49,438 nt of DNA, taken from a candidate division Zixibacteria bacterium SM23_73_3 (lineage in GTDB: Bacteria; Zixibacteria; MSB-5A5; SM1-73). Below, in pieces: positions 1 through 49,438 of this stretch. Position 1 is the stretch's first letter. Each line of letters opens with the position of its first letter. The DNA lies in contig LJUX01000018.1 in NCBI GenBank assembly GCA_001304155.1, positions 1-49,438 on the forward strand, given 5' to 3'. Made by a program: the position numbers and the translations under genes. The notes under the pieces were generated by a model. It was not told where the DNA came from. It saw only the letters and a program-made list of their open reading frames with translations, and searched no databases.

Positions 1-93
1 TTCTGCGTCCAGATAGCCCCGGGGAGCCTGCGCCGCCCCGCTCATCTTCTTCGCCGTTTCAGCTTGATTAACTGCTCCTGCACCTACCTGGAC

Positions 94-1884
94 TTACATC
101 CTGTCTCTCATAACAAACCCCACCTCCGTCGCCAACTCTTCGGCCGCCAATCTGTAGTCTGCATCCACCAGAAACGAGGTATACTCGGTGATGATCCCGT
201 ATTTCTTGGAGAGTCTAACCACCTCCTCCACCAGTTCCTTGTTCTCTCCATGAAGTCTCAATTGGTCGACCAAGTACCCGATTCTCCTGGTCGCCCAGAG
301 CCGGGGAATGAAATCGTTTCGATCGTCCGACGAAAAATTCACCTCATATGCAAACTTGCGCGTGCTTCCTTGTGTTGATCCGGTCAAGGTCGCTCCATCA
401 TGACCACCATTTCTGTATTTACCAAGCACCAGAAGTTGAGAGCCCTTGAAAATGTCCGGAAGCTCTTTGGGATAGAGGTCGTAAGCTTCCACCTCACCAA
501 AAGAAAGCTTAATATCTGTCAGAATGGGATGGGAAACCTTCTTGTAGAAGCTGGAAACCTTAACCTCGATATCCTCGGATGGGCGCACGTAATCGGAGGT
601 GGCATGATTATCCTGAGCCAGCCTGTCCAAAAGTCGGGTGTTCACGTCATAGCCCACTCCGAAAACAAATATCCTGGTTGAGGATTGATTCGCGCCTTTC
701 ACATTTTTCAGAATGCTGTTTATGTCCGTCTGTCCCACTGTGGGCAGGCCGTCGGTTAGGAAGATAACAAACGAAGCTCCGCTTGCGTCTTCGATGTGCT
801 CCAGGCCGGTGAGGAGTGCCTCATTTATGTTGGTTCCGCCCTCTGCCTCACACCTGTCTACAAAGGAGAGAGCTTCCCTGATATTCTCCCGCTCTGCTCG
901 AACCAGGCCGGTCTTAAAGCTCTCTATATCATCGTCAAAATCGATCACGTTGAACCGGTCGCCTTCATTCAAGCTGTTCAAACAGAAAGAGAGTGCCCCT
1001 TTAGCTTGCCTTATCTTTTCCCCTTGCATGCTCCCCGAGGTGTCTAAAATGAAAATTATGTTTTTGCTTGAAGTCTTGTCTGCGGCAACCTCCACCTCAG
1101 GCGAGATCATGGCCAAGAAATAGCCCTGATGATTTTCGTCTTCAAAGGGGAGAAGATTAAAGCCAATGTCTTTCTCCGAAATGGTGTAATACAAAAGAAA
1201 ATCCTTATCCGGACGGGTGTTTTCCTCCACGTAGGTCACCTTTGCATGGTGATCGTTTTCCTTTTCAACTCTTATATTATGCGAGGGCGAGTAGACGCTC
1301 TTTATCGGCGTTTTCGAATTTATCTCCACGCTGACCTTAACGCTCTGCAACGGGTCTTTGGAGAACTTCTCGGTGTTCAAAGTATAACGGTAGCCGCATA
1401 TCCCTCCCGAAAGTTTCAGGACCTCCGAGTAATAAAGCTTGATGCGAGTCTCGCCGCGAGCCGGAATGGGATAAACCGAAGCCTTAAACATTCCATCCTT
1501 GAAATACTCCAAAAGGGCGGGGTCCTTCTTCCTCCGGACGATGTCCTGATAGATTCTCCTGGCTTCATCTTTGTCTAAGATTTTCCCTTTGATCTCTTCG
1601 CCTCCCACAAACATGGAGAACCTGGAGATGGAAGCATCTTCTGGTATGGGAAAGATATAGGTCCCCTCGATGTCCCGATGATAGTTGTTTATAAAAATCT
1701 GATCCACCGCAGTCTGCGCAATCTGGTTGTCGATCTTTATGTCCACGTGATGATACTTTATGGAAAGATTGGGGGGAAAGGGCCCGTCGGGACGTGGAGG
1801 CATGGGAATGATGAAACCATCAGCCAGCGCAATCCCGCTGAGGGAGAGCACCAAAACCATGCTCAAGCCGAGTATTCTTTTCAT
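94..1884 (-). CDS. Exported VIT + von Willebrand A domain protein (inter-alpha-trypsin inhibitor-like); probably interrupted by a premature TAA
   Basis: Signal peptide; VIT domain (HHVDIKI...EGTYIFPIPEDASIS); vWA MIDAS DTSGS and FLTDG; LWATRRI...YGIITEYTSFLV tail; SD GGAGG upstream. The frame stays open past the stop to the window edge. Confidence 0.88.
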   Translation of the reverse strand: MKRILGLSMVLVLSLSGIALADGFIIPMPPRPDGPFPPNLSIKYHHVDIKIDNQIAQTAVDQIFINNYHRDIEGTYIFPIPEDASISRFSMFVGGEEIKGKILDKDEARRIYQDIVRRKKDPALLEYFKDGMFKASVYPIPARGETRIKLYYSEVLKLSGGICGYRYTLNTEKFSKDPLQSVKVSVEINSKTPIKSVYSPSHNIRVEKENDHHAKVTYVEENTRPDKDFLLYYTISEKDIGFNLLPFEDENHQGYFLAMISPEVEVAADKTSSKNIIFILDTSGSMQGEKIRQAKGALSFCLNSLNEGDRFNVIDFDDDIESFKTGLVRAERENIREALSFVDRCEAEGGTNINEALLTGLEHIEDASGASFVIFLTDGLPTVGQTDINSILKNVKGANQSSTRIFVFGVGYDVNTRLLDRLAQDNHATSDYVRPSEDIEVKVSSFYKKVSHPILTDIKLSFGEVEAYDLYPKELPDIFKGSQLLVLGKYRNGGHDGATLTGSTQGSTRKFAYEVNFSSDDRNDFIPRLWATRRIGYLVDQLRLHGENKELVEEVVRLSKKYGIITEYTSFLVDADYRLAAEELATEVGFVMRDRM

Positions 1885-1907
1885 GACCGACCTCCTTTAG
1901 AAAAAGA

Positions 1908-1937
1908 GTTCAAATGTTCAATAGTTCAATGTTCAAT
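1908..1937. repeat. Four tandem GTTCAA(T) 7-8 nt repeats in the leader of the VIT-vWA gene
   Basis: gttcaaat-gttcaata-gttcaat-gttcaat read directly. Confidence 0.7.
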
Positions 1938-1947
1938 CCTGCTTTTT

Positions 1948-1973
1948 ATACAAGTCATGAAAAGAAATATTCC
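1948..1973 (-). promoter_or_regulatory. Putative ECF sigma promoter for the VIT-vWA gene
   Basis: Minus strand GGAATA-N15-TGTAT, same boxes and spacing as the motif upstream of the ECF gene. Confidence 0.7.
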
Positions 1974-1983
1974 TAAAAAATTT

Positions 1984-3168
1984 TCATCTTTGCCTTAGTG
2001 CCTTTATTTTTTTCAATTTGCCGCCCAATTCTTCTTTTACCTTTCGATCTTCGATCTGATCGAGATATTCCTCGATTACCTTCGAACCTTCAGAGATCAC
2101 CGTGGTATCCTGGCTGAGCTTCGCCAGGAGATAGTAGCTCATCGCCACCTGCAGATAGCCCTGGTTGGTCAGCGAGTCGGTTGGATTTTCCTCGATATAA
2201 GCTTTCCAAACCTGTATTGTCCTTCTTAATTCATTTACCTGCGTCAATGTATCATCAGCTGAATAGGGTCGGAAGCCTGTTGTTGGGGAAGGAAGGCTAA
2301 CATCCTTAGGTGTCAGTTTCCCAGCCTCCCTTTTCCTGGAAAGCTCTTTTTCCTCACTAACTTTCTCCTCTTGAACCTGGATTTTTGTTTCCTGAGGCCC
2401 CTCGTCTTTTTTTTCTACTCCAGCTCCAGCCTGATCTGCTTTTGGAGAAACGATTAGTTCTGGTGGCTTTTCAGTTGCTGGAGGGACTCCAGTTGACAAA
2501 TCAGTTATGTAAGCGGGTGCTGGTGTCTCCTCCGAAACTTTGGGCTGGACAGGAGCTTTATCTTCTTTTGGCAAAACCTCCTTTTCGCCCCCTACTTTTT
2601 TCGGAAGAGTGGTCTTTTCTTCCCGTTGAACAGCAGTGGGAGGTTCTTTTTTCATCTCAGGTTTTTCAGAGATTGATTCTATTCCTCTTCTGCCGTCTTC
2701 TATTGGAAATCCCTTCTTCTTTTCAATTTTTGTGATATCAAGCTGAGGGGGTCTTTCCTTTTGAACAACCGTTTTAGAGGGAAATATCTCCTCTCCCCGA
2801 TAATCCACGTACAGCTTTCCGATGATAAAGACGAGCACAACTGATACCAAGCCAGCAGCGACTTTTATCTTCAAAGGAGAAAAAGAAAATATACTCTGTA
2901 AGGCTTTCTTCAGGCCGAATGCAAAGGATTTCTCTTCTCGCTCAATGATTTTCCCCCTTACCCGGCTGGCGAAGTTATCCCAGTATTCCTGTGGAGGCTC
3001 TTTTGCTTCAATTTTTCTCGCCCTGCCTTCCACCGATTCTAAAAGAGCCAGCTTCTTGGCGCATCTTTCGCATTCAGAAAGATGCTCTTTTAATTCCCTT
3101 TCTTTGTCTTGATCCAGTCTCCCGTCCAGAAAGAGGGAAATCAGCTTATCAAATCTTTCGCATTTCAA
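1984..3168 (-). CDS. Zinc-finger (zf-HC2) transmembrane anti-sigma factor with long extracytoplasmic linker
   Basis: C..F..LIS.FLDG.L...HLSECERC (HxxxCxxC); one TM helix; E/K/P-rich linker; helical C-terminus; directly downstream of ECF sigma. Confidence 0.85.
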   Translation of the reverse strand: MKCERFDKLISLFLDGRLDQDKERELKEHLSECERCAKKLALLESVEGRARKIEAKEPPQEYWDNFASRVRGKIIEREEKSFAFGLKKALQSIFSFSPLKIKVAAGLVSVVLVFIIGKLYVDYRGEEIFPSKTVVQKERPPQLDITKIEKKKGFPIEDGRRGIESISEKPEMKKEPPTAVQREEKTTLPKKVGGEKEVLPKEDKAPVQPKVSEETPAPAYITDLSTGVPPATEKPPELIVSPKADQAGAGVEKKDEGPQETKIQVQEEKVSEEKELSRKREAGKLTPKDVSLPSPTTGFRPYSADDTLTQVNELRRTIQVWKAYIEENPTDSLTNQGYLQVAMSYYLLAKLSQDTTVISEGSKVIEEYLDQIEDRKVKEELGGKLKKIKALRQR

Positions 3169-3173
3169 CTTTA

Positions 3174-3767
3174 TTACTCCTTGTATTCCTTCAACATCTC
3201 CTGCATCCTTACTCTGGCTCTGAAGAGCCGGGACATCACCGTTCCCAAAGATATTTTCAAGGTTTTGGCAATCTCCTCGTAGCTTAAGTCCTCATATATT
3301 CTCAACACCAACACTGCCTTGTATTTTGGCGGAAGCAAGTCTAAAGCCCTTTCTATTTTATTCTCAAGTTCCTTTAAAGCTAAATGATTAGAGGGATCAC
3401 CAACAGTCGCTTCCCTCTCCAAAGGGCTTGCCTCTTCTTCAAATTGGCTCTCCGGAATTACAAACTTTTGACGCTTAAGGAAATTTATGCTCAAATTCAT
3501 ACATATCCGGTATAACCAGGAATAAAAACTATAACCGGTCCTAAAAGATTTAATGGCAAAGTAAGCATTTATGAAAGTCTCCTGGGTTATATCATCTGCG
3601 GCATCGTGATTTTTAACCATGCGATATGCCAAAAAATAGATCTTTTTCTGATAACGCTTCACCAAAAGATCAAAAGAATATGAATCACCTTTCTGAGCTC
3701 TTAAGATCAGCTCATCGTCATTTTGTTGCTTGAAAGGTGCTTGCCCCTCACTTTTCTTCATCGACAC
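3174..3767 (-). CDS. ECF RNA polymerase sigma factor
   Basis: DDELI..AQKGD; region 2 AdDITQETF...FYSWLYRI; region 4 LSYEEIAKTLKISLGTVMSRLFRAR. Confidence 0.95.
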   Translation of the reverse strand: MSMKKSEGQAPFKQQNDDELILRAQKGDSYSFDLLVKRYQKKIYFLAYRMVKNHDAADDITQETFINAYFAIKSFRTGYSFYSWLYRICMNLSINFLKRQKFVIPESQFEEEASPLEREATVGDPSNHLALKELENKIERALDLLPPKYKAVLVLRIYEDLSYEEIAKTLKISLGTVMSRLFRARVRMQEMLKEYKE

Positions 3768-3781
3768 TACCGCCTGATAGA

Positions 3782-3807
3782 ATACAGATTAACTTAAAAA
3801 TTATTCC
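3782..3807 (-). promoter_or_regulatory. Putative autoregulatory ECF promoter
   Basis: Minus strand GGAATA-ATTTTTAAGTTAATC-TGTAT just upstream of the sigma gene. Confidence 0.7.
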
Positions 3808-3818
3808 CAGATTTTTTT

Positions 3819-3926
3819 ACCTCACCCCTTTGTCCCCCTCTCCACCCGGACGGGTGGGCTCGAACGAACCCCCGTCTGGGGGCGTCTGCCCATGTAATGG
3901 AGAGGGGGATAGGGAGTGGGTGGGGT
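3819..3926. repeat. CCTCACCCC...TCCCCCTCTCCA / TGGAGAGGGGGA palindromic element with internal insert
   Basis: Inverted arms; related outer arms at 24121-24290. Confidence 0.7.
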
Positions 3927-4032
3927 CTTTGAGTCATAGGGATCCCACCGTTGGTGGGATGGCTGTCCTGTTTAGACTCAGGACAGGGATTCATCCTGAA
4001 GGACAAGCCCTGACCCAACAGAAATTTCATCT

Positions 4033-5049
4033 TCATAGGTGGCACAAATTATATACCAAAAGTTCCAAAAGCATCCTATCCGGCATTAGATTTGATTTTA
4101 AATCCACATCCGCTTGATATAAAAGGTGCAATCCCTTTTCTAATTCTTCTAAGCTGAAATTCGTCGCTTGTTTTTTGTATTTTGCCAACAGAAAAGGTTT
4201 TGTTTTTAACACAGATACCAATGATCTTCCAGAGTCGGAAGAGAACTCCCTGGTTTGAATGAGCTTCTCTAAGTGTTCGGTCAGCCAGAAGATTATTCCT
4301 CCCGGTTTTTCGCCGGAGAGAGTCAAATTCCTTAATATCTCCAATGACCTTCTACCGTCCCTTTCCCCGATGGCATCAAGTAGCTGGAAAATGGTGTGAG
4401 TTCGGGACAGGCCCACCGCCGATTTTACATCGGATGAAGTTATAAGCTCCCTTTCTCCAACATAGATCACCAGCTTGTCGATCTCTGTGGCTAAATCGGC
4501 AAGATTATTTCCTACAAGATCTTGTAAGATGTGGATTCCATTTCTTTCGATTTTTTTGCCCTGTCCACTTATTCTTTTTGTGATCCAGTCTGAAATCTGA
4601 CTTTCCCATAATCGGCTAAACTGCACCGTGGTGGCAGATTTCTCCAGAGCTTTGTAAAACTTCGTCGTAGAGGTAATTTTGGGCGAAAGAAGGATGAGAC
4701 AAACTGAGTCAGGGAGTTTGGGCAGGAACGATAAGAGCACATCTTTGGAGAAAGTGGACAGCTTGTGTAGATCGAATACCACCACCACCCGTCTTTTTGC
4801 ATTGACCGGAGAGGTGGAAGCACAGTTTATGATCTGGTCCGCACTGATCTCCGCCCCATACAAAAGATCTAAGTTGAAACTTTTTAAATCAACTGGCACC
4901 AGAATGGAGACGATCCTCTTTAAGGCTTCCTCCTTCAAGAAATCTTCTTCTCCAGTGAAGTGGTATAACGACTTTACCTTTTTTCCCCGATCCTCACGCG
5001 TAGACTTAAGCTGGTTTAACAACTGCAAATACGTGATTTTCTCTCCCAT
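4033..5049 (-). CDS. holA: DNA polymerase III subunit delta
   Basis: LYHFTGEEDFL, FNLDLLYG, EIDKLVIY, IFQLLDAI, ADVDLKS...LELLVYNL; 338 aa. Confidence 0.92.
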   Translation of the reverse strand: MGEKITYLQLLNQLKSTREDRGKKVKSLYHFTGEEDFLKEEALKRIVSILVPVDLKSFNLDLLYGAEISADQIINCASTSPVNAKRRVVVVFDLHKLSTFSKDVLLSFLPKLPDSVCLILLSPKITSTTKFYKALEKSATTVQFSRLWESQISDWITKRISGQGKKIERNGIHILQDLVGNNLADLATEIDKLVIYVGERELITSSDVKSAVGLSRTHTIFQLLDAIGERDGRRSLEILRNLTLSGEKPGGIIFWLTEHLEKLIQTREFSSDSGRSLVSVLKTKPFLLAKYKKQATNFSLEELEKGLHLLYQADVDLKSNLMPDRMLLELLVYNLCHL

Positions 5050-5168
5050 ATTCCCTTTCGTTTACCTCTCATTTCATAGTGTATCTGTAAAATGAAAGAT
5101 CCCTGTCGTTTTACATGGAATCGATTTCCTATCAGTTCAAATTAGCGATTCAAAAAATGATTGTCAAT

Positions 5169-5202
5169 AAAAAAGAGCCTCCGGGGGATGTTGGAGACTC
5201 TC
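5169..5202 (-). terminator. Intrinsic terminator after the RNase H-like gene
   Basis: Minus strand GAGTCTCC...GGAGGCTC stem followed by a T tract. Confidence 0.65.
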
Positions 5203-5230
5203 TTTGGCAGAAGGGGATGAAGGAGGATTT

Positions 5231-5614
5231 TTATCTGAAAGAAAGCTCGTTTTGAGCCGGATTTTCCTTTTTGGGAATCCAGTTTAAACTATAGGGAATT
5301 TTCTTTTTGTAGACTAAAGCCATATTTCTATAAGTCTCCAGATCCTTGTTGCAGACCATCTGCAGATTTACCTGGTTGACCACTACAAAACTATCGCCCA
5401 ATACCTCCACCGTCTTGTTTTGAAACAAATGGGGATTGATTTCAATAAATTCTAAGAGTGCCAGAAGGCTGGCGTACTCACATTCGACCGGGGTGCCTTT
5501 AAATTTAGCCCGGAAGACTATTCCCAAATCGGGAATAGAAAAGGAAACTACTCCACTATGATGACCATCCTCAATATTTTCATCTCGGATTGTACCGTAG
5601 AAGAAACATTGCAT
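5231..5614 (-). CDS. RNase HI-fold protein with degenerate active site
   Basis: T.VECEYASLL..L, GDSFVVVNQVN, WIPKKENPA match the RNase HI pattern; first and last catalytic Asp replaced; SD AAGGAGG. Confidence 0.75.
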   Translation of the reverse strand: MQCFFYGTIRDENIEDGHHSGVVSFSIPDLGIVFRAKFKGTPVECEYASLLALLEFIEINPHLFQNKTVEVLGDSFVVVNQVNLQMVCNKDLETYRNMALVYKKKIPYSLNWIPKKENPAQNELSFR

Positions 5615-5676
5615 TGAATCCTCCTTATCAATCAGTCGATAACCTTACCTCCTTATTGTTTCCACCCCTTCCAAAA

Positions 5677-5692
5677 AGCAAAATATATGCCG
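5677..5692 (-). promoter_or_regulatory. Sigma54 (-24/-12) promoter upstream of the RNase H-like gene
   Basis: Minus strand CGGCATATATTTTGCT (GG-N10-GC). Confidence 0.65.
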
Positions 5693-6035
5693 CTGGGATT
5701 TTGTGGTTTCAAAGGATAGAAAAGGTTAGAAAAAAGAGAAACCACAATGTTCCTTCGAGAACAATAAGATGGGAATTGATTAAAAGCCAATGAGATACTG
5801 AGGTTGCGTTGCAAAGGGCTTTGAAGTGCTTTCAGTCTTTAAAGAAATTGTGTAGAAATAAAAAAGGTATGATGCAACCACTTTATGCAAGTGGCTTCAT
5901 ACTTACTGCAACCTGCTACATGGGGAGGAGTTTTTAAAAGAACGCTCAGGCTGGATATGTCTTGCCGGATGCGGGACTTCAGGAGAGCTTATCTGATTGA
6001 TGGAAACATGGGAGTTTCCGCTACAATGGATCATG

Positions 6036-6233
6036 TGTAAGGGCGGACCTCAGTGTCCGCCCGAACTTCAGGGTGATGGCAGAGCATCGCCCCTACGGCA
6101 ACGGAAAGCTATGAGGGATTTAGTCTTCCGCTTTGAAGACTTAAAGATTCTCGCTACAATTAAAATAAAAAATGTAGGGGTGGACCTAAAGCTTCACCCA
6201 TCCTAAGGGCGAATCTGAAGATTCGCCCCTACA
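6036..6233. repeat. Two GTAG-type REP-like doublets (6036-6096, 6173-6233)
   Basis: tgta(a/g)ggg...hairpin...hairpin...cgcccctac inverted termini. Confidence 0.75.
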
Positions 6234-6459
6234 TCATTTTGCCACATAATCAAGCCCGGACCACTTTGTACCCCTTATTGTCCGGGATAGGCTATGGACG
6301 CTACTTTTCGGGTTCCTCAAATGCCTTGAACCTAAAATAGCCTTTTTCAATTAGTCTATTGTTGCGATGGGATATTGGTTCCCCCCACAACGACATTGGG
6401 CAAATGGTCTTTTGACTGATTTGACCTACTCTCTCATTCTACTTGGAAATGAAACCATT

Positions 6460-7632
6460 CTATTTTTGCCTTTCAAAACAATCCTGGGCTTTCTGCCAAG
6501 CTACCTTGGCTTCTTCGCCCATTCCTTTTTTCGCATAAATAATTGCCAGTTGATTCAAGGCACTGCAATTCGTGCTGTCTTTTTGTACCAAGGGCTCCAA
6601 GATGCCTAGGGCTTGATCGAAATTTCCCTGCTCTTGGCAAACCTGGGCCAGGAAAATTTGAGCCTCCAGATCGGTGCTATCAATTTCCAGCACCTTTTCA
6701 AATGCGGCGTGAGCCGAAGCCAAAAGTTCGTCTTTCTTCTGGGCCAGCTTTTTTACTCTATCGGTTGATTTTTCATCTTTAAGATATTCTCCGGACTCGT
6801 CCTTCAATGAATCAAGCGACATGTTTGTCTGTATGATCTTCTGCAAAAAGATGGTTCCCATGTTGAAGTGACCGTCCTTATAAGTAGGGTCTGTGGCAAC
6901 CAATTTCTTCGAATACGCAAGAGCCTGATCAAAGTCCTTTGCATTGCTGTAAATGGAGACGACGTTTATCAGAACCTCCACGTTACTTGAATCATCTTTT
7001 AGAATTTCATTATAGCTCTGCAAAGCCTCCTGTTGTTTTCCCGCATAAAACAGAGCATCGGCATAACCTCTTAACATCTCAGGATTATCTGGTTCTAATT
7101 TAAGTCCAGTTTGAAGAGATGAGAGCGCCTCTTCATATTCACCCTTTACGGTGTAGGCCAAGCCGGTATACAAAAAGCTCCTGAAGTTAGAAGGATCAAT
7201 TATGCTGCAGGTGGAAAACTTATCTAAGGCTGTATCAAAGTCCTTCTCATTAAAAGCCTCGGCTCCCTGATTGAATACCTGGGTCCATTTCTCCTTCTTC
7301 ATTGTATTGAGCTCATCCATCCATTTGGCTTTTTTGCTTTTTAAGCTTTCCGCCGAGGCAAATTGCTCTCCCATACCTCGATAATTATTCTTGTAATAAT
7401 AAGCCTTTCCCAGGAGGAAATGTATTTCCGCATCATCTTCGTAAAATAGCAGTGCTTCTTCAAGTATCGCCACGGCACTATCATACATCCGATATTCGCC
7501 CTTTAGGTAAATCTTGGCAGTCATTTTGTAGGTGCTGGAATGAAATCTGGGCTTTTGGGGCTTTTCTCCCCTAATTGCACTGCCCATGAAAACTAACAAC
7601 ACTGCTATCAAGATGATCCGTAAGGATTTCAT
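6460..7632 (-). CDS. Exported tetratricopeptide repeat protein
   Basis: N-terminal signal peptide; multiple TPRs (HFLLGKAYY, LKLEPDN, LEIDSTD). Confidence 0.88.
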   Translation of the reverse strand: MKSLRIILIAVLLVFMGSAIRGEKPQKPRFHSSTYKMTAKIYLKGEYRMYDSAVAILEEALLFYEDDAEIHFLLGKAYYYKNNYRGMGEQFASAESLKSKKAKWMDELNTMKKEKWTQVFNQGAEAFNEKDFDTALDKFSTCSIIDPSNFRSFLYTGLAYTVKGEYEEALSSLQTGLKLEPDNPEMLRGYADALFYAGKQQEALQSYNEILKDDSSNVEVLINVVSIYSNAKDFDQALAYSKKLVATDPTYKDGHFNMGTIFLQKIIQTNMSLDSLKDESGEYLKDEKSTDRVKKLAQKKDELLASAHAAFEKVLEIDSTDLEAQIFLAQVCQEQGNFDQALGILEPLVQKDSTNCSALNQLAIIYAKKGMGEEAKVAWQKAQDCFERQK

Positions 7633-7834
7633 TTAATACTCCTTTATCTTGAAGGTTTAAGTTGTTTTTTCCCCTATTATACAGTTTTTTTAATGGTCTT
7701 CATTATCTCGGAAATAATTTTTTCTTCTGGAACTGCTCTTCCACAGAGAAATTTATTGATCTTTTCAATTTCTCTTCAGGTTAAGGACCATCTCTTCCTG
7801 AGTAAAGAGATGGCGAAAAGATAAAACCATCTTT

Positions 7835-10138
7835 TTACCACCAAGACCACACCTCCACCCTCAGATAACGAACGATCCTTCTGGTCAAAAGAGAGGCCAG
7901 TCTCATCTTACCACAATACACTTTGGCATATCCAGACATGCCCGGCTTTAAAAGATAAGCTTTATTTTCTATTTTGCAAGTAACCGGAAAGATTTTTTTT
8001 GCCACCTCCTCATCAGCCGTTAGCGAGATTTTTGTCACCTTACCCCAAAAGGATAGAAAAGGATAACTTCTAACCTTCAGTTTGGCCCGAAGGCCTTCCC
8101 CCAATACATCTAAATCCTTTTCAGATATATTGATCAAAACCCGCATGGTATCTAAATTGGCGATGCTCAAAAGATTTCCCCCAGAGCTTATGGAGGTAAC
8201 CACACCCTGAATGGGGCTTTTTATCTGGGAGGCGGAGATCTGATCCTCCAAAAACTCAAGCTTTGCATCCAGCTTTCTTATCTCCGCCCTTGCCATGGAA
8301 AGCTCTTCTTCTCTGGCACCATTTTTCATAATTTTAAGCTCATTTTTGGCAATTTTGAGCTGATTTGCCAGCACCGAAACCTCCGTCTGAACTTCTTCCA
8401 GTTCTTGACTGCTGATTAAGTTTTTTTGATGCAGATCGGAAAGTCTGGAAAGCTCTCTTTCTTTGAGCTTGAGCTCACTTTGAATTTGAGCCTCCTTGTC
8501 TTTTGCCTGCTGGATGGCTTCCTTTCTGGCACCTTTTTGAAGCAAGGTATAATATTCTTCTGCCTTTTTTAGGGCCGCTTTTGTCTGGGCTAAATCGGAA
8601 AGATAGGAGGGAGAGGAAAGCTCTGCCACTGTCTCTCCTATTTTCACCTTCTGGCCCTCCTTCACCTTAGTCACCAGGTTTAAACTGGTGTAATCGTCTG
8701 CAAAAAGCCGAAGCAGATTCACCGATTTTTTCTCCTGGCTTCCTCCCTGAAATAACTCGGAGATCACGGTTCCATCCGGAGAGCTTTTCAAGACGAAATA
8801 TTCCAGAGCCTGTATCTCACAGGGGCTGCCTATCTTCAGCTCCAACTTTACTAAAAATAATACAAGCACCAGCGCCACGACTATGGCAGAATAGATTATA
8901 ATCTTTTTGGGAACCAATATCTTCTCCTTTTTTATAAAAAGGAATTGAGATATTCCTGCCAGAGTTACCCTGGCAGGTTGTCTCAAAATAAGAAAAATCA
9001 AAAGCAAAAACAAGATAAATCCGAACCCGCCCAATTGAGAAACTAAAAAGCGCTCCACCTGGATGAAGACGTAGGAGAGGAGTAAAGCCGAATAAAGAAG
9101 AGAAAGAATACCGTACCAGATGTATATTTTTTTTGCCCGGGGGGAGACTTCAATTCTTGAGTCCTTCGGTTTGAGAAATCTTTTCTTTAAAAGTGCGGAG
9201 ATATATCCGAAGGCTTTTTGCCTTAAATTGGGAATCTCCAGATAATCGGTTAAAAGATAGTATCCATCCAACTTTATCAGGGGATTGAAATTGAAAAGAA
9301 CGGTTATTCCGGAGGTGATGACCACTACAAAAAGGAAACTGGAAAGTCCGGTGTCAAGGGCGGTGATCCTCCACAAAATGGTGGCAACTGCCCACACGAA
9401 TATCTGGCAATATGCCCCGGCAAAGGTGACTTGAAGCCTTTTTGATTTCTCCTTGAAAAGATAGGCGTCGCTTACGTTGCAGAAGAAACAGGGCTGGAAA
9501 TAAAGCAAAAGAAAGCCCATCTCATGCACCTCTCCTCCGAAGTATTTACAGGTCAGGGCATGGGCGAACTCGTGCAGGACCACCACCAAAAATATGGCTA
9601 TCCAGATCTTGAAGATGGTGGCGATCTTGAAAATCCCCGAAAAGCTATATCCTAAATCCGCCCAGCTGGAGATGGTGATGGCTGTTGCCAGAAAGATAAT
9701 AAACAAGGAAAAGAACAGAAAGTAGGGGGTAAAAATAAATCTGGTGAACCTTATCATTCTGTTCAGAAGCCGGTCCGGGTCGAATCCTTTCAGCTTTATG
9801 AAAAGGAGCTTTCCCGGAAGGGCCCTTTTCTGATATTGAAGCCGGGCAAGTTCTCTTTCTGAGATCTCGCTCTCTAAGAATCCTAAGCTTTCTAAACGCT
9901 GGATAAATTTTTCCAGAGTATCTAAGGGGAGTCGAATATTGAAATGTGCTTCAAAACTTAAAGCTATCTGTTCAGGCGGGGTTTCTCCGTTAAGCTTCTG
10001 AGTGATGAAATACTCAAATTCTTTGATACGGAAGAACTTTTGGGTGATGGGATCTTTTATCACATAGTAGGTGATCTTCTCAAACTTCTGCTGGCTGATG
10101 ATCAGGTCATCTCGGAATTTTGGATAGCTTTCTTTCAT
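7835..10138 (-). CDS. PqqD/RRE-like + site-2 (M50) zinc peptidase + HlyD membrane-fusion protein
   Basis: N-terminal YVIKDP...FFRI...L.G...F...L...GFLE module; HEFAH and NFNPLIKLDG M50 motifs in a multi-TM region; coiled coil, IKSPIQGVV and LKPGMSGYAKV of HlyD adaptors. Confidence 0.88.
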   Translation of the reverse strand: MKESYPKFRDDLIISQQKFEKITYYVIKDPITQKFFRIKEFEYFITQKLNGETPPEQIALSFEAHFNIRLPLDTLEKFIQRLESLGFLESEISERELARLQYQKRALPGKLLFIKLKGFDPDRLLNRMIRFTRFIFTPYFLFFSLFIIFLATAITISSWADLGYSFSGIFKIATIFKIWIAIFLVVVLHEFAHALTCKYFGGEVHEMGFLLLYFQPCFFCNVSDAYLFKEKSKRLQVTFAGAYCQIFVWAVATILWRITALDTGLSSFLFVVVITSGITVLFNFNPLIKLDGYYLLTDYLEIPNLRQKAFGYISALLKKRFLKPKDSRIEVSPRAKKIYIWYGILSLLYSALLLSYVFIQVERFLVSQLGGFGFILFLLLIFLILRQPARVTLAGISQFLFIKKEKILVPKKIIIYSAIVVALVLVLFLVKLELKIGSPCEIQALEYFVLKSSPDGTVISELFQGGSQEKKSVNLLRLFADDYTSLNLVTKVKEGQKVKIGETVAELSSPSYLSDLAQTKAALKKAEEYYTLLQKGARKEAIQQAKDKEAQIQSELKLKERELSRLSDLHQKNLISSQELEEVQTEVSVLANQLKIAKNELKIMKNGAREEELSMARAEIRKLDAKLEFLEDQISASQIKSPIQGVVTSISSGGNLLSIANLDTMRVLINISEKDLDVLGEGLRAKLKVRSYPFLSFWGKVTKISLTADEEVAKKIFPVTCKIENKAYLLKPGMSGYAKVYCGKMRLASLLTRRIVRYLRVEVWSWW

Positions 10139-10288
10139 AAAGCTTCACTTATTTGACTGAATGAAAAACCAGTGGGAAATCGCCTCTTCGCCCCTAATTT
10201 AGCATGTTAAAACAAAGCAGGCAAGGCAAATCTTAGAGAGTGGTTTCTCTTCCGAGCACATCGTTTCCTAAATAATGTTACAACAATT

Positions 10289-10544
10289 TGTCATGGCGGG
10301 TCCCGATGAAACCGGGACGAAGTAATCTCATTTAATTCCGACTACTTAGAGATTGTTTCGCCGAGTTCCCTCTCTGACGCTCGGGACAAGCCCCGCGATG
10401 ACAGTTGCTTTTTGTGTCATGGCGAACGAAGCGAAGCAATCTTTTAGTAGGGGCGATTCATGAATCACCCCTACATAGTCGAGTTCCATTGCTTGCCCCC
10501 TCACTTCGTTCGGGGCTTCAGTTCGGCATGAATCTCGCCATGAT
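10289..10544. repeat. Two TGTCATGGCG...GAAG(T/C)AATC palindromic elements, the second enclosing a GTAG REP (10447-10475)
   Basis: Termini tgtcatggcg...cgcgatgaca (10289-10403) and tgtcatggcg...cgccatgata (10415-10544) with internal hairpins. Confidence 0.7.
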
Positions 10545-10770
10545 AGATTAAAATATAATGTTATTCTGGCGATGTTTCATTTGTGGGACCTTCATTTATC
10601 AAACCCGCCAAAGGCGGGGTCGGATGAATCCGACTACCTACTCTCATTTCGTTTTTTAAGAGGAGGTATGCAGGATTCAGGGTGCAACTGAATGCCAAGT
10701 AAAAACTGGTCTAAAGGACAATTTTCGTCCTGTATTGCCAAAAAAAGTGTAAAAATATGCAATTTTTCTC

Positions 10771-10800
10771 TTGACAAGCAGGAGATATGTTGTATATTAT
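10771..10800 (+). promoter_or_regulatory. Sigma70-type promoter ahead of the large exoprotein gene
   Basis: TTGACA followed after 16-18 nt by TATATT/TATTAT. Confidence 0.55.
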
Positions 10801-11129
10801 ATTCGAAAAGAGCCTATGTAGCAAAGTAATTGTAAAGGTTTTAGGTTTACCCCTTCATAAAAAGACAGGCTGAGCAGAAATTTGTGAATTTCTGGAAAGA
10901 ATGAGTCTGTCTCTTTTTACATATTCCTTTCCTGCTCTACCTTAAGTTGTTGAAATCCACATTGCAGAGGATTTATTAAACTGAAAACTTTTAACAAAAA
11001 TACCGAAAGGAGTTTCTATCGAGTATAAGTTTTGAACAATTGCTATCTAAGGCTCTAAGGCTCTTTTATAGAGGGGGAGTTTGAAGTGATAAAAGATAGC
11101 AGCTATGTTTTTGCATAGGAGGATTTGAA

Positions 11130-14100
11130 ATGAAAAGTAAAACCAAGCTTTTAATCATCTTAGCCATTGCCGTGATGCTTGTGTGGGGAAGCTCTTATCT
11201 GTTCCTGCCAGACACCGGTGCACAGAAATCTGCGGATCAGACAACGGCTTCGCGGGGTGCTTATCCTTATTCTACCGTGGCGGCAAAACCGGACAAAGTT
11301 GAAGGCTATCAGCCTCCGCGCACTGTTCGCTACGGTATAGAGAAACGGGTTCTGCAGAAGCGAGAAGGTGGCGAAGACTGTGCTTCGGCAACCCCCATCA
11401 CCAGCCTCCCTTCCTATACCACCGGTTATACCTGCGACAACGTCAATGACTACGACGAGGTCTGTCCTTATAGCGGCAGCACTGCTAAAGACGTAGTTTA
11501 CTCTTATGCGCCGGGCGCAGATGAGACGGTGAATATTGATTTGGGTGGTTCCTATTATGACACCAAGGTGTACGTATATGAGGACAACTGTGTTTCTCCT
11601 TACTACGCCTGCAACGATGATTATTACCCGGACTATACCTCCGCCATAATGGGATTAGATATCTACGCCGGTCATACTTACTACATCGTTGTGGACGGTT
11701 ACGGCAGTTCCTGCGGTGATTACGTTCTTAGCGTTGAGAGCGTCGAACCTTGCGACGTTGTGTGCCCAGGGGAAGGCATCCCCGAGGATGAACCAGTTTG
11801 CACGGATAACTGGGAGGACATATGGAACGGTGGATGCAATTCGGACCCAAATGTGTTTGAAGACGTCAATTGCGATGACATAATCTGCGGAACCTCCGGG
11901 ACTTATGACTACTATGGATCTAACTACAGGGATACCGATTGGTTCAGGGTCACGCTGACGGATCCAGCTACCCTCACTTGGAAGGTAGTGGCTGAGTTCC
12001 CGTTGTTGATCTTCGTCATAGAGGAGAGCGATTGTGCGGCTCCTATTATTCTCGGCTCTGCCACCGCCGATATGTGCGACACCGCTACGTTGGCCTTCGA
12101 AGTGCCAGCCGGAGTTTACTGGCTCTGGGTTGGTCCATCAGTATTTGAGGGAGTTCCCTGTGGGAAGGAGTATGTGGGTATAGTAGGATGTGAAGTCGCC
12201 GAAACTGGCGCCTGCTGTTATGACCTTGATCCTTACACCTGTACCATGGAGACGCCGGAAGATTGCGCCGCCATGCCCGATCATACCTTCTTAGGTTTGG
12301 GCACAAATTGCGGTCCTCCCAACCCCTGCCTGCCCGGTCCGGATAATGACGACTGCGAGGATGCTGTGCCCGTTACTCCTGGAGTGCCAGTGTACGGTAC
12401 AAACATTGGTGCCACGATCGATTGTCCGGGCGTGTTGGATTGGAATGCAGTGTGGTACACATTTGAGTTGCCTTATGATTGCAACGACCTCTTCATCGAC
12501 TTCTGCCCCACGGACGGCTATATATACACGGTTGGTGTTGTCCTGTATGACGAGTGTCCCCCGGACTGTCCCAACTATATTCTTCGCACCGGCTACCAAT
12601 GGGTGACCTGTACCAGCGGCTGGGATAACCCGCAGATATGGTGGAATAGTCTGCCAGGCGGGACCTACTGGTTCCCAGCTTACGTGGAGGATGAAAGTGC
12701 TAACCCCATGGACTTCGGGTTTGAAATTACCGTTGAGGAATGCCCTGGACCTCCGCCCAATGACGACTGTGTGAATGCCGAAGCAGTGGGTGACGTAGTA
12801 GACCTTGCCTTCAACACCGATGCCGCTACTAACGATGGTGATGGGACTTGTATGTCTTCACCCAACATCTGGTACTGCTATACTGCCACTTGCACCGGCG
12901 ATGCCACGGTCAGCCTGTGTGGTTCTGACTATGACACCAAACTGGCGGTTTATGATGGCTGCACTTGCGATCCGTTAGGCACTGAGATTGAATGCAATGA
13001 CGACTACTGTGGTCTGCAGTCGCAGATCACCTTTTTGGCAGAGGAGGGTCATGAATACCTAGTCGAGGTGGGTGGTTACAGCTCCAATACCGGTGATGGC
13101 ATATTGAACATCTATTGCGTGGGTGCCGACCAAGGCGCCTGCTGCAATGACTTGGAGCCATATGACTGCCAGGTATTGTCGGAAGCAGAATGCAACGTTC
13201 TGCCTGATCACACCTTCTTAGGGGTCGGCACAGATTGCGATCCCAACCCCTGCGTCCCTGGTAACACCTGCGACCTTCCCATAGAAGTCGAACTGCCGTT
13301 GGATCTGCCCTACATGGATCGGGATCAGTATACCTGCGGCAGGGGCGATAACTACGACGCAACCTGCCTGGGCTACTACGATGGCGGCGAAGACATTATC
13401 TACGAGTTGAACGTTACCGAGGCTGTCTCCGTGATGATAACTTTTGATCCGAAAGGCACCACCTGGAACGGAATCGCTCTGGACGATGCATGCCCGCTGG
13501 ATCCGTCAACTTGCCTTTACACGTATACCCAATCTGGCAGTTCGGTCCACAGCTTTGAGTATGACTTCGGCGTGGGCACTTACTACATTCAGATTGATAC
13601 CTGGCCCAGCCCGGATTGTATACCGGATTTCGATCTGACCATCGACCCGCTTGGACCGGAGATCGAGGTGACCCCAGCCAGCTTCGAAGAGGTGCTTAAT
13701 CCAGATCCCCCCAACAACACCGCCGATGAGACCATGAACATAACTAACACCGGATACGAGGATCTCAATTACGATATAACCGAGGATCCGGAAGTTGCCT
13801 GGCTGAGCTGTTCACCCACCTCCGGCACGGTGTTACCCGGTTTGACCGATCCTGTGACCGTCTCTTTTGACGCATCCGGGATGGGCGTGGGCGATTACTA
13901 CACCGATCTGGTCGTGACCAGCAACGCCCTGACAGACCCCGTAGTCACAGTTCCGGTTCATCTGGTGGTGGAGCTACCTCCGGATATCGATGTGGATCCC
14001 TCAATTTCGATGGGAGTCCTCCCCGGATGCAGTATGCCGAAGGGCTTCAGAATTGACAACTTAGGAGAAGGAGAGCTGAGGTATGAGATCTCGGTTGAAC

Positions 14101-15458
14101 AGACTGCTCCTCCACTTGGGGCACCAGGCCCGAACAATATCCACCAAGCCTTGGAGGCTATTCGGAAGGCGGGGAGAACGAACCCCGACCTTGCTCCAAA
14201 GGAAGCCTACAAGATCATCGGCGCTAAGAGGTTGACAGCAGAGCATATCAGCACCGGAGTCTCGGAGGGACTGCTACTCTCTGCTGGCGCTGAGCCGCAG
14301 GCAGACATCCTTCTGGTGGACGACGATGGTGGACTTCCCGGCGGCAGCTACTATGATATCGAAGACATATACATGAATGCTCTGGACGCCGGCGGTTATA
14401 TCTACGATTACTATGTTGTGGACTGGACCAATCCTAACTCCCCTGGCCCTGATATCAGCATCCTGGAGTTATACAACTGCGTGATCTGGTTCTGTGGAGA
14501 GACCTGGGGTTACTACACCCCAGACGACACCTTCATCCCCACCGACGAAGCAAACGTGGCGGCCTATCTGGATGGTGGTGGCAATTTCTTCCTGTCTGCA
14601 CAGGATTACCTCTGGGATGTGTATCCATCTGCGGGATCCTTCTCTCCGGGTCAATTCCCTTACGACTATCTGCATCTGGCTTCCGTATCACAGGATGTGA
14701 TCAACGATCCGTATACCTGTGCCGGTCTTCCGGGATCAGTTGCCGAGGGCATGAGTTTCCAGACCCTGAGATTCACGGATAACCCCGACGTTCCCTTGTG
14801 GACTGACTACCTATATACCCAGTCTGCAGCCGCAGTGGATGTGTTCGACGCCCAGGGAGGAGTCTCAGCCATACAGTACGACGCAGGCAACTACAAGGTG
14901 ATCTTTACCACAACTCCCTTCCCGGGTCTGGTTGACGCCTCACCCAGCACCAGGGCTGAGCTGATGGCCAGCATCGTAGATTGGTTCGGGTGCAGCGTTC
15001 CTGCTTGCCCGTTTATAGTTACTCCGGATGAGGGAACAATCCCACCAGACAGCTTCTTCGATGTAGTTCTCACCTTTGACGGAGAAGCGTTTGAGGAGTG
15101 CGTGGATGACATCATGACCTGTTATCTGGTGATCAGCTCCAACGATCCGATTGACCCTGTGGTATCGGTTCAAGTCGATATGTGGTCTGGCAGAGGAGAT
15201 GTGTTTTACCCACCCGATCCTTGTGTGCTCGACTTAGGAGACGTGCTGTTTTTGATCAACTATGTGTTGAAGGACGGACCTGCTCCTGATCCTCTCTGCA
15301 TGGGTGACTGCGATCCCTCTCATGACGGGATGATAGATTTAGCAGACGTGGTGTATCTGATACAATACCTGTATGAGGGTGGTATGCCACCTGTGGCAGC
15401 ACCTGAGACTGGTCAACCTTCCACCATCAAGCAACCAGCACCAATGGAACGCAAATAA
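11130..15458 (+). CDS. Large secreted Cys/Asp-rich multidomain protein with repeated PPC-like beta modules, GACC repeats, Ig-like domains and C-terminal dockerin
   Basis: Signal peptide; repeated NDDC..A...DTK..VY...CNDD modules; ILLVDDDG alpha/beta domain; duplicated D.GDV..LINY..GP.P dockerin-like helices; SD AGGAGG. Confidence 0.85.
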   Translation: MKSKTKLLIILAIAVMLVWGSSYLFLPDTGAQKSADQTTASRGAYPYSTVAAKPDKVEGYQPPRTVRYGIEKRVLQKREGGEDCASATPITSLPSYTTGYTCDNVNDYDEVCPYSGSTAKDVVYSYAPGADETVNIDLGGSYYDTKVYVYEDNCVSPYYACNDDYYPDYTSAIMGLDIYAGHTYYIVVDGYGSSCGDYVLSVESVEPCDVVCPGEGIPEDEPVCTDNWEDIWNGGCNSDPNVFEDVNCDDIICGTSGTYDYYGSNYRDTDWFRVTLTDPATLTWKVVAEFPLLIFVIEESDCAAPIILGSATADMCDTATLAFEVPAGVYWLWVGPSVFEGVPCGKEYVGIVGCEVAETGACCYDLDPYTCTMETPEDCAAMPDHTFLGLGTNCGPPNPCLPGPDNDDCEDAVPVTPGVPVYGTNIGATIDCPGVLDWNAVWYTFELPYDCNDLFIDFCPTDGYIYTVGVVLYDECPPDCPNYILRTGYQWVTCTSGWDNPQIWWNSLPGGTYWFPAYVEDESANPMDFGFEITVEECPGPPPNDDCVNAEAVGDVVDLAFNTDAATNDGDGTCMSSPNIWYCYTATCTGDATVSLCGSDYDTKLAVYDGCTCDPLGTEIECNDDYCGLQSQITFLAEEGHEYLVEVGGYSSNTGDGILNIYCVGADQGACCNDLEPYDCQVLSEAECNVLPDHTFLGVGTDCDPNPCVPGNTCDLPIEVELPLDLPYMDRDQYTCGRGDNYDATCLGYYDGGEDIIYELNVTEAVSVMITFDPKGTTWNGIALDDACPLDPSTCLYTYTQSGSSVHSFEYDFGVGTYYIQIDTWPSPDCIPDFDLTIDPLGPEIEVTPASFEEVLNPDPPNNTADETMNITNTGYEDLNYDITEDPEVAWLSCSPTSGTVLPGLTDPVTVSFDASGMGVGDYYTDLVVTSNALTDPVVTVPVHLVVELPPDIDVDPSISMGVLPGCSMPKGFRIDNLGEGELRYEISVEQTAPPLGAPGPNNIHQALEAIRKAGRTNPDLAPKEAYKIIGAKRLTAEHISTGVSEGLLLSAGAEPQADILLVDDDGGLPGGSYYDIEDIYMNALDAGGYIYDYYVVDWTNPNSPGPDISILELYNCVIWFCGETWGYYTPDDTFIPTDEANVAAYLDGGGNFFLSAQDYLWDVYPSAGSFSPGQFPYDYLHLASVSQDVINDPYTCAGLPGSVAEGMSFQTLRFTDNPDVPLWTDYLYTQSAAAVDVFDAQGGVSAIQYDAGNYKVIFTTTPFPGLVDASPSTRAELMASIVDWFGCSVPACPFIVTPDEGTIPPDSFFDVVLTFDGEAFEECVDDIMTCYLVISSNDPIDPVVSVQVDMWSGRGDVFYPPDPCVLDLGDVLFLINYVLKDGPAPDPLCMGDCDPSHDGMIDLADVVYLIQYLYEGGMPPVAAPETGQPSTIKQPAPMERK
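12207..13253 (+). repeat. Two intragenic GACC...PDHTFLG.GT.C..NPC repeats (about 12207-12330 and 13134-13253)
   Basis: Visible in protein and DNA (gatca(t/c)accttcttagg; cccaacccctgc). Confidence 0.85.
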
Positions 15459-15490
15459 TTTCTAACCTCTATCCTGAGGATTAGAAAGTC

Positions 15491-15525
15491 CAAGAGCCCC
15501 GCCAAAGGCGGGGCTCTTGTTTTTT
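15491..15525 (+). terminator. Intrinsic terminator
   Basis: CAAGAGCCCCGCC-AAA-GGCGGGGCTCTTG followed by a T tract. Confidence 0.88.
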
Positions 15526-15580
15526 ATCTTCCGGTCAAGAATTTATTTCTTTGAAAGGATGAGTTTCTGCAGGGAGTAAA

Positions 15581-15639
15581 TGTAGCGGCAACCTTTGGGT
15601 TTCCACGTTTTGAATGGAAGGCTGAAGTCTTCCGCTACA
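15581..15639. repeat. GTAG-type REP-like element
   Basis: tgtagcgg...ccgctaca termini. Confidence 0.6.
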
Positions 15640-15804
15640 TACATTTGGAAGATGTGTTTTGTATGCTCTTTTGATTTGGGATGAACCGGATCAGTTAGGG
15701 GATTGAATCAATTTTAAAAATAAGAAGTTATTCTTTCCTCCATCCTGTCGCTTGAGAAGGGGACGTTTCACCTTATGGTGAGATGGTTGATTAGGCGAAA
15801 AATA

Positions 15805-17118
15805 TTAAAATACTAAGAATTTCAGCTTCAGTCCACTGCTAAATTTCCTTATCTTTTGAAGATTTTCTTTTTTCCCTCTTATCTTTAGACGAATGCCCTC
15901 CTTTTCAAATCTGCTTTCCGTTACTATGCCAATTTTGTAAACGCAAGGAAGCAGTTCTGAGTCCCCATCCCGTAGATAAAGCCAAGCTTCTGCCCACTCT
16001 CCTTTTGCGAATTCAGCTATTCTCTCAGCTAAATCAGAAATGCCAATCTGATTCTGGGCTGACACCAAGAGTTCGTCATCTTTCTGCTCAGAATAAGGTG
16101 AAAGGTTAAAAGGATATTTCCCGGAGAGCTTATCAATCTTATTGTAGATAAAAAGAGTAAGTTTGTCCAGTGAGCCAAGCTCGGATAGAACCTGATTGAC
16201 CTTGTTTATATGCTGTAAAAAGTCGGGATGGCTGATATCCACCACATGCAACAAGAGGTCAGCCAGCTTCACCTCGTCTAAGGTGGATTTGAAAGAGGCA
16301 ATCAGATGATGCGGGAGCTTCCTTATGAAACCAATTGTATCGGTGATGACGATCTTAACACCTTCTTTTAGCTTTCCATTATCAGTAACTTTCAAAAGAC
16401 GGGTGGTGGAATCTAAGGTGGCAAAAAGCTTCTCCTCCACAAAGGCTGAAGAGGAGGTGAGTTGATTGAAAAGGGTGGATTTTCCCACGTTGGTGTAACC
16501 CACCAGGGTGACCTTGAATATATCTTCCCTTCTTTTCCTCTGGACGGATCTTTCCTTGTCGATCTTCAAAAGACTTTTCTCCAGTTCCTGAATTTTCTTA
16601 TTCACCCTTCTTTTGTCCATCTCCAGCTGGGTTTCACCAGGACCTTTGGTTCCAATTCCTCCCCACTGCCGGGAGAGGTGGGTCCAGCCCCGGGTCAATC
16701 TGGGGAGCAGGTATTTTAGCTGGGCTAACTCCACCTGCACTTGGGCTTCTTTGGATTTGGCTCTTTTGGCAAATATGTCCAAGATCAACCAGCTCCGGTC
16801 AATTACCTTTATATCCAGATTTTTCTCCAGATTATACACCTGAGCCGGAGTAAGATCGTCGTCGAAGATGATAATGTTTGCCCCCAATCTTTGGGACAAA
16901 TTTTTTATCTGGTCTGTTTTCCCTTTTCCAACAAAGAAGGCGGGATTGAGCTTCTGACGTTCCTGGAGCACAGTATCCAAAACCTCTCCTCCTGCTGTCT
17001 CGGTCAGAAGCGCAAGTTCTTGCAAGGATTCCTGGACGGAGAATCTATTTACCGAGGGAAGTTTTACCCCCACCAAGATGGCTTTTTCTTTTGTCCTTAA
17101 TTTGGCTACTTCGAACAA
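15805..17118 (-). CDS. hflX: GTPase HflX
   Basis: ILDIFAKRA, GPGETQLE, GYTNVGKS, LFATLD, DTIGF, NKID. Confidence 0.97.
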   Translation of the reverse strand: MFEVAKLRTKEKAILVGVKLPSVNRFSVQESLQELALLTETAGGEVLDTVLQERQKLNPAFFVGKGKTDQIKNLSQRLGANIIIFDDDLTPAQVYNLEKNLDIKVIDRSWLILDIFAKRAKSKEAQVQVELAQLKYLLPRLTRGWTHLSRQWGGIGTKGPGETQLEMDKRRVNKKIQELEKSLLKIDKERSVQRKRREDIFKVTLVGYTNVGKSTLFNQLTSSSAFVEEKLFATLDSTTRLLKVTDNGKLKEGVKIVITDTIGFIRKLPHHLIASFKSTLDEVKLADLLLHVVDISHPDFLQHINKVNQVLSELGSLDKLTLFIYNKIDKLSGKYPFNLSPYSEQKDDELLVSAQNQIGISDLAERIAEFAKGEWAEAWLYLRDGDSELLPCVYKIGIVTESRFEKEGIRLKIRGKKENLQKIRKFSSGLKLKFLVF

Positions 17119-17368
17119 TTTTCCTTTATAATTTAAAATTGACTCTCCATAATATTATACATTTAAAAGGGCAAAAAAGTGAGCAAAAAGTGCTGGAAAA
17201 ATGAAATTGGCTTAAAAATTTTTTGTTCCTCTTCACCTTACGGCTGAGGTTTGCTTAAAACATCTATTACCGTCATTTTTTATAACAAAATCGGCAAACT
17301 TGTTCTTGCCTGATAGACGGTCAATTCGTATATTGATAGTTCAGCCTTTCTGTGAGGAGAACCAGATT

Positions 17369-20188
17369 TTGGGTGAGAATTGCATCAGAATCAAGGGCGC
17401 TCGGAAGCATAACTTAAAGAACATCGATCTGAAGATCCCCCGGGACAGGCTGGTGGTGATCACCGGTTTGTCTGGATCGGGGAAATCGTCTCTGGCCTTT
17501 GACACCATCTATGCCGAGGGACAGAGACGATATGTGGAGTCGCTCTCTGCCTATGCCCGGCAGTTTCTGGGCATGATGGAAAAGCCGGATGTCGATTTCA
17601 TCGAAGGACTTTCGCCGGCAGTCTCCATTGAACAGAGAAGCTCTGCCAAAAACCCTCGTTCCACGGTGGGGACGGTTACTGAGATCTACGATTACCTCAG
17701 GCTTCTGTATGCCAGGGTGGGCACTCCTTATTGCCACAAATGCGGAAGGAAAATCTCCCAACAGACTGTTCAGCAGATAGTCGATTTGATACTTTCGCTC
17801 CCTAAGGGTAAAAAAATCCAGATACTGGCTCCACTGGTCAAAGGAAGGAAAGGGGAATACAAGGAGGTCTTCGATCAGATCAGAAGGGAGGGTTTTATTC
17901 GCGCTCGGGTGGATGGAAAAATAATCGAGTTGGAGGGCGAGATCAAGCTGGAGAAGTATAAGAAGCATAACATTGAGGTGGTGGTGGACAGGTTGGTGGT
18001 CAACAAGAAAATTGCCAAGAGATTGGCCGATTCTTTGGAAACCGCTCTCAAATTGGGCTCCGGGATGGTGATGGTGGATCTGGTAAGAGGGGAGGAGCTT
18101 TTATTTTCAGAACATTACGCTTGTGTCCATTGTGGAATCAGCTACGAAGAATTTTCACCCAGAATGTTCTCCTTCAACAGCCCTTATGGTGCCTGCCCTA
18201 CCTGCAGTGGGCTGGGAACCAGGATGGAGATTGATCCCGATTTGGTGGTCCCGGACCCAACCATCTCCATCGCCCACGGTGCCATCGCTCCCTGGGGAAC
18301 TCCCATAAGCAACTGGTATTATCATCAACTAAAAAGCTTAGCCGAACACTATAAATTCAGTTTATATGTCGCCTTTGCCGAATTGAACCCGCAGGCTAAG
18401 CAGATTATTCTTTATGGCACCGGTACCAAGGAACTGCGGTTTCGCTGGGAAGGTGAAGGGGGAAAGGGGGAATATTACGGAAGTTTTGAGGGAGTGATTC
18501 CCAATCTGGAAAGACGTTACCGGCAGACTCAATCAGAGGCGGTGAGAGAATGGATCGAAAAATACATGCGAATACTTCCCTGCCCGGATTGCAATGGAAC
18601 CAGACTGAAAAAAGAGAGCCTATCGGTGAAGGTGGGAGGTTTCAACATAGCCCAGTTGACTGAACTCTCGGTAAAAGAGACGGGCAGGTTCTTCGCCAAA
18701 TTGAAGCTCTCTTTGCGGGAACAACAGATAGCAAAGCAGATTCTGAAGGAGATAAAGGAAAGATTGGGCTTTTTAATGGATGTGGGATTGGATTATCTCA
18801 CCTTAGGACGTTCTGCGGCATCACTTTCCGGCGGGGAGGCGCAGAGGATAAGACTGGCCACCCAGATTGGCTCCAGATTAGTGGGGGTGTTGTATATTCT
18901 GGATGAGCCTTCAGTGGGTCTTCACCAGAGGGATAACAAAAGACTTCTGGGCACACTTTTGGGCCTGAAGAATCTGGGCAACACGGTGCTGGTGGTGGAG
19001 CACGACCGGGAGACCATCGAAACCGCAGATCACGTAATAGATTTGGGTCCGGGGGCAGGAAAAGACGGAGGATGGGTGGTGGCACAGGGGACTCCAGAAA
19101 TCATAAAACGGAGCAGAAAATCTCTCACCGGAAAGTATCTTTCTGGAAGGTTATCCATTCCTCTTCCAGCAGAAAGAAAGAATGGAGAGGGCGCTTTTTT
19201 GAGCATAATGGGAGCGAAAGGGAATAACCTAAAGAGGATTCGGGTGGATTTCCCGTTGGGAGTATTCATCTGCGTGACCGGAGTTTCAGGCTCGGGAAAA
19301 TCCACTCTGATCAATGAGACCATCTATCGGATTTTAGCCCAGCATTTTTATAATTCCAAACTGGTCCCCTTGGAATATGAAAAAGCTGTAGGTCTGGAGA
19401 ACGTTGATAAGGTGATTAACATCGATCAATCCCCTATCGGCAGAACTCCCCGATCCAATCCTGCTACCTACACCGGAGTTTTTACTCCCATCCGGGATCT
19501 TTTTGCCCTACTCCCGGAGGCAAAGGTGAGAGGATACAAGCCCGGAAGGTTCAGCTTCAACGTGCAGGGGGGGAGATGTGAAGCCTGCGAAGGAGATGGC
19601 ATTATCAAAATAGAGATGCATTTTCTCCCGGACGTGTATGTCCCCTGTGAGGTGTGTAAAGGAAAGAGGTATAATCGGGAGACCTTAGAAATTAAGTATA
19701 AAGGAAAGAACATTGCAGACGTTTTGGATATGACCGTGGATGAGGCATATGATTTCTTTACCAATATCCCCAAGATCAAAAGGAAGCTTCAAACTTTGAA
19801 GGATGTGGGATTGGGTTACATTCACTTAGGACAGCCAGCCACCACCCTTTCGGGAGGTGAAGCCCAGAGGGTGAAGCTTTCCACCGAGCTTTCCAAGGTC
19901 TCCACCGGCAGAACCTTTTACATCTTGGATGAGCCCACCACCGGCCTTCACTTTGAGGATGTCAAGATGCTGTTGGGCGTCTTAAACAAATTGGTGGATA
20001 TGGGGAATACGGTTGTGGTGATTGAACACAATCTGGATGTGATCAAAACCGCCGACTACATCGTCGACTTAGGACCGGAAGGGGGGGATGATGGAGGTAA
20101 GGTGGTTGCCACCGGAACGCCTGAGGAGGTGGCAAAGATTCCGGGGTCATATACCGGTAAGTTTTTAAAGGGGATTTTAGAAGCATAA
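17369..20188 (+). CDS. uvrA: Excinuclease ABC subunit A
   Basis: Two Walker A motifs ([16 protein letters not shown]), zinc fingers, LSGGEAQR twice; start moved to TTG 17369 behind SD GAGGAG. Confidence 0.98.
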
Positions 20189-20288
20189 GAAGATGATTAT
20201 ACTGTTAACTTAGCTTCACAAATTTTAGATATTTTTTGAATAGCACAAGAGTTCAGGCAAAAAGATAAACCATCAGAGGGAACAAGTC

Positions 20289-21386
20289 ATGGCAGAGTCA
20301 GAGAAAACGCCTTTTCACGACATCCACATCAAAAACAAGGCAAAAATCGTGGAGTTTGCAAACTACCTTATGCCCATTCAATTCCGGGGCATGATGGAGG
20401 AACATCTAAAGGTGAGATCATCGGTGGGGCTTTTTGATATCACCCACATGGGAGAGTTTGAAGTGTGGGGAAAGGATGCGGAAAACTTCATTCAGAAGAT
20501 GACCACAAATGATGTCTCCAGGTTAGCCACTTATCAGGTGCAATACTCCTGCATGTGCTATAATCATGGTGGAATTGTGGATGACCTTTTGGTCTATCGC
20601 CTGCCGGATCATTTCCTTCTGGTGGTCAACGGCGCCTGTGTGGAAAAGGATTTTAAGTGGCTTTCCGATCATCTCTCCGGTGACGTAGAGCTGAAAAACG
20701 TAAGTGAACAAACCGCTCTTTTAGCCTTGCAGGGTCCCAAAGCAGAGGATGTATTGAAGAAACTGACGGATGAGAAGCTGTCTGATCTGAGATTCTATTG
20801 GGCAAGTTGGGGGAAGGTGAACGGAATCGAGATGCTTTTCTCCAGAACCGGCTACACCGGTGAGGATGGATTTGAGCTTTATTTTTCCACTGTTCATGCA
20901 GAAAGCATGTGGAATGCCTTGATGGAGGCGGGTGAAGAATTTGACATAGAGCCAATCGGTTTGGGTGCCAGAAATTCGCTGAGATTGGAAATGAAGTATA
21001 TGCTCTATGGTAATGACATTGATCAGACCACCAATCCACTGGAGGCTGGTTTGGGTTGGATCGTGAAATTGGAGGGGGGTGATTTTGTGGGAAAAGAGCC
21101 AACCTTGAAATTGAAGCAGGAAAAACCCAAACGTAAACTGGTTGCCTTTGAACTTTTGGATCAGGCTTTCCCTCGCCAACATTACCAGATACAAAAAGAT
21201 GGCGAAAGAATCGGTGAGGTAACCAGTGGAACTTTCTCCCCCTCTCTGAATAAGGGGATCGGGTTAGGTTATGTCCTAGTGGAACACTCCAAAATCGACA
21301 CCGAGTTGGATATTCTCATTCGGAACAGACCATACAGGGCGATTATAGTTAAGCCGCCTTTTTATAAGAGTTTTACGCATAAGTAG
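20289..21386 (+). CDS. gcvT: Glycine cleavage system aminomethyltransferase T
   Basis: GLFDITHMGE, ALQGP, RTGYTGEDGFE, GLGARNSLRLE. Confidence 0.96.
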   Translation: MAESEKTPFHDIHIKNKAKIVEFANYLMPIQFRGMMEEHLKVRSSVGLFDITHMGEFEVWGKDAENFIQKMTTNDVSRLATYQVQYSCMCYNHGGIVDDLLVYRLPDHFLLVVNGACVEKDFKWLSDHLSGDVELKNVSEQTALLALQGPKAEDVLKKLTDEKLSDLRFYWASWGKVNGIEMLFSRTGYTGEDGFELYFSTVHAESMWNALMEAGEEFDIEPIGLGARNSLRLEMKYMLYGNDIDQTTNPLEAGLGWIVKLEGGDFVGKEPTLKLKQEKPKRKLVAFELLDQAFPRQHYQIQKDGERIGEVTSGTFSPSLNKGIGLGYVLVEHSKIDTELDILIRNRPYRAIIVKPPFYKSFTHK

Positions 21387-21391
21387 AAGAA

Positions 21392-21470
21392 AATCTCCCA
21401 ACAGATTAAACCGATTTAACAGATTACGGATGTGAAGAAATCGACTTAATCTGTTTCATCTGTTGGGAAT
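21392..21470. repeat. CCCAACAGAT...ATCTGTTGGG palindromic element
   Basis: Inverted arms; related copy at about 33258-33342. Confidence 0.65.
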
Positions 21471-21508
21471 ATCTTGAACCAAAGACTAACAAGATGCCCT
21501 AATTTTCC

Positions 21509-21928
21509 ATGGATAGAAAGAATATCTATCGGATCCTCGATGCCAATCTAAATCGTGCCAGAGAGGGAGTCCGGGTGACAGAAGAAGTGGCAAGGCTCTA
21601 TTTTGATGATGCCAAACTGTCGTCGAAGTTTAAAAATCTTCGCCATGAGTTGACCAGAGTTGCCAGGAAGAGCTTCGATTGGGAGAAGTTGCTCTCCTTC
21701 CGGGATAGCGAGAGGGATGTAGGGGCAGACATCATGGGAATTTTGGAGAAGAGACGCGCTGATCTCGCCTCCATCATTCAAGCCAATCTTAGAAGATCGC
21801 AGGAAGCCACCCGGGTTTTGGAAGAATTCGGAAAGCTGATCAATCCCGATTCTGCCAAATCATTCAAAAAGATCCGATTCAGGCTTTACACCTTGGAACA
21901 GAAGATGCTGGGATTGGTAAAGAAGTAA
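21509..21928 (+). CDS. Stand-alone N-terminal (ThiD2-like) domain of thiamine-phosphate synthase
   Basis: RILDANLNRAREG.RV.EE...RDSE.DVG...AN..R.QEA.RVLEE. Confidence 0.85.
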   Translation: MDRKNIYRILDANLNRAREGVRVTEEVARLYFDDAKLSSKFKNLRHELTRVARKSFDWEKLLSFRDSERDVGADIMGILEKRRADLASIIQANLRRSQEATRVLEEFGKLINPDSAKSFKKIRFRLYTLEQKMLGLVKK

Positions 21929-22006
21929 ACTGATTGTGCCATGCTTCGATTCGAGTATTCGATAATAACGTGGAGTCGGGATCTCGATATCCCGACGCAG
22001 CGCAGA

Positions 22007-23956
22007 TTAGATGCCTTCTGAACTCTCATTTACACCGGTTGAATGGCTGTAAATCAGAGATTCTAAATCGCCTTTTTCCCCTGACTTCACTGGAGTGAGG
22101 TGGGGCGTTAACTTTGAGGGAAGGTGGATTTTGAATGTAGTCCCTTTATCGGGTTCGCTTTCCACTTCTATCTTTCCATCGTGCAGGCTGACGATCTTTT
22201 TGACCAAACTTAATCCCAGTCCGGTTCCTTTTTCTCTGGAGGTGAAGAAGGGATTGAAGATTTTGTCCTGAACCTCCTTTGCTATCCCCCAGCCGGTGTC
22301 GGAAAATTCCACCAGCACCGATTTTTCACCAGAAGTAAACTGTTTTTCACCAATTAAGATGCGAATTTCTCCTCCATCCGGCATAGCCTCTATGGAATTT
22401 TGAATCAGGTTCTGGAAGCACTGCTTTAAAAGAATTGGATCGCCCAGCAGGGTTGGAAGATCAGATTCACAGTCCAGTTTGAACTTTATCCTATTCTCCT
22501 TCAAGGTCTCCTTTACTGATGTGTGACATTCCTCGAGTATTTCTTTTAGATTGATTTTCTTTATCTTTAACTGGAGAGGTTTAGCAAAGGCAAGAAATCT
22601 TTTAAGCAAAGATTCCATGATCATAGCTTCGTTGGTGATTCCGTCCACTGTCTGAGATTGTGAAGAAGGATCATCTTTTCCTTTTTTGAGTAACTTGCTA
22701 AAACCCAGGATAGTTCCCATAGAGTTTCTGAGCTCATGTGCCAGGCCAGATGACATCTCGCCCAAAGCGGCCATCTTGTCCTTGAAGGCGATTTCCTCCT
22801 CCAATTTCTTTATCTCCGTCAAGTCGGTCAAGAAAACCACCACCCCCAGCATCCTGCTCCGCTCATCCTTGACCACAGATGAACTTAAGCTCAAGGGGAT
22901 GCTTTTACCACCCTTTTTTGTTATCTTTATCTCTGGAATAGAATAGGGACTTTGTTCTGTGGAAGCGATCTGGATGGCAGAACAAAGTGGACTTTCTTCT
23001 CCGAAGACGGTTCGGTAGTGTTTACCTAAAACCATATTTTCTGATTTTTTCAGAATCATCTCTGCTGGGTGATTCATGCGGGTAATTTTTCCCTCTTCAT
23101 CTGTGATGATCATTCCATTGGTCATGCTTTTTAAAATATACTCGTTATAGCTGGCTAAGTTTTTCGCTTTGCGATCTGTTTTTTGATAGAGTTCCTGCAA
23201 GGTTCTCTCTTTCTGCTTAAGCTCAGCTATCACCTGTTCAAAGATTCCCACCGCCACATCCAATTCTCCTTCTTTTTTACTTTTCTCTGAGGCAGGGATT
23301 ATCATCTCCTTTTTTGCCTTTTTCACCATTAGTCGATAGGGTCGGAGCAGGTTTTTTATCAACAGCAGGGTGACGAATGCGGCGATGAAGAGTCCACCTA
23401 TTCGAGCCAAAACATTCAATCTGGAGACTTTTTCAATGCTGGCAAAAGCTGAAACCTCTTTTTCCACCATCACCCAGATACTGTTTTCAGCTTCTTTCCC
23501 TTCTAACGGCAGATAACAGGAAAGATAAGTATTACCTAAGACATCGGTGTAGAAATCAGAGAAGAATTTCCCCTGAGCTACCTTGTCTGGCTTTACCCCC
23601 CGAAAGATGTGAAGCTCCTCAGCCGAACGAACCTCTCTGGATGAAATTAAGGCTTCTCCATCTAAGGAGATATATGATATTCGATTGACGCCGGATTCGT
23701 AAGATAGCTCCATCAGATTCTTTTTAAGAGCCGAACCTATGGATCCACCGGATTGCGGGTTCCTCTCCCAGATAAGGCTGGCTGAATGTGCCACGGTGGA
23801 GAGGTATTGATGGGTCTGAAGTTTTAAAGCGTGCTTGGTTTGATGAAAAAGATACTCAGTCCCGAAATTGAATAGTATTAGAAAAAGTATGAAAAATATC
23901 AGTGAGATGCGAATCTGTGATTCGTATCCAAGATGTAAAAAATCTTTAATTTTCAA
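22007..23956 (-). CDS. PAS-domain sensor histidine kinase (NtrB/PilS-like)
   Basis: Two TMs, PAS, H-box LAHELRNS, NLIQNSIEAM, FNPFFTSREKGTGLGL. Confidence 0.93.
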   Translation of the reverse strand: MKIKDFLHLGYESQIRISLIFFILFLILFNFGTEYLFHQTKHALKLQTHQYLSTVAHSASLIWERNPQSGGSIGSALKKNLMELSYESGVNRISYISLDGEALISSREVRSAEELHIFRGVKPDKVAQGKFFSDFYTDVLGNTYLSCYLPLEGKEAENSIWVMVEKEVSAFASIEKVSRLNVLARIGGLFIAAFVTLLLIKNLLRPYRLMVKKAKKEMIIPASEKSKKEGELDVAVGIFEQVIAELKQKERTLQELYQKTDRKAKNLASYNEYILKSMTNGMIITDEEGKITRMNHPAEMILKKSENMVLGKHYRTVFGEESPLCSAIQIASTEQSPYSIPEIKITKKGGKSIPLSLSSSVVKDERSRMLGVVVFLTDLTEIKKLEEEIAFKDKMAALGEMSSGLAHELRNSMGTILGFSKLLKKGKDDPSSQSQTVDGITNEAMIMESLLKRFLAFAKPLQLKIKKINLKEILEECHTSVKETLKENRIKFKLDCESDLPTLLGDPILLKQCFQNLIQNSIEAMPDGGEIRILIGEKQFTSGEKSVLVEFSDTGWGIAKEVQDKIFNPFFTSREKGTGLGLSLVKKIVSLHDGKIEVESEPDKGTTFKIHLPSKLTPHLTPVKSGEKGDLESLIYSHSTGVNESSEGI

Positions 23957-24011
23957 TTTTCTCCCTGTATCACGGATGGAAAAAATCTTAGATTTTAAGT
24001 TTCTATTGGAT

Positions 24012-24038
24012 TTATCGGCATAAAAGAATGGGGGGTTA
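24012..24038 (-). promoter_or_regulatory. Sigma28 (FliA/WhiG)-like promoter upstream of the kinase
   Basis: Minus strand TAAC-N15-GCCGATAA. Confidence 0.55.
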
Positions 24039-24120
24039 ATTTTACGTTAACTGAACAAGAAATCCAACAGCTGGTATTTTGCAGATTAAACATGGGATAT
24101 AAAAAATTGGCTCGTTCTTT

Positions 24121-24290
24121 ACCTCACCCCCCCTAGTTCCCCATCTCCATCCTTCGACAACCTCACTTCGTGCCGCACTTCGTTCCCCGCCAGAGGCGGC
24201 GGGGTGTCGAAGGAAGCGCACTCAGTGCGAGGCAGGACGGTGAGCGAAGTCGAACCGCAAAGTGGAGAGGGGGGATAAAGGGAGAGAGGT
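24121..24290. repeat. Multiply nested palindromic element
   Basis: Outer cctcacccc...ggagagagg arms enclose ccttcgac...gaagtcgaacc, which encloses ccgccagaggcgg. Confidence 0.7.
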
Positions 24291-24392
24291 TTCTGGCAAA
24301 GACAGGGTTAATCAGGAAGTTCTTTTATGGCACAAACTATTGGACTATGAGATGAGAAAAATTGCTTTGGGATATAAAACAGAAGCCCGGAT

Positions 24393-25166
24393 TTAAAAGA
24401 AAGCTTTTAAATACGCAGAAATTATTGCATCCCCTGCAAACATGGCGATGACTGCTCCCAAAGCCAAGAAGGGTCCGAAGGGAATTGTCCGGTTTTCTCT
24501 CACCTCCTTTGAGAGGAATAAAGCAGTCCCACCTATCAGACTGCCCAAGAAAGCAGAAAGCAGAAGTACCAAAAGTATATTCTGCCACCCCAAGAATGCT
24601 CCCAGCATCATAGCCAACTTTATGTCTCCTCCCCCCATGCTCTCTTTTTTAAAAAGAAGCTCTCCTAAGATGGCAGCCAGATAAAATATTGCCCCACCCA
24701 CTAAAATTCCTGCAAGCGAATTTAAAACAGATGGCGATTCGACCACAAAAGACAAAAGGAAACCAAGGATGATGCCAGGGAAGGTGAGCACATCCGGAAT
24801 GATCCTGTGCTTTAAGTCGATAAAGAAGGTGGCCACCAGAAGAACGATCAAAATACCCCTCGCCAGAAAACTCCAGCTCAATCCAAAGCGCAGGTAAGCT
24901 AAGATGAGCAAGGCAGAGGTGATAAACTCCACCAGGGGATATTGCAGGGAGATTTTCGCTTCACAATTTCTGCAACGTCCCTTTAAGATGATGTAGCTAA
25001 AAAGGGGAATGTTGTCATAGGTGCGAATCTTTGATCCACATTTAGGACAGAACGAGCTGGGGAAGAGTATGGATTTTCTTTGGGGAATTCTGTAGATGCA
25101 AACGTTTAAAAAGCTTCCCAGGGCTAAACCCATCAGTATAATCAAGATCAGAGTTATAGTGTTCAT
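24393..25166 (-). CDS. pilD: Prepilin peptidase / N-methyltransferase
   Basis: GSFLNVCIYRIP, two CxxC, IDLKHRIIPD, MGGGDIKL, IPFGPFLA. Confidence 0.96.
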   Translation of the reverse strand: MNTITLILIILMGLALGSFLNVCIYRIPQRKSILFPSSFCPKCGSKIRTYDNIPLFSYIILKGRCRNCEAKISLQYPLVEFITSALLILAYLRFGLSWSFLARGILIVLLVATFFIDLKHRIIPDVLTFPGIILGFLLSFVVESPSVLNSLAGILVGGAIFYLAAILGELLFKKESMGGGDIKLAMMLGAFLGWQNILLVLLLSAFLGSLIGGTALFLSKEVRENRTIPFGPFLALGAVIAMFAGDAIISAYLKAFF

Positions 25167-25357
25167 CTTAATTATTTTATCTTCGTCTATCGGTTTCGAT
25201 GCTCGTATCGAATCTGGTTAGTTGAGGCTCGATGTTCGAAAAACTTCTTCACTTGTCCATAACTTTCGAGTCTCGAGCTTCCGCTGTCGAAACGCGCTTC
25301 CCTACCGCTAAACGAATCTCCTGGTTAGAGGAGAAAAAGATACGGTTGAACCGTAAG

Positions 25358-26098
25358 TTATATTTTTTTCATCTCGAAAAAATACTCATGGTAATCCCGG
25401 AGCGAATGCCGGAATATTTTTCTTAAAATCATCTCAAAATTCGCCACTACTTTGAAGAATATCTTCGGGATCAAACCGAAGTAAATCGGGTAGAGCAACA
25501 AAAAATGACCTTTTCTAATAGGATAATCGGCAACTTTTTTGAAATTATTCTGTTCAAAAAGGTGTAAATATGTTTTTAAGTCTCTTTGCCATCTCTTTTT
25601 GTTTTTGGTGACCTGTTCTATGCAAATAAATTTGCCTCCGGGTTTTAAGCTTTTCTGCACCTCGGAGAGCACTCTATTCAGCAGCGAATCGTCGGTGATA
25701 TACTGGAGCACAGTTACAGAGATGGCGGCATCTACCTTTTCGTCTTTTATGGGAAGATTCAATCCGTCGAACAGGGCGAGACCGATGTCTTTTTGTTCGC
25801 ATTCGTCTTTTGCCAAGTCAAGCATCTCTTTCGTGATTTCCACCCCTAACATAAATTCACATCTTCTGACTAAAAGGTCCGAAAATCTTCCACTTCCACA
25901 ACCAAAATCGAGAATGAATTTCCTTTTTTCCTTTCCCAGCGCTTTTTGGATTGCCCTCTTTTGAAGGATGTCTATATAAAGGTTTTTTCTTCCCTTCAGA
26001 TCGCGCGGATCAATAACCGCGGGCAGTTTCCCTTTCTCTGCAAGCTTTCCCCAGGTTTCACCACTGGTCTGAAAATGCTGTAGTTGCTCTGTTTCCAT
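25358..26098 (-). CDS. Class I SAM-dependent methyltransferase
   Basis: ILDFGCGSGRF, VLQYI, LKPGG. Confidence 0.9.
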   Translation of the reverse strand: METEQLQHFQTSGETWGKLAEKGKLPAVIDPRDLKGRKNLYIDILQKRAIQKALGKEKRKFILDFGCGSGRFSDLLVRRCEFMLGVEITKEMLDLAKDECEQKDIGLALFDGLNLPIKDEKVDAAISVTVLQYITDDSLLNRVLSEVQKSLKPGGKFICIEQVTKNKKRWQRDLKTYLHLFEQNNFKKVADYPIRKGHFLLLYPIYFGLIPKIFFKVVANFEMILRKIFRHSLRDYHEYFFEMKKI

Positions 26099-26101
26099 TT
26101 T

Positions 26102-27121
26102 TTACCTTTTCAAGAATCCGACAGGCTGTTTTATGGCTTCGTCTTTGCTTGTGGGGCGATGAAGGCTCCGCGATGCGGTGTCGTTTTCTCCATGAACGAC
26201 AGAATATAAGTCAACTTCGGCTTTTTTAATCTTCAAGGCGATCAGAAAACAAACCAATTCCCCCAAAGTCATGCACACCCGGATGGCCAAAGGGATCAAT
26301 ATGGCCGTGGAGATGGGGATGAACAAACTCAGAAGATAACTTTGCACTCCCTCTCTTACCCCCAGACCGGCCGGTGCAATGAAGGTTATCATTCCCAAGA
26401 AAACAGCAATAGAGAAAATCCCTGAGAACTTAATTACACCTATCGGATCCAAAATCATGAATGAATTTATTAAAAGATAAGCGCAGGTGGAAAATATCAT
26501 CCGATCTAAGATCAATAACCCGAGAAGGAATAGTACATGCTTATAACTAAACTTAAATTCTAATTTCTCTTTCCTGAGGGATCTTAGAAAAAAGTTAACC
26601 GTTTTGCCCAAAACCTTTGGATGCAAAACAAACAGGAGGAGAAGGGAAAGAAGAGAAATCAAAATGAGAACCAAGCCAGTTGGTACATTCTCCCACAGAA
26701 GGAGAGTGGAAATAAAGAATAGCATAGCTATCCCGTTGTAGGTGACCAACATTAACACCATGCTCACCAAAGTCAATCTTCTGGGTAGCCCCACTTTGTC
26801 GGCTAAATAAATCTGGCTCACATAGGTCCAGATCCTCCCAGGGATGTATTTCCCTGCCACAGAAAGGTAAGTAATCCTAAAACTTTGGGCAAAATTTATA
26901 CTGCGTCCTAACATTTTCAGAATCAAGGTCCAGACGTAAGCAGCAATTGAATAATTTAAAGCCAAAAGGAGAAAAGATGCAAAGAGAAGGGAGTATTTAA
27001 AGTGCCATTCATAACTGAGAAGAGCTTCTATATTTAAATAAAGTATTCTTCCCAATACAAAAAAGATTATTAACACTATCAACGTGCTTAGCGTCTTTTT
27101 AACTGGGCTGATTTTTGACAC
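26102..27121 (-). CDS. Lysylphosphatidylglycerol synthase TM-domain (flippase-like) membrane protein
   Basis: About 8 TMs; GKYIPG..W and PAGLGVRE motifs. Confidence 0.85.
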   Translation of the reverse strand: MSKISPVKKTLSTLIVLIIFFVLGRILYLNIEALLSYEWHFKYSLLFASFLLLALNYSIAAYVWTLILKMLGRSINFAQSFRITYLSVAGKYIPGRIWTYVSQIYLADKVGLPRRLTLVSMVLMLVTYNGIAMLFFISTLLLWENVPTGLVLILISLLSLLLLFVLHPKVLGKTVNFFLRSLRKEKLEFKFSYKHVLFLLGLLILDRMIFSTCAYLLINSFMILDPIGVIKFSGIFSIAVFLGMITFIAPAGLGVREGVQSYLLSLFIPISTAILIPLAIRVCMTLGELVCFLIALKIKKAEVDLYSVVHGENDTASRSLHRPTSKDEAIKQPVGFLKR

Positions 27122-27665
27122 AGCTTAACTCTTCTCTTAAGAAAAGAATTTTCCTTTTCACGCGGGCTGGCACTCCATAAGCTAAAGAATCGCAAAGGAT
27201 ATTTTTAGTAACTACGCTTCCGAGTCCTATTATTGTCCTATCCCCGATTTTGACCCCGGCTTGTATTATGCTACCAGCGCCTATCCAAACTGACCTGCCA
27301 ATTACAACATCCCCTACTTTGCGAGGATAAATCGCGCATATTTCGCTTTTGTGATCCTCTCCGGCATCACTGTGAGTCAAGATTAGTACCTGTGGGGATA
27401 GGGTGCTTTTCTGTTTTATGATTACTTTGCCAGTCAAGTCTATTGTTGTCCCCGGGCCGATATGGACATCATCCTCAATTGCCAAATTTCTGAAACCATT
27501 TGTTAAATTAATAATTCTGGCCTCATATATTCGCACATTTTTGCCTATCCTCGCTCCCAGGAATCTCAAAAGGGTTGACCGGAAGTAAGGACTGATACAC
27601 CACCTCAACAGTTTCTCAATGAGCATATATATGCCAATTTTGACATTTCTTAAAATACGATTCAT
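27099..27665 (-). CDS. Hexapeptide-repeat acyltransferase
   Basis: VVIGRSVWIGAGSIIQAGVKIG...GVPAR. Confidence 0.9.
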   Translation of the reverse strand: MNRILRNVKIGIYMLIEKLLRWCISPYFRSTLLRFLGARIGKNVRIYEARIINLTNGFRNLAIEDDVHIGPGTTIDLTGKVIIKQKSTLSPQVLILTHSDAGEDHKSEICAIYPRKVGDVVIGRSVWIGAGSIIQAGVKIGDRTIIGLGSVVTKNILCDSLAYGVPARVKRKILFLREELSCVKNQPS

Positions 27666-28647
27666 CTCCTGCCCCTAAACTGCCCCTAAAGAAATTAACT
27701 GTCGGTAGTAGTAACTGGTAAATGGCAGACCTACTTTTGCTTATATCTCGATGATAATTGAATACAATTTTCTTTTCTGCGCCCCATTTTTCTTTAAACT
27801 GAATCAGGCTAAGCATCTTCTTACTCGACCCCATAAAATCAAAATATGACTTCCCTCTCTCTTTAGCGAGCCGGATGGCATGATGAAACAATAGATCGTT
27901 AGGTCTTTGATGCAGGTGTTCGGTGACCGAGCCGCCATGAAAATAATGAGCGATCTTTTCAGAATAAATTACCACTATTCCAGCTACCGGTTGGTTGTGA
28001 TATTTGGCAAAAAATATATCCGAAAATTCAGGGACCAAAAGATCATATATTTTATAAAAAAGCTGGAGTGGATATTTAGTTAAAGCTCTATTCCTCCTCA
28101 TCGAATCCAGGTAGAGCTGATAAAACGACTCCACCTCCCCCCGTGATCTTATCTTCTCAAAATAAAGATCTGACTTCAGTGCAGTCTTTATATTTCTTTT
28201 CAAGCTATCTTTATAATTTCTCCAGATTAAATCTGTGGATTTGTCTTTCAACTCCAACAGATGACGATACGACTCCACACAGTTAAAATCGGGCAAATCT
28301 TGCTTTTTCTTAATGTCCACTTCAACAATCTGAATGCGTTGAATTTTCTCCTTTTTGGCCCAATGGTTCAAAAGGCCTAAGAATTCAGGGATGTGTTCTC
28401 GATCTCCAATAAACCCGCCATATGGAACCAGCGAATAGAACACTTTGAAGAATCGATTGCCCATCATCATTCCAGGCAAAGCGGAGAGCCAATATCCTTC
28501 CTCTTCGAGTACCAAGTATCGCATACCGCATCCATAACCTTCTTCCACCACCTTCCACCACAGAGAGGTATGGAAGATCAGGTCGGAGTGCAAAAAGACA
28601 AACTCATCCCACTTGTGGTTGGGCTCTTCTAAAACGATCAGATTCAT
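27616..28647 (-). CDS. FemAB-like GNAT acyltransferase
   Basis: WD.FV, PYGG, RNIK.A.K, PNDLL, YFDFMGS...L..FK.KWG. Confidence 0.85.
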   Translation of the reverse strand: MNLIVLEEPNHKWDEFVFLHSDLIFHTSLWWKVVEEGYGCGMRYLVLEEEGYWLSALPGMMMGNRFFKVFYSLVPYGGFIGDREHIPEFLGLLNHWAKKEKIQRIQIVEVDIKKKQDLPDFNCVESYRHLLELKDKSTDLIWRNYKDSLKRNIKTALKSDLYFEKIRSRGEVESFYQLYLDSMRRNRALTKYPLQLFYKIYDLLVPEFSDIFFAKYHNQPVAGIVVIYSEKIAHYFHGGSVTEHLHQRPNDLLFHHAIRLAKERGKSYFDFMGSSKKMLSLIQFKEKWGAEKKIVFNYHRDISKSRSAIYQLLLPTVNFFRGSLGAGDESYFKKCQNWHIYAH

Positions 28648-29792
28648 CTTAAAACTTGGGGGAGAATCTTTTTTATTTTATCACAGACAAAAATAACATC
28701 TTCTTTTTCAAGCAGCGGGTGTAAGGGGAGGGTTACCTGGTGTGCCCCTACATATTCGGTCAAGGGAAGCTTTGTCTGGTTTCCCCTCAGGTTCTTTCGG
28801 TAGTAGGAAAACTTATGAATGGGCGGATAATGTATGCTGGACTGGATCCTCTCTTTTTTCAAAAACTCCATAAACTTTTTTCTGTTTACCTTTTTATTCA
28901 GAAGGATAGGAAAAAGATGATAGGAGGATTTACGAGGATAATCTCTGAACGGAATGGAAAAGCCATCTATCCCTTTTAAATTTGACACATAAAGTTCCGT
29001 CAAGACTTTTCTTTTCTTATTCGCCCGGTGTAATTTCTTTAGCTGCAATATGCCCAGTGCGGCAGATATCTCGGTCATTCGATAATTATATCCCAGCTCC
29101 ACCACGTCGTATGTATAGGTGTGACCTTTGTGCCTGTTCAAGGTCATGCTGGTCATTCCATGGGACCGGAGAAGTTTGAGTTTTCTGGCAAGCCGGTCAT
29201 TATGGGTTAGGATCATTCCTCCCTCACCGGTAGCCAAATTCTTGTTGGAGAAAAAGGAAAAACAGCCGACCTCACCAAGCGTGCCTGCCATTTTTGAATT
29301 TAAGTCCGCTCCGATGGCATGAGCGGAATCCTCAATGACGAAAAGTTTATGCTTTCTGGCGATTCTTTTAATTTCCTGCATATCTGCCAGATACCCGCCG
29401 TAGTGAACCACCACAATCGCCTTGGTCTTGTTGGTGATCTTCTTTTCTAAATCTTCACAGGAGAGATTGAAATCATTCCATCCGCTTATGTCCACAAAAG
29501 TAGGCTTTGCTCCCACATACAGGATGGCGTTGGAGGAGGCAACAAAGCTCAATGATGGGACGATAACTTGGTCTGGGGGTTTGATGTTTAGAGCCCTCAT
29601 AGCCAGATGCAGAGCTGCAGTGCCGCTGGAGACAGTAATGGCATGCCTTGCCCCCATAAAATGGGCAAACTCTTCTTCCAACCTCTCCACGATTTCGCCC
29701 ATGGTGAGCCACCTGTTTTCTATTACCTCATCTACCATCTTTCGCTCACGCTGGTCGAAATTCAGATCAGATAGAGTTACCTTCCATTTCAT
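28644..29792 (-). CDS. DegT/DnrJ/EryC1/StrS sugar aminotransferase
   Basis: SSGTAALHLA, EDSAHA, FSFFSNKNLATGEGG, GYNYR. Confidence 0.95.
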   Translation of the reverse strand: MKWKVTLSDLNFDQRERKMVDEVIENRWLTMGEIVERLEEEFAHFMGARHAITVSSGTAALHLAMRALNIKPPDQVIVPSLSFVASSNAILYVGAKPTFVDISGWNDFNLSCEDLEKKITNKTKAIVVVHYGGYLADMQEIKRIARKHKLFVIEDSAHAIGADLNSKMAGTLGEVGCFSFFSNKNLATGEGGMILTHNDRLARKLKLLRSHGMTSMTLNRHKGHTYTYDVVELGYNYRMTEISAALGILQLKKLHRANKKRKVLTELYVSNLKGIDGFSIPFRDYPRKSSYHLFPILLNKKVNRKKFMEFLKKERIQSSIHYPPIHKFSYYRKNLRGNQTKLPLTEYVGAHQVTLPLHPLLEKEDVIFVCDKIKKILPQVLR

Positions 29793-29820
29793 TTTTTATC
29801 TTGAACCTTTGAATTGAAGT

Positions 29821-29911
29821 TGTAGTTGCCCAATTTATACCGCTTTTAGCGGTATCCCGCCAAAGGCGGTGATTGAGCATTATGTTAAGCTCGATAAATC
29901 GAGCAACTATA
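29821..29911. repeat. GTAGTTGC REP-like doublet carrying two micro-hairpin insertions
   Basis: Aligns to the reverse complement of 40027-40082 except for a 35 nt insertion. Confidence 0.85.
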
Positions 29912-29996
29912 CTCTAAAAGAAACCTACAGCTCTTTTCGTGCTCGATATGTTTTTGTTTTGGTAAGCCCGTGATAACGTCGATTTCTTTTTGTTTT

Positions 29997-30707
29997 TTAT
30001 TCCTCGTTCAGGAATTTCTTTCGGTGCTTTTCGAATTCCTCCACCGCCTTTTGATAATCGTCCGGCCTTCCAATGTCCAGCCAGAAATCATCGGAATTGT
30101 ATATCGCCACTTTTTTCTTCTTTTTCAAAAGAAGTTGCATCAAATCGGGGAAATCAAATTTTCCGCCTTTGGGGATGAAATTTAGTATCTCTGGCTCAAA
30201 TACGTATATTCCCATGCTCACTAAGTAGGATAGCTTGGGCTTTTCCATGTATTTGACCAGACTCTCATCTTCATCCTTTTGGATCACGCCAAAGTCGACA
30301 TCCACCCATCTTTTCTGTGCCGCCACGGTGGCAATGGCATTCTGGTTTTTGTGATACTCGATTAAGTTGAGATAATTCAATGTGGTGAGAAGATCCCCAT
30401 TCATCACCATAAATGTTTGATTCAGATTGTTCAGACAGGTCAAGGGACCGACTGTGCCCAGAGGTTTCTCCTCGAAGCTATATTCAATCTTCACCCCCCA
30501 TTTGCTTCCATCACCGAAAAAGGTCTGGATCAGATTACCCAGATGCCCAACCGCCAGAGTGATGTCGACAAGATGGCAATTCTTAAGTTGTCTTAATATT
30601 ACCTCCAGGATGGGAAAGTCTTCTATGGGCATAAGTGGTTTGGGCAAAATTACGGTATAAGGATAAAGTCGCCTCCCTTTACCACCGGCTAAGATTATTA
30701 CCTTCAT
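29997..30707 (-). CDS. Sugar-1-phosphate nucleotidyltransferase
   Basis: ILAGGKGRRL.P.T..LPKPL, PLGTVG, NGD, EKP, WLDIG. Confidence 0.93.
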   Translation of the reverse strand: MKVIILAGGKGRRLYPYTVILPKPLMPIEDFPILEVILRQLKNCHLVDITLAVGHLGNLIQTFFGDGSKWGVKIEYSFEEKPLGTVGPLTCLNNLNQTFMVMNGDLLTTLNYLNLIEYHKNQNAIATVAAQKRWVDVDFGVIQKDEDESLVKYMEKPKLSYLVSMGIYVFEPEILNFIPKGGKFDFPDLMQLLLKKKKKVAIYNSDDFWLDIGRPDDYQKAVEEFEKHRKKFLNEE

Positions 30708-30955
30708 AGTTCGCCTACCTCTGTAAGTTGAAGGCCGAATCCTCAGCGTCTTTTAAAAAATCCGTACCTAAGGACGGGATGAATTCCCGCCCCTAGGAAC
30801 TGACGGAAGTGCACCAGCTTGCTGGTGCGGTTTTCCCTAAAACCAGGTAGTATAGATGTGAAACCATCTGAATTTCATTAAACAGGGAAAGCAAGCTTTC
30901 GCGCTCCAAAAGCCACTTTTTAAATAGCCCTGAAGCTTTAGACTCCCAAAGGGGG

Positions 30956-31945
30956 TTATATATTGTAAATATCCGCTTTGTATCTTCTTAGATTCTTTTC
31001 ATACCAACTTATGGTCTTCTCTATTCCCTGCTTAAGATCTGTTTTGGGATGCCACCCAAAGAGCCTTTTGGCTTTGCGGGAGTCTGAAAAAAGCCTTTCC
31101 ACCTCACTCTTTTCAGGTCGCATTCTTTTCTTTTCTCTTTCAATCTGGATTTTTTTCCCCAGGCAATTTGAAATAAGGTTTGCTATCTGGCTTATCGACA
31201 CTTGGTGACTTGATCCTAAGTTCACCACCTCACCCCCTGTTTTTTCGCATTCGGCAAAGTCGATAAATCCTTTCACCGAGTCCCTCACAAAAGTCAAATC
31301 TCTGGTGGGATAAACAGAACCTAGACTGATTTTTCCTTTTAGCAGTGCCTGCGTAATTATGGACGGGATCACCGCCCGGGCGGATTGTCTGGGACCATAG
31401 ATGTTGAAAGGTCTGATTATGCCCACCGGTAGATCAAATGAGCGATGAAAGGAGAGTGCTAAAAGATCTGCTCCCAATTTACTGGCGGCATAAGGAGATT
31501 GGGGATTTACCGGGTGTTCCTCATCCATGGGTACGTATTGCGCCGTGCCATAAATCTCACTGGTGGAGGTGTGAACTACTTTTTGAGTACCAAAGTCAAG
31601 TGCCGCAGTCAGAATATTAAGCGTCCCGTTTATGTTGGTATCGACCACGTCCCTGGGATTGACATAGGAGTAAGGAATTCCAATTAAGGCTCCCAGATGG
31701 AAGATCACCTGCTGGTCACGGGCGGCTTCTCTGACGCAATCTGCATCTTTTAAATCTCCTGTAACCACTTCAGTCGCATTTAGTATATTCTTTGGCACAT
31801 CTTCCAGCATTCCCCAGTCGTTTCGGGAATTGTAATGAACAAAAGCCCGAACCCTGGCGCCTCTTTTCACTAAAGCTTCCACCAAGTGACTTCCCACGAA
31901 TCCACCAACTCCGGTGACCAAAACCTTTTTACCTTTTATCTTCAA
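30956..31945 (-). CDS. NAD-dependent nucleotide-sugar 4,6-dehydratase (LegB-like SDR)
   Basis: GVGGFVGSH, HLGALIGIPYSY, TSTSE.YG, YAASK, RPFN.YGPRQS. Confidence 0.9.
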   Translation of the reverse strand: MKIKGKKVLVTGVGGFVGSHLVEALVKRGARVRAFVHYNSRNDWGMLEDVPKNILNATEVVTGDLKDADCVREAARDQQVIFHLGALIGIPYSYVNPRDVVDTNINGTLNILTAALDFGTQKVVHTSTSEIYGTAQYVPMDEEHPVNPQSPYAASKLGADLLALSFHRSFDLPVGIIRPFNIYGPRQSARAVIPSIITQALLKGKISLGSVYPTRDLTFVRDSVKGFIDFAECEKTGGEVVNLGSSHQVSISQIANLISNCLGKKIQIEREKKRMRPEKSEVERLFSDSRKAKRLFGWHPKTDLKQGIEKTISWYEKNLRRYKADIYNI

Positions 31946-32037
31946 ATCTCATTTCTCCTAACTCTGAATTTGAAATAATAGATAATCAAATCTCCCTCTG
32001 AAAGCAAGTCAAATTGATACCTAAAATTATTGAATTC

Positions 32038-33237
32038 TCAAAGGTCTTGAGATGCAGGTATGTCTTGGAGACTTGATGCATGGACGGGTGAGGATAGGGC
32101 ATGTTCTTTAGGGAGAACAATCTTTAGATAATCATCCACCGCCTTTTCAATATTAAGTAATTTCAAGGCTTTCGGTATATTCCTGGAGTAATCTTTTTTT
32201 TGACAGGCGAACTCGATTATGGCCTGAGATAACTTTTGTACATCTTTTGGGGGAACCACTTTGCCCAGATTAAACCTTTTCACCAGATAACCCATGTCAC
32301 CCACTTCGGTGACAATAAGAGGCGTTCCCATCTGAAGGGCCTCGGAGAAAACCAAAGGAATGCTGTCACTTCTGGAGGGAATGATCAGGCAGTCAACTTG
32401 CTTAATATAGTTAGCCACCGACTTGGTGGATACTTTTCCTACAATTTTGACCTCATCTTCTAATTTAAGTTCTCTTACCAGTCTCTTCATCTTATTTTCG
32501 AAATCACCCCATCCTAAAACATAAAGATTTACTGAAAGCAGTTTATTTTTGACCAGACCAAATGCCTTGATCAAATCATCTAAACCCTTCTCCTTATCCC
32601 ACCGTCCCACATATAAGAAATTAGATCTCGTGGAATCAAGTTGCTCTTCTCCCTCAGAGGCAGATGGAAGCCTTCGCATGCTGGGAAGAAACAAGCACCT
32701 TTTGCCTGCAAGCTTTTCTACCTTTTCCTTCAGATCGAATCCATCGGCAAAGAGATGGTCTGCCCCCTGCAGGACTTTTCTTATGATTTTTCGCAGGACC
32801 GGCTTTTTCCCCCATACATAAATATCCGAACCCAAACACCATACCGAATACGGAATCCCCAGCTCTTTTTTCGCCTGATAAGCAAACCATCCTGAAGGCA
32901 GTGCCCATAAAGCCAGGCAAGAATCGGGATTGGTTCTGTTAAGATGTTCTGAAAGCTGGCTCTTGCCATTTTTCAAAAAAGAGAAAAGCTGAAACAGTTC
33001 TCTGGGATTAAAGAAGTTTAAAGACCCCACCACCTTTTTCCCGCCCTGCCAGTGAAATCGAATTATATCCTCTCTCCACTCCATCCTTTGTGTCTGATAA
33101 TAAGGGGTGAAGACAGAAACAGTCATTCCCTTTTCCTTCAATCCCAGGTGAAAGTCATGCACAAAGGGTGAAGCCACATCGTCAGGATGTGCGGGATAAC
33201 GATTGGTGATCAGGCAGATCTTTTGGGAGGTTAACAT
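32038..33237 (-). CDS. Family 4 (GT-B) glycosyltransferase
   Basis: LYVGR...EKG, PS.SDSIPLVFSEAL..G.P. Confidence 0.9.
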   Translation of the reverse strand: MLTSQKICLITNRYPAHPDDVASPFVHDFHLGLKEKGMTVSVFTPYYQTQRMEWREDIIRFHWQGGKKVVGSLNFFNPRELFQLFSFLKNGKSQLSEHLNRTNPDSCLALWALPSGWFAYQAKKELGIPYSVWCLGSDIYVWGKKPVLRKIIRKVLQGADHLFADGFDLKEKVEKLAGKRCLFLPSMRRLPSASEGEEQLDSTRSNFLYVGRWDKEKGLDDLIKAFGLVKNKLLSVNLYVLGWGDFENKMKRLVRELKLEDEVKIVGKVSTKSVANYIKQVDCLIIPSRSDSIPLVFSEALQMGTPLIVTEVGDMGYLVKRFNLGKVVPPKDVQKLSQAIIEFACQKKDYSRNIPKALKLLNIEKAVDDYLKIVLPKEHALSSPVHASSLQDIPASQDL

Positions 33238-33257
33238 TTATTTTTTAATTGGTTTTT

Positions 33258-33342
33258 GCCAACAGATTAAGTAATTCCCAACAGGTTGAATGACGAAACA
33301 GATTTTATTACCTTGTAATCTGTTTACTTCTGTTGGGAGATT
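33258..33342. repeat. CCAACAGAT...TCTGTTGGG palindromic element
   Basis: Related to 21392-21470. Confidence 0.6.
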
Positions 33343-33352
33343 ATTTTTTCGA

Positions 33353-34384
33353 CTATTCAGGTGTCTCTGAGGGCAGATAATCCACTTCTTTTTTCTCCAC
33401 TTCAATCTTTGCGGGTAACTTATTTATTTTATCCTCCAAGGCCTTATTTTCTCTTTGTATCTTGTAGATTTCTTTTCTTAAGTGAACTAGTTGTGTCCCC
33501 AAAAATCCAAAAAGGAGCACCTGAATTCCGGCTATGACTAAAAGCACTATCAAGGTCATCAGAGGACGGTTGGGATTTAAGGTTCCCTTCTGCCATAGAT
33601 ATATTATGTAAGTTCCCCCCACAAATCCCAAAGACAGCATGAAAAGACCGATGGCACCGAATAAGATTATGGGCTTTTCGAAAAAGGAAAAGACCAGATG
33701 CGAGACTGCGGTGGCTTTGAATTTGAATTTTGATTCACCTTTAGCTCTGACTTTCAGGATAGCTGGCAGTTCCTTGGCTTTGTATCCCATAGACAGAGCT
33801 TTGGAAAGAATCTCTAAATGTATCTCCTTGCCATCTGATTCCAGCTCCAGTGCGCTTATGCATTCCTTGCGGTATGCCCTTAAAACTCCGGTCACAGTGG
33901 TAAGTTTCCCTCTCATGGCAAATCCTAAAATTTTATTTCCCCATTTACTCAAAAGCAATCTAAATAGGGGGACACCCTCTGTTTTCCCTCCATAAGCATA
34001 GGGCGAGCCGACCACCAGATCGACCTCTGGGTTCAGGTCCAGAACCTCAATCATCTGAAGGATGTATTTTTCATCATAGCTTAAATCAGCGTCAGTGGTG
34101 CATATTATCTTACCCTGGGCTTGGGCAAATCCGACCCTCAACGCTTTTCCTCTTCCCTGATTGACCGGATAAGAGATCAGCTTGATCCAGCGATTTAAAT
34201 GAGAGTAATCCTCCACCACTTTTCTGGTCTTATCCGCGGAGCCATCGTCTACCACAATTATCTCCCATCTTTTGGGAATAGAGTCTAAAGCTTTGGTGAG
34301 CCGATCCAGGGTATCTGGAGCATTCTCCTCCTCGTTGAACATGGGCACCACCACGGAGATGTCTATGTTTTTTTCCCTTCTCAT
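33353..34384 (-). CDS. Family 2 polyprenol-phosphate glycosyltransferase (DPM1/GtrB/ArnC-like) with two C-terminal TMs
   Basis: SVVVPMFNEE, VDDGSAD, NQGRG.A, DADL; two TM helices. Confidence 0.9.
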   Translation of the reverse strand: MRREKNIDISVVVPMFNEEENAPDTLDRLTKALDSIPKRWEIIVVDDGSADKTRKVVEDYSHLNRWIKLISYPVNQGRGKALRVGFAQAQGKIICTTDADLSYDEKYILQMIEVLDLNPEVDLVVGSPYAYGGKTEGVPLFRLLLSKWGNKILGFAMRGKLTTVTGVLRAYRKECISALELESDGKEIHLEILSKALSMGYKAKELPAILKVRAKGESKFKFKATAVSHLVFSFFEKPIILFGAIGLFMLSLGFVGGTYIIYLWQKGTLNPNRPLMTLIVLLVIAGIQVLLFGFLGTQLVHLRKEIYKIQRENKALEDKINKLPAKIEVEKKEVDYLPSETPE

Positions 34385-34392
34385 TTCTCTCC

Positions 34393-36360
34393 TTAAGTCT
34401 TTTCCAGAAGCTTTCTCGCCTCCAGATTGTATGGCTCCAGCTCCAGACCCGCCTGAAAGAAATCTGAAGCTTTGGCTTTGTCTCCGTTTTTAAGGAATGC
34501 TTTCCCTAGCTGAAAGTAGATTCTGGCATTAGATGGATCCACATCCAGAGCCCATAAAAAATATTCTGTAGACAAAGATGAGCCACCTTTCAGGTCATAA
34601 AATGCACCCAGGTTAAAGATAAGATTCCCCCAATGCCCCTGGGTGATGATATCAAGGTTTTTGTGCGTCAGATTCTTTTTTAAGAAGTCTTTCTGCTCTT
34701 TAATATCTTTATCGGTCAAAATCACCTTTATTGGACAGAACTCGAATAAATATTCAGCTGGACGAAGATGCTGAACAAATAGAGAATGACTGGAGAAGTA
34801 CGTGGAATAGACCGGGAGATTGTTAACATTTAGTTGTGAGACTTCCCATGCGATTTCCCCAAAGTCTTTTTGTTCAAACTTGGGAAGTTTTATATCTGTG
34901 TACTGCTGATTTATCTGCTCTCTATAACTTTTCTGTGTCAGGGCAGATATGCTTACTATCTTGACATCCGGTCTCATACCACAAGACAGGTTCAGATACC
35001 ACAGGGGAGTTAAGGTGTTATCATCGCCCACCAAAATCAAGGCATCTTTTTTAACAGAACTTAGGATCTGGTGGGCATAACTATAAGCTCCATCTTGTGA
35101 CCTCTTATTGCACTGGTGGAGGTTCTTCCACACCTGAAACAGAGGCAGTAAAAGGACTATCGCAAAAAGAACGTATCCAACCGTGTAGCTCACAACCTTA
35201 TAAGTTTCGCTATTTGAATTAGCATGAATGATTCTTGCTTCTTTGAATATCCAGCTTAAGACTGTCTCTAATCCCAAAGCGAACCAGATGGTAAATACAG
35301 AAAGCAAGGGCAAAAGGTAACCCAAAAGATCATAATTTCTTAAAGAGAAATCGACGGCCCAGGTGGCGGTCAATACGTTTAAGATGAAGATTGAAAAGGT
35401 GAATAAGAAAACCCTCCGGCAGGATTTAAACAAAGAAATTGCTCCCACCACCCCCAGCCAGAAAAAAGCCAGACCGAATTGAGCCACCGGAAAGGAGAGA
35501 TTAAACCACAATCGATTCAAATAAGGAAAACTTACACCAGAGGGAGAAACACTTGGCTGAGAGGTTCGGAAAAGATAAGAGAAAAAGCTTGTCCAGGTGT
35601 CCGGTTTTCCCCAGTTGATGGCGGGCGAAAGACTTGATCTAATAGGTAAATAAAAATAAACAGATATTCCCAGTATAATAAAAACAGCCAACAAGATCAG
35701 TCTCTTTGGCTGGAGTAGAAGCTTGAAATCAATGGTCAGACGACCGCCCGGCTGGGCGGAAAAGAAAAATAACATAAAGGCGGGCGCCAGGGTGATGATC
35801 AGAAGTGGGTGGTTGGTCAAAGATAGACCCAGAATAAAAGAGAATAAGAGCAATGTCTTGAAGCCGAGAACAGATTCCTTAAATTGCCCCCATTTTATCA
35901 TAAGAAAAATCAAAAGCAAGGTGAAAAAGATATTCAGAGTATAAACCTCTGCCCTTATGGTCTGCAGCCAGAAGGAGGTGGAAAATGCCAAAAATAGTAT
36001 GCTGGTTGTGGTGGACAATCTCAAAAACGATCGGCTGGATTTTATCCGGTTGAAGATTTCGAGGATCAAAAGATATAAAAGCGAAAGAGCCAGACTGCCC
36101 CAGAGGGCGGACATGAGGTTGGACCTGAAAGCGTGATTTTCGATTGGGATAATTGAAAATACTCTCCCCGAAAGAACATATATGGGAAAACCAGGCGAAT
36201 GAGGAATACCAAGGGTGGAGTTGACCGCAGAGAAAGCGGCTGAATCTTCCCAATAGATAGTGGGGCACAAGGTTAAAATGTATACTCCGAAGGTTACTAT
36301 GAAAATTGCTCCGCTTAGGATAACATTACTTCTTGTGGTGGCTTTGTCGAATCGTTTCAT
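34393..36360 (-). CDS. DUF2723 / TMEM260-like GT-C membrane glycosyltransferase with C-terminal TPR (copy A)
   Basis: YILTLCPT...DS......LGIPHSPGFPIY, AEVYTL, GLSLTNH, YLPIRS...P.INWG, RPDV, TPR tail. Confidence 0.88.
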   Translation of the reverse strand: MKRFDKATTRSNVILSGAIFIVTFGVYILTLCPTIYWEDSAAFSAVNSTLGIPHSPGFPIYVLSGRVFSIIPIENHAFRSNLMSALWGSLALSLLYLLILEIFNRIKSSRSFLRLSTTTSILFLAFSTSFWLQTIRAEVYTLNIFFTLLLIFLMIKWGQFKESVLGFKTLLLFSFILGLSLTNHPLLIITLAPAFMLFFFSAQPGGRLTIDFKLLLQPKRLILLAVFIILGISVYFYLPIRSSLSPAINWGKPDTWTSFFSYLFRTSQPSVSPSGVSFPYLNRLWFNLSFPVAQFGLAFFWLGVVGAISLFKSCRRVFLFTFSIFILNVLTATWAVDFSLRNYDLLGYLLPLLSVFTIWFALGLETVLSWIFKEARIIHANSNSETYKVVSYTVGYVLFAIVLLLPLFQVWKNLHQCNKRSQDGAYSYAHQILSSVKKDALILVGDDNTLTPLWYLNLSCGMRPDVKIVSISALTQKSYREQINQQYTDIKLPKFEQKDFGEIAWEVSQLNVNNLPVYSTYFSSHSLFVQHLRPAEYLFEFCPIKVILTDKDIKEQKDFLKKNLTHKNLDIITQGHWGNLIFNLGAFYDLKGGSSLSTEYFLWALDVDPSNARIYFQLGKAFLKNGDKAKASDFFQAGLELEPYNLEARKLLEKT

Positions 36361-36692
36361 ATTATTATGGTCGGAAACAGGGGTTAAACATTTAGGTTTG
36401 ACCTCACCTCTCCACCCACACGCCCTTTGTTCGTCACGGACGCCTTGTCCGTGAGGGAAAAGTAGATGGTAACGGATTCATCCTGATCCAGCCTTTGGCG
36501 GGAGAACGGACGAGGGCGTCTTTTACCAACGAAGAGGAAAATCTTGGGGAGATTTAATCCCCCTTTAAAAAAGGGGGAATTCTGAATAGTCCCCCTTTGC
36601 AAAAGGGGGATTCTCTGCCATAGGCAGATCCGCCTCAAGTTGGGACAGGGGTTGAACCCCTGCCCCAACAAACAAATTGTCCTGAGAAGAAC

Positions 36693-36724
36693 AAAAAAGG
36701 GGACTCAAATCCTTGAGTCCCCTT
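36693..36724 (-). terminator. Intrinsic terminator after the major pilin gene
   Basis: Minus strand AAGGGGACTCAA-GGAT-TTGAGTCCCCTTTTTT. Confidence 0.88.
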
Positions 36725-36748
36725 CTCTCACACAAAAAGGTGAAACCC

Positions 36749-37177
36749 TTAGTCTGTCGCATCATTGCTGGTACAGGTCAAAACGCCGTTGTGAGTCATG
36801 GTCCAGGTATCCACAGTACCATCGTCATCTAAGATGCCCGAAGTAGCGGTTGCGGTAAAGGTGTTCGCGGCTGCAACGATGCTGTAGCTGTAGCGAGCAG
36901 TGGACATGATGTCCACGCCGATGCGGGCAAATCCATCCTGGTCGGCGGCTGAGGCTGATTCACCATTGCCCCAATAGGCATCATACTCCTGACGATACGC
37001 TCGCTCCATAGCGTAAATCTGCTTTAAGATGTTTTTTGCCTCAGACTGCTTGGACTTGGTGGTTGCTCGCATAAATCGTGGGATAGCCAGAGCGGCCAAA
37101 ATTCCGATGATGACCACCACGATCATCAACTCGATCAAGGTGAAACCTTTTTGGCTTCGATGAAATTTGCTCAACAT
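36749..37177 (-). CDS. pilA: Type IVa pilin, probable major pilin
   Basis: QKG^FTLIELMIVVVIIGILAALAIPRF (G-1, F1, E5, P22); own sigma54 promoter and terminator. Confidence 0.92.
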   Translation of the reverse strand: MLSKFHRSQKGFTLIELMIVVVIIGILAALAIPRFMRATTKSKQSEAKNILKQIYAMERAYRQEYDAYWGNGESASAADQDGFARIGVDIMSTARYSYSIVAAANTFTATATSGILDDDGTVDTWTMTHNGVLTCTSNDATD

Positions 37178-37254
37178 CCTCTTTCACCCCCTTCATTAGT
37201 TTTAAGTTTTCCTGTTCACATTTTTAACACTTTTCATCTTCCCATAAACATAAA

Positions 37255-37270
37255 TGCAAAAGTCGTGCCA
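37255..37270 (-). promoter_or_regulatory. Consensus sigma54 promoter of pilA
   Basis: Minus strand TGGCACGACTTTTGCA. Confidence 0.9.
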
Positions 37271-37420
37271 CCTGTCTTTTTTGTATTTCCCTTCCTCTTA
37301 ACCTTTTGTTTTAAATCAAGATAACCCTTCTGTTCAAAATTTGATGTTCATTTGTACAGTGCCTTCATTAGTGTATTCTGCTTGTCTTCTTTCAAAACGC
37401 CATGTTTGGTTTCCCCTGGT

Positions 37421-37861
37421 TTAGTCTTTAGAGTCATCAGTGACACAGGTGAAATTACCGGTTTGGTCTACGGTCCAGATATCCAAAGTGGGGTCGTCAT
37501 CCAGCCCGGTGGCGCTTCGGGACCCAGCGGTGGCTAAAAAGGTGAAGGCGTCTCCGGTCACCGAGTAGCTATAATAAACCGCCGGCATTATCTCCACATG
37601 CAAAGGAGCTATGACTCCCCCGGGTTGAGCAACAACAGTGCTTCCGTCACCGGGGTAATAGCTATTCTTCTCCTGCCGGTAAGCCCTTTGCATGGTATAG
37701 ATTTGTTTTAAGATTAGTTTTGCCTCGGTCTGCTTGGATTTCACCGAAGCACGCATAAAACGGGGAATCGCCATCGCCGCCAGGATAGCGATGATAACTA
37801 CTACGATCATTAACTCGATCAAAGTGAAGCCTTTACTTCTCCAACGCCTTTTTAATCTCAT
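37421..37861 (-). CDS. Second type IVa pilin, paralogue of pilA
   Basis: SKG^FTLIELMIVVVIIAILAAMAIPRF; start reassigned to ATG 37861 behind SD AAGGAG. Confidence 0.9.
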   Translation of the reverse strand: MRLKRRWRSKGFTLIELMIVVVIIAILAAMAIPRFMRASVKSKQTEAKLILKQIYTMQRAYRQEKNSYYPGDGSTVVAQPGGVIAPLHVEIMPAVYYSYSVTGDAFTFLATAGSRSATGLDDDPTLDIWTVDQTGNFTCVTDDSKD

Positions 37862-37895
37862 ATATAATCTCCTTACTTTCAACAACTAAAAGAAA

Positions 37896-37911
37896 TGCAA
37901 AATCCATGCAA
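37896..37911 (-). promoter_or_regulatory. Degenerate sigma54-like promoter of the second pilin
   Basis: Minus strand TTGCATGGATTTTGCA: -12 box intact, -24 GG changed to TG. Confidence 0.45.
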
Positions 37912-38072
37912 CTCTGAACCATAACTGCTAAGATGTTTCACACGAGGAGATAAGAGTTTGTTCGTTTTTCGAGCATCTGCCCCGGTGGAGATGTTTCTGC
38001 CTGATTCATCGCAAAATGCAAGCTTCCATCCACCTTGTTTTTTGCTCCTTTCTTTGAGCCACCAAAAGATTT

Positions 38073-39995
38073 TTATCCAGCAGGTTCTGCTTCAATGGGA
38101 GGGGCCTCCGGATGTGGAGTCCCTGATAATGCCTTAAGCGCCTCCAAATTTTTCATCTTCAGGAGAAGTTCTTCATTTTCAGGATCGATCTTTCTCACCT
38201 GGGCGAATCTGTCCAGAGCATGGGAAACCATCCCCTTCCACTGGTAGAAAAGCCCTAACCTATAAAAAGAAAGAGCAAATACCCTCTGGGCGTCCCAATC
38301 TCTATGAAATGTCTCATCCTCTGGATCGAAGGGACCATCAGCACTCCATCTTTTCTGAGATATCAAATCCATTTCCGAGAGTCGATCAATTCGAGCCTTA
38401 CTTACTTCAAAAACGTACCCCTGGGGAATGAGATGGTTCACCAAACCTGAGTCCTTTTCGGAAAATTCGATATAGGTAGGCTTGTCTAAATCTTGGCATC
38501 TTTTCAGAAGCGTTCCAAACAAAGGCTCACCGATCAAGTTATTCTGAATTCCTGAGAATAGGGCTTTTTGCTCTTCCCGTTTCTGCTCCACATACCAGTT
38601 GAAGCCCAAAAGACCACGGTCAATTACGGTCACATCTCGTCTTATCCTTTCTGCATAATGAAGCTCCCGCAAGATGAAATTCAAATTCACGTTGTCCACA
38701 AAAAGAACTGAGTTCGAATCTATATCAGAGATAACGCTTAAGCCATAATCATGAGCAATCCGATTATTAGATAGATTCGCTTCCGGATAGTGTTTAAACA
38801 TAGGGAGAAGGGAAATCGCTCCAAAAGCAATCAAAAAGAGATGCCGGATGAGGGACGATGAATGAGCAATATGGTTTAATACAAAGAAAACGCCTATGCC
38901 ATAAAAGAAAGATAAAGCGAAGAGGGAGAAGATTAAGTAGCCATGCAGGTCGGGGTTGGTGGATATAAATTCTGTGGTTATGAATATCACCACCGCACAG
39001 TTGCCCACAATCAACAAAAGCAGAAAGGCCAAAATCTTCCGGTTATATCGGAACAGGATAAAAAGACCCAGCAGGCTGATGGTGAAGCACAAGAAAGTAA
39101 GTTGATCAGAAAAAAGTGAAAAGATACGTGACGTCTGGGTGATGATACCGGATAAAAATTCAAGGTTCAGATTTCTGATGGTTTCGAGGGCAAAGATGGA
39201 GTTGGCAGAGGAGAAGATGGATTTGACCTCACCCCAGGCTAAAGGTGGATGGGAGAGAGAACGGATGGGCGGATAAAGGTAGACACTCAGTCCCAATAAC
39301 AAAAATAAAGCAAAAAGATGGATTTTCTTCAAATGGGAAAACGATCTTTTTGCAAAAGCTAAGAAAAAAATCACAAATGCAGGAGCGGTTGAAAGGAGGC
39401 TTAAATGATGATTCCCCAACCCCAATCCTAAAATAAAGAAAAAAAGATAGATATGTTTTAGCTTTTCCTTTTTAAGATACAGAATACTTGAGAACAGAAG
39501 CAGGGCAAAAAAAAGAACGTTCAACGAATAAACTTCCGCTCTCACCGCCTGAATCCAAAACGAATAAGTAAAGCCAAGAACCAGAAGGAAAGAGAAACTC
39601 GAAACCATAATTGATTCCATTTTCTTAGCCATCTCCGGAAAAAACAGATTTAGGCTTTTCCCAAAGCTTTTATAGAAAAGCACCAGTGAAAAAGAGGCAA
39701 AGAGGCTGGAGAGAAAATTCACCTTTAAGGCAAAACTCCAGAAAGGGAGAAAGGAGAAAAGTTTACCTAAAAGCACGTAAATGGGAAACCCGGGACGATG
39801 GGGTATTCCTAATACTGCGATGTTGGCAATCAACTCGCCAGAGTCCCACCAGAAAACAGTGGGACACAATGTTATGGTGTAGACTGCAAGGAAGAAAATG
39901 AATACAGAGGCACAAATGGCATTTTCAGACGTAAGCAATCTTCCTTCTTTTCCTCTCTGGTTGAGATATTTGGTCAAGCTTACAATCTTTTTCAT
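38073..39995 (-). CDS. DUF2723 / TMEM260-like GT-C membrane glycosyltransferase with C-terminal TPR-like tail (copy B)
   Basis: YTITLCPTVFWWDSGELIA...LGIPHRPGFPIY, AEVYSL, GLGNHH, PIRS...P.LAWG. Confidence 0.9.
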   Translation of the reverse strand: MKKIVSLTKYLNQRGKEGRLLTSENAICASVFIFFLAVYTITLCPTVFWWDSGELIANIAVLGIPHRPGFPIYVLLGKLFSFLPFWSFALKVNFLSSLFASFSLVLFYKSFGKSLNLFFPEMAKKMESIMVSSFSFLLVLGFTYSFWIQAVRAEVYSLNVLFFALLLFSSILYLKKEKLKHIYLFFFILGLGLGNHHLSLLSTAPAFVIFFLAFAKRSFSHLKKIHLFALFLLLGLSVYLYPPIRSLSHPPLAWGEVKSIFSSANSIFALETIRNLNLEFLSGIITQTSRIFSLFSDQLTFLCFTISLLGLFILFRYNRKILAFLLLLIVGNCAVVIFITTEFISTNPDLHGYLIFSLFALSFFYGIGVFFVLNHIAHSSSLIRHLFLIAFGAISLLPMFKHYPEANLSNNRIAHDYGLSVISDIDSNSVLFVDNVNLNFILRELHYAERIRRDVTVIDRGLLGFNWYVEQKREEQKALFSGIQNNLIGEPLFGTLLKRCQDLDKPTYIEFSEKDSGLVNHLIPQGYVFEVSKARIDRLSEMDLISQKRWSADGPFDPEDETFHRDWDAQRVFALSFYRLGLFYQWKGMVSHALDRFAQVRKIDPENEELLLKMKNLEALKALSGTPHPEAPPIEAEPAG

Positions 39996-40026
39996 CTGAG
40001 CAGTGGTATTAATGGTGCATAAAAAT

Positions 40027-40195
40027 TGTAGTTGCTCGATTTATCGAGCTTGACATAAGGCCCAATAAATTGGGCAACTACAAAGGCAAAAACACCTTTC
40101 CCTGAAGCTTGTCTTCATCCCCGCTTTAGTTGCTCGATTTATCGAGCTTCACCAAGTCCAATCTCAAGATCCTGCGGATAAATTGGGCAACTATA
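40027..40195. repeat. Two GTAGTTGC...GCAACTA REP-like doublets (40027-40082 empty; 40127-40195 with insertion)
   Basis: tagttgctcgatttatcgagctt...aaattgggcaacta in both. Confidence 0.88.
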
Positions 40196-40253
40196 AAAAA
40201 CCCCTTTTTCTTTTCAATTTCTTTTATCAGAGTTCACCAACAGGGGAGGTGGG

Positions 40254-41609
40254 TTATTTTAATTTATATTTCTCTATCTTTCTGTATAAGGTGGAGGCGT
40301 CTATCCCCAGAATTGAGGCGGCTTTGCTTTTCTGCCAGCCAGTTTGATTTAATACCCAGAAAATATAAGCTTTTTCTATACTTTCCAGCGTAGGAGCGCT
40401 TGGTTGAACCTCTGTGATTAAATCGATATCCTTACCCTCTTTTACCTTCTGGGGAAGATCCTCTGGGGTTATCTGGTTTCCCTTGGACAACAAAACCGCG
40501 TGTTCGATGGCGTTTTCCAACTCTCTCACATTGCCGGGCCATTGGTAGGAGAGCAATAGCTTCATTGCCTCATCGGTGATAATCTTTTCCTTCATCTGCA
40601 TCTTCTGGCAATATTTGCGGATAAAATAGGAGGAGAGAAGCTTGATATCGTCCCTTCTTTCACGCAGGGGAGGAATTCTTATAGGTATAACATGTAACCG
40701 ATAATAAAGATCTGCTCTGAAGTTTCCGAATTTTACCTCTTGTTCCAAATCGACGTTGGTGGCGGCGATTAAACGCACATCCACTTTAACGGGGGCAGTC
40801 CCTCCCACCGGGGTGATCTCCTTTTCCTCCAGAGCCCTTAACAGCTTTGCCTGAATGGCGGGCGAGGTCATTCCCAGCTCATCTAAAAAGAATGTGCCGC
40901 CATCCGCCACTTTAAACAGTCCCTCCTTGTCCTTTATGGCTCCGGTAAATGACCCTTTCACATGTCCGAACAACTCACTCTCCAGAAGGTTCTCTGGAAG
41001 GGCGGCACAGTTTATGGTGACAAAGGGTTTGTCCGATCTGGGGCTGTGGTAATGTATGGCTCTGGCGATCAACTCCTTGCCAGTGCCGGATTCACCCTCT
41101 ATCAAAACGGTTGAATCTGATCTTGAAATCCTTTCTGCCATCTTCTTTAGCTTGGTTATTTCCTGACTGTTACCGATGAAAGAATCGAAGTCGAATTTGG
41201 TTTGAAGTTCCCTCTTCAAGAAAACATTCTCCCGGGCCATCTTTTTTTGTTCTAAGGATTTCCTCACCGCGATCTTTATCTCGTCCACCTTGAAAGGCTT
41301 GGTTATGTAGTCAAAAGCACCCTTCTTTAAGGCCTCGATGGCAGAGTCCACGGAGGCAAATGCAGTCATCACGATGAAATCAATATCCGGATTAACCGAT
41401 TTGGCCTGAGAAAGAAGCTCAAGTCCGCTCATCTCCGGCATCATCAGATCGGCAATGACTAAGTCGTAGTTTTCACTTTTGACTTGTTCTAACGCTGTGG
41501 GTGCATCCCGGCTGGTGGAGACGTGATAGCCTTCCTTTTTTAGCATGATCTCCATAAACTTACACATGGACTCCTCATCGTCGACCACCAAAATCTTAGC
41601 CTTGTCCAT
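40254..41609 (-). CDS. Sigma54-dependent response regulator (NtrC/PilR-like)
   Basis: Receiver ILVVDDE/DLMMP; GESGTGKE; GSFTGA; WPGNVREL; Fis-type HTH. Confidence 0.95.
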   Translation of the reverse strand: MDKAKILVVDDEESMCKFMEIMLKKEGYHVSTSRDAPTALEQVKSENYDLVIADLMMPEMSGLELLSQAKSVNPDIDFIVMTAFASVDSAIEALKKGAFDYITKPFKVDEIKIAVRKSLEQKKMARENVFLKRELQTKFDFDSFIGNSQEITKLKKMAERISRSDSTVLIEGESGTGKELIARAIHYHSPRSDKPFVTINCAALPENLLESELFGHVKGSFTGAIKDKEGLFKVADGGTFFLDELGMTSPAIQAKLLRALEEKEITPVGGTAPVKVDVRLIAATNVDLEQEVKFGNFRADLYYRLHVIPIRIPPLRERRDDIKLLSSYFIRKYCQKMQMKEKIITDEAMKLLLSYQWPGNVRELENAIEHAVLLSKGNQITPEDLPQKVKEGKDIDLITEVQPSAPTLESIEKAYIFWVLNQTGWQKSKAASILGIDASTLYRKIEKYKLK

Positions 41610-41788
41610 ATTCCTCCTTGGATTCTTTCGGAAAGATTAATACCGTCAATATTTGCCTATGTGGGATCTCTGAAAAAGTCGAATATAAGAGCTTTGCTGG
41701 AGTATCAAGCTTTAGCTTGACCTGTCCCTCAGATCCTGCGGACACTCCAGTTTGCCCCTTTAAAGTTGTTTTAAGAGACCTCCATTTA

Positions 41789-41815
41789 ATATCGGCAGAG
41801 AGGAAGTTCTCTATA
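41789..41815 (-). promoter_or_regulatory. Sigma28-like promoter upstream of the response regulator
   Basis: Minus strand TATA-N15-GCCGATAT. Confidence 0.5.
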
Positions 41816-41909
41816 AAGGAAAACAGAATTTAGCTCAGTTTTTGCGCTGATATGAACCGTATGATCCACCTTAGCCAGAGGATTGGGTAAGTGCTGATTC
41901 AAACCAGCT

Positions 41910-43130
41910 TCAAGCTATTTTGGACAATCTTAATTTAGAGAGGCAGATTATTACCAGAAAGATCCCGAAGGTTATGAAGGAGAGATACAAAGAAAGATCG
42001 TTGACTCTTCGCCCTACGGTTTCGAAATTGATGGCATTCACCAGAAGAAAAGATAGGGTCAGTAGTATAAAGACGAAGCGATCTTTAAGTCCAGTCCTCA
42101 AAACGTAATAAAGGAGTAGCATGTAAGCTAAAATGGATGAGGAATAATTTTGAAACCAGCCCAGAGGTGAAAAAAGTGCCAAAAAGATCAGAAGAAGCGA
42201 GTATTCTATGCACTCCGGATGTTTAACGAAATTCCCTTCCACAAATTTCGACTTGTGGTTTAAGAAGAGGAGAAAGATAAATAAACCTACGGCTGTGGCA
42301 TATATCAACAGATTTACCGTGGAATGATTCAAATTAAAGAAGTTGACCTGATAGGTGGTGGGTGTGGCAAAACGATAAAAGAAGGCAAAAAGGGATTGAT
42401 TCAAATCCACAGCCAAAAGTGGAGGCGAGGATGCGCTCATGACAGTCTTCCATCCGGAAAGCAGATTCAGATTGCCCCAAAAACTATAAACCAATGAAGG
42501 GATAAAAAGAAAAACAATACACGTAATAGCCATATAGCCGATCAGTCTGAATTTTTTCTTGTATAAAAGATATGGCACGAAGATCAAAGAGGTGGGTTTA
42601 ATCATTAGCGATAAAGCGAGAAAAAGTCCCGCTTTCAGTTCTTTTCCCCCACCCGTGGAGAGAAAAAATAAAAAGATGAAGAGAAGCATCAAAAGATCTG
42701 TTTGCCCCAATCGAATCTCCCGCACCAAGAATTTCGAGGTGAAAAGTATGGTCAATATATATAGATAGGGAGGGGGTGGTTTATCCCCCATTATCATCTT
42801 TTTGCTCCACCTCATAATGAAAAACAGACAAATGCACATTCCAGCAAGCCATATTATCTGGGCTGAGGAGAGAGAAAAAAGCCCCAGTGGAGCAACCACA
42901 ATGGCAAAGACGGGAGAATACTTATACAGATAATGACCATCATCAAAATTATAAAGATTTTCCGTATTGAGAACCCGGGTGGCGGCTCGGTGAACCACCT
43001 CAAAATCATTCATCCCCTTTCGCAGGGTATTCCGGAAAAAGCCCAGAACGACAATTATGAGAATTACGTACAAAGCTATCCGAAAGTAGTCTTTTTTCTT
43101 AAGTTTAGACATTCGCATATAAAGATTCAC
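41910..43130 (-). CDS. GT87 / DUF2029 GT-C membrane glycosyltransferase
   Basis: DF.V...A, YLYKYSP, GQTDL, IKP, NQSL; multi-TM. Confidence 0.87.
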   Translation of the reverse strand: MNLYMRMSKLKKKDYFRIALYVILIIVVLGFFRNTLRKGMNDFEVVHRAATRVLNTENLYNFDDGHYLYKYSPVFAIVVAPLGLFSLSSAQIIWLAGMCICLFFIMRWSKKMIMGDKPPPPYLYILTILFTSKFLVREIRLGQTDLLMLLFIFLFFLSTGGGKELKAGLFLALSLMIKPTSLIFVPYLLYKKKFRLIGYMAITCIVFLFIPSLVYSFWGNLNLLSGWKTVMSASSPPLLAVDLNQSLFAFFYRFATPTTYQVNFFNLNHSTVNLLIYATAVGLFIFLLFLNHKSKFVEGNFVKHPECIEYSLLLIFLALFSPLGWFQNYSSSILAYMLLLYYVLRTGLKDRFVFILLTLSFLLVNAINFETVGRRVNDLSLYLSFITFGIFLVIICLSKLRLSKIA

Positions 43131-43167
43131 TCGGGTCCATCCCGGCTACGGTGGAGTGCATTGCTTC

Positions 43168-43354
43168 GGAGTGCGCCAGCTTGCTGGCGCGGTTTTTTTG
43201 AGCTCGAAGAGTTTCTGAGGACGCCGGGATTACATCCCGGCTGTCCTGTTCGGGATACTATCCCGAAGGTCTCATACATGGCAGGGCTGAATGCCCTGCC
43301 CTATTGGTTATAGGTTGCCTTATGCATAGAGGCGGGAATTCATCCCGCCTCTAA
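43168..43354. repeat. Cluster of short palindromes shared with 30772-30834
   Basis: gcgccagcttgctggcgcggtttt vs gcaccagcttgctggtgcggtttt; gcgggaattcatcccgc vs cgggatgaattcccgc. Confidence 0.7.
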
Positions 43355-43401
43355 ACACAGCCATTTCACGGATCACGTTCTTCTTCAAACATATGTTCAG
43401 G

Positions 43402-43842
43402 TCATCCGGATAATTCTTTTTTGTGCTTGAATGTCCAGCGGTCATTGATAAAGAAGTTCAACAGAGTGCCACACAGAATGCCAAAGACATTGGAGGCGAG
43501 ATAATATACGTGAAAAACCTCAGTCAGAATCCATAAGATGGACAGGTTGGTCAGCATGGCGGCGCTGGCAGAGACATGATATTGCAACATTCTCCTGAAG
43601 TATTCTCTTTTTCCCTCTTTGCCCCGATCATGCCAGGTCCAGAGATCATTCAGCACGAAGTTGCTTACCAGGGATATCTCAATTGCCCCAATGCTGGATA
43701 AAAGATAATAAACCCCCACCTTCTCGGTCAGAAACCACAAGAAAAACATATTGAGCACAAATCCCGAAGTCCCCACCAGACAGAATTTCACGAAGCGAGG
43801 CATCTGTTTTTCCTGAATAAGGGGGTGTATTTTGTGATTCAA
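43402..43842 (-). CDS. GtrA family protein (lipid-linked sugar flippase-like)
   Basis: RFVKFCLVG, NFVLND.WTW, NFFINDRWTF; 4 TMs. Confidence 0.92.
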   Translation of the reverse strand: MNHKIHPLIQEKQMPRFVKFCLVGTSGFVLNMFFLWFLTEKVGVYYLLSSIGAIEISLVSNFVLNDLWTWHDRGKEGKREYFRRMLQYHVSASAAMLTNLSILWILTEVFHVYYLASNVFGILCGTLLNFFINDRWTFKHKKELSG

Positions 43843-43936
43843 TTTTTCTATCCTGTGAAAAACGAAGCTCTACGTAATAGGCATAAAAGTAGGAATAACA
43901 ATCGATTTCGTGTGGGACGAACCTTGCATCTGTTAA

Positions 43937-45343
43937 CTAACAGGATTTTCTCTCTAACACATATTTTCCGCTGTTCTCTTCGATCTTGGTGGGGTATTTG
44001 CCGGAAAAACAGGCGACACAGAAATCTCTTCCGTTAAGAGAGTGCATGGAGAGCATCCCCGGCAAAGAGAGATAACCTAAACTATCTACGTCCAAATATT
44101 TTCTGATCTGTTCCACTGATTTGGAGGAACCGATCAGCTCCTCTTTGGTGGGCATATCTACACCATAGAAGCAGGGCGAGATTATGGGGGGGGAACTTAC
44201 TCGAAAATGCACTTCCTTGGCCCCGGCATTTCTTAGCATTTTGATGAGTTTTCTGCTGGTAGTTCCCCTGACAATGGAATCGTCCACAACCACAACTCTT
44301 TGATTCTTTAAAACCCCTCTGACCGGGTTGAACTTGATGCGCGCATCCAGATCCCTTATGGTCTGCTCCGGCTCGATGAAGGTTCTTCCGATGTAGTGAT
44401 TGCGAATCAGACCCACCTCATACTTTAACCCGGATTCCTCACAATAGCCCAACGTAGCAGTGTTAGAGGAATCGGGGACCGAAATCACAATGTCTGCCGA
44501 CACAGGTTTTTCTCTTGCCAGTTGTCTGCCCAATCTCCTGCGGATTTTATCCACATTTTCACTGAAAATGATGCTGTCCGGACGGGCAAAGTAGATGAAT
44601 TCAAAAATGCAAAATGCGTGTCTGACCGGTTTGAAAGGAAAGGGGGACTTGATCCCTTTCTGGTTGATTACCAAAATCTCACCCGGCTGGATGTCCCTCT
44701 GGTATTTTGCTCCAATGATGTCGAATGCGCAGGTTTCCGATGCCACCACCCAGGCGTTTTTAAGCTTACCCAAAGCCAGTGGACGAAATCCGTGCGGGTC
44801 TCTGGCAGCGACAATGGAATTGCCGGTATTGAAGACCACAGAATACGCCCCCTTCACTTTCGAAAGAGCATCCCGAATCATCTCCTCCATGGTCTCTTTT
44901 TTGGAGCGAGCCACCAGATGCAAAATCAGCTCGCTGTCACTGGAGGTTTGAAAAATGGAGCCATTCTTCTCCATAGAGGTGCGAAGGCTGTAGGAATTGG
45001 TCAGGTTTCCGTTGTGAGCTAAAGCTAAATTCCCCTTTTTGTACGTGATAAGAAGTGGCTGAATATTTACTGAAGAGGAGGCGCCGGTGGTGGAGTAGCG
45101 GTTGTGTCCGATGGCTAAATGTCCTTTTAATTGATTTAAGATCTCTTTACGGGAGAAGACCTCATTTACCTCCCCCGGACCTCTATGCTGATAGACTTTC
45201 CCATTGTTGGAGGAAACGATTCCCGCTCCCTCCTGTCCCCTATGTTGCAAGGCATAGAGTCCCAGATAGGTGAGCTCTGCCGCCTTCTTTGCTCCAAAGA
45301 TGCCAAAGATACCGCATTCTTCATGAATCAGATTTTCTAACAT
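43937..45343 (-). CDS. purF: Amidophosphoribosyltransferase
   Basis: EECGIFG, LQHRGQEGAG, HNGNL, VVVVDDSIVRGTT, C.ACF. Confidence 0.98.
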   Translation of the reverse strand: MLENLIHEECGIFGIFGAKKAAELTYLGLYALQHRGQEGAGIVSSNNGKVYQHRGPGEVNEVFSRKEILNQLKGHLAIGHNRYSTTGASSSVNIQPLLITYKKGNLALAHNGNLTNSYSLRTSMEKNGSIFQTSSDSELILHLVARSKKETMEEMIRDALSKVKGAYSVVFNTGNSIVAARDPHGFRPLALGKLKNAWVVASETCAFDIIGAKYQRDIQPGEILVINQKGIKSPFPFKPVRHAFCIFEFIYFARPDSIIFSENVDKIRRRLGRQLAREKPVSADIVISVPDSSNTATLGYCEESGLKYEVGLIRNHYIGRTFIEPEQTIRDLDARIKFNPVRGVLKNQRVVVVDDSIVRGTTSRKLIKMLRNAGAKEVHFRVSSPPIISPCFYGVDMPTKEELIGSSKSVEQIRKYLDVDSLGYLSLPGMLSMHSLNGRDFCVACFSGKYPTKIEENSGKYVLERKSC

Positions 45344-45607
45344 ATTACCTTCCTGTTGAACATATGGTGTACGAATGAAAAGCTAATTTACAATAAGTGC
45401 CTTCTGGTGTCAAGCAATTTCACAGTCTATACACCAATCAAAAGGTCAAACGACCAGATGTGGGGATTGTCCCTTGCATAAAAAGACAATTTTACACGAA
45501 ATTCTTGACACTACTGACGCAGACCCTCGCCTTACAAAAAACTTGCCAAACAAGGGTATACGCATTATATTTATATTTCAGGAGGGGGATTTTTTTATTT
45601 GTATGTT

Positions 45608-46285
45608 ATGGCGAAAAAAATAATTGCCATAGACGGGCCGGCGGCGTCCGGAAAAAGTACCACGGCTAAAATGGTGGCAAAGAGATTAGGCTTTTTGTAT
45701 CTGGATACCGGAGCCATGTATCGCGCCATAACCTTAAAGGCGCTGGAGCTTGGGGTGGACGTAAACGACGAGGAAAAGTTAGAAAATTTGACCAAAAATT
45801 CCGTAATCAATTTTGAAAACAAAGACGGCACAAGCAGAATATGGATGGATGGAAAGGATGTGACCGAAAAGATAAGAGAACCTGAGGTGGACAGAAACGT
45901 ATCCTATGTATCCATGCATGAAAAGGTCAGAAGAGTGTTGGTGAAAATGCAGAAGAGGATGGGGGAGGAGAACGATCTGGTGGCAGAGGGAAGGGATACC
46001 ACCACTGTGGTTTTCCCTCACGCTTTTAAGGTCTACCTGGATGCAGATCTTGAAGAAAGGGCAAAAAGGCGCTTTCTGGAACTCAAGGAAAAGGGGATTC
46101 AAACCTCGCTGAAGGAACAGAGCGAGGAGATATCCCGAAGGGATAAGTTAGATTCAGAAAGGGAACAGAGCCCCCTTCTTCGGGATAAGGATGCGGTGGT
46201 GGTGAACACCACCCATTTGACCATTGAACAACAGGTGGATCGAGTGATCCAGCTGTTTTTGCAGAATGTCGCGGCAGAGGCTTAA
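45608..46285 (+). CDS. cmk: Cytidylate kinase
   Basis: IAIDGPAASGKST, YLDTGAMYRA, EGRD. Confidence 0.97.
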   Translation: MAKKIIAIDGPAASGKSTTAKMVAKRLGFLYLDTGAMYRAITLKALELGVDVNDEEKLENLTKNSVINFENKDGTSRIWMDGKDVTEKIREPEVDRNVSYVSMHEKVRRVLVKMQKRMGEENDLVAEGRDTTTVVFPHAFKVYLDADLEERAKRRFLELKEKGIQTSLKEQSEEISRRDKLDSEREQSPLLRDKDAVVVNTTHLTIEQQVDRVIQLFLQNVAAEA

Positions 46286-46296
46286 ACAGATTTGAA

Positions 46297-46920
46297 GTGA
46301 GAACTCACTATTATATAGGTTGTCTGATTATCAAACTAATTCTTAAGATTTTTTGGCGCTTCAAAAGAATCGGAGCAGAGAATATACCGAAGATTGGAGG
46401 GGTGATCATCGCCGCCAATCATGTGGCTTACGTAGATCCTCCAGTTATCGGAGCTGTCACTCCCCGGGAACTTTTCTATCTGGCTAAGGCTGAGCTTTTC
46501 TCCAATGCGCTTTTCGGATGGCTGATAAAAAAATACAATGCCATTCCCATCACCCGGGGAGCTTTTGACAGAAAGGCGATCACCAAAGCAGTGGAGCTTT
46601 TAAGAGAAGGAAAGGCGCTTCTTTTCTTCCCGGAAGGCACCAGAAGCAGAGATGGTAAATTTCTGGAACCCAAGTTGGGGTTGGGAATGATTGCGCTAGA
46701 GGCAAAAGTGCCAATAGTACCAGCCTACATTTCCAATTCGGGAAATTTATTTACGTCTTTCCTTAGAAGAAAAAGGTTGGTCATCGGTTTTGACGTGCCA
46801 ATCGAAAAGAACTTTCTGGAAGAGTTGCCCAAAGATAGGGAAGGATACAAAAGCATCGGACTGGAGATTATGAAAAAGATCGGCATGATAAAAGAAAAGA
46901 TAGAAAAATGTAATTTTTGA
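46297..46920 (+). CDS. plsC: 1-acyl-sn-glycerol-3-phosphate acyltransferase
   Basis: NHVAYVD (HX4D), FPEGTRS. Confidence 0.92.
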   Translation: MRTHYYIGCLIIKLILKIFWRFKRIGAENIPKIGGVIIAANHVAYVDPPVIGAVTPRELFYLAKAELFSNALFGWLIKKYNAIPITRGAFDRKAITKAVELLREGKALLFFPEGTRSRDGKFLEPKLGLGMIALEAKVPIVPAYISNSGNLFTSFLRRKRLVIGFDVPIEKNFLEELPKDREGYKSIGLEIMKKIGMIKEKIEKCNF

Positions 46921-46967
46921 TTTGGTTATTTGAAAAAAACGAGTAAATTAACAAAGTGGATGTGAAG

Positions 46968-47804
46968 ATGAAAATACACGTGGTTAAAGAGGCGGGTTTC
47001 TGCTTCGGAGTGAAAAGAGCCATACGGCTTGCCTCTAATGCGGCAAGGAGTAAAGCAGGAAAAGCATACACTCTGGGGCCGTTGATTCACAATCCGCAAG
47101 TTGTGGAGGACTTAGAGAAAAAGGGAGTGCACGCGGTAAAAGAGATACGAAAGAACCGAAAGGGGACACTGATAATACGTTCGCACGGCGTTCACCCTCA
47201 CATACTCAAACGGATAAGGACTAAAGGAATCAAGGTGGTGGATGCCACCTGTCCCTTTGTGAAAAAGGCTCAGAGAATGGCAAAGCTTCTTCATGATCAG
47301 GGATATCAGGTGGCGGTAGTGGGAGAGGCACACCACCCGGAGGTTCAGGGGATCGTGGGATACGCCGGCGACTCGGCGATGGTGATAAACCACAATCGAA
47401 TGAAAAGGAGCTTCCCCCGTTTCTGGAAACTGGGTGTGATCGCTCAGACGACCCTGAGCATTGACGCGTTCAAACAGATAATAGGAAGGCTCATTGAACG
47501 CACGGAGGAGTTGAAGGTGTGCAACACCATCTGTGATGCCACTGCCCGCACTCAGAAGGCTACCTTAAAGCTAGCAGGGAAGGTGGACATGATGATTGTG
47601 GTGGGGGGGCATAACTCCGCCAACACAACTCGCTTGACCAAGTTGTGCAAGCGTCTGGGCACTTCCACTCACCACGTGGAGACCGCCGGGGAACTGCGAA
47701 AGGTGTGGTTTGAAGGCAAAAAATCCGTGGGCGTCACCTCCGGCACCTCTACCCCGGAGTGGTTGATAAAACAGGTGGTGGAGCGTATAAGGAGTTTCAA
47801 TTAA
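46968..47804 (+). CDS. ispH: 4-hydroxy-3-methylbut-2-enyl diphosphate reductase
   Basis: GFCFGV.RA, DATCPFV, HPEV, NTICDAT, SANT. Confidence 0.97.
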   Translation: MKIHVVKEAGFCFGVKRAIRLASNAARSKAGKAYTLGPLIHNPQVVEDLEKKGVHAVKEIRKNRKGTLIIRSHGVHPHILKRIRTKGIKVVDATCPFVKKAQRMAKLLHDQGYQVAVVGEAHHPEVQGIVGYAGDSAMVINHNRMKRSFPRFWKLGVIAQTTLSIDAFKQIIGRLIERTEELKVCNTICDATARTQKATLKLAGKVDMMIVVGGHNSANTTRLTKLCKRLGTSTHHVETAGELRKVWFEGKKSVGVTSGTSTPEWLIKQVVERIRSFN

Positions 47805-47864
47805 CACCTAAGCAAGAAAAAAATCCCCTTCAGGGGAAATTCAATATAAAGGAGGATCAATTTA

Positions 47865-49438
47865 ATGGTTGAGGAGAAAAAATCAAAAGACGCTTCTGCT
47901 TCCCCCGCAAAGGGGAGCAAGGCGGGCAAAACTTACCAAAAAGGAGGTGAGAAGAAAACTCAGGAGCAAAGAAGAAAGCCCGTTGCCAGAAAAAGAAAAC
48001 CGATAAAGAAGAAATCCACTACCAACAAGGAGAGTGCTGTTGCTCGAAAAAAGGCGACTGCGGCGAAAACAGAGGAGGTTAAGAAACCACAGAAGCCAAC
48101 TCCAAAGGTGGCTGAAGAAAAGCCGTCTTTAATCTCTATGTGGGCTTTGGCGCAAGCCATGGAAAAGGAATATTCCACTGAAGAATTTGAGCAATTTTTG
48201 GAAATGTATGAACCCACACTTAGCGACATCGAGGAGGGAGAGATCGTTGAAGGAAAGGTGATGGGGGTGACCAAAGAGGATGTGATCGTCGATGTGGGGT
48301 TCAAGTCTGAGGGAATCATCCCTATCGCCGAATTCCCGGAGCCTATAAATGTCAAGGTGGGGGATGAAATCGAGGTATACCTGGATGCTATTGAGGATCA
48401 GGATGGTCAACTGGTTTTGTCCAAACATAAAGCTGACTTCATGCGAGTGTGGGATAGAGTTAAAGAGGCGCATGATAAGAAAGAATTAATAGACGGGAAA
48501 ATCATAAGAAGGATCAAAGGCGGAATGGTGGTGGATCTGATGGGGGTAGATGCTTTTCTCCCCGGATCGCAGATAGCCCTCCGACAGGTTCCAGACTTTG
48601 ACGCCCTTTTAGGACAGACCATGCAGTTTAAGGTGATAAAGCTCAACAAAGCCCGCCGAAATATTGTGGTCTCACGAAGATCAGTCTTGGAAGAGGAGAG
48701 ACAAAAACAGAAAGAAAAGCTCCTGAAGGAAATTGAGAAGGGGCAAGTGAGAGAAGGAATGGTAAAAAACATCACCGATTTTGGAGTATTCATCGATCTG
48801 GGTGGGGTGGATGGGCTACTTCATATCACTGATATGTCCTGGGGCAGAATAAGTCACCCCAGCGAACTGGTGGCTTTAGGAGACAAGATCAATGTAAAAA
48901 TCATTGACTTTGACACAAACTCCGGGAGAATCTCGCTGGGACTGAAACAACTGACCCCATATCCATGGGAGAATATCGAGGAGAGGTTTCCGGTGGGGAA
49001 GAAGATCAAAGGGAAGGTGGTGTCCATCACCGACTATGGGGCATTCGTGGAGCTGGAGAAGGGTGTGGAGGGCTTAATTCACATCTCGGAGATGTCCTGG
49101 ACTCAGCATATAAAACATCCCTCCAAACTGATGGCGATTGGGGACATGGTGGAGGCAAAGGTGTTATCCGTGGATAAGGAGAATGAAAAAATCTCCTTAG
49201 GGATTAAACAACTGGAACCGGACCCCTGGGAAAACATTGAGAAGAAATACAAGGTTGGCACCCGGGTAACCGGAAGGGTGAGGAATCTTACTGCCTTCGG
49301 CGTATTCATCGAACTGGAGGAGGGGATTGATGGACTGGTTCATATCTCTGATTTGTCCTGGTCTAAAAGGATTCAGCATCCTTCGGAGGTAATGAAAAAG
49401 GGGGAAAAGGTGGAGGTGGTCGTGTTGAATGTGGATCG
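47865..49438 (+). CDS. rpsA: 30S ribosomal protein S1 (runs off window end) with Lys-rich N-terminal extension
   Basis: Not in the ORF track because it lacks a stop. Translated by hand from ATG 47865 (SD AAAGGAGG): VDVGFKSEG, AFLPGSQ, NITDFGVFIDLGGVDGLLHITDMSW, repeated S1 domains; follows cmk-plsC-ispH. Confidence 0.96.
   Translation, partial: MVEEKKSKDASASPAKGSKAGKTYQKGGEKKTQEQRRKPVARKRKPIKKKSTTNKESAVARKKATAAKTEEVKKPQKPTPKVAEEKPSLISMWALAQAMEKEYSTEEFEQFLEMYEPTLSDIEEGEIVEGKVMGVTKEDVIVDVGFKSEGIIPIAEFPEPINVKVGDEIEVYLDAIEDQDGQLVLSKHKADFMRVWDRVKEAHDKKELIDGKIIRRIKGGMVVDLMGVDAFLPGSQIALRQVPDFDALLGQTMQFKVIKLNKARRNIVVSRRSVLEEERQKQKEKLLKEIEKGQVREGMVKNITDFGVFIDLGGVDGLLHITDMSWGRISHPSELVALGDKINVKIIDFDTNSGRISLGLKQLTPYPWENIEERFPVGKKIKGKVVSITDYGAFVELEKGVEGLIHISEMSWTQHIKHPSKLMAIGDMVEAKVLSVDKENEKISLGIKQLEPDPWENIEKKYKVGTRVTGRVRNLTAFGVFIELEEGIDGLVHISDLSWSKRIQHPSEVMKKGEKVEVVVLNVD

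Follow-up and report, generated by a model that had tools for sequence, protein, structure and literature searches.

TfpW is a 646-aa GT-C glycosyltransferase with a C-terminal TPR region, which is encoded next to pilA and works with a GtrA-like partner, according to a preprint (10.1101/2020.04.19.049825). Human TMEM260 is described, in a preprint on its structure, as a protein-specific O-glycosyltransferase in which TPR and Rossmann-like domains grip the peptide and in which D52, H67, R264, Y267, and D441 are essential (10.64898/2026.03.17.711096). The classical Gtr and Arn systems, which have the same three parts as the system proposed below, modify O-antigen or lipid A, as stated in a commentary (PMC11194591). 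The locus examined here lies in a 49,438-nt stretch of DNA (hereafter, the window) from the candidate division Zixibacteria bacterium SM23_73_3. The combination of a GT-C enzyme with TPR, a pilA neighbor, and a GtrA-like partner is shared with TfpW, which the original prediction set apart as another family and which was compared here by its description only. Whereas TMEM260 is a protein-mannosylating enzyme in humans, amino-sugar genes adjoin the TMEM260-like genes in this locus. The placement of pilins between two TMEM260-like enzymes, beside genes for a lipid-linked amino sugar, points to an undescribed bacterial pilus glycosylation. In the literature searched, no paper linking TMEM260 or DUF2723 with pili was found, in agreement with the original prediction, which knew of no description of this family as a pilin transferase.

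Pfam scans of the window ORFs detected every gene named in the original prediction (pilins, glycosyltransferases, sugar genes, pilD, and regulators), all on the minus strand (Table 1). This content is best read as the major type IV pilin locus of a Zixibacteria MAG that also encodes three components for O-glycosylating proteins in the periplasm. The proposed bracketing of the core by a PilR/PilS-like pair did not hold, because GtrA and GT87 lie further upstream than the response regulator. In most relatives, the PilR-like regulator immediately precedes the pilins, and the histidine kinase comes after PilD in family f2 and in genome G040. Approximately 10 hydrophobic segments were seen in the GT87 protein and approximately 9–10 in the LPG_synthase_TM protein. 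A 95-aa ORF (36384–36671) in the spacer behind the terminator had no family match in the Pfam/NCBIfam scans.

Table 1. Features of the pilin locus, in order of descending coordinates in the window.
Feature	Position	Strand	Evidence and remarks
GtrA-family small membrane protein	43402..43842	-	PF04138, 100.9 bits; candidate flippase or hub for polyprenol-P-sugar
GT87-family GT-C glycosyltransferase (polyprenol-P-sugar dependent family)	41910..43130	-	PF09594, 77.6 bits
Sigma-54-dependent response regulator (PilR-like)	40254..41609	-	Response_reg, Sigma54_activat, HTH_8 domains
DUF_B, TMEM260-like GT-C, clade B, 640 aa	38073..39995	-	PF11028, 110 bits; upstream of pilins
Type IV pilin 1	37421..37885	-	N_methyl, 36.8 bits
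Sigma-54 promoter-like site upstream of pilin 2	37256..37270	-	0 mismatches to TGGCAC-N5-TTGC
Type IV pilin 2 (142-aa precursor)	36749..37177	-	N_methyl, 41.8 bits
Intrinsic terminator-like hairpin after pilin 2	36693..36728	-	16-pair stem, then T run
DUF_A, TMEM260-like GT-C, clade A, 655 aa, C-terminal TPR	34393..36360	-	PF11028, 118 bits, and TPR_1/2/8; downstream of pilins
GtrB/ArnC-like GT2, candidate polyprenol-phosphate sugar synthase	33353..34384	-	PF00535, 108.9 bits
GT4 glycosyltransferase	32038..33237	-	PF00534, 105.3 bits
NDP-HexNAc 4,6-dehydratase (LegB-like)	30956..31945	-	TIGR04180 LegB, 444.5 bits vs cut-off 475
Sugar-1-phosphate nucleotidyltransferase	29997..30707	-	PF00483, 140.7 bits
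DegT-family 4-aminotransferase	28644..29792	-	PF01041, 406 bits
FemAB/GNAT-like acyl- or aminoacyl-transferase	27616..28647	-	PF13480 and PF02388; TIGR03019, 88.8 bits, below cut-off
Hexapeptide-repeat sugar acetyltransferase	27099..27665	-	PF00132; WcaF and NeuD/PglB/VioB rows, below cut-offs
LPG_synthase_TM-family polytopic membrane protein, second flippase candidate	26102..27121	-	PF03706, 55.4 bits
SAM-dependent methyltransferase	25358..26098	-	PF08241, 67.6 bits
Prepilin peptidase PilD	24393..25166	-	PF06750, 121.2 bits, and PF01478, 84.9 bits
PAS sensor histidine kinase (PilS-like by position)	22007..23956	-	PAS, HisKA, HATPase_c domains

The original prediction had called for a comparison of both DUF2723 genes with TMEM260, and both products proved homologous to the solved human protein over about 450–485 residues. 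A profile of DUF_A relatives matched the solved chain with an E value of 2.6e-59 (profile 15–499, chain 28–516, 485 positions), and DUF_B alone matched it with an E value of 4e-25 over residues 30–472. The predicted TMEM260 likeness thus stood, but the matching Pfam model was PF11028 (cut-off, 24.2 bits) instead of PF10852; PF28495 (TMEM260_2) was also carried by relatives. D39, H54, R265, and D447 of DUF_A align with D52, H67, R264, and D441 of TMEM260, and in the alignment of DUF_A, D39 was invariant (30/30), while H54 and D447 were each kept in at least 90% of the sequences. W49-W50-D51-S52, H66, and D434 were kept in at least 19 of the 20 clade B sequences. Both enzymes keep the residues that align with the essential D52 and H67 of the donor site. 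In the pairwise alignment, DUF_B has Val, not Asp, at the position of D441, with a conserved Asp two residues upstream. No TPR above the threshold was found in DUF_B by the Pfam scan, which gave a sub-threshold hint only (E value of 0.098).

The adjacency of PF11028 and pilin genes, set beforehand as the refutation test of the original prediction, held in relatives at the genus, family, order, and class levels; in at least 26 of the 40 relatives, a PF11028 match lies within about 2.5 kb of a pilin ortholog. In the genome contigs surveyed, a pilin motif was present on the same strand within 2.6 kb in 44 of 74 PF11028 loci; for loci labelled Zixibacteria or Ignavibacteria, the count was 37 of 51, and a contig end cuts 11 of the 14 negatives. 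Two deep paralog clades, each keeping one side of the pilins (downstream pilins in 20/24 of clade B, upstream pilins in 32/40 of clade A), were resolved in a tree of 64 PF11028 proteins. A simple motif scan gave six pilin-like ORFs in this genome, with 1.1% of the bases no further than 2.5 kb from any of them, whereas two of the three PF11028 genes of the genome abut pilins, so the arrangement is more than expected by chance. The adjacency recurs in four MAGs (L074, L077, L078, and L082) of an unrelated second lineage, whose pilins belong to another family. Their ORF order is GT2-sized ORF, large ORF, pilin of the other family, and two further large ORFs; Pfam assigned those of L078 to GT2, PF11028, pilin, PF11028, and PMT_2. 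The GT2 homolog that precedes PF11028 in this lineage shares 29% identity with the GT2 of the locus (E value of 5e-32). On the other hand, PF11028 occurs in 1–8 copies per genome and the third copy found here is flanked by neither pilin nor glycan genes, so the PF11028 family is not dedicated to pilins.

The GT2 protein gave ArnC, AglJ, and PgfS as its top NCBIfam rows, all below their cut-offs, and has two C-terminal hydrophobic helices, which supports the predicted role of a polyprenol-phosphate sugar loader of the GtrB/ArnC kind. GT2 comes after DUF_A, and GT4 after GT2, in family f1 and in genomes G036 and G037. The trio of dehydratase, nucleotidyltransferase, and aminotransferase genes follows the pilins in families f1, f2, and f4; in f2 and f4, the dehydratase comes immediately after the pilin block. 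All NCBIfam rows for the sugar pathway were below the curated cut-offs, including the best, guanylyltransferase-type rows of the nucleotidyltransferase and the PseC (364.7 bits), ArnB (292.9 bits), and LegC (274.9 bits) rows of the aminotransferase. Judged from these gene assignments, a bacillosamine-like N-acylated 4-amino-4,6-dideoxy-HexNAc is a more likely sugar than mannose. In the compact f2 loci, GT2, GtrA, and flippase candidates are all absent from the vicinity of DUF_B, so the genes of the donor route do not always lie at the same locus.

Taken together, the adjacency, the TMEM260 homology, and the kind of GT2 gave partial support to the interpretation of the original prediction, in which PF10852 and the regulator bracketing needed correction. 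We favor, with a probability of roughly 0.6, a three-component system resembling that of TfpW or Gtr, whose TMEM260-like GT-C enzymes O-glycosylate the type IV pilin with a polyprenol-phosphate-carried N-acylated 4-amino-4,6-dideoxy-HexNAc. From the observed gene content, TMEM260 homology, aligned-residue conservation, and conserved neighborhood, we infer the following chemical steps, as well as the acceptor and the identity of the sugar. The nucleotidyltransferase, the LegB-like 4,6-dehydratase, and the DegT aminotransferase would produce an NDP-4-amino-4,6-dideoxy-HexNAc, which may be N-acylated by the hexapeptide and/or FemAB-like transferases and possibly modified further by the methyltransferase. 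The GtrB/ArnC-like GT2 would then load the sugar onto polyprenol phosphate, and GtrA or the LPG_synthase_TM protein would flip the lipid-linked sugar to the periplasmic side. Both TMEM260-like GT-C enzymes, predicted to sit in the inner membrane with a periplasmic “hand” of Rossmann-like and TPR domains, would attach it to Ser/Thr of the pilins while these are still anchored in the membrane, ahead of pilus assembly, as the gene context suggests. The two paralogs probably differ in the sites or pilins on which they act, and GT87 and GT4 might extend the glycan.

The members of family f4 (G022, G024, and G028) keep the same pilins and sugar genes with a single PF11028 gene elsewhere in the genome, and pilins without an adjacent GT-C occur in G034, G038, and G039; judging from f4, there are thus candidates for the transferase besides PF11028. 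Characterized GT87 enzymes have a glycolipid or glycan as the acceptor. It is nevertheless conceivable, though unlikely, that GT87 with GtrA puts the first sugar on the pilin, with the PF11028 enzymes confined to lengthening or decorating the glycan, or else working on other proteins of the periplasm. In G022, GT87 adjoins PilR and the pilins in a locus without PF11028 (PurF, GtrA, GT87, PilR, three pilins, dehydratase, nucleotidyltransferase, and aminotransferase), and GtrA and GT87 are likewise kept upstream of PilR throughout f1. However, family f2, G035, and G040 have a PF11028 gene with no GT87 or GtrA detected at the pilin locus, neither GT87 nor GtrA is present at that of G024, and in the second lineage the pilin has PF11028 and PMT_2 as partners instead of GT87. 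The GT87 acceptors also differ from that of TMEM260, which acts on protein.

Somewhat less probable still is a non-pilin target of the PF11028 enzymes (LPS, exopolysaccharide, or other envelope proteins), with the link to pili reflecting co-regulation via PilR/sigma-54. Most PF11028 copies are away from pilins, no pilin was near the 14 PF11028 loci from Peregrinibacteria, Chloroflexota, Myxococcota, Fermentibacteria, and “proteobacterium” records (0/14), and the O-antigen or lipid A targets of the Gtr/Arn systems point the same way. Such a target would be at odds with the fixed side of the pilins held by each paralog clade over class-level divergence, the insertion of DUF_B between pilR and the pilins, the rebuilding of the arrangement around a different pilin family, and the protein-specific, peptide-gripping activity outlined for TMEM260 in the preprint cited above. 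We regard as quite improbable an en-bloc pathway, in which an unlinked oligosaccharyltransferase moves an Und-PP-linked, bacillosamine-like-based glycan to the pilin and PF11028 has another role, for example as a chaperone for pilin or an accessory to its assembly. In favor of this pathway, the PglL-type pilin glycans of Neisseria have bacillosamine-type sugars at the reducing end, the sugar trio stays with the pilins of G024 even without an adjacent glycosyltransferase, and an oligosaccharyltransferase could be missing because the genome is only 82% complete. In contrast, the GT2 is of the polyprenol-monophosphate kind, no phosphoglycosyl-transferase family match was found among the scanned ORFs of the locus, and, as the original prediction stated for PglL/TfpO, no Wzy_C match was found among those of the window. 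The sole Wzy_C match in the genome is on another contig amid GT9 heptosyltransferase, GT4, and GT2 genes, in a cluster resembling LPS core genes. The conserved catalytic residues aligned in both PF11028 proteins argue that these are enzymes and not chaperones.

With respect to the pilins themselves, pilin 1, whose orthologs occupy the same position in the f1 relatives, has the class III signal G|FTLIELM and a mature protein of about 135 aa; ATG 37861, with AAGGAG 8 nt upstream, is a more likely start than 37885. Pilin 2, probably the major pilin, has orthologs of 54–92% identity in most relatives, and its best NCBIfam row, Myxococcus-type PilA, was below the cut-off. It has its own terminator and its own sigma-54-like site, located 79 nt upstream of ATG 37177, which is the sole 0-mismatch match in the window to the sigma-54 consensus; the strict consensus was matched in only 5 of 25 relatives' loci. 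A pilin paralog with a conserved in-frame TGA, possibly encoding selenocysteine, was also observed.

Every gene named in the original prediction was found in a minus-strand block of the source MAG (1.88 Mb, 82% complete; the window is its contig C36), in which two type IV pilin genes lie between two paralogous genes, DUF_B upstream and DUF_A downstream. Several details of that prediction were revised. For the two flanking proteins, PF10852 had been named as the model for comparison; the matching Pfam model is PF11028, with scores of 118.0 bits for DUF_A and 110.0 bits for DUF_B, both far over the cut-off of 24.2. The regulator pair had been described as bracketing the core, but GtrA and GT87 fall outside the pair, and pilin 1 probably starts at 37861. 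DUF_A starts 389 nt 3' of the pilin 2 stop codon and DUF_B ends 188-212 nt 5' of pilin 1. No family match was obtained for the 95-aa ORF listed with the other features in the table.

Positions of the features discussed (window coordinates unless a contig or locus is named; block genes in order of transcription)
Feature	Position	Strand	Remarks
PurF	43937-45343		borders the block on one side
GtrA		-	
GT87		-	
Sigma-54 response regulator		-	
DUF_B	38073-39995	-	PF11028, 640 aa
Pilin 1	37421-37885	-	type IV pilin
Pilin 2	36749-37177	-	type IV pilin, probable major pilin
Acidic block L-D-D-D-x-x-x-D-x-W	36749-37885		region of the two pilins
ORF	36384-36671		95 aa
DUF_A	34393-36360	-	PF11028, 655 aa; probable C-terminal TPR
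GT2		-	
GT4		-	
4,6-dehydratase		-	
Nucleotidyltransferase		-	
DegT aminotransferase		-	
FemAB/GNAT-like protein		-	
Hexapeptide acyltransferase		-	
LPG_synthase_TM protein		-	
Methyltransferase		-	
PilD		-	
PAS histidine kinase		-	
ThiD2/GcvT pair		opposite	borders the block on the other side
ORF	11130-15458		1442 aa
Third PF11028 gene of the genome	C13:15606-17438 (L099:9607-11439)		610 aa, 141.5 bits
Pilin paralog	C44:16486-16911 (L100:6487-6912)		outside the window
Tandem pilin genes of a family-level relative	L013 (G017:C14) 8535-12193		six genes
Tandem PF11028 array	G025:C1:1606-5919		
Tandem PF11028 array	G029:C1:406980-409375		
Tandem PF11028 array	G027:C74:17477-19878		
Tandem PF11028 array	G017:C38:56725-59066		
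Tandem PF11028 array	G019:C239:1707-4054		
Module of a second lineage	L078:4905-12344		GT2 352 aa, PF11028 624 aa, pilin 160 aa, PF11028 572 aa, PMT_2 GT-C 632 aa

The features expected of a type IVa major pilin were all found at the locus, namely a class III signal, a prepilin peptidase, and PilR together with a sigma-54-like site. Both pilins carry the signal KG|FTLIELM (Gly-1, Phe+1, Glu+5), PilD, the prepilin peptidase, is encoded within the locus, and four matches to PilB/PilT-type ATPases were detected elsewhere in the genome. An exact TGGCAC-N5-TTGC, which we take to be the sigma-54 promoter consensus, lies 79 nt 5' of the pilin 2 ATG and is the sole exact match in the window. Among 25 loci of relatives, just 5 gave a strict match, and the site is therefore not used as conserved evidence. 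Behind pilin 2, a terminator-like hairpin of 16 pairs separates it from DUF_A. The promoter-like site and the terminator would fit a strongly expressed major pilin with its accessory genes placed behind the terminator; in Pseudomonas, according to passages of PMC11841053, pilin accessory genes are transcribed by read-through of the terminator that follows the major pilin gene. With one Cys per pilin, neither protein can form a C-terminal disulfide loop, and most of the 24 pilins in our alignment A2 likewise have a single Cys. The acidic block was invariant in all 24 (in the pilin 2 precursor, D117, D118, D119, D123, and W125), and we regard it as more like a pseudopilin calcium site than a disulfide-bonded D-region.

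The original prediction was to be abandoned if the adjacency of these enzymes and pilins were not conserved in relatives, and the adjacency proved to be conserved. PF11028 was present in 41/41 genomes of the sampled class, with 1-8 copies each, and in at least 26 of the 40 relatives a PF11028 gene lies no more than about 2.5 kb from a pilin ortholog. This count was obtained by laying the pilin ortholog table over the PF11028 table, with 20 + 8 fetched regions checked by tblastn using the window proteins. Among the 14 genomes not counted as adjacent, eight (G016, G018, G019, G021, G026, G027, G032, and G033) are fragmented or have no ortholog on a shared contig; the others are G022, G024, and G028 of family f4, and G034, G038, and G039. 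As a measure of chance, only 1.1% of the source genome is situated 2.5 kb or less from a pilin-like ORF. Several gene orders were seen among the relatives. In family f1, it reads PurF, GtrA, GT87, PilR, DUF_B, 2-6 pilins, DUF_A, GT2, GT4, and the sugar genes, and in family f2, PilR, DUF_B, two pilins, dehydratase, nucleotidyltransferase, aminotransferase, PilD, and kinase. Other variants were PilR, a DUF_B-like gene, pilins, a DUF_A-like gene, GT2, and GT4, then LPG_synthase_TM and PilD (G037); PilR, four pilins, a DUF_A-like gene, GT2, and GT4 (G036); and a DUF_B-like gene, two pilins, and PilD (G035 and G040).

A wider scan of contigs detected an ORF with a pilin signal within 2.6 kb on the same strand at 44 of 74 PF11028 loci. 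Such an ORF was present at 37/51 loci labelled Zixibacteria or Ignavibacteria, with 11 of the 14 negatives having less than 1.2 kb of contig on one side, and at 7/9 loci outside the taxon-labelled sets; with the same distance and strand, none was found at the 14 loci from Peregrinibacteria, Chloroflexota, Myxococcota, Fermentibacteria, or 'proteobacterium' records. In a quick maximum-likelihood search with 64 PF11028 proteins from the scanned loci, the tree resolved two clades (SH-aLRT 99 each), and the pilins were located downstream in 20 of the 24 members of one clade and upstream in 32 of the 40 members of the other. Taken together, these data demonstrate that the gene arrangement is real, non-random, and conserved.

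Some further features of these loci were noted. In one family-level relative, the two PF11028 genes enclose six pilin genes in tandem, compared with two to four elsewhere. Five tandem arrays of two to three PF11028 genes, about 1.9 kb apart, were also present, none of them with a pilin ortholog alongside in the ortholog table. Many of the locus-bearing records (L025-L062) are labelled Ignavibacteria, and their PF11028 proteins nest within the clades of Zixibacteria-labelled records; the labels probably disagree with the phylogeny.

The predicted relationship of both flanking genes to TMEM260 was borne out by HMM comparison, and the homology extends across the transmembrane GT-C domain and the Rossmann-like domain, beyond the N-terminal Pfam domain. 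A profile of 30 DUF_A relatives (alignment A1) matched human TMEM260 (CAZy GT117 according to the human papers; PDB 9rql, 9rqm, and 9rqn) with an E-value of 2.6e-59 over profile positions 15-499 and residues 28-516 of chain 9rql_A, and DUF_B alone matched the same chain with an E-value of 4e-25 (residues 30-472 against 31-477). Both window proteins thus share a Pfam family with the human enzyme, and relatives of DUF_A additionally carry PF28495 (TMEM260_2). TMEM260 comprises, according to the cited part of 10.64898/2026.03.17.711096, eleven TM helices (24-415), then a Rossmann-like domain on the luminal side (416-564) and a TPR domain (565-706), with D52, H67, R264, Y267, and the catalytic base D441 being essential. 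The domain order of DUF_A is probably identical, with a transmembrane GT-C, a soluble domain, and a probable TPR. Its TPR_1, TPR_2, and TPR_8 matches (E 4.8e-6 to 4.2e-5) are each slightly under the family cut-off, while positions 565-641 of the A1 profile match TPR proteins strongly. In a crude hydropathy scan of DUF_A and DUF_B, the hydrophobic segments ended near residue 400, which leaves about 240 soluble residues in each.

DUF_A retains the residues aligned by HMMER with D52, H67, R264, and D441 of TMEM260 (D39, H54, R265, and D447, respectively). In alignment A1, D39 is conserved in 30/30 sequences, and H54 and D447 each in at least 90%. DUF_B differs from TMEM260 in that its D441 equivalent and its TPR are uncertain. 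At the first two sites its sequence reads WWDSGE and PHRPGFP, with D51 and H66 kept in at least 19 of 20 sequences of its clade, but pairwise alignment places V436 at the D441 site; D434, two residues upstream, is kept in at least 19/20 clade sequences, and the sole TPR match was TPR_2 with an E-value of 0.098. Substrates would differ as well. The human enzyme uses dolichol-P-mannose, whereas the window proteins probably take a polyprenol-P amino sugar as donor, and the human acceptors, according to the literature cited here, are the IPT domains of plexins, cMET, and RON, whereas the candidate acceptor here is type IV pilin. The sequon of TMEM260, of a long Pro/Gly type (P-x5-P-x3-G-P-x2-G/A-G-G-x-x-T/S; cited part of 10.64898/2026.03.17.711096), was rejected as a predictor of the pilin glycosylation site because it is absent from both pilins.

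The sugar genes point to an amino-dideoxy-HexNAc donor, although the NCBIfam rows for the pathway are all under their curated cut-offs. LegB is the nearest row for the dehydratase (444.5 bits, cut-off 475); the aminotransferase is closest to PseC, ArnB, and LegC, the nucleotidyltransferase to guanylyltransferase-type enzymes, and the hexapeptide protein to WcaF and the NeuD/PglB/VioB acetyltransferases. No LegG-, LegI-, or LegF-type match was found among the scanned ORFs, so the pathway should stop at an N-acylated NDP-4-amino-4,6-dideoxy-HexNAc, presumably a bacillosamine-like sugar. The best NCBIfam rows of the GT2 were ArnC (8-301 of 316 model positions, under the cut-off), AglJ, and PgfS, and two hydrophobic helices are located at its C-terminus; judged from these features, the GT2 is a putative enzyme of the GtrB/ArnC kind, which would load single sugars onto polyprenol phosphate. 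The trio of dehydratase, nucleotidyltransferase, and aminotransferase stays directly behind the pilins in families f1, f2, and f4, which links the sugar to the pilins also at loci that lack a neighbouring transferase.

Two established routes resemble the locus in part. One is the PglL/TfpO route, in which a Wzy_C oligosaccharyltransferase modifies the pilin. The expected outcome, an O-glycosylated type IV pilin, is the same, and the PglL system of Neisseria is accompanied by a bacillosamine-like sugar pathway. However, the GT2 of the window points to single sugars carried on polyprenol monophosphate and not to transfer en bloc, and no Wzy_C domain was found among the scanned window ORFs, in agreement with the original prediction that the window encodes no PglL/TfpO. 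The single Wzy_C match in the 82%-complete genome lies on contig C21 amid GT9 heptosyltransferase, GT4, and GT2 genes, and its product looks like an LPS-core ligase, so the PglL/TfpO route is not supported in this incomplete genome. The other route is modification of the cell envelope by a GtrABC or ArnC-ArnT system. As in those systems, according to passages of PMC11194591, a GtrA-family protein, a GtrB/ArnC-like GT2 with C-terminal TM helices, and a GT-C enzyme are encoded in one locus. All three components were found here: GtrA (PF04138, 100.9 bits), a polyprenol-P-type GT2, and three GT-C genes. The amino sugar, as in the Arn pathway, would be made by a DegT-family aminotransferase. In contrast, the GT-C enzymes here belong to PF11028, and their conserved neighbours are pilins, whereas the acceptors named in the same passages (PMC11194591) are O-antigen or lipid A.

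Taken as an analogy, the pilin arabinosyltransferase TfpW of P. aeruginosa group IV is the closest working counterpart of the Zixibacteria locus. In the cited part of 10.1101/2020.04.19.049825, TfpW is a 646-aa GT-C enzyme with 11 predicted TM helices, whose periplasmic loop 1 holds an acidic DDX motif and whose C-terminus forms a periplasmic TPR; its gene lies just downstream of pilA, and the protein interacts with a GtrA-like protein and uses lipid-phosphate-sugar synthesis genes. Here too, a GT-C enzyme with a probable TPR (DUF_A) is encoded beside the major pilin gene, a GtrA-like protein and a lipid-phosphate-sugar synthesis gene accompany it, as far as the cited description of TfpW allows the comparison, and the terminator between pilin 2 and DUF_A recalls the read-through arrangement described in passages of PMC11841053. 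The two systems differ in the sugar pathway, with no D-arabinofuranose donor genes of the DprE1/DprE2 type among the scanned ORFs of our locus, and in the presence here of two paralogous enzymes flanking the pilins and of an additional GT87. No row named for TfpW appeared in an NCBIfam scan of DUF_A and DUF_B. Listeria GtlB, discussed with PMT-family enzymes, is said to show 'some similarity' to TfpW in the cited passage of PMC5836110.

We consider a TfpW-like or Gtr-like system with TMEM260-like transferases to be the most economical mechanism and assign it a probability of about 0.6. An NDP-amino sugar would be made in the cytoplasm and loaded by the GT2 onto polyprenol-P, the lipid-linked sugar would be flipped by GtrA or by the LPG_synthase_TM protein, and the TMEM260-like enzymes would then move the sugar to Ser/Thr of the pilin while it is anchored in the inner membrane. 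Candidate acceptor sites are the variable, Ala/Ser/Thr/Gly/Pro-rich alpha-beta loop (approximately residues 57-72 of mature pilin 2), the conserved S/T at positions 86 and 88 of the pilins, and the C-terminal tail C-T-S-(D/N)-D. Several observations stand against the TMEM260-like enzymes acting in this way. The f4 genomes have no PF11028 gene at the pilin locus, with one of them (G022) retaining GtrA and GT87 there, f2 loci have no GT2 or flippase nearby, and the third PF11028 gene of the source genome has unrelated neighbours. A genome-wide search had detected this third gene, on contig C13, in addition to DUF_A and DUF_B; it is surrounded by genes for a clostripain-like peptidase, a DUF763 protein, an HD-domain protein, a thioredoxin-like protein, and an M32 carboxypeptidase, with no glycan or pilin genes among these neighbours. 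The interpretation offered in the original prediction, in which TMEM260-like enzymes would glycosylate the type IV pilin, draws good support from comparative genomics and from homology but stands as a proposal.

PF11028 genes also occur with pilins in a second, different module, detected in four loci (L074, L077, L078, and L082) that have their ORF layout in common. In L078, the one annotated with Pfam, the pilin belongs to another family. The GT2 of L078 shares 29% identity with that of the window over its full length (E 5e-32), and the Atlas clusters nearest to its pilin are mostly Acidobacteriota, which serves as a lead and not as an assignment. The presence of this module in an unrelated lineage indicates that a pilin, two flanking PF11028 genes, and a GtrB-like GT2 were assembled at least twice. 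A much broader scenario can be drawn from these data, which we regard as tentative and rather unlikely to hold in full. The bacterial TMEM260-like (GT117) enzymes would form a widespread, hitherto unrecognised class of protein O-glycosyltransferases with type IV pilin as an ancient client, and the Zixibacteria paralogs on both sides of the pilin genes would each attach a bacillosamine-like sugar carried on polyprenol-P, the two enzymes differing in the site or in the pilin that they modify. In a second phylum, the same module would have had an independent origin with a different pilin family, and human TMEM260 would have descended from bacterial surface-filament glycosylation.

Pilin O-glycosylation by a lipid-phosphate-sugar-dependent GT-C enzyme of the TMEM260 family, as proposed here, would be new; if TfpW proves to be a PF11028 member, the two are of the same family and the novelty is reduced to a further member that uses another sugar. 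In the main texts searched, from journals open without subscription, no bacterial function for PF11028, TMEM260-like, or GT117 proteins was described among the matches listed, and no link between TMEM260 and pili was found. [quoted passage not shown] The DUF_A profile matches 9,407 representatives at 50% identity (E <= 1e-30), and because the family is so large, a first bacterial client would matter. The conserved pilin neighbourhood supplies the PF11028 enzymes with a concrete candidate client and a likely donor; if the reading is correct, they would be the third enzyme family in pilin glycosylation, besides the Wzy_C enzymes and TfpW. Such glycosylation matters for evasion of phages and predators and for pilus surface chemistry, according to passages of PMC11841053, and the Zixibacteria system could give TMEM260, a human disease enzyme, an evolutionary context and a bacterial model that is tractable.

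A paralog of the pilins on contig C44, 67% identical to pilin 2, contains a single in-frame TGA, codon 79, within the motif C-N-G-K-T-M-C-S-A-[TGA] of the alpha-beta loop. All 11 of the 11 fetched orthologous loci (families f1 and f4; orthologs in L109-L118) have the TGA at the identical position, and the coding frame stays conserved downstream of it. A tRNA-Sec gene is present in the source genome; SelB was over the cut-off in 4 of 5 near-complete relatives and was not found in the 82%-complete source MAG. RNAalifold gave no consensus hairpin of the kind that a SECIS element would form in the 70 nt after the TGA. These data suggest that the paralog may be a selenocysteine-containing type IV pilin, of which no description appeared among the matches listed in a search of titles and abstracts.

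The large 1442-aa ORF of the window gave Ig-like/BACON-type matches only. The G+C content is raised around it, with a value of 0.54 at 12001-14000 compared with 0.41-0.50 in the rest of the window.
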